DNA of 30,989 nucleotides, taken from positions 1-30,989 of IMG/VR virus record IMGVR_UViG_3300012940_000077; one strand, 5' to 3'. The position numbers and the translations under genes are program-made. This document shows, piece by piece, positions 1-30,989 of the stretch; within the stretch, counting starts at the first letter, position 1, and every line of letters starts with the position of its first letter. The DNA is from a virus. Lineage: Duplodnaviria > Caudoviricetes. Under the pieces are notes generated by a model that was not told the origin of the DNA, did no database searches, and was given only the letters and a program-made list of their open reading frames with translations.

Positions 1-132
1 CTTCATCTCGGTCTCGATCTTGGTGGCGATCTCCATCAGCAGATCGTTGACCGTGGTCTGGGCGTTGTTCGCGGCAGCGCGCAGATCCTTCTCCAGGTTC
101 ACCAGGTCGAGGACCGCTGCGTCCTGGGTCAC
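1..132 (-). CDS. 5' part of a putative HK97 gp10-like neck/tail-completion protein (runs off the window)
   Basis: Not in the ORF track. GTG at 132 overlaps the upstream TGA (GTGA). Reads MTQDAAVLDLVNLEKDLRAAANNAQTTVNDLLMEIATKIETEMK to the edge. Position after the head-closure gene fits this role. Confidence 0.55.
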   Translation of the reverse strand, partial: MTQDAAVLDLVNLEKDLRAAANNAQTTVNDLLMEIATKIETEMK

Positions 133-551
133 TTGTCCTCTCCCTCGAAGTCGGTGAAGCGCACGGACATGACGCGCGAGCCACGCAGTCCGCCACCCCG
201 AGTGGTGCTCAGCACGAGCAGCGAGCGGCCCACGAGCTTGGGGTCGTCCGAGCCGGTGATCGTCACGACGTCGTTGGGCTCGGTCATCTCCGCGTCGTAG
301 GGGATCGACAGGTAGGTCTGGGCGACGGAGAACGTCTGACCGTTGATCTCCGTGCGACCTCCGCCACGAACCTCCCACAGACGACAGCGGCCGTTGTAGA
401 CCTCGGTGCCGTTGACGGTGGTGGTCTTGCGGGTCACGGGGTCGTACTCCACGTGGACCGGGCCAGGGCGCGTGATGACACAGGAGTCCGTCATCAGCTC
501 CGTGGCCCGGCCACGCAGGTACGCACGAGCGAAGGGCGAGATGCGCGTCAC
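129..551 (-). CDS. Head-to-tail stopper / head-closure protein (DUF6093-like)
   Basis: 140 aa with the MxDxCxIxRP...YDP...VYxGRCR pattern seen in actinophage stoppers. Follows the adaptor gene with a 4-bp overlap. Confidence 0.7.
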   Translation of the reverse strand: MTRISPFARAYLRGRATELMTDSCVITRPGPVHVEYDPVTRKTTTVNGTEVYNGRCRLWEVRGGGRTEINGQTFSVAQTYLSIPYDAEMTEPNDVVTITGSDDPKLVGRSLLVLSTTRGGGLRGSRVMSVRFTDFEGEDK

Positions 552-1036
552 GGGACCGCCTCACCCCACTGCCCGCTCTGCCAGGAGTCCAGCAGATCGG
601 AGGTGTCTCCGTAGTCCTGTCGACCGGCCTCCGGGTTGTCGTGCATCCGGGTGCCGAACGCCAGCGGAGCCACGTCCGGATACAGACGCTTGTCGGCTTC
701 CATGCCGCCCGCATAGAGTGAAGAGCCGCCGACAAGCGCGTCCTCATGCTGCTCACGCAGCTGCTGCGACAGGCGCGAGTACTTCTCCTGGAGCTGGTCC
801 AGGGAGAGCGTCTGACCGTCAGAGTTGATGGTCACCTCGCGAGCCAGCTTGGCGGAGATGGCATCGCACGCCATCGCAGCGACGTAGTACGGCGTGCCCT
901 TGGCGATCCACTCCTGGTACAGCCAGTTGATCTCAGCGTCCTCCAGGAAGTACTCCGACTCGTCCGTGTCCCCCGTGAGGAAGCGGATCGTGTCGACCGG
1001 CGTCGCGCCGGGGGCACCGTCGTACGTGAAGACCAT
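548..1036 (-). CDS. Head-to-tail adaptor
   Basis: 162 aa with IRFLTGDTD...LEDAEI...AAMACDAI, typical of gp15/gp6-like adaptors. Lies two genes after the major capsid gene. Confidence 0.7.
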   Translation of the reverse strand: MVFTYDGAPGATPVDTIRFLTGDTDESEYFLEDAEINWLYQEWIAKGTPYYVAAMACDAISAKLAREVTINSDGQTLSLDQLQEKYSRLSQQLREQHEDALVGGSSLYAGGMEADKRLYPDVAPLAFGTRMHDNPEAGRQDYGDTSDLLDSWQSGQWGEAVP

Positions 1037-1641
1037 CAGAGCTCCAGGATGCCCTTGCGCGCCTTGCCGTCCTTCTCGGCGGCCAGCACGTCATCCTTGC
1101 GGTCCGGGTGCTCCTCGATGTACGCCTTGACCTCATCGACCGTGTGGTCGCCGGGGTCGAAGCTGTCGATCTCCTCGGTGTTCGAGGGCGAGGTGGGCTC
1201 TCCCGTCACGACCTCCGGGTTCTCACCCGCGGGCTCGTCCACGTTCACGGCATCCTCCTTCTCCTGCTTGGTGGGTGCGGCGACGCGGTTACGACGACGA
1301 GCGAACTCCTCGTCGGCCTCACGCTGCCGCGCGGCGAGCTTCGACTGCTCGTCGCTGTTCACTGCCTCCTGGGAAGCAGCGGACACCTCGGTGATGGTGG
1401 TTCCGTCCTTGCCCGCCTCGATGGCGGCGATGGCCTCAGCCTTGGTCTGCACGGCGTTGAACACGTGCGGGGGCAGCGTGTCGTACCCCTTGTCCGGCGT
1501 CACGGCGTAGATGTAGCCCGCGCTGATGAACGACTCCAGCCAGGGGATCGACTCCACCTGCGCCTTGGTCAGCTCGTCGCCGGGCTCCACGGTGTCCTCG
1601 CCCACGTCGAACGTGCGGCCTGCGAGGTACTTGATGCTCAT
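1036..1641 (-). CDS. Acidic virion-associated protein with C-terminal HeH/LEM-like small helical domain
   Basis: 201 aa with AAGGAGAG RBS. C-terminal FDPGDHTVDEVKAYIEEH...VLAAEKDGKARKGIL is a pattern common in the gene after the capsid gene. Confidence 0.6.
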   Translation of the reverse strand: MSIKYLAGRTFDVGEDTVEPGDELTKAQVESIPWLESFISAGYIYAVTPDKGYDTLPPHVFNAVQTKAEAIAAIEAGKDGTTITEVSAASQEAVNSDEQSKLAARQREADEEFARRRNRVAAPTKQEKEDAVNVDEPAGENPEVVTGEPTSPSNTEEIDSFDPGDHTVDEVKAYIEEHPDRKDDVLAAEKDGKARKGILEL

Positions 1642-1651
1642 CTCTCTCCTT

Positions 1652-1703
1652 CAAGCCGAGAGGGGTCGAGGCCAGTTGACCCCGACCCCTCTGCGTGGGC
1701 TTG
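1652..1703 (-). terminator. Stem-loop immediately downstream of the major capsid gene (terminator/attenuator)
   Basis: Inverted repeat agaggggtcg (1659-1668) / cgacccctct (1683-1692), with outer arms caagcc (1652-1657) / ggcttg (1698-1703). No long U-tract. Confidence 0.6.
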
Positions 1704-1709
1704 CTGCGA

Positions 1710-2708
1710 TCAGGCCACAGCGTTGCTCAGGAACACCCCGAGGTCCGACCCGACGACCTTCATGTCGTAGGTCATCTCCGCCTCCACGCGGTCCGCGGCG
1801 ATGTGCTCCATGCGGAAGCGCTTCACACGCAGGCCCTGGCCGTTGCCACCGAGGTAGCCGTTCCAGGTGAAGGTGTAGCCCGCGGCGGGCTGCATGAGGC
1901 CGGGGCTGCTCGGCGTGTAGCACAGGAGCGCCGACTTCGAGTCCGCGATGAAGCCGAACGAGGCCGCGGCGTCCTGCGCCTTGGCGTCCGGGATCTGCGG
2001 GCCGGTCGCACGCGTCGCGTACGACACCAGCACGCGCTCGACGTCGAGGAGCGTCGCGATGAGGTCCTCGGTGACGATGCCGCGCTGGGTGTACTTGATG
2101 CGGTCGATGATGGCCGGGTGGTTCTTGAGCGCGTTGATCACGTGCGCGCCGAGCACCAGCGTGTTGGCCTTGAAGCCGGTCTGCTGGATGAACGTCGTCT
2201 GGAGGTCCGCGAAGAGCTTGATCGGGTCAGAGCTCGCGTTGTTCCACTGGACGAACTGGTTGGACGTCGGGCCAGACGCGACACCCGTGAGGTCCGTGCC
2301 CCACACGCCGGTCTTGAAGTAGCGCGCCACCCAGTCGATGTCACGCTTCAGCAGGAGCTGGTTCGTGATGAACTGCGTCGCCTCGGAGTCGAGCTTGAAC
2401 GTCGAGTCGGCGTTCGCCCGCACCTGGTCGTCGATGTCCTTGTGGACCGCGTACACGTGAGCGAAGTAGCTGTCCGTGTCCATGTTCCAGCCGACACCGG
2501 GGGACTCGGTGGCAGGCGCGCGACGCTCGACGTCAGTACGACGCCAGTCGCTCTTGGAGTACTTCCAGTACAGATCCGACTGCTTCTGCACGGCCACCTT
2601 GGGGAAGACCTTGGTGGCGATGAACGCGTCGGCCTTCTGGATGTAGGCGACGCTCACGTTCGTCAGCGGAACGTTGACGTGCAGATCAGCCTGAGTGGGG
2701 TTCGGCAT
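1710..2708 (-). CDS. Major capsid protein (HK97 fold, capsid-E-like)
   Basis: 332 aa. N-terminal HVNVPLTNVSVAYIQ...FIATKVFPKVAVQKQSD and C-terminal DMKVVGSDLGVFLSNAVA match major capsid proteins of this type. Gene order is scaffold, decoration, capsid. Confidence 0.9.
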   Translation of the reverse strand: MPNPTQADLHVNVPLTNVSVAYIQKADAFIATKVFPKVAVQKQSDLYWKYSKSDWRRTDVERRAPATESPGVGWNMDTDSYFAHVYAVHKDIDDQVRANADSTFKLDSEATQFITNQLLLKRDIDWVARYFKTGVWGTDLTGVASGPTSNQFVQWNNASSDPIKLFADLQTTFIQQTGFKANTLVLGAHVINALKNHPAIIDRIKYTQRGIVTEDLIATLLDVERVLVSYATRATGPQIPDAKAQDAAASFGFIADSKSALLCYTPSSPGLMQPAAGYTFTWNGYLGGNGQGLRVKRFRMEHIAADRVEAEMTYDMKVVGSDLGVFLSNAVA

Positions 2709-2723
2709 TGCTCAGATCCTCTC

Positions 2724-3140
2724 TCAGTTGACCCGCAGGAGGACGCTGACGAGCTCGTCGGCCCCCGATGCTGCGGTGATGGCGATACCCAGGACGACCG
2801 GCGTACCGGTGCCAGGCTTGGGAACGGCCCGACCGTTCGTGTCGGCCGAGACCTCCTGCCCCGGCGTGATGGCCGCACCAGCCATCACGTTCGAGATGCC
2901 ACGGATCGCGACCGTCGCAGCCTGACCGGTGGTCTGGGGCTTGTTCTGGAGAACACCGACCGCGAGGTCCGTGTTCGCCGTGACCTGCCCGACCTGGTGA
3001 CGGCCAGTGATCTTCACGAAGCGGTACTGCTTGCCGTAGTTCGGGTTGGCGGAGCCGGGGACGCTCGGGACCCCGGTGTAGGTCGCCAGCGAGCTGTCCG
3101 CGTCGAGCGAGACAGACCGGAGGCTCTCCTCGTAGGCCAT
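2724..3140 (-). CDS. Capsid decoration/cement protein (DUF2190-like)
   Basis: 138 aa with QYRFVK...AVGVLQNKP...GQAATVAIRGISNVMAGAAITPGQEVSADTNGRAV. GAGGAGG RBS, directly upstream of the capsid gene. Confidence 0.8.
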   Translation of the reverse strand: MAYEESLRSVSLDADSSLATYTGVPSVPGSANPNYGKQYRFVKITGRHQVGQVTANTDLAVGVLQNKPQTTGQAATVAIRGISNVMAGAAITPGQEVSADTNGRAVPKPGTGTPVVLGIAITAASGADELVSVLLRVN

Positions 3141-3159
3141 CTTCTTCCTCCTCTGTCTC

Positions 3160-3978
3160 TCAGCGAGCGGTCTGCTCGGCCAGGTACTCGTCGTACGCGG
3201 CGGGGTTGTCCTCGAAGGTCTTGGAGATCAGCTCCTCGCGCGAGCCGTCACCCTTGGAGACCAGACCCTCGATGTGGTCCTCGACCGCGGCGAAGATGTC
3301 GCTGTTCGCGCCACCGCCACGCTTGCCGATCTCCTCGAAGAGCTGGCCGGTCGCCTCGGAGCCCACAGCGAGCGCCTTGGCGATGACCTCGCAGTCCTCG
3401 TGGCTGAGCGTCTCGGCGCAGCGCTTGAGGACCGGGCCGAGAACCTCCGGGTCGATGCCCACGTTGAAGTTCTTCGCGACCTCGGTGTACTCGCGGTCCA
3501 GGCGGAGCTGACGCTCGGCCTCCGCGGTCTCCGCGGCGCTCTTGGCGACCCGCTCGTACTCGGCCACCTTGTCGAACGCCTTCGAGATCACCTCGTCGCG
3601 CTCCTTGTCCGTGAGGGCCTTGGAGAGCTCCTCGCGAAGGGACGCGACCGAGGTCGTCTCGTGGTTCTTGGCGACCTGGGTGCGGAACGGGTTCTCGTCG
3701 TCAGCACGCTTGCCGACCGTCGCGAGCTCCTGCTCCTGCACCTCCTCGTCCTCGGCGGCGAGCTCGAACGCCTCGCCGTCCGCGTCGTAGACCACATCGC
3801 CCAGCTCCAGCGAGGCGACGTCGACGGGGTTGCCCTCCGCGTCGAAGTACTCGTCCATCATGTCCTCCTCGTCATGCCGCTTGGCGATGACAGTCCGTGC
3901 GTGCTGGTTGGCACCCTTGTCGACCAGAGAGATCTCATCGATCTCCAGGTCGCGCAGTTCCTTGACCTTGCGGGCCAT
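3160..3978 (-). CDS. Capsid scaffolding protein with N-terminal protease-like peptide
   Basis: 272 aa, acidic and helical, ending PAAYDEYLAE. N-terminus ELRDLEIDEISLVDKGAN resembles the EvSlVdxpAN segment of S78/XkdF proteases. Confidence 0.75.
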   Translation of the reverse strand: MARKVKELRDLEIDEISLVDKGANQHARTVIAKRHDEEDMMDEYFDAEGNPVDVASLELGDVVYDADGEAFELAAEDEEVQEQELATVGKRADDENPFRTQVAKNHETTSVASLREELSKALTDKERDEVISKAFDKVAEYERVAKSAAETAEAERQLRLDREYTEVAKNFNVGIDPEVLGPVLKRCAETLSHEDCEVIAKALAVGSEATGQLFEEIGKRGGGANSDIFAAVEDHIEGLVSKGDGSREELISKTFEDNPAAYDEYLAEQTAR

Positions 3979-4025
3979 CTCACTACCTCGCTACTAGTGT
4001 CATGAGGGGCGCAACACCCTCTTGG

Positions 4026-6014
4026 TCACGAAAGCGGAAGAGCCTTGTAAGAGCGGCCCCGGGTCTTCTTGTGGTCAGCGATCTTCTTGCCTCCCACGAC
4101 TGCCCCGACGCCACCAGCGACCAGGGCAGCGCCCTTACCGCCGTGGGCACCGATGGCCTTGAGCTGCTTCGTCGTCACCGCTCCGGACTTCAGCCCGGTG
4201 CGGAGGTTGCTGCCAGCGCGCTTGAGCCTGGTGGCCCCAGCCGCACCCGCGGCACCGCCTGCGATGTACGCGCCAGCGGAGTAGCCCTCCAGGCGCTTCT
4301 GTCGCGAGCGCTCGGGGTCGTACGCCTTGGCGAACGCCTCGAAGGACTTCGTGACACCAGCACGCTGCTTGCGCTGGCGAGAGATCGCGCGCTCGTGGGT
4401 GTTGCGCTTGTGGTTGGCGTAGGACTGCACGCCAGCGCCAGTACCCACCGCAGCGACACCAGCACCCGCCAGGGCGACACCAGGCTTGCGGCGCAGGATG
4501 GCTCCACCGACACGAGCGTGGTTCTTGGCCGACTGCTTGAGACCGTTGCCCACAGCGCGGTTGCCACGCGAAGTCGCCCGTACCGCGCTGGCAGCCGAGG
4601 AGAAGTCACCAGGCTTCGACAGGGCCGTGCCTGCCGCGATGCCACCGATGCCCGCCGCGATGGTCGCGTTCGCCTTTCGCTTGGTGCGGTTGGCGCGCTT
4701 GATCTCGGCCTTGTGCTCCTCGATGTTGCGCCAGTCCTTGGCCTTGGCGAACGCCTCGAAGTTCTTGCCCACCGCCTGCTTCTTCTTGCGGCTGTTGTAC
4801 GTCGCACCGCCAGCAGCGCCCGCAGCCAGACCAGCCGCGCCACCCGCCAGCGCCATGTTGCGACGACGGTTGTCCCTGCCAGCAGCAGTGCCAGCCGTCG
4901 CGGTCATGGTCCGGTTGCCGCTCGCAGGCCGAAGCGTGAGCCCGCCGCCGCTCGCAGCGCCACCACCGATCTGGTTGCGGCCACGGTTGGCCAGACGCGA
5001 CTGCGAGCCCCGCGTGGCAGGGCCGGAAGGGCGCATCGTGAACTTGGTGCTCGGCGGACGCTGGAACGTCGGGATCGGGTTGGTGCCGCGCGTGCCGAAG
5101 CGCGTCAGCGGCTTGCCCGGGGTCTTCGGAGGCTTCACGCCCTGGGCCGCCCGGCCGAACGCACTCACGCGCACGACCTTGGAGACCTCCACCGACTTCT
5201 TGACCTTGCGGGGCTCGTAGCGACCAGCGGCGCGGTTCTCCCGGTTGGCACGGTCGACACCCACTGCATGTCCAGCGAGACCACCCGTGTAGCCACCAGC
5301 GAGCGCGCCAGCGCCAGCCGCACGTCGCGTGTTCCGGCTGCCCAGTGCATCCTTGGTGGCGCGCAGCGCGTAGCGACCGCCGCCCGGCAGGCCAGCCCCG
5401 CGACCCTTGCCGCCTGTGGTGATCTGACGAGCCTTGGCACCCTTGCTCGCAGCGCGGAACGCGCTGAGGTGCGTCTTGCCGCGCGAGGCTGCGACGGCAC
5501 CACCCAGGAGAGCTGCGCCACCGAGAGCGCCAGCAGCAGCGCCACCGTACGCACCTGCCAGGGTGTGCTTGGCGTTGGTCTTCGTCGCCGCGATCCGCTC
5601 GCCGCGCTTCACCTTCGCGCCGATGAGGTTGTCCTTGGCGCGGTCGCTCAGCTTGGAGACTTCCTCAGCGAAGGGGTTGGTGTCCATCTTCTTCACGCGT
5701 GCCTTCCTGGACTCCTGCGACTGGATCGCGGCGAAGTTGAACCCGCCGACGCCACCGACGCCAGCGGATGCGGTCGTGAGGCCACCGGCCGACCCAGCAG
5801 CCTTCCCGGCGATGCGCTTGGCCTTGCCCGTGGTGCGCAGGGATGCACCGCGGTTGTGCGCGACCCGCACGAGCTTGGTGCCGAGCTTCTGCGCACCCTT
5901 GGACTTCAGACCAGCGGCTCCGAGCGCAGCGACACCCAGGGTGGCCCCAGCGGTGCTGAGGTAGCCCTGAGCACGCTTGTGCTGGGCGAGCTGCTTGTCG
6001 CTCCAGGTGGCCAT
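4026..6014 (-). CDS. Very basic Gly/Ala-rich multi-module (glycine-zipper) protein, putative processed internal virion polyprotein
   Basis: 662 aa, K/R-rich, with repeated GxxxG hydrophobic helices. Junctions NPFAEEVSK, SVEVSK and FEAFAK (twice). Sits between the protease and scaffold genes. Confidence 0.65.
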   Translation of the reverse strand: MATWSDKQLAQHKRAQGYLSTAGATLGVAALGAAGLKSKGAQKLGTKLVRVAHNRGASLRTTGKAKRIAGKAAGSAGGLTTASAGVGGVGGFNFAAIQSQESRKARVKKMDTNPFAEEVSKLSDRAKDNLIGAKVKRGERIAATKTNAKHTLAGAYGGAAAGALGGAALLGGAVAASRGKTHLSAFRAASKGAKARQITTGGKGRGAGLPGGGRYALRATKDALGSRNTRRAAGAGALAGGYTGGLAGHAVGVDRANRENRAAGRYEPRKVKKSVEVSKVVRVSAFGRAAQGVKPPKTPGKPLTRFGTRGTNPIPTFQRPPSTKFTMRPSGPATRGSQSRLANRGRNQIGGGAASGGGLTLRPASGNRTMTATAGTAAGRDNRRRNMALAGGAAGLAAGAAGGATYNSRKKKQAVGKNFEAFAKAKDWRNIEEHKAEIKRANRTKRKANATIAAGIGGIAAGTALSKPGDFSSAASAVRATSRGNRAVGNGLKQSAKNHARVGGAILRRKPGVALAGAGVAAVGTGAGVQSYANHKRNTHERAISRQRKQRAGVTKSFEAFAKAYDPERSRQKRLEGYSAGAYIAGGAAGAAGATRLKRAGSNLRTGLKSGAVTTKQLKAIGAHGGKGAALVAGGVGAVVGGKKIADHKKTRGRSYKALPLS
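4324..4761. repeat. 21-bp exact direct repeat gccttggcgaacgcctcgaag (4324-4344 and 4741-4761) encoding FEAFAKA
   Basis: Read directly from the sequence. The flanking sequences are unrelated. Confidence 0.9.
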
Positions 6015-6017
6015 GGG

Positions 6018-6392
6018 TCAGCGGTTGCCCTTCTTCATGTACCCGAGCTTGCGAGAGTTGCGCATCGAGGCCATCGTTCCGTGGGCGGTACCAACCCCGG
6101 CACCGATGGAGCTACCGGCCATCTGCGCTCCGGCGCTGCGCCCACGCGTGGCGAGCGCTGCGGCAGTTCCGCCGATGAGCGAGCCACCTGCGCCCTCCGC
6201 GACGCCGCGTCCCAGGGCCTTCAGGCCGACCTTGGCCTTCTTGCCGTCCTTGGCCTTGGAGCCCGCGTAGATGGAGCCGACCGGAGCTAGGCCCGCGTTG
6301 AGCGCGCCGCCGATCTTCTCGGTGCGGTTGAACTTCTTGTTGTCGGCCTTGCTCACGGTCTCGCCGTGGTCCACACCGAATGCGCTGATCAT
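6018..6392 (-). CDS. MISAFGVDHG-leader protein 1: small basic glycine-zipper protein (124 aa)
   Basis: Start reassigned to ATG 6392, which overlaps the protease stop (ATGA). Reads MISAFGVDHGETVSK then a basic Gly-zipper body. Confidence 0.75.
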   Translation of the reverse strand: MISAFGVDHGETVSKADNKKFNRTEKIGGALNAGLAPVGSIYAGSKAKDGKKAKVGLKALGRGVAEGAGGSLIGGTAAALATRGRSAGAQMAGSSIGAGVGTAHGTMASMRNSRKLGYMKKGNR

Positions 6393-7330
6393 GCCTCGAT
6401 CTCCACTTCCTGTCGTCGACCCGATCCGTGGATCGAGAACATCGGGCGGTCGCCCTTCTTCACGAGGTCCCAGGTCGCGTCGTCGTGGACCTGGAAGCCG
6501 ACCCACCACCCGGTGGGAGAGTTCGCCGGGAGGCCGAGGGCCTCCTTCTTCTCCGGCGTGATCACCACGGACTCGATGAGATCCGCGACGTGCTTGGGGC
6601 CTTCGCCATCGCGCAGGTGCATGTCGCCACCCTTGCGGGACTTGGAGATGTAGGCGTGCGCCGCCTTCTCGATCTCCTCGATGGTCACGTAGTCACCCTG
6701 GAGGTCGACCACGGGCTTGCCGTCCACCTCGGTGATGGAGGCCCAGCCGTAGACCTGGCGCTTGTCCTCCAGTGCCTTGGACACGCGGGCCTCGACCTTG
6801 AACGAGCCCGACCCTCGCGAGGCCGTGATCATCGGCTTCGGCAGCTTGCGAGCAGCGGTCTCTGCGTGGGAGAGCGCCTTGAGCTGCACCTTGCGGCGAG
6901 GGTCGAGCTCGTCCTTCTTGGCGACGGGCTTCTTGCGCTTGTCCGCGATGGACTTCGTGGACGCGGCGTCAGCGGAGACGTTGAACACCTGTCCGGCGAG
7001 CGCGGCACCAGCCAGGGGCACTGCGGCCTTCGGGCTCTTCAGCGCGCGCAGAACGCGCCCCTGGGGCTTGGGCCTGACCAGGCTGGTGCCGGGTCTACGG
7101 GTCCGACCAGCCTTGGATCGGACGTCACGGGCGAGGGCCGGGAGCGTCATTGCACCCAGCCCGGCAGAGGCAGCGTTGGCGGCGACCAGGCCCTTGTCCG
7201 TGTTGGACAGGCCGGACTCCTTCTTCTTCTTGGGCTCGCGAGACTTGACGATCTCCCAGGCCCCTTCCCCGTACAGGGCCTTGGCGACCGCCATGAACTC
7301 ATCGTGCTCGATGCGTCGCAGCTGTCCCAT
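6389..7330 (-). CDS. Prohead (capsid maturation) serine protease, XkdF/Peptidase_S78_2-like, with N-terminal basic extension
   Basis: C-terminal ~135 aa: RQVYGWAS...VDLQGDYVTIEEIEKAAHAY...GGDMH...IESVV...GWWVGFQVHDDATWDLVKKG...FSIHG, with the expected His and Ser. Start taken at ATG 7330 (MGQLRR); the start is uncertain. Confidence 0.85.
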   Translation of the reverse strand: MGQLRRIEHDEFMAVAKALYGEGAWEIVKSREPKKKKESGLSNTDKGLVAANAASAGLGAMTLPALARDVRSKAGRTRRPGTSLVRPKPQGRVLRALKSPKAAVPLAGAALAGQVFNVSADAASTKSIADKRKKPVAKKDELDPRRKVQLKALSHAETAARKLPKPMITASRGSGSFKVEARVSKALEDKRQVYGWASITEVDGKPVVDLQGDYVTIEEIEKAAHAYISKSRKGGDMHLRDGEGPKHVADLIESVVITPEKKEALGLPANSPTGWWVGFQVHDDATWDLVKKGDRPMFSIHGSGRRQEVEIEA

Positions 7331-7439
7331 GGCTACATCATGCAGATGCGCGCCAGACCCTCTTCCGGGTCTCCATACACTCAAGTCGGGATCATGAAAC
7401 GGTCCCACTGGTCAGGGCATCAAGCAGGGCGGAGAAGTT

Positions 7440-7853
7440 GTGACTGACGAAGCCGGAAGGACTCCGACTGCGTGGGAACTCCTGCGCACGATGGATCAGA
7501 TCCGTCAGAGTCAGGAACGCGTCGAGGCTCGGATGGTGACCAAGGACGAGTTCCAGGCTTGGCAGCAGGGAACCGACCGACGCTTCACAGAGCAAGAGCG
7601 ACAGATCTCCGACGCTCGCACGACGGCCGCTGGAGAGATGGCGAAGCAGGCAGCCAAGATGGACGCGATGGAGAAGCGCCTCATCACGGAGATCGAGAAG
7701 GTGGAGACGGACGCCGACACCAAGATCAAGGCAGAGGCGGCCAAGCGGGAGAAGCTCGAAGACCAGCAGCGCGACACACGGCTGCGAATCTGGGTGGGCA
7801 TCCTCCTCGTAGCAGCTGGGGTGATCATCCCCAAGATCCTGGAGCTGGTCTGA
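7440..7853 (+). CDS. Coiled-coil protein with C-terminal transmembrane helix (possible lysis accessory)
   Basis: 137 aa, GGAG RBS, GTG start. Helical body followed by IWVGILLVAAGVIIPKIL. Confidence 0.7.
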   Translation: MTDEAGRTPTAWELLRTMDQIRQSQERVEARMVTKDEFQAWQQGTDRRFTEQERQISDARTTAAGEMAKQAAKMDAMEKRLITEIEKVETDADTKIKAEAAKREKLEDQQRDTRLRIWVGILLVAAGVIIPKILELV

Positions 7854-7854
7854 G

Positions 7855-8577
7855 ATGTTCGGTCGCAAGGCAGGGGTTCTGGAAGAGGATCCCGATGGCG
7901 TGACGACGTACACGCCCCGCCGCTTCACCATCTGGCATGCCATCCTCATCCTGCTCATCGCCTCCATGCTGGGGATCTTCGTCTGGCTCCTCCAGCTGGC
8001 CACCACACAACAGCACCGCCTGGACCAGCAACGAGCGGACATCGAGTCCAACGAACAGGTCGTGGCAGACCTGCTCGCCAAGTACGAAGCCCTGTACCGC
8101 GAGGCATCGGGTGACGGTGACGTAGATGCGCCGTCCCCGGATGAGGTGCAGGATGAAGTAGAGGCACAGGCCGGACCCCAGGGTGCGACTGGTGCGCAGG
8201 GGCCACGAGGCGAGCGCGGACCGCAAGGCGACCCAGGGGCTCCGGGAACTCCCGGAGCGAAGGGAGAGACCGGTGCAACAGGCGCTACAGGTAGTGCAGG
8301 TCCTGCTGGGGCCGACGGTGCTGATGGTGAGCCTGGTTCTACTGGCCCGCAGGGACCTCAAGGGGAGCAAGGTCCGCAGGGACCTGCTGGTCCCGCTGGG
8401 CCTGCTGGTCCGAAGGGCGACACTGGCGCTGCGGGTCCGGCTGGCCCTGTCGGTCCGGCTGGTCCGACCTGCCCCGAAGGCTACGAGGTTCGCTTCGTCT
8501 GGCTCTCCGTCGCCAACGAGCAGTTCGGTGTCTTCTCCCGTCAGCCAGCGGCTATCTGCCAGCCGGTGACCCCCTAG
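7855..8577 (+). CDS. Membrane-anchored collagen-like protein
   Basis: N-terminal TM helix (FTIWHAILILLIASMLGIFVWLL), coiled coil, 33 Gly-X-Y triplets, and a C-terminal CPEGY...IC two-cysteine domain. Confidence 0.85.
   Translation: MFGRKAGVLEEDPDGVTTYTPRRFTIWHAILILLIASMLGIFVWLLQLATTQQHRLDQQRADIESNEQVVADLLAKYEALYREASGDGDVDAPSPDEVQDEVEAQAGPQGATGAQGPRGERGPQGDPGAPGTPGAKGETGATGATGSAGPAGADGADGEPGSTGPQGPQGEQGPQGPAGPAGPAGPKGDTGAAGPAGPVGPAGPTCPEGYEVRFVWLSVANEQFGVFSRQPAAICQPVTP
8173..8469 (+). repeat. Collagen (Gly-X-Y)33 coding repeat
   Basis: Uninterrupted GXY from GPQ to GPT, counted from the translation. Confidence 0.9.
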
Positions 8578-10661
8578 TCCGGGTAGAGGTCCAGGGGGTC
8601 GATGTCGTACATGTGGTACGGCAGCGGGATCCTCTGGTCTCTGCTGGCCCACTCCGAGACAGAGCCGATGTCCGAGGAGAGCACCTTCCACTTGCCCGGG
8701 TTGGTGAGCATCCGTCCCCAGGCGTGCTCGTCGTAGTGCGTCGCGTTGATCTTGTTGGCACGCGCGATGACCGGGGTGTTATCGCTGACCAGCAGGTGCA
8801 GACCGAGGTTCTGCGCCACGTCGTACGCAGGCACGGAGATCTCCGCGAAGGTCCACCCGTCCGGCCCCTCCTGCTCAGCGTGGATCAGCACGTCCTCGGA
8901 CTCACGACGGGTCAGACCGTGCGCCGACTCCACCAGAGCGACCTCGAAAGCATCGACAGTCACATGCAGCCGCATGTCGCCCTGGATGTAGGAGACGACA
9001 TTCTCCCCGATGCTCTCCTCGTGATGAGACATGGACTGGAACTCGTCGTGGATGTTATCCGGGTGCAGGAATGCGTCCCAGTGGTCGATGACCGCCTGCT
9101 GGAGCGCCTGGTGAGCCATGCCCTTGGCCACGGTGTAGAACGGCGTGAACTCGTCCGTCATGACGGTATCCCCGTCGCCCCAGTCGTCCGGGCCGAGGAC
9201 GGCGTAGATCGGCTCGCCGTTCGGGCTGTTGATCCAGACGTCGGACTCGGAGGCGAAGTTGTCCTCGTCGAAGTCCTCGGCCGGACCGCTGACTCGGATG
9301 TCTGCCGCCTTGGCGCGCACCTTCTCCAGCGCGAGCTTGTTCGAGAGCTTGATCGGCGCGAGCTCGATCTTCTCCTGGGCCACGCCACCGGCCGTGATCT
9401 TGCCGCCCGCGGAGATCTTCTCCCCGGCCTTGATCCGGCCCCCAGCCTTGATTCTCGGCTCTCCAGCCTTGATCCTTGCTTCGCCCGCGCGGATGGGCTC
9501 CGGCGTCTTGAGCATGTCGGCCGCCTGGTTGAGGATGGCGGACACCCGGGGGTCGGAGAAGTCGACCTCGGGCTCCTTGTACCGCGCGCGGGCCACCGGC
9601 TTGAGCCGAGGCTTGGAGTTGCGGGACTCGCTGGTGGCGAAGCGCCCGTTGCGGTCCCGGTCGAACGGGTCCCCGCCCACGGCCTTGTGCACGACCCCGA
9701 AGGCGGACTTGGCCAGGGCGAAGCGGTCCTTGGTGTTGTACGAGTCCAGGCGAGCCTGCTCGGACATCACCAGCACCACCCGGCAGCGGCAGCGCGGGTG
9801 CGAGGACGGAGCCAGGATCTTGCTCCCGTCCGGCAGGGTGAAGAGCTCGTTCACCAGGACACGGCGGTGGTGCATCGGCCCGCAGGTCGGGCACACCCGC
9901 TCGTCGTCGGCGGTGATCCACTCCTTCTCCTGGAGCGGGCTGATCTCCCCGCGGTGGGCCTGGTAGCTCCAGTACAGCGCCTTGGCGGCGTTGGAGGACA
10001 GGTGCGCCTCGGTGTCACCGATAGTGGCCGCACGCTCCTGGATCGCTCGCGCGAGCAGGTAGTCGACGCGATCCGCGATCACGTTCGGGCGCTTCTGGGA
10101 GGTGAGCCCGGCCTTCTCCGGGGGCGGGGCCAGCCAGATGTTCACCAGCGACTTCATCGTGCGCGGGGTCACCCCGAACGCATCGATGGTGCGGTCGATG
10201 GCGACACGCGTAGCCACGCGCCGGTTGATCTGCGCCTGGACGCCCTGGATGAGCGCCTGGGTGCTGACGTTGTGGATGCTGGTGCCCAGGGAGTTGGCGT
10301 AGGAGTTCGCGCTGTCCGCCACCCATGCGTCGCTGGGGCGAGTGGTGCCCGCCTCGCGCAGCCCGATGTAGTACCCGGCCATCAGCGCAGGAGCGGCCAC
10401 CGCGACGAACTTCGGCACGTACAGCCGGAAGATGCGGGTGGCCAGCTCCTGGAGCGCCTCCGGGGCGGGGAGGTTCTCGCGGGTCTCCTCCTTGAGCCGA
10501 CGGCGCACGAACGTCCGGTACAGCAGGAACGCGCCACCCAGAGCGAGGGCCACCTCGTCCAGGTTGCTGCTGCGCCGACCAGCTGCCGAGATGCGCTCCG
10601 CGAGCTGCTGCTCGTAGGGAGTGAACTCGTCAGCGGAGATGACCTCTGTCGTCTCGCTCAC
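8574..10661 (-). CDS. MuF (SPP1 gp7-like) head morphogenesis protein with long C-terminal extension
   Basis: KEWITADDERVCPTCGPMH...PSSHPRCRC is the MuF signature (about 9780-9930). About 390 further residues follow it. Confidence 0.8.
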   Translation of the reverse strand: MSETTEVISADEFTPYEQQLAERISAAGRRSSNLDEVALALGGAFLLYRTFVRRRLKEETRENLPAPEALQELATRIFRLYVPKFVAVAAPALMAGYYIGLREAGTTRPSDAWVADSANSYANSLGTSIHNVSTQALIQGVQAQINRRVATRVAIDRTIDAFGVTPRTMKSLVNIWLAPPPEKAGLTSQKRPNVIADRVDYLLARAIQERAATIGDTEAHLSSNAAKALYWSYQAHRGEISPLQEKEWITADDERVCPTCGPMHHRRVLVNELFTLPDGSKILAPSSHPRCRCRVVLVMSEQARLDSYNTKDRFALAKSAFGVVHKAVGGDPFDRDRNGRFATSESRNSKPRLKPVARARYKEPEVDFSDPRVSAILNQAADMLKTPEPIRAGEARIKAGEPRIKAGGRIKAGEKISAGGKITAGGVAQEKIELAPIKLSNKLALEKVRAKAADIRVSGPAEDFDEDNFASESDVWINSPNGEPIYAVLGPDDWGDGDTVMTDEFTPFYTVAKGMAHQALQQAVIDHWDAFLHPDNIHDEFQSMSHHEESIGENVVSYIQGDMRLHVTVDAFEVALVESAHGLTRRESEDVLIHAEQEGPDGWTFAEISVPAYDVAQNLGLHLLVSDNTPVIARANKINATHYDEHAWGRMLTNPGKWKVLSSDIGSVSEWASRDQRIPLPYHMYDIDPLDLYPD
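9384..9494 (-). repeat. Six tandem I-[KRST]-A-G peptide repeats
   Basis: IRAGEAR-IKAGEPR-IKAGGR-IKAGEK-ISAGGK-ITAGG in the MuF extension. Confidence 0.8.
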
Positions 10662-10671
10662 GGATCACACC

Positions 10672-13600
10672 CTAGTCCCAGGCCGGGCTCGACCCGAAGA
10701 TCGCCTTCAGCGAGGCGCGGTCCATCGGGTCGTCAGAGCCCACGTCCTCGGCCAGCTGCTTGGCCTCAGCGAACTTGCCCTGCTTCACCAGGTTGCGGAC
10801 CTGCTTGAGGTCCTCGCCCACGGTGTACCCCTCGTCCCGGCGCATCTTCTGCTCGATGGAGTGGAGCATCGTCGAGGCCATCTCGATGTCGCTCTGCTCC
10901 CCGCTCTCCAGCAGCGCACGCGCGGGCTTGGTCTGCGCCTGCTGCGGAAGCTGCGGAGCCTGTGCCTGGCGGGCCGCCACCGGGTCAGGGTCACGCAGCA
11001 TCTTCCCTGCGGTGGGCGCGTCCTGCCGCTGGATCTGGTTGCTCTGGAGCGCGCGGATGCGCTCCAGCCCCTCGGCTGCCTCGGAGTACTGACGGACCAG
11101 GGAGTCGCGCAGGCCGTCGTCGGAGTAGGCGTTGGTGAGCTGGCGCTGCTTGGCGTCGGTGTAGGAGTCGTTCCAGCCGAGCGCACGGCCCGCCTGGGCG
11201 ATGTTCGTCTGCGCGTCCACCAGCGAGTTCGAGCGCAGGTTCTGCGCCACCAGGCCCAGCGAAGCGGCAGCGGTGGCTGCACGCTCGGAGTCGGTGACGC
11301 CCTGCACCTCCTGGAGGACCGGACGCACCCGGTTGTACTGCTTGGTCAGCTCGCGCTGCACCATGTCCTTGTCCGCCCCCGCCTGGTAGGCAGGCTCGGA
11401 GAACTGGTAGGGCGCGGTGGAGCGACGGCCCAGGTGCTGCTCGGCGTTCCAGCCCGTGCCGCCCAGGGAGCCGGACAGACCGGAGTAGCCACGCATCCCG
11501 TCCTTGATGCGCTGGCCCAGCTGAGCTGCCGCAGGGTCGCCACCAGCCAGCTCGTCGCCCAGCTGCCCCAGCTCGGTCTCGATGGCGATGCGCTTGGCCG
11601 GGTCCGACCACGCAGCGTCGAAGTCCTTGGCCGCCTCGGACAGTGCCGGGTAGGAGCCGTCCGCGAACTCCACGCGCGACGCCTGGCTCACCAGACCCTG
11701 GAGCGCACCGCGCTGCTGCTCCTCCAGCGCCACCTTCTGGCGCACGGCTGCCCGTGCTGCTGCATCCCCCCGCGGGGCAGCAGCCGGGGTAGCCGTGGCC
11801 GTCTCCGTCGCGGTCTCACGTGGCCCGCCCGCGGTGCGCCCACGGGTGGGGTTATTCTCCCAGTTCTGGAAGTTGGTGTTGGACGCGGCGATCTTGCCCG
11901 AGCCGGTGATGGACGAGTCGTAGTACCCCTCCAGCGCCTCCTCGGGGCGGTTGTACCGCGGCTTGACGTAGCCCTGGTCCGAGCCGCCCTTGAAGCGGCG
12001 ACGCAGCTCCGGCTTGGCAGCCTCGTCGGCGCGCTCGCCTGCGGCGTTCATGGCGTCGTCGCGGTGGGCGAAGGAGACCGAGGCGATGTAGTAGGGGTAC
12101 TGCTCCTTGAGCGCCTCCAGCGCAGCGGCGTAGCCCTCACCGTCGAGCTGGTAGAACCGCGAGCGCTTGTCCTCCAGGGCAGCGTCCATCAGCTCGGCAC
12201 GGTACTGGCGGTACTTGCGCTCGTCGCCCTGCGCGGCGTCACGCGCCTCGCTCTCCAGGTTGGCCAGCTCGGTGCCGGTCAGCTGGGGGTTCTCCTTGTA
12301 GTCCTTCACGCGCCGGTCGTACTCCGCGCGGATCTCCGCCTGGCTGTACACGCTCGGCGGGAAGTCCCGCTCGGTCTCCTCCAGGAGCTGGCCACGGATC
12401 GCCGGGTCCAGGGGCTGGCGCTCGATCTGCCCGCCCTTGAGCGCGTCCAGGGTCTTCTCGTAGCGGTCGACCATCGAGGCGGCCTTGTCGTTCATCCGAC
12501 GCCCGCCACGGAAGTCGTCCTCGAAGTTGATGGTGAACACCCCGGAGTTGGACACCACGGTGACCCGGCGAGCCCCGCTCACCAGGCCGGTGTAGATGTC
12601 CTCGCTCGTGAGTCCGCCCTTGGAGCGGGTGCGCACGTACTGACCGCCCTGGAGCCCCTTGAGGTTCTTGAGGTTGAACGGCAGGTAGTGGTCGTCCGCG
12701 AAGCCCACGGCCTGCGTGGCGATGTTGCCGTCGCGGTCGATGATGACGCCCTCGGACGGAGGGATGCGCCCGGACTTGCGCTGGATCTCGCTCAGGCGCA
12801 GGTTCGGCAGCCGGTTGAACAGGTAGCTCGTCGCCGCGTCGGCCGAGCGCATCTGCTTGACCTCGGGGCTGGAGATCGACCGCCCGGACCGGAAGGTGTT
12901 CAGCTCTTCCTCGCTGACCCCGCCTTCGCGGATGCGCATGTCCTCGGTCTGGCGGATGAACTGCTTGCGCATGTCCAGGAGAGCGGCGTCCGGTGCACGC
13001 TCGGTGCCCCGGTAGCGGTAGGCCGTCTTGCGCATCTGCGGGCCGACGACCTTCTCCGCCTCCGGGCCGTACTGACCCACGAACTCCCCGAAGCGCGCAG
13101 CGGTGTTGGCCTTGGAGCCCGCGGGGGTCACGTCGGCCACGAGCTTGGAGCCCGCCTCGATGCGGCGGTACGTGCGCGCGTTGGTGCCCACCGGGTCCTT
13201 GGACGCGTCGTTCCAGCGCTGCTCGAACGCCGACCCCTTGGAGCCCAGCGCGGACACCGTGTCGAAGGACGCTGCCGCACGCTCGGTGCGAGTGGCGTCA
13301 CGCGGCTCGTCGAAGCGCGTGGCCACGAGGTTGTGCGTCGCGGGGTTCCACCCGGTGATGTGGTCGAGCGAGGAGACCTTGATCTCCGACTGACGGCCCG
13401 TGGACTTGTTCTCCAGGATGGCGCGCAGGTTCGACCCGTCCCGGCGCGTCATGGCGTCCATCGCCTCGGCCAGCTGGAGGTACTGCTGCTGGTAGGCGCT
13501 GCGGTCCGTCGAGGAGAGCTTGTCCTTGCGGTTGTACGAGCGCGACTCGCGCGCCAGGCCCTTGGCCGAGGGGATGCCCTGGGCACGCTCACGGCTCTTG

Positions 13601-13944
13601 GGCATCTTGCGCTTGGTGCGGTCGGTGCGCACGCGCGACTCGACGGTGGCGAACCGGCCACTCTTGTCGCGGTTGTACTTGTCATCGCCCAGCGCCTTGC
13701 TCACGACGTCGACCACCAGGCGCTCGTCGACAGCGGACTTGGAGACCATCCGGTCCAGGTCGTCCACGATGGACTTGTGGATGCGGGTGCTCAGCGACGA
13801 CACCACGCGCGCGTTGTTCGTCAGGTCCTCCACCAGGAGGTCGTGAGCGACACAGCGCACGAACATCTCAGCAGTGGCGTCGTCCATCTTCATCACGACG
13901 TCGTAGGCCCGCGCTGCTGCCTCGCGGTTGAAGTGCTGGTCCAT
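10672..13944 (-). CDS. Large putative internal virion protein (1090 aa) with a degenerate JAB/MPN-like segment
   Basis: Start reassigned to ATG 13944, which has a GGAGG RBS. Contains VSK sites, an RDKSGRFAT motif shared with the MuF protein, and EGVIIDRDG...VRTRSKGGLTSEDI...RRVTVVS. Confidence 0.65.
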   Translation of the reverse strand: MDQHFNREAAARAYDVVMKMDDATAEMFVRCVAHDLLVEDLTNNARVVSSLSTRIHKSIVDDLDRMVSKSAVDERLVVDVVSKALGDDKYNRDKSGRFATVESRVRTDRTKRKMPKSRERAQGIPSAKGLARESRSYNRKDKLSSTDRSAYQQQYLQLAEAMDAMTRRDGSNLRAILENKSTGRQSEIKVSSLDHITGWNPATHNLVATRFDEPRDATRTERAAASFDTVSALGSKGSAFEQRWNDASKDPVGTNARTYRRIEAGSKLVADVTPAGSKANTAARFGEFVGQYGPEAEKVVGPQMRKTAYRYRGTERAPDAALLDMRKQFIRQTEDMRIREGGVSEEELNTFRSGRSISSPEVKQMRSADAATSYLFNRLPNLRLSEIQRKSGRIPPSEGVIIDRDGNIATQAVGFADDHYLPFNLKNLKGLQGGQYVRTRSKGGLTSEDIYTGLVSGARRVTVVSNSGVFTINFEDDFRGGRRMNDKAASMVDRYEKTLDALKGGQIERQPLDPAIRGQLLEETERDFPPSVYSQAEIRAEYDRRVKDYKENPQLTGTELANLESEARDAAQGDERKYRQYRAELMDAALEDKRSRFYQLDGEGYAAALEALKEQYPYYIASVSFAHRDDAMNAAGERADEAAKPELRRRFKGGSDQGYVKPRYNRPEEALEGYYDSSITGSGKIAASNTNFQNWENNPTRGRTAGGPRETATETATATPAAAPRGDAAARAAVRQKVALEEQQRGALQGLVSQASRVEFADGSYPALSEAAKDFDAAWSDPAKRIAIETELGQLGDELAGGDPAAAQLGQRIKDGMRGYSGLSGSLGGTGWNAEQHLGRRSTAPYQFSEPAYQAGADKDMVQRELTKQYNRVRPVLQEVQGVTDSERAATAAASLGLVAQNLRSNSLVDAQTNIAQAGRALGWNDSYTDAKQRQLTNAYSDDGLRDSLVRQYSEAAEGLERIRALQSNQIQRQDAPTAGKMLRDPDPVAARQAQAPQLPQQAQTKPARALLESGEQSDIEMASTMLHSIEQKMRRDEGYTVGEDLKQVRNLVKQGKFAEAKQLAEDVGSDDPMDRASLKAIFGSSPAWD

Positions 13945-13980
13945 GTGTACCTCCGGACTCATCATCTCGTGGCTGTCGCC

Positions 13981-14277
13981 TCAGCCCAGGTCCGGAAGGA
14001 TCTCCAGGTACTCCACCCCGACGGTGGGCGCAGTGATGATCTCGCCCTGCCGGTCGATCTCCAGCTCGATCTCGTAGACCCCCACCGGCAGCGTCCCGTC
14101 GAGCTTCCACGTGACGATCCCGCCGTGGTAGTCAGCGATCTCCACGTCGTCCGCGTTCTCGATCAGGTCGCCGGTGCTGTTGCGAGCCAGCAGGCGCACG
14201 GTGGCGTTGAGCAGGCTCACGTTCGTCCGCCACGCGACGGTACGCGTGTCCCCATGCTTCTGCTTCAGCACGGCCAT
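13981..14277 (-). CDS. Small BppU-N-like / Ig-like structural protein
   Basis: 98 aa with HGDT...LLNATVRL...GIVTW...GVYEIELEI...ITAPTVG. AGGAG RBS. Confidence 0.6.
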   Translation of the reverse strand: MAVLKQKHGDTRTVAWRTNVSLLNATVRLLARNSTGDLIENADDVEIADYHGGIVTWKLDGTLPVGVYEIELEIDRQGEIITAPTVGVEYLEILPDLG

Positions 14278-14285
14278 CTGTTCTC

Positions 14286-14423
14286 CTAGCGCCAGTAGGG
14301 GACAGGCTCCAGCGTGGCCACGTCCATGATCGGTTCGAGTGTACGCACGACGGGAAGGGTCGGGATCGGTTGCGGCGCGGTGATTCCGCGGATCTCGACC
14401 TCGATCTCCAGTTCGTCGGCCAT
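14286..14423 (-). CDS. 45-aa hypothetical protein missing from the ORF track
   Basis: ATG overlaps the upstream stop (TGATG). Reads MADELEIEVEIRGITAPQPIPTLPVVRTLEPIMDVATLEPVPYWR and fills the gap exactly. Confidence 0.65.
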   Translation of the reverse strand: MADELEIEVEIRGITAPQPIPTLPVVRTLEPIMDVATLEPVPYWR

Positions 14424-16411
14424 CAGACCACCTCGAAGTCCTGGATCGGCGTCAGGGTCACGTCGTAGTCAAGAGGAGTCAACGTGACGTCTTCGAGCGG
14501 GTCAGCGAACGGTGGGGGAGTCAGTCGACCCCGCAGACCGACCACGACTTCCAGGACAGCATCCACCTGAGCCGGTCCGTTGCTGCCGAGCAGAGGGACG
14601 GTGATCGGGAGCTCCCCGGTGATCCGCACGGTGCCCACGAGCCCCACGATGATGCCCAGGCTCGACACGGCGCTGGCCGTGCCCACCAGGCCCACGGTGA
14701 CGCCCGTGGAGGCCGTGGCAGCCCCGGACGGCCTGGACGCGCCCAGCAGCCCCACAGCAGCGGGCGTGGTGCCCACGACGGCGAACTCCTGCTTCACCTG
14801 AGCCTGGAGCCCCACGGTCACCGCGGCGTTCTGCCTCCCCAGCACGGTGACCGCATCTGCGACCAGTCCGACGACGTAGCCGACGTCAGCTTCCAGCACG
14901 CCCTGGATCGGGACCATGAACTCCCACATGACCCAGGACTCACGCGGTTGGCTGGAGTACCAGGACTCGTTGCCCCCGGGCAGCCAGCTGTGCAGGTTCG
15001 CACTCGTCTGGATGCTGTAGTGCTCGGTAGCAGTGTTGTGGGTGTCCCCCGTGGACAGCGTGTTCGACGGGCGCAGCACGTCGTAGTAGAACGCCACTGC
15101 CGTGTCCGGGGTCTTGGTGATCATGAGCGTCGTGTTGTTGTACAGCATCCGCTCGGCGTCTGCGGGGAACGGCATCCCGTTGATGTTCTCGCGCTGGTTC
15201 GGGGAGACGAAGCCCGTGGTGTTCGTTCCGTGCGAGAGGTAGATGCGCAGCGGGTCGTTGCCGGGGTTGACGCTGACGATGTACATCACCGCCATGCGCA
15301 CGCCCTCACCGTCTCCTGAGGAGTAGCCGCTGGACCCGGTGAGGCGGACCATCTGCCCGCCCTCGTCCTTGGAGATGGGCGTGACGAAGATGGCCGACTT
15401 CGTGGCGGCGTCGTAGGAGGTGAACGCCTGCCCCACCGAGCGCGGAGTGGTGCCGGTCTCGTCGAAGCGCTCGTAGACGGCGTTGGCGATGCCGTACTCG
15501 TCGATGAACAGGTTCTCGCCCGTGATGATCGTGACCATCACCATCTCGTCGGTGGTGAGGGTCGGGAACCACAGGTCCTCTTCGGCCCACACCCCCTGGA
15601 CGATCTGGTTGCTGGGGCTGATCATCTGGCTGCTCGGTGTCCACGCGCCGGGCAGGAAGGCTGGCACTACGGACAGCGGGTCGTCGGTAGCCCCGTCCGA
15701 CACGGCGAACAGCCGCAGCTCGGCGTTCACCCGCGGCGGCATCGTCAGGAAGTCGCCGTAGGCGTTGGTCTCGTACGCGCGGGGCTCGTAGACGAAGAAC
15801 TGGCTGTAGCTGCCGGAGATGACGTCCGTGCCGATCCGGATGGCGTTGAAGGTCGGGTCGACCGTGCCGGAGTGCGCCGTCGCCACACCCGTCAGGGAGA
15901 TGTCCTCCACGATGGTGCCGGACATCGTGGTGACTCGGAGCTTCACCCGCACCGAGCCACCAGCCTCGGCCACCAGGGTGAAGAACAGCCACTGGTCCGT
16001 GGGCAGCTCAGACCCCGCCACGCCCGTGTAGAGCGAGGCGTTGTTGTAGCCGAAGAGCCGGATGTGACGGGCAGTGTCCAGGGCGATGCGCAGCATCTGG
16101 CTACCGGACGACCCCGAGCGCAGGTTGGCGATGGTCGTGGTGGAGGTGACCGCCGAGTACCTGAAGTAGAACGACAGGTACATCGTCTTGATCAGCCCGG
16201 TGATGCCGGAGGTGATCTGGACGTACTGTGCCTGGTCCGATGCGTTGAACTGCATGGGACGGCCGATCCCCGGGTAGGGGCCGGTCATGCTGGTAGCCCA
16301 CAGCGGTGCCACCGACGACACCGCGTTGAAGGCGTCGCCGGAGGCACCGCCAGAGTTAGCGGTGGTGATGGCTGTCCCCGCAGTGCTGCCGCTGCCGTTG
16401 TTGTACGGCAT
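14423..16411 (-). CDS. Virion fibre / minor structural protein (lectin-like N-terminal domain, beta-repeat C-terminal stalk)
   Basis: 662 aa. GTAITTANSGGASGDAF start, S/T/G-rich beta domains, and repeated VGLVG/VGLQA units at the C-terminus. Confidence 0.65.
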   Translation of the reverse strand: MPYNNGSGSTAGTAITTANSGGASGDAFNAVSSVAPLWATSMTGPYPGIGRPMQFNASDQAQYVQITSGITGLIKTMYLSFYFRYSAVTSTTTIANLRSGSSGSQMLRIALDTARHIRLFGYNNASLYTGVAGSELPTDQWLFFTLVAEAGGSVRVKLRVTTMSGTIVEDISLTGVATAHSGTVDPTFNAIRIGTDVISGSYSQFFVYEPRAYETNAYGDFLTMPPRVNAELRLFAVSDGATDDPLSVVPAFLPGAWTPSSQMISPSNQIVQGVWAEEDLWFPTLTTDEMVMVTIITGENLFIDEYGIANAVYERFDETGTTPRSVGQAFTSYDAATKSAIFVTPISKDEGGQMVRLTGSSGYSSGDGEGVRMAVMYIVSVNPGNDPLRIYLSHGTNTTGFVSPNQRENINGMPFPADAERMLYNNTTLMITKTPDTAVAFYYDVLRPSNTLSTGDTHNTATEHYSIQTSANLHSWLPGGNESWYSSQPRESWVMWEFMVPIQGVLEADVGYVVGLVADAVTVLGRQNAAVTVGLQAQVKQEFAVVGTTPAAVGLLGASRPSGAATASTGVTVGLVGTASAVSSLGIIVGLVGTVRITGELPITVPLLGSNGPAQVDAVLEVVVGLRGRLTPPPFADPLEDVTLTPLDYDVTLTPIQDFEVV

Positions 16412-16417
16412 GGCGGC

Positions 16418-16768
16418 CTACGCAGCGGTGACGGGGATGGAGACCGTGACCTTGATCTGCCCCTGCGGGTTGATCGTCGTGGACGCGGACAGCGGGTTGC
16501 CACCACGGAACGTGCCGCCCGTCGCAGCCGTCCACACACCGAAGTGCGTGTAGGTGCCCGCGGGAACGTCGAACGTCACCTCGGCGGCCGTTGCGGTACC
16601 ACCCGAGGCAGCGCTGAAGCTCAGCGCCTTGCGCGCGTACGCAGGGCTGCCACCGCTCGCCTCGTTGGCTCCCGTGGTGCCGGGGTTGGCGGTGTGCAGC
16701 GACACGTACGCCAGGCGCGACGCCTGGTGGTCCGCGATGGCGTTCCGCTCAGAGTCGAGCAGAGGCAT
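16418..16768 (-). CDS. Small fibre-associated structural protein (paralog A)
   Basis: 116 aa with SLHTANPGTTGANEASGGSPAYARKA...FDVPAG...HFGVWTAATGG. Confidence 0.75.
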   Translation of the reverse strand: MPLLDSERNAIADHQASRLAYVSLHTANPGTTGANEASGGSPAYARKALSFSAASGGTATAAEVTFDVPAGTYTHFGVWTAATGGTFRGGNPLSASTTINPQGQIKVTVSIPVTAA

Positions 16769-16771
16769 CTG

Positions 16772-17164
16772 TCACTCCTCGATCTCGTAGGGGTGCGGCT
16801 CGAAGTTGTCGACCTTGCCCGGGTCGTGCTGCTCAGCGGGCTGGACGACGACGATCTCGCCAGTGGGAAGCGGCGAGTTCGCGGAGGCCACGGTCTGTCC
16901 GTCCTTCTCCTGGACGGCCACGGCGTTGTACTCCGGGGTCTTGGGGACGCCCAGGAGGTACCCGAACGCCGGGTGGACCTTCACGGTCAGCCAGTTCACG
17001 AGCGCGTTGTACGCGGCCGACAGGACGACGAAGAGGATCGCGTTGAGCTGCGCCTCCGCGCCATCAGGCAGGGTCACACCCTGGTTCACGAGCCAGGTCA
17101 CTGCCAGGCCCACGACCAGGGCGACACCCGTACGGATGCCGCTGATCAGTGCGTTGTACAGCAT
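16772..17164 (-). CDS. Holin
   Basis: Two TM helices; IRT...AYNALVNWL...PAFGYLLG..KTPEY pattern of actinophage holins. Directly downstream of the endolysin. Confidence 0.8.
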   Translation of the reverse strand: MLYNALISGIRTGVALVVGLAVTWLVNQGVTLPDGAEAQLNAILFVVLSAAYNALVNWLTVKVHPAFGYLLGVPKTPEYNAVAVQEKDGQTVASANSPLPTGEIVVVQPAEQHDPGKVDNFEPHPYEIEE

Positions 17165-17174
17165 GTCCCTCTCC

Positions 17175-18278
17175 TCAGAAGGTTCCCGCGTTCAGGCGGG
17201 CCTGAAGCGTCTTGGCGGTGGTGGGGCCGAAGTAGCCGTCCTGCTTGATGCCCAGGTAGCGCTGGAGGGCCTTGATCGTGTTCGGGCCGAGGTAGCCGTC
17301 GGCGGTGACCTTGAGCTTGCGCTGGAGGGCACGCACGACGTCCGAGCCGCCCGAGCCGTAGTTCACCGAGAACAGGTTGGTGTGGTACTTCCGGTCCGCG
17401 TTGCCCTGACCGGAGATCACCCCGTCCTGCTTGGTGCCCAGGCGAGCCTGGAGACGCTTGACCGAGGCCGGGCCGAAGTTCCCGTCGAGCTTGAGCTGGT
17501 TGCTCAGCGGCTTGACGTTCTTCAGCGCGCTCGTGGTCAGCGGCCCCGGCAGGCCGTCCTGCACGAGCCCCTTGGACTTCTGGTACGCCTTGATGGCTGC
17601 CTGGGTCTGCGGGCCACGAACGCCGTCGATGGCACCCTTGTACAGGCCCAGCTTCTTGAGCTCCTGCTGCACCCAGGTGATGTGTGCGCGCGAGAAGCCC
17701 GCGTTGAGCTGGTCGACGGTCTTGCCGGGGTTGACCGGGTTGGACACCGGGATGGACGCGCCACCCGCGGCACGCACCACAGCGTCGAACTGCGCCACAC
17801 GGTTGTCGCCGGGGCAGACCTTGCCGCGCGGCCCCCAGGTGTCGCCGCCCGAGAGCCGCCACGGGTCGCAGCCCATGCGGTGGTAGCCCACGCCGCGCGA
17901 GCTCTTCTTGGAGTTGCCCATGTCGGTGAGCAGCACCCCGTGGACCTTGTTCAGCCACTTGAGCAGCGCGGCCAGGGACGCCATCTGCGCGTCGGTCCAC
18001 GTACCCGAGCCCAGGCCCTGGGTCTCGATACCGATGCCGTAGAGGTTGCCCTGACGCTGGGTCCAGGCGATGAGGTTCGTGTCGAGGTACTGCTCGACCG
18101 TCCCGTCGTACTTCACGTAGAAGTGCGAGGACGCCGAGGAGGCCGGGTTGTTGAACCAGCCGTACAGCGAGTTCGCGCCACCAGCGTCCACGTGCAGGAT
18201 GGCGCACGTGGTACGAGGGCGCACTCCGCCGTGGTTACGGCTGAGGGGCTTGTAGACCGCGCCGCTGTAGATGGCCAT
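17175..18278 (-). CDS. Endolysin: N-acetylmuramoyl-L-alanine amidase (Amidase_2) with peptidoglycan-binding repeats
   Basis: ILHV...SSHFYV..DG.VEQY...AWTQ..GN..GIGIETQG...YHR...KVCPG, followed by repeated DGxxGPxT..LQ motifs. AGGAGG RBS. Confidence 0.92.
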   Translation of the reverse strand: MAIYSGAVYKPLSRNHGGVRPRTTCAILHVDAGGANSLYGWFNNPASSASSHFYVKYDGTVEQYLDTNLIAWTQRQGNLYGIGIETQGLGSGTWTDAQMASLAALLKWLNKVHGVLLTDMGNSKKSSRGVGYHRMGCDPWRLSGGDTWGPRGKVCPGDNRVAQFDAVVRAAGGASIPVSNPVNPGKTVDQLNAGFSRAHITWVQQELKKLGLYKGAIDGVRGPQTQAAIKAYQKSKGLVQDGLPGPLTTSALKNVKPLSNQLKLDGNFGPASVKRLQARLGTKQDGVISGQGNADRKYHTNLFSVNYGSGGSDVVRALQRKLKVTADGYLGPNTIKALQRYLGIKQDGYFGPTTAKTLQARLNAGTF

Positions 18279-18333
18279 GGGGTCCTCCTAGAGAGTCACC
18301 ACCATGTTCTCGGCGCTGTCTACAGGGTCATGG

Positions 18334-18507
18334 CTACATCCCTTCGGTCTTCTTGCCCGACTTGCCCTTCTTCCTCCTCAGCTTGGTGCCTGGAGGGCAG
18401 GCGTGCGAGTTGAGATCAGCAGAGTCCGGTGACATCTTCTTGAACTGCTCTTTGGGCTGAGCGTCCACGTTGCTGACCTTGGCGGGGATCTCGTTCGGGA
18501 ACTGCAT
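18334..18507 (-). CDS. 57-aa protein with basic C-terminus
   Basis: Start taken at ATG 18507, just after the fibre stop. Reads MQFPNEIP...EQFKKMSPDSADL...KLRRKKGKSGKK. Confidence 0.55.
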   Translation of the reverse strand: MQFPNEIPAKVSNVDAQPKEQFKKMSPDSADLNSHACPPGTKLRRKKGKSGKKTEGM

Positions 18508-18508
18508 G

Positions 18509-21490
18509 CTACGGCCCTTCCTCGTACATAGCTGCGACCTCGGCACCCGTGAGCGCCTTGTCCCAGATGCTGACCTTGCGGAAGCCTGCGTTGGTCATCG
18601 GCTCGATGAGGAAGCTGTCCGGCGTGGTGACCGTCCCCGTCTTGGGACCGGTGTTCACCTGCGCCCCGTCCACGTACAGGGTCAGCGCAGTGCCGTCGTA
18701 GACGCCCACCACGTGCCGCCAGTACGGCGCGGGGATCACGCCACCGCCCGTGCTCACCTGCGACAGCCGGTTGTAGGAGCCGGTGTCGGTCTCCACCATC
18801 ACGCGGCTGAGTGAGTACGTCGTGGAGCCCAGCGTGCGCCAGCCGCTGTACACCTCGGCCACGCGCGTCGTCCCGGCGAGGAACGCCACCGACGGTGTGG
18901 TGTTCGCCTGCGGGGTGTAGACCCAGAACCCGACACTGAACTCGTTCAGGTTGAGGAAGCCGTTGGGCGCGGTGGCCTGCCCCGTGGTCGAGGATGTCAG
19001 CGCCTGCTTGCCGCCCAGCAGGGCGAAGGTCGCGGAGCTGATCTCCAGCGAGCGCCCCGCGATCATGTCCACCTCGGGGTTCGGGCCATCGAATGTCCAC
19101 AGAGCGGCCAGGCCCTCGGGCGGCGGGACGATCCCGAAGTTCAGCGGGTACTCCTCACCGTCCACGTAGGCCGTCAGCGTCACGGGGTACTCCACGCCGT
19201 TGAACAGCAGCGTGACATTGATGTCACGCTCCACGTCGCCCACGTAGCCCTTGGCCGCGGCATCACCTGCCACCGGGGAGGTCAGGGACAGCACGCCCGC
19301 GCCGCCCATGGACAGCACGCCGGACAGCGCCGGGGTGCCAGCAGCGCCCAGCGAGCCCACGCCCGTGATGTTGAGGCCACCAGAGACCGCAGGCGTCCCG
19401 GTGAAGGACAGCGTGCCCTCCCCGCCCATGGACAGCGCCCCGGCGACCGCGATGTGCCCGGACAGGGTGAGCGTGCCGTCGCCGGACACCGTGAGCATCC
19501 CGGTGAAGGCCGACGCACCCATGGACAGCGTGCCGGTGCCGATGATGTCCAGCGCGCCCTGGAGGTTGGGCACGGCCACGAAGTTCAGCTCTCCGGTGGC
19601 AGCGCGGGCCAGCTCACCCACCAGGTGCGGGGTGGGCGAGGTCGTCTGCGTGCCGCCTCCGGTGAAGGAGAGCCCGCCTCCGGTGGTCATCGCCGTCTGC
19701 TGGCGCGCTACGGTGCCGCCCGCTGTGATGCCCAGTGCGCCCCCAGTGGTCATGCCAGCCTGTGCACGGCCCACAGTGCCGCCCCCGGTGATGCCCAGGG
19801 AGCGCGAGGCACTCATCCCGGTCTGGGTGCGTCCCAGCGTCCCGGACGCCGTGATGGACAGGCTGCCCTCGTAGTGCTCGGCCACGGGCTGCTCGTAGAC
19901 CAGGGCGGCGTCCACGAAGGCGAAGTTGGAGACCGGCGTGCGTCCGCCGTTGTGGACCACGACGAGGCCGTCGGGGAAGTCCGGCCCGAGGTTGCCCAGG
20001 TGCCAGTCCAGACCGTCGGTGCTGGTGACCGGGCTGCCACCCGGGAGCTCGACGGTGAACCGGGACAGGTGCTCGAAGGTCGTCGCGTCGTACACGTGGT
20101 AGGAGCTGTCGCCCTGGGAAGAGACCAGCAGCAGCGCCCGTCCCGTGGTGTCCCGGGCGATGGCCACGTCCTCGATGTCTGCCACCAGGTTGCTGCCCAC
20201 CAGGTCCACAGCTGTGCGCGTGCTGCCCCCGGACGGCGAGGCGCTGTAGCGGTACAGGCCCACGTCCTCCTGGGAGGCGAACAGGTAGCCGGTGGCGTCG
20301 TCGGCAGCCAGCCCCTCCACCACGGACGCCAGGCTGACCGTGCGTGCCGCAGAGCCCATGGTGACCGACTCCCCCGAGCGGGTCAGGGGGTACTGGTACA
20401 TGTTGCGCGCCGAGGTGTCGTCCGGACCACGCTGGGTGACGAAGGCGTACACCTGCCCATCGCTGTGCACGTACAGGCAGGTGCCGTACGGCTCCCACCC
20501 GAACGCAGAGCTCGTACCCGCAGGGGTGAGCGCCTTGGTGGTTCGGTTGAGCCAGTAGAACCGGAGCAGGAAGTCTTCCCGGTCGCTGGTCATGACCAGG
20601 ACACGGTTGTCCCATCCACTGACCCCGGTCAGGTCACGGATGTCTACAGAGTTGGCTGCGCCGTCCAGGCGAGACGACAGGATGTCGCCCTGGAGGTTGT
20701 AGACGTACAGGCCACCGCCCACCTCCTTGTTGGTCGTGATGACCACGGAGGATGCGGGCGTGGTGGCGTCGCGGAAGATCGCCGCCCCGTCGGCCACGTC
20801 CCCGGTGAAGCCGGAGTACGTCTCCGTCTCCAGCGTCGCCTCCAGCGGCTCGATGACCGAGCCAGTCTCTGCGATGGCCAGCGTCCAGCGCTTGGTCTGG
20901 TACCACCCCGAGTTCGTCGTCCACTGCCCCGAAGGGGACTGCCCCGGCGATGTCTGGGTGCGGTAGGCGATAGAACCCTCGCGCTCCTGAGCGTCAGTGG
21001 CCCGGGTCCAGCCGGAGGGCACGGTCGGGCTCTCGGAGCCAGAGCCCACTGCCATGCCCGTCAGCAGCATGACGTTCTCAGCCGTGACGTTCACCTGCGG
21101 GATGGGGTGGGTCTCGACCGACGAGGAGCCCCATGCCGTCGTGGCGTAGCCGTTGCTGATCAGGTTCGAGCCACGCAGGTGCACCCAGGCCAGATCACCG
21201 CGCCGCGCGGTCGCACCCCACCCGAAGGAGATCGAGGACGGCACGGACGCGGGAGCTTGGTACCAGTACACGCCGCACGACACCCCGACCCCGATGCCGT
21301 TCATCGCCTCCAGCGAGGTGGTGTTCGCGGGCAGCGTGAGCTCGGCGTTGACCGTCGAGTTCGTCGTGATGAAGCAGACGATCACGTCACCGGTCTGCAC
21401 GCCCTTGCCGGTCAGCGGCAGGACGAACGAGGTCGAGGTCCCGGTGGACGGGTAGGGAACCGTCCCCGAGGCCAGCAGCGTGATCGCCAC
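18509..21490 (-). CDS. Large virion fibre with beta-propeller phytase-like domain and C-terminal LamG-like domain
   Basis: 993 aa. N-terminal beta-sandwich (GVQTGDVIV); phytase motifs TNK..GGLYVYNLQG, EPYGTCLY, VEGLAADD, QEDVGLYRY, LVADIE, VSSQGDSSYHVYD, TDGL, GPDFPDGL (about 19895-20845); GxLxxxGxGTL stalk; LamG-type WRHVVGVYDG...LYVDG...IWDKALT. Confidence 0.8.
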   Translation of the reverse strand: MAITLLASGTVPYPSTGTSTSFVLPLTGKGVQTGDVIVCFITTNSTVNAELTLPANTTSLEAMNGIGVGVSCGVYWYQAPASVPSSISFGWGATARRGDLAWVHLRGSNLISNGYATTAWGSSSVETHPIPQVNVTAENVMLLTGMAVGSGSESPTVPSGWTRATDAQEREGSIAYRTQTSPGQSPSGQWTTNSGWYQTKRWTLAIAETGSVIEPLEATLETETYSGFTGDVADGAAIFRDATTPASSVVITTNKEVGGGLYVYNLQGDILSSRLDGAANSVDIRDLTGVSGWDNRVLVMTSDREDFLLRFYWLNRTTKALTPAGTSSAFGWEPYGTCLYVHSDGQVYAFVTQRGPDDTSARNMYQYPLTRSGESVTMGSAARTVSLASVVEGLAADDATGYLFASQEDVGLYRYSASPSGGSTRTAVDLVGSNLVADIEDVAIARDTTGRALLLVSSQGDSSYHVYDATTFEHLSRFTVELPGGSPVTSTDGLDWHLGNLGPDFPDGLVVVHNGGRTPVSNFAFVDAALVYEQPVAEHYEGSLSITASGTLGRTQTGMSASRSLGITGGGTVGRAQAGMTTGGALGITAGGTVARQQTAMTTGGGLSFTGGGTQTTSPTPHLVGELARAATGELNFVAVPNLQGALDIIGTGTLSMGASAFTGMLTVSGDGTLTLSGHIAVAGALSMGGEGTLSFTGTPAVSGGLNITGVGSLGAAGTPALSGVLSMGGAGVLSLTSPVAGDAAAKGYVGDVERDINVTLLFNGVEYPVTLTAYVDGEEYPLNFGIVPPPEGLAALWTFDGPNPEVDMIAGRSLEISSATFALLGGKQALTSSTTGQATAPNGFLNLNEFSVGFWVYTPQANTTPSVAFLAGTTRVAEVYSGWRTLGSTTYSLSRVMVETDTGSYNRLSQVSTGGGVIPAPYWRHVVGVYDGTALTLYVDGAQVNTGPKTGTVTTPDSFLIEPMTNAGFRKVSIWDKALTGAEVAAMYEEGP

Positions 21491-21500
21491 GGTGCTCCGA

Positions 21501-21848
21501 TCAGGCGATGGTGCAGGTGAGGTTCAGCGTGTAGGTGCCCTGGGAGCCGAACGCCTGGGAGGTGACCGTGCCGCCCTCCAGGTAGTTGCCCGTGCCCGAG
21601 GCGGCCGTGTGCACGCCAGCGGCCACGACCGTGGTGCTCGCGGGGACGTCGAAGGTCACCGAGGCCGTGACGACCCCGTTGCTGGGCGCGCTCCAGGTGA
21701 TCGCCTTGCGGGCATAGGCGGGCGAGCCACCGCTGACCTCGGTGCCCTGCGAGGCACCCGCGGACGTGGTGTACAGCGCAGCGTGGGTTGCGGCCGTGCC
21801 GAAGGCGGTGGCCAGGGTGTTCTTGGCAGCGGTGGCGTTGAAGGCCAT
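21501..21848 (-). CDS. Small fibre-associated structural protein (paralog B)
   Basis: 115 aa. EVSGGSPAYARKAITW...VTFDVPA is shared with 16418..16768. GAGGAG RBS. Confidence 0.75.
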   Translation of the reverse strand: MAFNATAAKNTLATAFGTAATHAALYTTSAGASQGTEVSGGSPAYARKAITWSAPSNGVVTASVTFDVPASTTVVAAGVHTAASGTGNYLEGGTVTSQAFGSQGTYTLNLTCTIA

Positions 21849-21858
21849 GGTGTGCTCC

Positions 21859-22446
21859 TCAGTAGCGGACGATCAGTACGGGGTCAGGGGCGTCTTCAGG
21901 AACCGGTGCCCCTGTCGCCAGGAACAGCACGGGTGCGTACGACTGCATTGTCGCCAGGGCGTCCAGTGCGGCCTGCGCTGCGTTCTCGGCTGCGATCCGC
22001 GAAGACTCGGTGACCACGACCGTGGTGCCCGGGTTGGAGGGGATGGGCGTGACCAGCGCGAGGTCCTTACGCACCCCGCCCTCGACCAGCAGGTCGAAGT
22101 CCGGGATCGTCACACCCTGGATCTCGAAGCGGACCTTGTACGTCCACCCCGAGGGGTTCGCGTCCGGGTCGTCCCCGGCGAGCAGCCAGACGTCGCGCTC
22201 GCCCTCCTCGTCGATCAGGTAGCCCTCGTCGTCGATGGTGCACTCGATGGGCTTGGGGGAGACGAACACCGGGGCCGGGGACGCCGCTGCCACGATGACG
22301 TGCGACGGAGCCGGGGTGAAGCGCACCTTGCCCACCGCTGCCTTGCCGTCCGGCTCACGCCCGACGTCCGGAGAGTCGGCCACGGCGAGCAGGAAGCGTC
22401 CGCCCACCTGGCCGTAGGACAGCAGTGCAGGAAGGTCAGTTGCCAC
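21859..22446 (-). CDS. Minor structural protein (actinophage fibre-anchor-like domain)
   Basis: Start reassigned to GTG 22446 (GGAGG upstream). YGQVGGRFLLAVADSPD...GKVRFTP...DDEGYL...NPSGWTYKVRF is a pattern seen at fibre N-termini. Confidence 0.6.
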   Translation of the reverse strand: MATDLPALLSYGQVGGRFLLAVADSPDVGREPDGKAAVGKVRFTPAPSHVIVAAASPAPVFVSPKPIECTIDDEGYLIDEEGERDVWLLAGDDPDANPSGWTYKVRFEIQGVTIPDFDLLVEGGVRKDLALVTPIPSNPGTTVVVTESSRIAAENAAQAALDALATMQSYAPVLFLATGAPVPEDAPDPVLIVRY

Positions 22447-23416
22447 GAGACTTCCTCCGGTGCTCTGCGACCTTGCGGCCGTCCTTGGTCTGGTACGCGG
22501 CCACCACGACGCCACCAGTGCCCGCTCCTGCGGCCAGGGAGGCACGCTGGATGTTCCGGCGGCGCTTGTACCGGGCGTAGCCCTCCTTGACCCCGTAGCG
22601 GCCGTCGGCGTCGATCTTGTCCTGGGTGCGCTTGAACGCCGAGCCCGTGTTGGCTGCCTGCTCGAACGCGCCCGCGCGCATCCCGTGGTAGGTCTGCCCG
22701 AACAGGCCGGAGGCGCGTTCCGACTTACCCTTCTCGCGGATGGCCTTGACGCGCAGCTTGTCTGCCTTGTCGCCGTTGGCCCGGTTCATCTGGGTGTGCG
22801 AGCGCAGCAGTGGCGAGCGGTGGATCTGGGAGTGCGTGCCCGAGAGCGTGTCCGCACGGGCCTCCTCGCGAGCCAGCTTCACCGGGTCGGACTGGATCTG
22901 GGCCAGCCGCCACGAGGAGCGCCCCTCGGAGTGCAGGAGCTCGTGCTGGACGGTCTTGCCGTCCCTCTTGTCCGAGATCACGTAGGTGCGCCCGCCCTTG
23001 GCACTGCCGTAGCGCAGCGGGTGTGCGTTCTTGTACTTGCCCGACTTGGTGCCCACGAACTCGATGGCCTCGCTGGGCTTGCCCGACAGGTCACGCCCGG
23101 CGAGCTGGGACAGGTGCTCGGTGACCATCGCCTTGTTCTGAAGCACCTTCGCCTGCTCTGCGTCCAGCCCCGTGGACCGGTAGCGCCCGCCCATCAGACC
23201 GTCCTTGCTCGCTGAGAACGCAGCGTCCGCCGCCTTGTCCGCAGGGACCTTCATGCGCAGCAGTGCGTCCACGAAGTTGTACGGGTCGTGCCCTGCGGCC
23301 GTGCGGGCATCACGAAGCTTCTTCGCGCCGACGTCCACGGCGCGGACGAACTTCCCGTCGATCAGGGACTTGGCGAACTCGTCCCGCCCGTGGTCGACAC
23401 CGAACGCACTGATCAC
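22436..23416 (-). CDS. MISAFGVDHG-leader protein 2: basic protein with HExxH zinc-metallopeptidase motif
   Basis: Leader MISAFGVDHGRDEFAK. HELLH at 22931-22945 with downstream REEARAD. C-terminal Gly-rich hydrophobic segment. Confidence 0.7.
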   Translation of the reverse strand: MISAFGVDHGRDEFAKSLIDGKFVRAVDVGAKKLRDARTAAGHDPYNFVDALLRMKVPADKAADAAFSASKDGLMGGRYRSTGLDAEQAKVLQNKAMVTEHLSQLAGRDLSGKPSEAIEFVGTKSGKYKNAHPLRYGSAKGGRTYVISDKRDGKTVQHELLHSEGRSSWRLAQIQSDPVKLAREEARADTLSGTHSQIHRSPLLRSHTQMNRANGDKADKLRVKAIREKGKSERASGLFGQTYHGMRAGAFEQAANTGSAFKRTQDKIDADGRYGVKEGYARYKRRRNIQRASLAAGAGTGGVVVAAYQTKDGRKVAEHRRKSRGN

Positions 23417-23425
23417 GTGGTCACC

Positions 23426-23749
23426 TCACACTGCCTCGACGGCAGCGAGGCGCGTCGAGATGTCCTGGAGCATGGCCTGGAGGTTGGCACCCGTGATCCC
23501 CGACACCGTGCCCGTGAGCGCGGTGAAGGTGTGGGTGTGGTTGCCCGCCGCCGCCGTGGTGGCCGTGGTGCCGATGGCCCGGATGGACGGCGTACCCGCG
23601 GCCTGGACAGAGGTGAGCGCGGCAGGGATGCCGGTGATGTCACCCCACGCGACGCTGCCTCCCACCTCCAGGCCGTTGAGGACGTCGATCACCTCGTTGA
23701 TCTTGATGGCGAGGGAGCGCTCGCCGTACTGCTCTACCTTGTCGACCAT
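23426..23749 (-). CDS. Short fibre-like protein (107 aa)
   Basis: Start reassigned to ATG 23749 (TAATG overlap). VAWGDITGIP and AAAGNHTH are fibre-shaft motifs. Confidence 0.6.
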   Translation of the reverse strand: MVDKVEQYGERSLAIKINEVIDVLNGLEVGGSVAWGDITGIPAALTSVQAAGTPSIRAIGTTATTAAAGNHTHTFTALTGTVSGITGANLQAMLQDISTRLAAVEAV

Positions 23750-24387
23750 TATCCGTTTCCCTTCACATCGATGACGTATCCACCAGACTTGGTTCGTCGA
23801 GGCTTCCTGCCCGTACCGCGCAGGTCGTCCTTCACCAGCGACTCGCCTAGGTAGCCCTTTCTCGGGTGCTGCTTGGCGCTGACGCTGCCTGGTGCTGCGC
23901 GCAGAGTCACGCGCGTGTTGCGCCACGGATCGGTCGCGTCTGCTCCGTACCGCCCAGCCGTACTGATGCTGTCAGTGAAGGACTTCAGCTCGCCCTTGCC
24001 CCGCCTGCCGTCTCCGATGGGCTTGCCACGCGAAGCGCGGCGTGCCATCTTCTTGGCGTCTCGCGGAGACACGGCGATGCCACGGTACAGATGTGATCCG
24101 CTCGGCTTCTCCTTCACGCCATCCAGATCGCCACTCAGCGTCCCTCGACGCTCCGGTCCTCGGTTGCTCGTGCTGAAGGGTCTCTTGAGATCACGCACCG
24201 CAGCACGCTTGATCCTGTCCGGGTCGCTCCACATCGAGTAGCCACCAGGAACCTTTGAAGCATCAGCCGCCTTCTGACGCGCCTTGCGCGACACAGCCAG
24301 CTTCGCGGAGGTGGACAGACGACCGATGTCCAGCCCCTTCTCCACGAGGTCGGACGCGCCGTGGTCGACGCCGAATGCGCTGATCAC
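23749..24387 (-). CDS. MISAFGVDHG-leader protein 3: putative ADP-ribosyltransferase (R-S-E type)
   Basis: Leader MISAFGVDHGASDLVEK. Motif order HLYRGI...KSFTDSISTAGRYG...VTLR...GESLV. GTG start overlaps the portal stop. Confidence 0.6.
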   Translation of the reverse strand: MISAFGVDHGASDLVEKGLDIGRLSTSAKLAVSRKARQKAADASKVPGGYSMWSDPDRIKRAAVRDLKRPFSTSNRGPERRGTLSGDLDGVKEKPSGSHLYRGIAVSPRDAKKMARRASRGKPIGDGRRGKGELKSFTDSISTAGRYGADATDPWRNTRVTLRAAPGSVSAKQHPRKGYLGESLVKDDLRGTGRKPRRTKSGGYVIDVKGNG

Positions 24388-26339
24388 TTCTTCTTCCCCT
24401 TCGTGGGCAGCGGCTTCTTGTCGGGTACGACCTTGCTCTTCGCGCGCTGGATGCGGATCTGGCGCTTCTCGTCCGCGTCCTTGGACTTGTCCTCGCGCTC
24501 ACGCAGGGTGAGCTGACGCTTGACGTCGGCGTCCTTGGACTTGTCCTGGGCCGCCGCGTTCTGCGCACCACGCTGGGCCTCGCGGTCCTTGTAGTAGTCC
24601 TCCAGGTCGAGCTTGGCGGCCTCGCGCTCCAGCCCGGCAGCGGCGATCTTCTCCTGGGCCTCCATGAGCTCCATCTGCCGCGCGTGCTCGGCCTGGGCCA
24701 GCTGCTCGTTCTGCTCGGCCTGGCCGGACTCGATGGCAGCCTGCTGGACGGAGGTGTCGTACTGCGCCTGCATCTGAGCCTCCCCCTCCTGCTGACGCAG
24801 CTGCTGGCTCATCTGCTGCTCGGCCATCTCGTCGTTGGGCTGCTCGGCGGCCATCATCGCCTGCTCCGGGGTGTAGCCCCGACCGATCATCTCGGCCTTC
24901 TGCTGCATCCCCAGGAACTGCATCTGCTGGTCCGCGTAGCCCATGACGGCGCTCTGCTGGGACATCTGGCGGCGGATCTCCATGAGCTCGTCCGGCAGCG
25001 CAGGCAGGTGCGCGATGTCGCGCAGGAACGCCTCCAGCTCGGCGTCGGGGAACCACTCCATGCCCATGCCCGCCATGCCGGTCATGAAGGACGTCAGCTC
25101 CGTCAGGTTCGGCGGGTCGACGTTGTTCGGCACGATCTTGGGCAGCTCGTCCAGCTTCCACCCGTTCAGCTCGAACAGGCGGGGGATGGCGTGCCGGTTG
25201 AACACGTCCGCGATCATCGAGGCGAACGAGTTCAGGGCGGTGCGGAAGATGCCGGTCTTGTCCACGTGCAGGGCGTAGGAGCCCTGACCCTCGTGGCCCA
25301 CCAGGATGAAGTCGGCCAGCACCGTCATCAGGATGCGCTGCTCGTAGCGCTGGATGAGGGCGTTGGTGTCGAACGTGCGCGAGCCCCCGGCGCTCAGGAG
25401 CTCGAAGTCGAACAGTGGCTGCTTGGTGTTGCGGTCGTACTGCGTGGGCAGCACCAGGCCCTCGTGCTCGTCACGACGCACGTTGGAGACCATCTTCTTG
25501 AACGCCTCGAAGACCTTGCGCTCCTTGGAGCCCGCAGGGGCGTCCATGTAGGAGGCGGGGATCTTCGCCACCGGCATACCAGCGAGGTCGCGCTCGACGC
25601 CGATGGCCTCGAACTCCTCCAGGCGCTTCTTGAAGAACCAGGGCCGGTAGGCCCGACGCAGGATCGACACACCCTCTGGGTTGCCCTTGGAGGTGTCGGT
25701 GCGGAACAGCAGCGAGCGCTCGATGGGGATGACCGTGGACTGGTACTGCGGCGGGGCCAGCTGCACCAGGCCCTTGATCCCGCCGTCCTCGTCGAAGATC
25801 CAGCGCAGCATCGTCTCCTGGGAGCGGATGGCGATCTTGCGCCAGCCGATGCGCCCGTCGTTGTACTTCGACTTCTTCTTCGGGTCACGCTCCCAGGGGC
25901 CGACGCGCTTCTTGTAGACGATCTCGTGCCAGGACCAGCCGTAGACCAGGCAGGTCAGGATGTCCGCGATCATGTCGTCCCAGGTGTGGGACATGTCGTC
26001 CATGCACTGTTCGAGGAAGTCCTTGGCCTCGGTCGCCTCGGGGGTGTTGTCCGTCCCCTCGACCCGCCAGTCCACGTTGCGCAGGAGCTGGGTGATGGAG
26101 AACAGCAGCGCTCCGACGATGGGGTCGTTGAGCGACATCTCCTGGAAGATCTTCACGGCCTTGCGACCGCGCAGCGCAGGGAGGAACTCCTCGTCGACGA
26201 TCCCCGCGGCGCGCTTGAGGCCCGTGACGCCCATCTCCTGGAGCGGAGAGGACTTGGGCTGGACCTCCAGGTCGGGGATCGCCACCTCGTCATACCGGCT
26301 CAGGTCGTTACCCATGAAGCCGAAGTTCGGGTTAGGCAT
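24384..26339 (-). CDS. Portal protein (DUF935/Mu gp29-like) with long C-terminal coiled-coil extension
   Basis: YGWSWHEIVYK, GNPEGVSILRRAYRPWFFKK..EEFEAIGVERDLAGMP, LIQRYEQRILMTVLADF and FNRHAIPRLFELN are portal motifs. GAGGAG RBS. Confidence 0.9.
   Translation of the reverse strand: MPNPNFGFMGNDLSRYDEVAIPDLEVQPKSSPLQEMGVTGLKRAAGIVDEEFLPALRGRKAVKIFQEMSLNDPIVGALLFSITQLLRNVDWRVEGTDNTPEATEAKDFLEQCMDDMSHTWDDMIADILTCLVYGWSWHEIVYKKRVGPWERDPKKKSKYNDGRIGWRKIAIRSQETMLRWIFDEDGGIKGLVQLAPPQYQSTVIPIERSLLFRTDTSKGNPEGVSILRRAYRPWFFKKRLEEFEAIGVERDLAGMPVAKIPASYMDAPAGSKERKVFEAFKKMVSNVRRDEHEGLVLPTQYDRNTKQPLFDFELLSAGGSRTFDTNALIQRYEQRILMTVLADFILVGHEGQGSYALHVDKTGIFRTALNSFASMIADVFNRHAIPRLFELNGWKLDELPKIVPNNVDPPNLTELTSFMTGMAGMGMEWFPDAELEAFLRDIAHLPALPDELMEIRRQMSQQSAVMGYADQQMQFLGMQQKAEMIGRGYTPEQAMMAAEQPNDEMAEQQMSQQLRQQEGEAQMQAQYDTSVQQAAIESGQAEQNEQLAQAEHARQMELMEAQEKIAAAGLEREAAKLDLEDYYKDREAQRGAQNAAAQDKSKDADVKRQLTLREREDKSKDADEKRQIRIQRAKSKVVPDKKPLPTKGKKK
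24475..24547. repeat. 19-bp direct repeat gcgtccttggacttgtcct (24475-24493, 24529-24547) encoding DKSKDA in the portal tail
   Basis: Read directly from the sequence; 54-bp period. Confidence 0.85.
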
Positions 26340-26379
26340 GGTGCTCCTCTCTGTGCTCCATCATCCAGACCTCTGCCAG

Positions 26380-26640
26380 TCAGCCCTCGTGCCGGACGAC
26401 CTTCAGCTTGATCCACTTGCGCGTGGGGTCGATGGAGACGTCGATGCTGTCCTTGGCGTCCAGGGACTCGATCACCTGGGTGGCGAGCTCGATGTTGCCC
26501 CCTGCGGCGTCCACGGCGGCGATGAGGTAGCGCGAGAGGTCGGAGACCTGCTGGGTGAGCTGGTCGACCATGCCTCGCAGCATCACGGTCTCGATGCTGG
26601 GGGTGTACTCCGCGATGGGCTCGGGCGTGTCCTGCGTCAT
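26380..26640 (-). CDS. Hypothetical protein
   Basis: Start reassigned to ATG 26640 (AGGAGG RBS). Short coiled coil. Confidence 0.7.
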   Translation of the reverse strand: MTQDTPEPIAEYTPSIETVMLRGMVDQLTQQVSDLSRYLIAAVDAAGGNIELATQVIESLDAKDSIDVSIDPTRKWIKLKVVRHEG

Positions 26641-26658
26641 GCGTCCTCCTTGGTACGT

Positions 26659-26700
26659 GAGAAGCCCCACCAGGGCGGGCGGCACCTGACGGGGCTTCTC
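26659..26700 (-). terminator. Intergenic stem-loop, likely intrinsic terminator
   Basis: gagaagcccc (26659-26668) / ggggcttctc (26691-26700). The stem extends through G-U pairs only in the minus-strand RNA. Confidence 0.65.
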
Positions 26701-26713
26701 GGTATCGAACATT

Positions 26714-26908
26714 CTAACGATGGCCGTCGATGGAGCTGTGGATCTTGAACCCGTTCGGCCCGAACGAGTGGGTGAGGATCGTCTCCTGCACCGAGGCGTA
26801 GTCGCCCTCCACCTTGTCGGCGTCGTAGCGCTCGCTGTTGAGGCTGACCTCGACCGCGCCGTAGCGCCCGTCAGCCTTCTGCACGATCATGTGGCACTTG
26901 GTGCTCAT
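26714..26908 (-). CDS. Hypothetical protein
   Basis: 64 aa, TGATG coupling to the upstream gene. Confidence 0.65.
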   Translation of the reverse strand: MSTKCHMIVQKADGRYGAVEVSLNSERYDADKVEGDYASVQETILTHSFGPNGFKIHSSIDGHR

Positions 26909-27174
26909 CAGGCCACGTCCTTGAACACGATGCCGGGCATGTTGAACGTGAACGTCTTGTTCGTGTTGGTGGTGGTGGAGCTGGTGTTGATCGTGGGGAA
27001 GGGGACGTGCTTCTGCCCCTCGGTGCGCTTGTCCTCCGCCTTCTCAGCGGGCTTGGGGTCAGTCAGCTCCACCTTGTCGCCCCTGAGGATGCGCGTGGCG
27101 AGCTCCATCTGCTGGGGCGTGAAGTCCTCGATGTTCCTGTGGACGAACTTGAGGAACGCGTTCTTCTCGGTCAT
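26908..27174 (-). CDS. Hypothetical protein
   Basis: 88 aa, ATGA coupling. Confidence 0.65.
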   Translation of the reverse strand: MTEKNAFLKFVHRNIEDFTPQQMELATRILRGDKVELTDPKPAEKAEDKRTEGQKHVPFPTINTSSTTTNTNKTFTFNMPGIVFKDVA

Positions 27175-27401
27175 GCCACACCTGCCTTCCGGTAGTTGAA
27201 GTGTCGCAGCACGGACGAAGCCAGTACTGCCGCACCGTCGTCGTACTTGTGCTTGAGCTTGAAGCGTGTGGTCTGCGCGGTCGCGTGCTCGAAGACCTCG
27301 ACCTCGTACTCGTTGGTGTCGTAGATCTCGGGGGTCATGCGCCGCGCGGACCAGTACAGGATCTGGTCGCCGTTGATCGAGACGTCACCGTGCAGCGCCA
27401 T
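27171..27401 (-). CDS. Hypothetical protein
   Basis: Start reassigned to ATG 27401 (MALHGDV), with GGAGG upstream. Confidence 0.65.
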   Translation of the reverse strand: MALHGDVSINGDQILYWSARRMTPEIYDTNEYEVEVFEHATAQTTRFKLKHKYDDGAAVLASSVLRHFNYRKAGVA

Positions 27402-27585
27402 CCTGAGCCTCCTTCTTCTCACGAAGCTCTGCCAGCTGGTACATGAGCAGCTTGTGTCGCTGGTCCCGGATGACCTCGCACTGGTACTTGATCCGACGAC
27501 GCAGGAAGATGCTGTCCAGCACCAGGAGGGTGAAGCCCACCCCGGCGATGATGTACCCGATCCACTCCAGCGGTTCCAGGCTCAC
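27385..27585 (-). CDS. Small membrane protein
   Basis: GTG 27585 overlapping the upstream stop. One TM helix, WIGYIIAGVGFTLLVLDSIFL. Confidence 0.6.
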   Translation of the reverse strand: MSLEPLEWIGYIIAGVGFTLLVLDSIFLRRRIKYQCEVIRDQRHKLLMYQLAELREKKEAQDGAAR

Positions 27586-27731
27586 AGCTGGTCCTCCGTC
27601 CACTCCTCGTCGTGGTCGCACTCACCGGCCAGGCACTTGACCTGATCCTCCAGGCTGGAGATGCGCGCGTTCTGGTAGGTCAGGACCAGCAGCAGGCCGA
27701 GGGCGACGATCAGCTCCAGGGGCTCGGCCAT
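27582..27731 (-). CDS. 49-aa membrane protein missing from the ORF track
   Basis: Reads MAEPLELIVALGLLLVLTYQNARISSLEDQVKCLAGECDHDEEWTEDQL. Coupled to its neighbours at both ends. Confidence 0.6.
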   Translation of the reverse strand: MAEPLELIVALGLLLVLTYQNARISSLEDQVKCLAGECDHDEEWTEDQL

Positions 27732-27916
27732 CAGACATCCCCCTTCTCGATCTTGTCAGCGCGCTCACGCAGCCAGATCGCCGCCTGCTCGTACGCAGCA
27801 CCACGCTGGTACGTAGGCGATGCCGAGCGGAGACCCTTGGCGGACTCGAAGTGCCGCTCTGCGAACTTATCGAACTCGGCAGCTGCGTCACGCAGAGCCT
27901 GTGCTGCCTCGCTCAT
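27731..27916 (-). CDS. Hypothetical protein
   Basis: 61 aa, helical, ATGA coupling, GGAGG RBS. Confidence 0.65.
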   Translation of the reverse strand: MSEAAQALRDAAAEFDKFAERHFESAKGLRSASPTYQRGAAYEQAAIWLRERADKIEKGDV

Positions 27917-28152
27917 CGCATCCTCCCGATCATCTTGAAGCCCACGAGCTCGTCCTCCTGGCCGAGCATGGGCGAGTAGACCTTCTCGAAGCGGATGGAC
28001 TCCACGTCCACCTTGAAGCCGTTCTGGGCCGCGTAGTCGAACATCTGCTGCCAGACGTTGACCGGGCCGTCCATGGACTTGTCGAAGAACGTGTCGGCGT
28101 ACTCCACGGCCCGCTCTCCGTCGGGGCCGGTCTGCTCTCGGATGTCAGCCAT
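27913..28152 (-). CDS. Hypothetical protein
   Basis: Start reassigned to ATG 28152 (MADIREQ). Confidence 0.6.
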   Translation of the reverse strand: MADIREQTGPDGERAVEYADTFFDKSMDGPVNVWQQMFDYAAQNGFKVDVESIRFEKVYSPMLGQEDELVGFKMIGRMR

Positions 28153-28276
28153 TGCGTACCCTCTCGTCCCAGTCCTTGCGGAAGGCGATCTTCTCTTCCT
28201 GCGTCTTGGTGTTACCAGGGTGCACCGGACAAGGCTGGGCACCGATGTTGCACACGCACTCACGGTCGTCTGCCAT
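28145..28276 (-). CDS. 43-aa CxC...CPVH putative zinc-binding protein missing from the ORF track
   Basis: Reads MADDRECVCNIGAQPCPVHPGNTKTQEEKIAFRKDWDERVRNG and fills the gap between neighbours. Confidence 0.55.
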   Translation of the reverse strand: MADDRECVCNIGAQPCPVHPGNTKTQEEKIAFRKDWDERVRNG

Positions 28277-28277
28277 G

Positions 28278-28529
28278 TCAGAGCCTCACGTACAGGACGG
28301 CGTGGCCGTCTTCGGTAGCGATGGACGCGTCGAAGCCCTCGGCGTGCAGCTGACGACGCAGGGAGCGGCACTCGGCCGCGGAGTAGGTGCGGAAGGCCAG
28401 CCAGCGCCCGGGGAACTCCTCGGCGTAGGCCGTGGCCTTGCGCATGATGGGACGGGCGCTCACCAGCGGGGGACGCCCTGCGCGTGGGGGATCGAAGGTC
28501 TCCCCCATCACCTCAGGCTCCTCGCTCAT
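28278..28529 (-). CDS. Hypothetical protein (possible small DNA-binding protein)
   Basis: Start reassigned to ATG 28529 (ATGA coupling). Pattern PPRAGRP...PGRWL...A..LR...GF...LYVR. Confidence 0.6.
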   Translation of the reverse strand: MSEEPEVMGETFDPPRAGRPPLVSARPIMRKATAYAEEFPGRWLAFRTYSAAECRSLRRQLHAEGFDASIATEDGHAVLYVRL

Positions 28530-28720
28530 GTGCTCACTCCCTCCAGTACGGTCTTGGCCGTCCGCACGGCCTTGTTCAGTCGTTCGCTCTCCCAGCGCCA
28601 CCTGGGCCGGTCCTGGAAGTACAGGACCTCCTGCATCAGGTACTGCGCGATGCCGTCGTCGCGGGTGCTGTAGCACTCCTTGGCCGCCTCGCGCAGCAGG
28701 GTGAGCTCGTCTGGCTTCAT
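28526..28720 (-). CDS. Hypothetical protein
   Basis: 64 aa, coupled to its neighbours. Confidence 0.6.
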   Translation of the reverse strand: MKPDELTLLREAAKECYSTRDDGIAQYLMQEVLYFQDRPRWRWESERLNKAVRTAKTVLEGVST

Positions 28721-28833
28721 CTGAAGTCCCCTCGTTGGATGCGGTCGATGAGCCCCTGGTAGACCGCGAAGACCACGGGGTTGCCCATGTCCTTGCGGGC
28801 CTCCAGGAAGGTCAGAAGCTTGGCCTCATCCAC
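28717..28833 (-). CDS. 38-aa hypothetical protein missing from the ORF track
   Basis: GTG 28833 with GGAG upstream. Reads MDEAKLLTFLEARKDMGNPVVFAVYQGLIDRIQRGDFR; stop overlaps the next ATG. Confidence 0.5.
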   Translation of the reverse strand: MDEAKLLTFLEARKDMGNPVVFAVYQGLIDRIQRGDFR

Positions 28834-29029
28834 GGGTGTGCTCCCGGACCAGGTAGATGGCGCAGACGACGGCCAGCAGCAGCCAGGCCAGTGGCCAGAC
28901 TAGCGTTGCGGCGATGACCGCGATGGCCAGGAGCGTGTAGTCCCAGTTCTGGTCTTCGACGTTGAGCCCAGCGATGATGATGGCCACGACCAGGGTGATG
29001 GCCGCGCCACCGACGTAGATCCACATCAC
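28826..29029 (-). CDS. Small two-TM membrane protein
   Basis: 67 aa, two hydrophobic helices with a WP motif. GGAGGAGG RBS. Confidence 0.7.
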   Translation of the reverse strand: MMWIYVGGAAITLVVAIIIAGLNVEDQNWDYTLLAIAVIAATLVWPLAWLLLAVVCAIYLVREHTRG

Positions 29030-29238
29030 TCCTCCTCCTGCTGCTCGACCCGCCGCCAGTAGTCCTGCGAGATGGCGAGGTCGGTGCTGGTCTCCAGGGC
29101 GTTCGCGATGCGCTCTAGCAGCTCGTTGTTCCGGTTGAGCGCCCCGGCGATTCCGATGAGAGCGTGAACCGTGCCCTCAGCGCCTCCGAGACGAACTGCC
29201 TCTTCCACCGCATCATCTACGCGCGTCCACGGGTACAT
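29026..29238 (-). CDS. Hypothetical protein
   Basis: 70 aa with a LERIANALE coiled coil. TGATG coupling. Confidence 0.65.
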   Translation of the reverse strand: MYPWTRVDDAVEEAVRLGGAEGTVHALIGIAGALNRNNELLERIANALETSTDLAISQDYWRRVEQQEEE

Positions 29239-29504
29239 CAGACCTCCTCCGGCTCGTCGAAGTCGTCGTGCACGAGCGGCTCCAGGGACATGCCCACGAT
29301 GCGCAGCGTCACCTCGAAGACCTCTCCGTCCACAGTGCCCTCGACGCGCACCTCGCCGTGCTCAGCCGCGCTCCAGTCCTTGGTGTCGATGAACGCGCCC
29401 TGCTCCTCACCGAACTCGCTCATGAGCGCCGTGAGGATCTTCTTGGCCGCCTTGGACTCGTGCTCGCTGAGCTTGAGCGCGATGGGCCTGTACTCGTCGG
29501 TCAT
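29238..29504 (-). CDS. Hypothetical protein (first gene after an intergenic regulatory region)
   Basis: 88 aa, acidic, purine-rich RBS. Confidence 0.7.
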   Translation of the reverse strand: MTDEYRPIALKLSEHESKAAKKILTALMSEFGEEQGAFIDTKDWSAAEHGEVRVEGTVDGEVFEVTLRIVGMSLEPLVHDDFDEPEEV

Positions 29505-29609
29505 GGTGTTCCCTTCCCCTCGAACGTGTACACGACCCTAGCACATACTCAGCAGTAATGGTGCGACTTCTCTCGGGCGAATCGGCGCGTCTACGCAACA
29601 ATATGGACA
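29505..29609 (-). promoter_or_regulatory. Probable promoter region for the small-gene operon
   Basis: Non-coding and less GC-rich than its flanks. Minus-strand TGcTAGGGT resembles an extended -10; 10-bp palindrome cgtgtacacg at 29525-29534. No clear -35. Confidence 0.35.
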
Positions 29610-29658
29610 CAAGAGAGCCCCTGCCTCTCCGGGGGAAGGTGTGACAGGGGCTCTCTTG
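29610..29658 (-). terminator. 14-bp stem-loop, likely intrinsic terminator
   Basis: caagagagcccctg (29610-29623) / caggggctctcttg (29645-29658), about 40 bp after the stop at 29698. Confidence 0.7.
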
Positions 29659-29697
29659 GGACGTCGCTGACCGAGCAAGTCTCGCGACTTGACCAGT

Positions 29698-29862
29698 CTA
29701 GGGCACAACCGTGCCCTGCACCTCCACGATGTCCACCTGGTCACCAGGGCGGGCCGTGAGCAGGTCAGCCTTGAACTGCTCTGCTCCCATGAGCTCGTAG
29801 TGCGGCTCGTAGATGATCTTCAGGCTGTGGTTGACGACCACGTAGTAGCTGAACGCCGTCAT
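29698..29862 (-). CDS. Hypothetical protein
   Basis: Start reassigned to ATG 29862 (MTAFSYY), with ATGA coupling and GAGGAG RBS. Confidence 0.6.
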   Translation of the reverse strand: MTAFSYYVVVNHSLKIIYEPHYELMGAEQFKADLLTARPGDQVDIVEVQGTVVP

Positions 29863-30083
29863 GGCTGCTCCTCGGGCTCGGTGACGTCTTCGGGGGCTTC
29901 GGGGTACACGGGCTCGGGGATCTGCTCGTCGCTCAGCCAGATCATCTCCTGGCGCACCACACGCACGTCGTTGCCGGGCAGTGCCTGGAGCTGGTAGCCC
30001 CGCGTCACACTGGCCTGCTCCACCGTGAGGAACGGGCCTTGGATGTCGCCGCGGGTGTAGTCCACGACCCAGTAGAAGTTCAC
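29859..30083 (-). CDS. Hypothetical protein
   Basis: Start reassigned to GTG 30083 (MNFYWVVD), with GTGA coupling and GAGG RBS. Confidence 0.6.
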   Translation of the reverse strand: MNFYWVVDYTRGDIQGPFLTVEQASVTRGYQLQALPGNDVRVVRQEMIWLSDEQIPEPVYPEAPEDVTEPEEQP

Positions 30084-30370
30084 GGGTGCACCTCGATGCT
30101 GTAGTAGTCCAGGAGCGGGGGCCTGTCCTTGAGCGGGTGGGTCTCGTTCTCCACCCACGGCTGATTGGGGTCGTACGGGCTGGACAGCGGCCGTCGCTTG
30201 TCGTCACGCACCATCACGGAGAACACGACCTCGCGCTTGGTGGGCACCAGGCGTACTCCGGTGACGTCCTCGGGATCGACCCCGAAGGTGCGTACCCAGT
30301 CGAACAGGCGCTCCTTGTCCAGCGGGGGCATCTGCCGCGCCTGCTCAGGGGTGAGCGTGTAGGTCCTCAC
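30080..30370 (-). CDS. Hypothetical protein
   Basis: 96 aa, coupled on both sides. Confidence 0.65.
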   Translation of the reverse strand: MRTYTLTPEQARQMPPLDKERLFDWVRTFGVDPEDVTGVRLVPTKREVVFSVMVRDDKRRPLSSPYDPNQPWVENETHPLKDRPPLLDYYSIEVHP

Positions 30371-30633
30371 AGCGTGATGTCCTCACGATCCTCTGCGAAG
30401 CGCGTCTGGTCCTCCACACTCACAGGCAGGCCGTTGCGCGTCCACGTGGTGGCTTCACCCTCCTTACCCTCCTTGGGCTCGTGCTGCGCCTGGTACTCGC
30501 TGAAGGCGTCCTGGGTCTTGTGCAGCTCGGCGCTCTGGGCCGCGATGTACGCCTGGGCCAGCATGAGCTCGTGGGTGAGATGCTTGACCCGCTCCTGGTA
30601 CGCCTCGATCACGGCGTTGGCCTCGATGTGCAT
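30367..30633 (-). CDS. Small coiled-coil protein following a tail fibre gene
   Basis: 88 aa with IEANAVIEAYQERVKHLTHELMLAQA. GGAG RBS. Confidence 0.65.
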   Translation of the reverse strand: MHIEANAVIEAYQERVKHLTHELMLAQAYIAAQSAELHKTQDAFSEYQAQHEPKEGKEGEATTWTRNGLPVSVEDQTRFAEDREDITL

Positions 30634-30644
30634 GAGTGTGCTCC

Positions 30645-30989
30645 CTAGTTGACGAGGTAGGACATGCCCGTGAACTCCAGCACGGTCGCGCCGCTAGCGT
30701 ACGGGCTCTTGAAGTGGACGCTGAGCACACCAGTGGAGGTGGCGTTGGCCCAGCCGGTGAACCCACCCGTGGTACCGATGGCCACCATGTTGGAGTCGAT
30801 GATCGGGCGGTAGCCCGCGGGAATGGTGGCGATCTGTGTGGTAGTGCCCACGTTCAGCGTGCCTGAGGCCCTGCCTCGGAAGCGCACCACGTTGTTCACC
30901 CGTCGGCACTGCACCGTGGGGGCTTGGCCCGCAGCCGCGCTGGGGATCCACCCCGAGGCCAGCGTGAGGTCCACCCAGCCCGAGTCGTA
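30645..30989 (-). CDS. C-terminal end of a tail fibre / receptor-binding protein (starts beyond the window)
   Basis: Frame is open to the edge. YDSGWVDLTLASGW...CRRVNNVVRFRG...IATIPAGYRP is a common fibre-tip beta-sandwich pattern. Confidence 0.75.
   Translation of the reverse strand, partial: YDSGWVDLTLASGWIPSAAAGQAPTVQCRRVNNVVRFRGRASGTLNVGTTTQIATIPAGYRPIIDSNMVAIGTTGGFTGWANATSTGVLSVHFKSPYASGATVLEFTGMSYLVN

Follow-up and report, generated by a model that had tools for sequence, protein, structure and literature searches.

What could lead three genes with otherwise unrelated products to begin with the same ten residues? The question is raised by 30,989 nucleotides of caudoviricete DNA (IMG/VR record IMGVR_UViG_3300012940_000077, positions 1 to 30,989; hereafter the window), in which three minus-strand genes open with MISAFGVDHG, at 6363-6392, 23387-23416 and 24358-24387. 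An earlier note on this DNA had proposed a portable, cleavable packaging tag that loads interchangeable basic cargoes into the head for ejection into the host. Conservation, portability and a coupled Lys site are borne out by sequence tests, whereas encapsidation, cleavage and ejection are steps that we still infer. With a probability of roughly two in three, we favour a removable capsid-loading tag that would work in a T4-like manner with a protease of a different family.

Three leaders and their genes

The leaders lie where the earlier note had placed them, and the codon differences between their DNA copies are exactly those that it gave. The start codon is ATG at 6363-6392 and GTG at the two other loci. 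All three start assignments are credible, because the genes of leaders 1 and 3 overlap by 4 bases the stops of the protease and portal genes, respectively, and that of leader 2 is preceded by GAGG at a gap of 9 bases. The chance that any identical 9-mer follows the start in two of approximately 50 genes is about 3e-8. Beyond the leader, the three mature parts were assigned to different BLAST clusters, in agreement with their supposed unrelatedness, and the first Lys of each protein closes the hydrophobic-x-Lys site that had been noticed (table 1). The leaders score 30.8 bits with the tag profile (threshold 7 bits), and their identity is explained by this form being the commonest in the family (30 of 168 sites).

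Table 1. Features of the window; a slash within a motif marks the predicted cut.
Feature	Position	Strand	Basis or remark
Major capsid protein, without propeptide	1710..2708	-	phrog_1005, E 1e-89
Cement/decoration protein	2724..3140	-	PF09956
Acidic scaffold-like protein, net -34	3160..3978	-	position, charge, site enrichment
662-aa very basic protein, six site motifs	4026..6014	-	
124-aa cargo, mature part net +15	6018..6392	-	directly behind protease gene
Leader 1, predicted propeptide, tag and spacer to Lys15 (VSK/A)	6348..6392	-	
Prohead protease, XkdF/Peptidase_S78_2 domain at residues 209-333	6389..7408	-	PF14550, E 3e-18
MuF minor head protein	8574..10661	-	PF04233
Tag-like segment inside MuF (LAK/SAFGVVHK/A), between MuF domain and rest	9684..9716	-	
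326-aa cargo, net +27, HExxH at 158-162, downstream Glu184/185	22436..23416	-	
Leader 2, tag and spacer to Lys16 (FAK/S)	23369..23416	-	
212-aa cargo, net +26, orphan	23749..24387	-	directly behind portal gene
Leader 3, tag and spacer to Lys17 (VEK/G)	24337..24387	-	
Portal protein	24384..26339	-	PF06074, phrog_113

All three cargoes are stand-alone genes, none being fused to the portal, to MuF or to a carrier with several domains, and none has a match in Pfam or PHROGs. The earlier note had called them metallopeptidase-like, ADP-ribosyltransferase (ART)-like and glycine-zipper proteins, and these calls fared unequally. The 326-aa cargo is plausibly, from its sequence, a zincin-like metallopeptidase: H158, E159 and H162 are invariant in 10 aligned tagged relatives, and its profile finds 17 proteins. 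The structural lead is weak, since the Atlas structure neighbours (Peptidase_M78/MPTase) reach a TM of 0.4-0.5, below the bar, and a PDB search returned no match. For the 212-aa cargo, the ART call is weak. An R-S-E motif order can be traced by eye (LYRG 100, SFT 136, GE 181), and language-model features give borderline matches to ADPrib_exo_Tox clusters (20% of members, 0.90) and Mod_ADP_RT (0.88). Searches yielded neither a homologue nor a PDB match, the single-sequence fold has a pLDDT of 51, and pairwise comparison with the ART-looking domain of a relative gave no significance. A longer form was likewise not found, which is weak evidence. It is a possible candidate for an R-S-E ADP-ribosyltransferase. 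The 124-aa cargo has a Gly/Ala-rich uncharged run that looks zipper-like by eye, but no Pfam match to sustain the name; in the nearest relative, the gene in its position bears a Trp-type tag.

One tag on many proteins

The search of related phages for the motif, which the earlier note had suggested, found 171 different proteins with the tag, which fall into 76-94 clusters unrelated to one another, with the consensus S-x-[F/W]-G-[V/I]-[D/E]-H, and portability over unrelated basic proteins is upheld. N-terminal placement holds for most of them but is not exclusive: 17 of 212 sites are C-terminal and 3 internal, and in these copies the Lys site again lies between tag and cargo. The net charge of the leader is never positive, whereas that of the mature part is positive in 148 of 152 proteins (median +14), G+A+K+R making up approximately 48% of mature residues. 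Enzyme-like motifs occur among the cargoes (the HExxH family, a GNAT and a ParB-like DGNHR). Most cargoes are short and of low complexity, and only 3 of 149 pass the Pfam cut-off; this general character weakens the effector reading.

In eight near-complete genomes, all 39 tagged non-core genes are on the strand of the capsid gene, mostly among head and neck genes. Their insertion places vary, some being found with the neck genes or upstream of the portal by several kb. Among 80 loci picked by capsid protein, 40 have neither a Phe nor a Trp tag within 10 kb of the capsid gene, and the scaffolds of these 40 contain the same Lys sites; in such relatives the tag would be either dispensable or located further away. 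The capsid tree computed for the family is a quick version. Among annotated phages, tblastn with 24 residues (a search of low sensitivity) gave no tag match, and none is present in the head regions examined in Laroye and ValentiniPuff (31 kb) or in the cultured Roseobacter phage CRP-6 (5.5 kb), in which protease and scaffold are laid out in the same way. We found no description of this tag in the published literature. Judged by its capsid protein, at most 47% identical to any from culture, and by its scaffold, for which no match was obtained, the window phage has no cultured close relative. Its earlier label of actinophage is likely yet unproven, and the hosts are probably Gram-positive.

The earlier note had also reported internal SAFG cores in MuF and in the 662-aa protein. 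The MuF copy stands (15.2 bits), and a tag at this junction was found in 3 of 40 relatives. The SAFGR of the 662-aa protein is below 7 bits and absent from the closest orthologue, and was rejected, as was the SAFGW of a 993-aa protein in tag profile scoring. In the closest relatives, Trp replaces the Phe of the window phage in cargo and MuF alike, the MuF segment having the Trp form in two Trp-tag relatives and the Phe form in one Phe-tag relative. This shared switch appears to be a tendency only, since Phe and Trp tags can also be mixed within one genome. When capsid protein, scaffold, protease and cement were searched for a receptor residue that changes with Phe/Trp, a few candidate columns emerged and nothing decisive; the predicted complex of scaffold and tag peptide scored 0.01, which counts neither way.

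A lysine site shared with the scaffold

In all 150 viral leader matches, the first Lys lies between residues 10 and 23 and belongs to the motif [IVF]-x-K, which was absent from the search pattern. Cellular genomes gave 99 chance matches, single scattered ones that served as a control and were not counted as prophages, and the motif follows only 5 of them. On metagenome contigs it follows the tag in 62 of 63 cases, the remaining one being truncated by the contig end. The distance from tag to Lys is variable, mostly 10-14, and P3 is I, V or F in 181 of 183.

The distribution of this motif over the head proteins is uneven. In the window, it includes 10 of the 17 Lys of the scaffold-like protein (10,000 shuffles: mean 1.1, maximum 6), none of the 18 Lys of the capsid protein, and occurs 5 times in the protease against 1.75 expected. 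Hydrophobic-x-Lys sites of this protease lie in its N-terminal region, which is long and basic, and its true start is probably nearer 7330. Over eight genomes, the corresponding counts are 50 against 5.2 expected for the scaffold, an enrichment of about tenfold, 6 against 7.5 for the capsid protein and 40 against 18.6 for the protease. Conversely, 114 short mature cargoes contain 8 sites against 42.4 +/- 6.3 expected, a value as low in none of 500 shuffles, whereas 60 untagged short basic ORFs contain 15 against 15.6; the site class was derived from the tags themselves, and the control ORFs came from a simple purpose-made caller. Being dense in the scaffold, flanking the protease domain and missing from the capsid protein, [IVF]-x-K is likely where the XkdF-type head protease cuts. 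Because mature parts avoid it, tagged proteins are predicted to meet the protease, and hence to enter the prohead.

The scaffold assignment of the product of 3160..3978 follows from its position, charge and site enrichment: its model (pLDDT 77) combines coiled helices with a small beta domain (residues 41-76), no named match was found, and the structures retrieved with the model are all unnamed phage proteins, with none from the PDB. The 662-aa protein, likely a cargo polyprotein, has no proper tag in the window phage and a C-terminal one in many relatives.

Proposed mechanism and its alternatives

In the mechanism that we favour, basic proteins that are otherwise unrelated would dock into the prohead during its assembly by means of a tag fenced by Ile/Val/Phe-x-Lys. 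The aromatic-Gly core would bind one head component, most likely the scaffold by analogy with T4, and the predicted cut by the XkdF-type protease falls behind the Lys, so that the acidic tag would leave and the basic mature proteins remain with the DNA. Part of the mature cargo would probably be released into the host with the DNA; this is the least supported step, and given loading we see it as roughly an even bet. A wider interpretation, possible but rather doubtful, would make of this a family-wide plug-in, in which a seven-residue, position-independent, excisable tag loads rapidly turned-over enzymes and membrane-active basic peptides for delivery at infection, its aromatic anchor switching genome-wide between Phe and Trp with one head receptor. 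The cocktail so conceived comprises 2-8 or more genes per genome, from over 75 families.

Alternatively, the conserved 5' ends could be a nucleic-acid element (a translation or repressor site, or a cassette recombination joint) with the peptide incidental. The copies at 6363 and 24358 are indeed identical at all but 3 of 30 bases, and tagged genes are inserted at various places. DNA copying as the source of the identity, for which the window alone leaves room, is nevertheless excluded by the family sequences. Conservation is at the level of the peptide, as the earlier note maintained: the 168 sites comprise 162 distinct 30-mers, Ser is encoded 116 times by AGY and 52 times by TCN, all four Gly codons are in use, and swaps are conservative (V/I, D/E, F/W). 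Together with a Lys site coupled in frame at variable distance and with C-terminal copies in frame, this largely refutes a nucleic-acid element, which is barely credible. That the tag directs proteins to some place outside the head (the tail, the membrane, a host protease or a secretion route) is highly improbable: hydrophobic runs in many cargoes and the genes among neck genes or well upstream of the portal would suit it, but the leader is acidic and not signal-peptide-like, the segment also occurs inside MuF and in the C-terminal tail of one genome's portal, and its Lys site matches that of the scaffold.

There are two further alternatives. The tag may be a protease-docking (exosite) motif rather than an address. 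Basic proteins would then enter by charge, condensing onto the acidic scaffold, and the sole role of the tag would be to recruit the protease for their release or activation. The strongly basic cargo and strongly acidic scaffold are consistent with this, as are the untagged members of the 662-aa family, and the scaffold of one clade reads K/SAFF just after the site, such that SAF might be what is recognized on the prime side. Yet self-removal alone would give the tag little purpose on cargoes of 60-120 aa with a single site, and the window clade has tags though its scaffold is without SAFF; we consider this reading unlikely. Alternatively, loading and clipping may be real and the cargo structural, basic peptides neutralizing or spacing the DNA or tuning head assembly rather than acting as host-directed effectors. 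The charge and composition of mature cargoes point this way, as does T4, which keeps about 1000 internal proteins in its DNA (PMC3012670), and the relatives encode a tape measure and a tail tube, so that an ejected conduit would be unnecessary. Against it, the 76-94 unrelated clusters and the conserved enzyme-like motifs suit a role in conflict, and 93 of 148 tagged cargoes have an uncharged Gly/Ala/aliphatic run of at least 15 residues. A structural cargo is a tenable minority view. The loading step is common to it and to the preferred reading, and the purpose alone differs.

Comparison with known systems

In T4, the capsid-targeting sequence (CTS) of internal proteins IPI-III and Alt is removed by the prohead protease gp21 (PMC7411985, PMC3012670, PMC9958956). 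The likeness lies in an N-terminal propeptide of 10-20 residues, common to diverse, fast-changing proteins and ending at a predicted prohead-protease site, and Alt is a precedent for an ART cargo. Here, by contrast, the phages are long-tailed (approx. 80 kb), with an XkdF/S78_2 protease, a separate scaffold and an uncut capsid protein, and the tag also occurs at C-termini and joints and in Phe and Trp forms. The T4 protease cuts at L/I-x-E, whereas the predicted cut here follows Lys, not Glu.

In P1, a short N-terminal stretch, the DarB packaging signal, suffices to send a reporter to the capsid (PMC9024508). The Dar N-termini have no common consensus, whereas a single one marks dozens of families here. 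The HK97 gp4 (S78) maturation protease, of a related fold family, cuts between Lys and Ser (K103/S104); its scaffold is fused, and the available part of the source describes no tagged cargo set (PMC10275583). Several head proteins of SPN3US likewise lose propeptides, at A-x-E sites for gp245 (PMC10052503), mostly long ones and with no single shared tag. Zincin-like peptidase, ART and ParB-like domains also occur in the head-region cargo of MuF-fused effectors and phage polyvalent proteins, proposed to be injected (PMC5512222); there, a large protein carries the cargo through a domain fused into it, as opposed to a 7-residue tag on small stand-alone genes.

Implications

How proteins are selected for the head interior is termed mysterious even in T4 (PMC9958956). 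This question becomes testable in a head system as simple as capsid protein, scaffold, protease and portal, given that the consensus tag is minimal and exists in hundreds of natural variants, that the protease is predicted to be Lys-specific and that nature provides a switch between Phe and Trp. The tag can also be used to search for those injected phage proteins that family libraries leave unnamed, 146 of 149 tagged cargoes being without a Pfam match above cut-off, and it would offer a handle for packaging in phages whose hosts are probably Gram-positive.

Gene layout and probable host

The window has a G+C content of 67%, and nearly all its genes lie on the minus strand, including head genes for a portal, MuF, an XkdF/Peptidase_S78_2 protease, an acidic scaffold-like protein, a cement protein and the major capsid protein; genes for the endolysin and fibres lie among them. 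No close relative was found among cultured phages (capsid protein at most 47% identity, two matches for the protease, none for the scaffold). Relatives of 76–83 kb encode a tape measure protein of approximately 2000 aa and a major tail protein, and the family is therefore long-tailed. The best full-length endolysin matches are from Brevibacterium phages (30%), matches from Lactococcus and Microbacterium phages also being numerous; the predicted host is Gram-positive and probably actinobacterial.

Features of the window and of related loci (L-numbers)
Feature	Position	Strand	Remarks
Scaffold residues 1–33	3880-3978	-	Conserved DEISLVDxxANQ segment with a Lys site at its end; invariant in 45 aligned scaffolds; also in phage CRP-6; matches inside a PHROG head-protease profile
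662-aa protein	4026-6014	-	Family has a conserved G-x-S/T-Y motif at its end; pairs of hydrophobic Gly/Ala helices lie between its basic stretches, as in the protease propeptide
124-aa cargo	6018-6392	-	Behind protease
Protease N-terminal leader	7330-7240	-	Conserved helix-[L/A][Y/F]G-x-E-[I/L/V]-x-K, also in tagless relatives
Two opposite-strand genes	7440-7853, 7855-8577	+	Between MuF and protease; by eye, one product is a coiled coil whose C-terminal part is hydrophobic, the other has Gly-x-y collagen-like repeats
1097-aa head-region protein	10672-13965	-	Conserved, no known family; shares with MuF a D-x-[FY]-x-RD-x-x-GRFA motif after a Lys site
993-aa protein	18509-21490	-	Phytase-family beta-propeller and C-terminal LamG domain, among fibre genes
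326-aa cargo	22436-23416	-	
212-aa cargo	23749-24387	-	Behind portal
Portal with internal tag	L317:1125-2492		C-terminal tail holds the tag between two Lys sites, then 70 more residues
Further tagged or protease-fused cargo	L180:5164-7647, L049:4896-6254, L322:2476-4821, L112:325-681, L036:11049-11876		Among them: a GNAT domain passing the Pfam cut-off, ParB-like DGNHR motifs and a domain that may be ART-like

A conserved peptide tag and its Lys site

Three genes of the window encode proteins opening with MISAFGVDHG, and these leaders, their codons and the Lys sites that follow ([IVF]-x-K) are as the earlier note described them; the chance of such sharing is approximately 3e-8. In a position-specific scan covering the window's six frames, the leaders scored 30.8 bits and one marginal match 7.1, the only other match being the SAFG core that the note had recognized inside MuF, upheld here at 15.2 bits. 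The core that it had also placed in the 662-aa protein, a very basic head-region product, was not recovered, its SAFGR falling short of 7 bits. The peptide tag is real and well supported.

IMG/VR was searched with two degenerate DNA patterns for the tag peptide, both requiring a start codon and neither constraining the sequence after the tag, which matched 34 and at least 163 stretches. Among 212 distinct motif sites, those of the window included, 187 lie within four codons of a start codon, a figure raised by the start built into the patterns; in four more the start is 5–7 codons upstream, and one site lies at a contig edge. The N-terminal position on diverse cargoes that the note suggested seeking in relatives is found on many proteins, but 17 sites are C-terminal and three internal. 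In all 150 distinct viral matches the first Lys at residues 10–23 is preceded by Ile/Val/Phe-x, as against 5 of the 99 scattered chance matches returned by the same pattern from cellular genomes. Metagenome contigs, copies identical to the window being left out, carry the Lys site in 62 of 63 tag matches (the single miss is truncated) and in 35 of 36 previously unseen sites. The presence of 162 distinct 30-mers among 168 tag sites, with both Ser codon families used, indicates that selection is on the peptide.

The mature parts (the remainder after the Lys site) of 171 distinct full-length N-tagged proteins form 76 clusters at E 1e-3, or 94 at E 1e-6. Among 152 non-redundant tagged proteins, mature charge is positive in 148 (median +14) and the leader is positive in none; four of the 152, tiny mis-called C-terminal tags, were excluded from the Pfam scan. 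Eight near-complete genomes, picked for carrying the tag, hold 2–8 tagged genes each, by a simple ORF caller that may miss some, and all 39 non-core ones share the capsid-gene strand.

Of 149 cargoes, 3 passed the Pfam cut-off, one as a GNAT and two as DUFs; no cargo of the window is among them. The 326-aa cargo has an HExxH motif and a downstream Glu, invariant in 10 aligned relatives, and weak structural neighbours among M78/MPTase proteins. The 212-aa cargo is an orphan, no homologue having been found, and its ART lead is borderline only. Of 148 cargoes, 93 contain a long uncharged Gly/Ala/aliphatic run, and the 124-aa cargo is one of these; such runs are compatible with membrane insertion but also with simple low-complexity filler.

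Variation and absence of the tag

Among 80 loci chosen on the capsid protein alone, the closest (76–85% capsid identity) showed no Phe tag (S-x-F-G) near the capsid gene, and most bear S-x-W-G-[VI]-[DE]-H in its place. In a quick tree, the sister of the window (85% identity, SH-aLRT 95) bears Trp in MuF, on the 326-aa cargo orthologue and on the gene that follows the protease, where the window has Phe at all three. Of 24 distinct matches to the Trp pattern, 17 have the Lys site; the other seven lack basic character and appear to be chance matches. Several loci are all-Trp (3–4 tags), others all-Phe and some mixed. A shared binding pocket would be the simplest reading of this switch; such a pocket was sought and could not be located.

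Neither tag occurs within 10 kb in 40 of the 80 loci, full 21-kb loci among them, and the scaffolds of tagless loci still carry Lys sites. Locus size may account for some of these absences, because two of the window's three tags sit approximately 20 kb from the capsid gene. The 662-aa family has a C-terminal tag in one clade and is untagged in others.

A putative Lys-specific head protease

In the window's scaffold, [IVF][SAEGT]K holds 10 of 17 Lys (mean 1.1, maximum 6 in 10,000 shuffles), and in its capsid protein 0 of 18. Across the eight genomes, observed/expected Lys sites reach 9.7 in the scaffold and 2.2 in the protease, versus 0.8 in the capsid protein and 1.2 in 967 other genes; the portal, MuF and the 1097-aa protein show no overall enrichment. 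The mature parts of 114 short cargoes contain 8 sites against 42.4 +/- 6.3 expected, whereas 60 untagged short basic ORFs, as a control, contain 15 against 15.6. This avoidance is the best indirect sign that cargo would be inside the prohead. The N-terminal scaffold segment, which we take to resemble the last strand of HK97-type proteases, suggests that the protease may be split in two, with cargo genes inserted between its halves. The protease's own leader may be its loading signal, a cousin of the tag. In scaffolds of the Phe-tag-rich clade (L374, L385-L404), GK|SAFF comes directly after a Lys site; ENPF stands nearby in the window instead. From scaffold enrichment and cargo avoidance, and since prohead proteases digest scaffolds (PMC7411985) and a related protease, that of HK97, cleaves at K103/S104 (PMC10275583), we infer a Lys-specific head protease.

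Relation to known systems and proposed mechanism

The tag would work like the T4 capsid-targeting sequence (PMC7411985, PMC3012670, PMC9958956), on whose sharing by IPI and Alt these sources disagree, and like the P1 DarB signal (PMC9024508); the types of cargo resemble those of polyvalent and MuF-fused effectors (PMC5512222), and SPN3US has short and long propeptides cleaved after Glu (PMC10052503). However, the protease family differs from that of T4, the site is a Lys and the tag is not tied to one position; the tag system therefore falls outside the T4 system. Full-text literature searches, covering few subscription papers, on the motif, shared leaders in uncultured phages, XkdF, Lys-cutting prohead proteases and actinophage internal proteins turned up no description of the tag.

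We propose that late genes would be co-translated and that the tag likely docks on a component of the prohead, the cargo being enclosed. The protease would then likely cut tags, polyproteins and scaffold, together with its own propeptide, after [IVF]-x-K; small acidic pieces would exit and basic mature proteins remain with the DNA. We put the probability of such tag-driven loading and clipping at roughly two in three and, given loading, the odds that the cargo is delivered to the host at about even.
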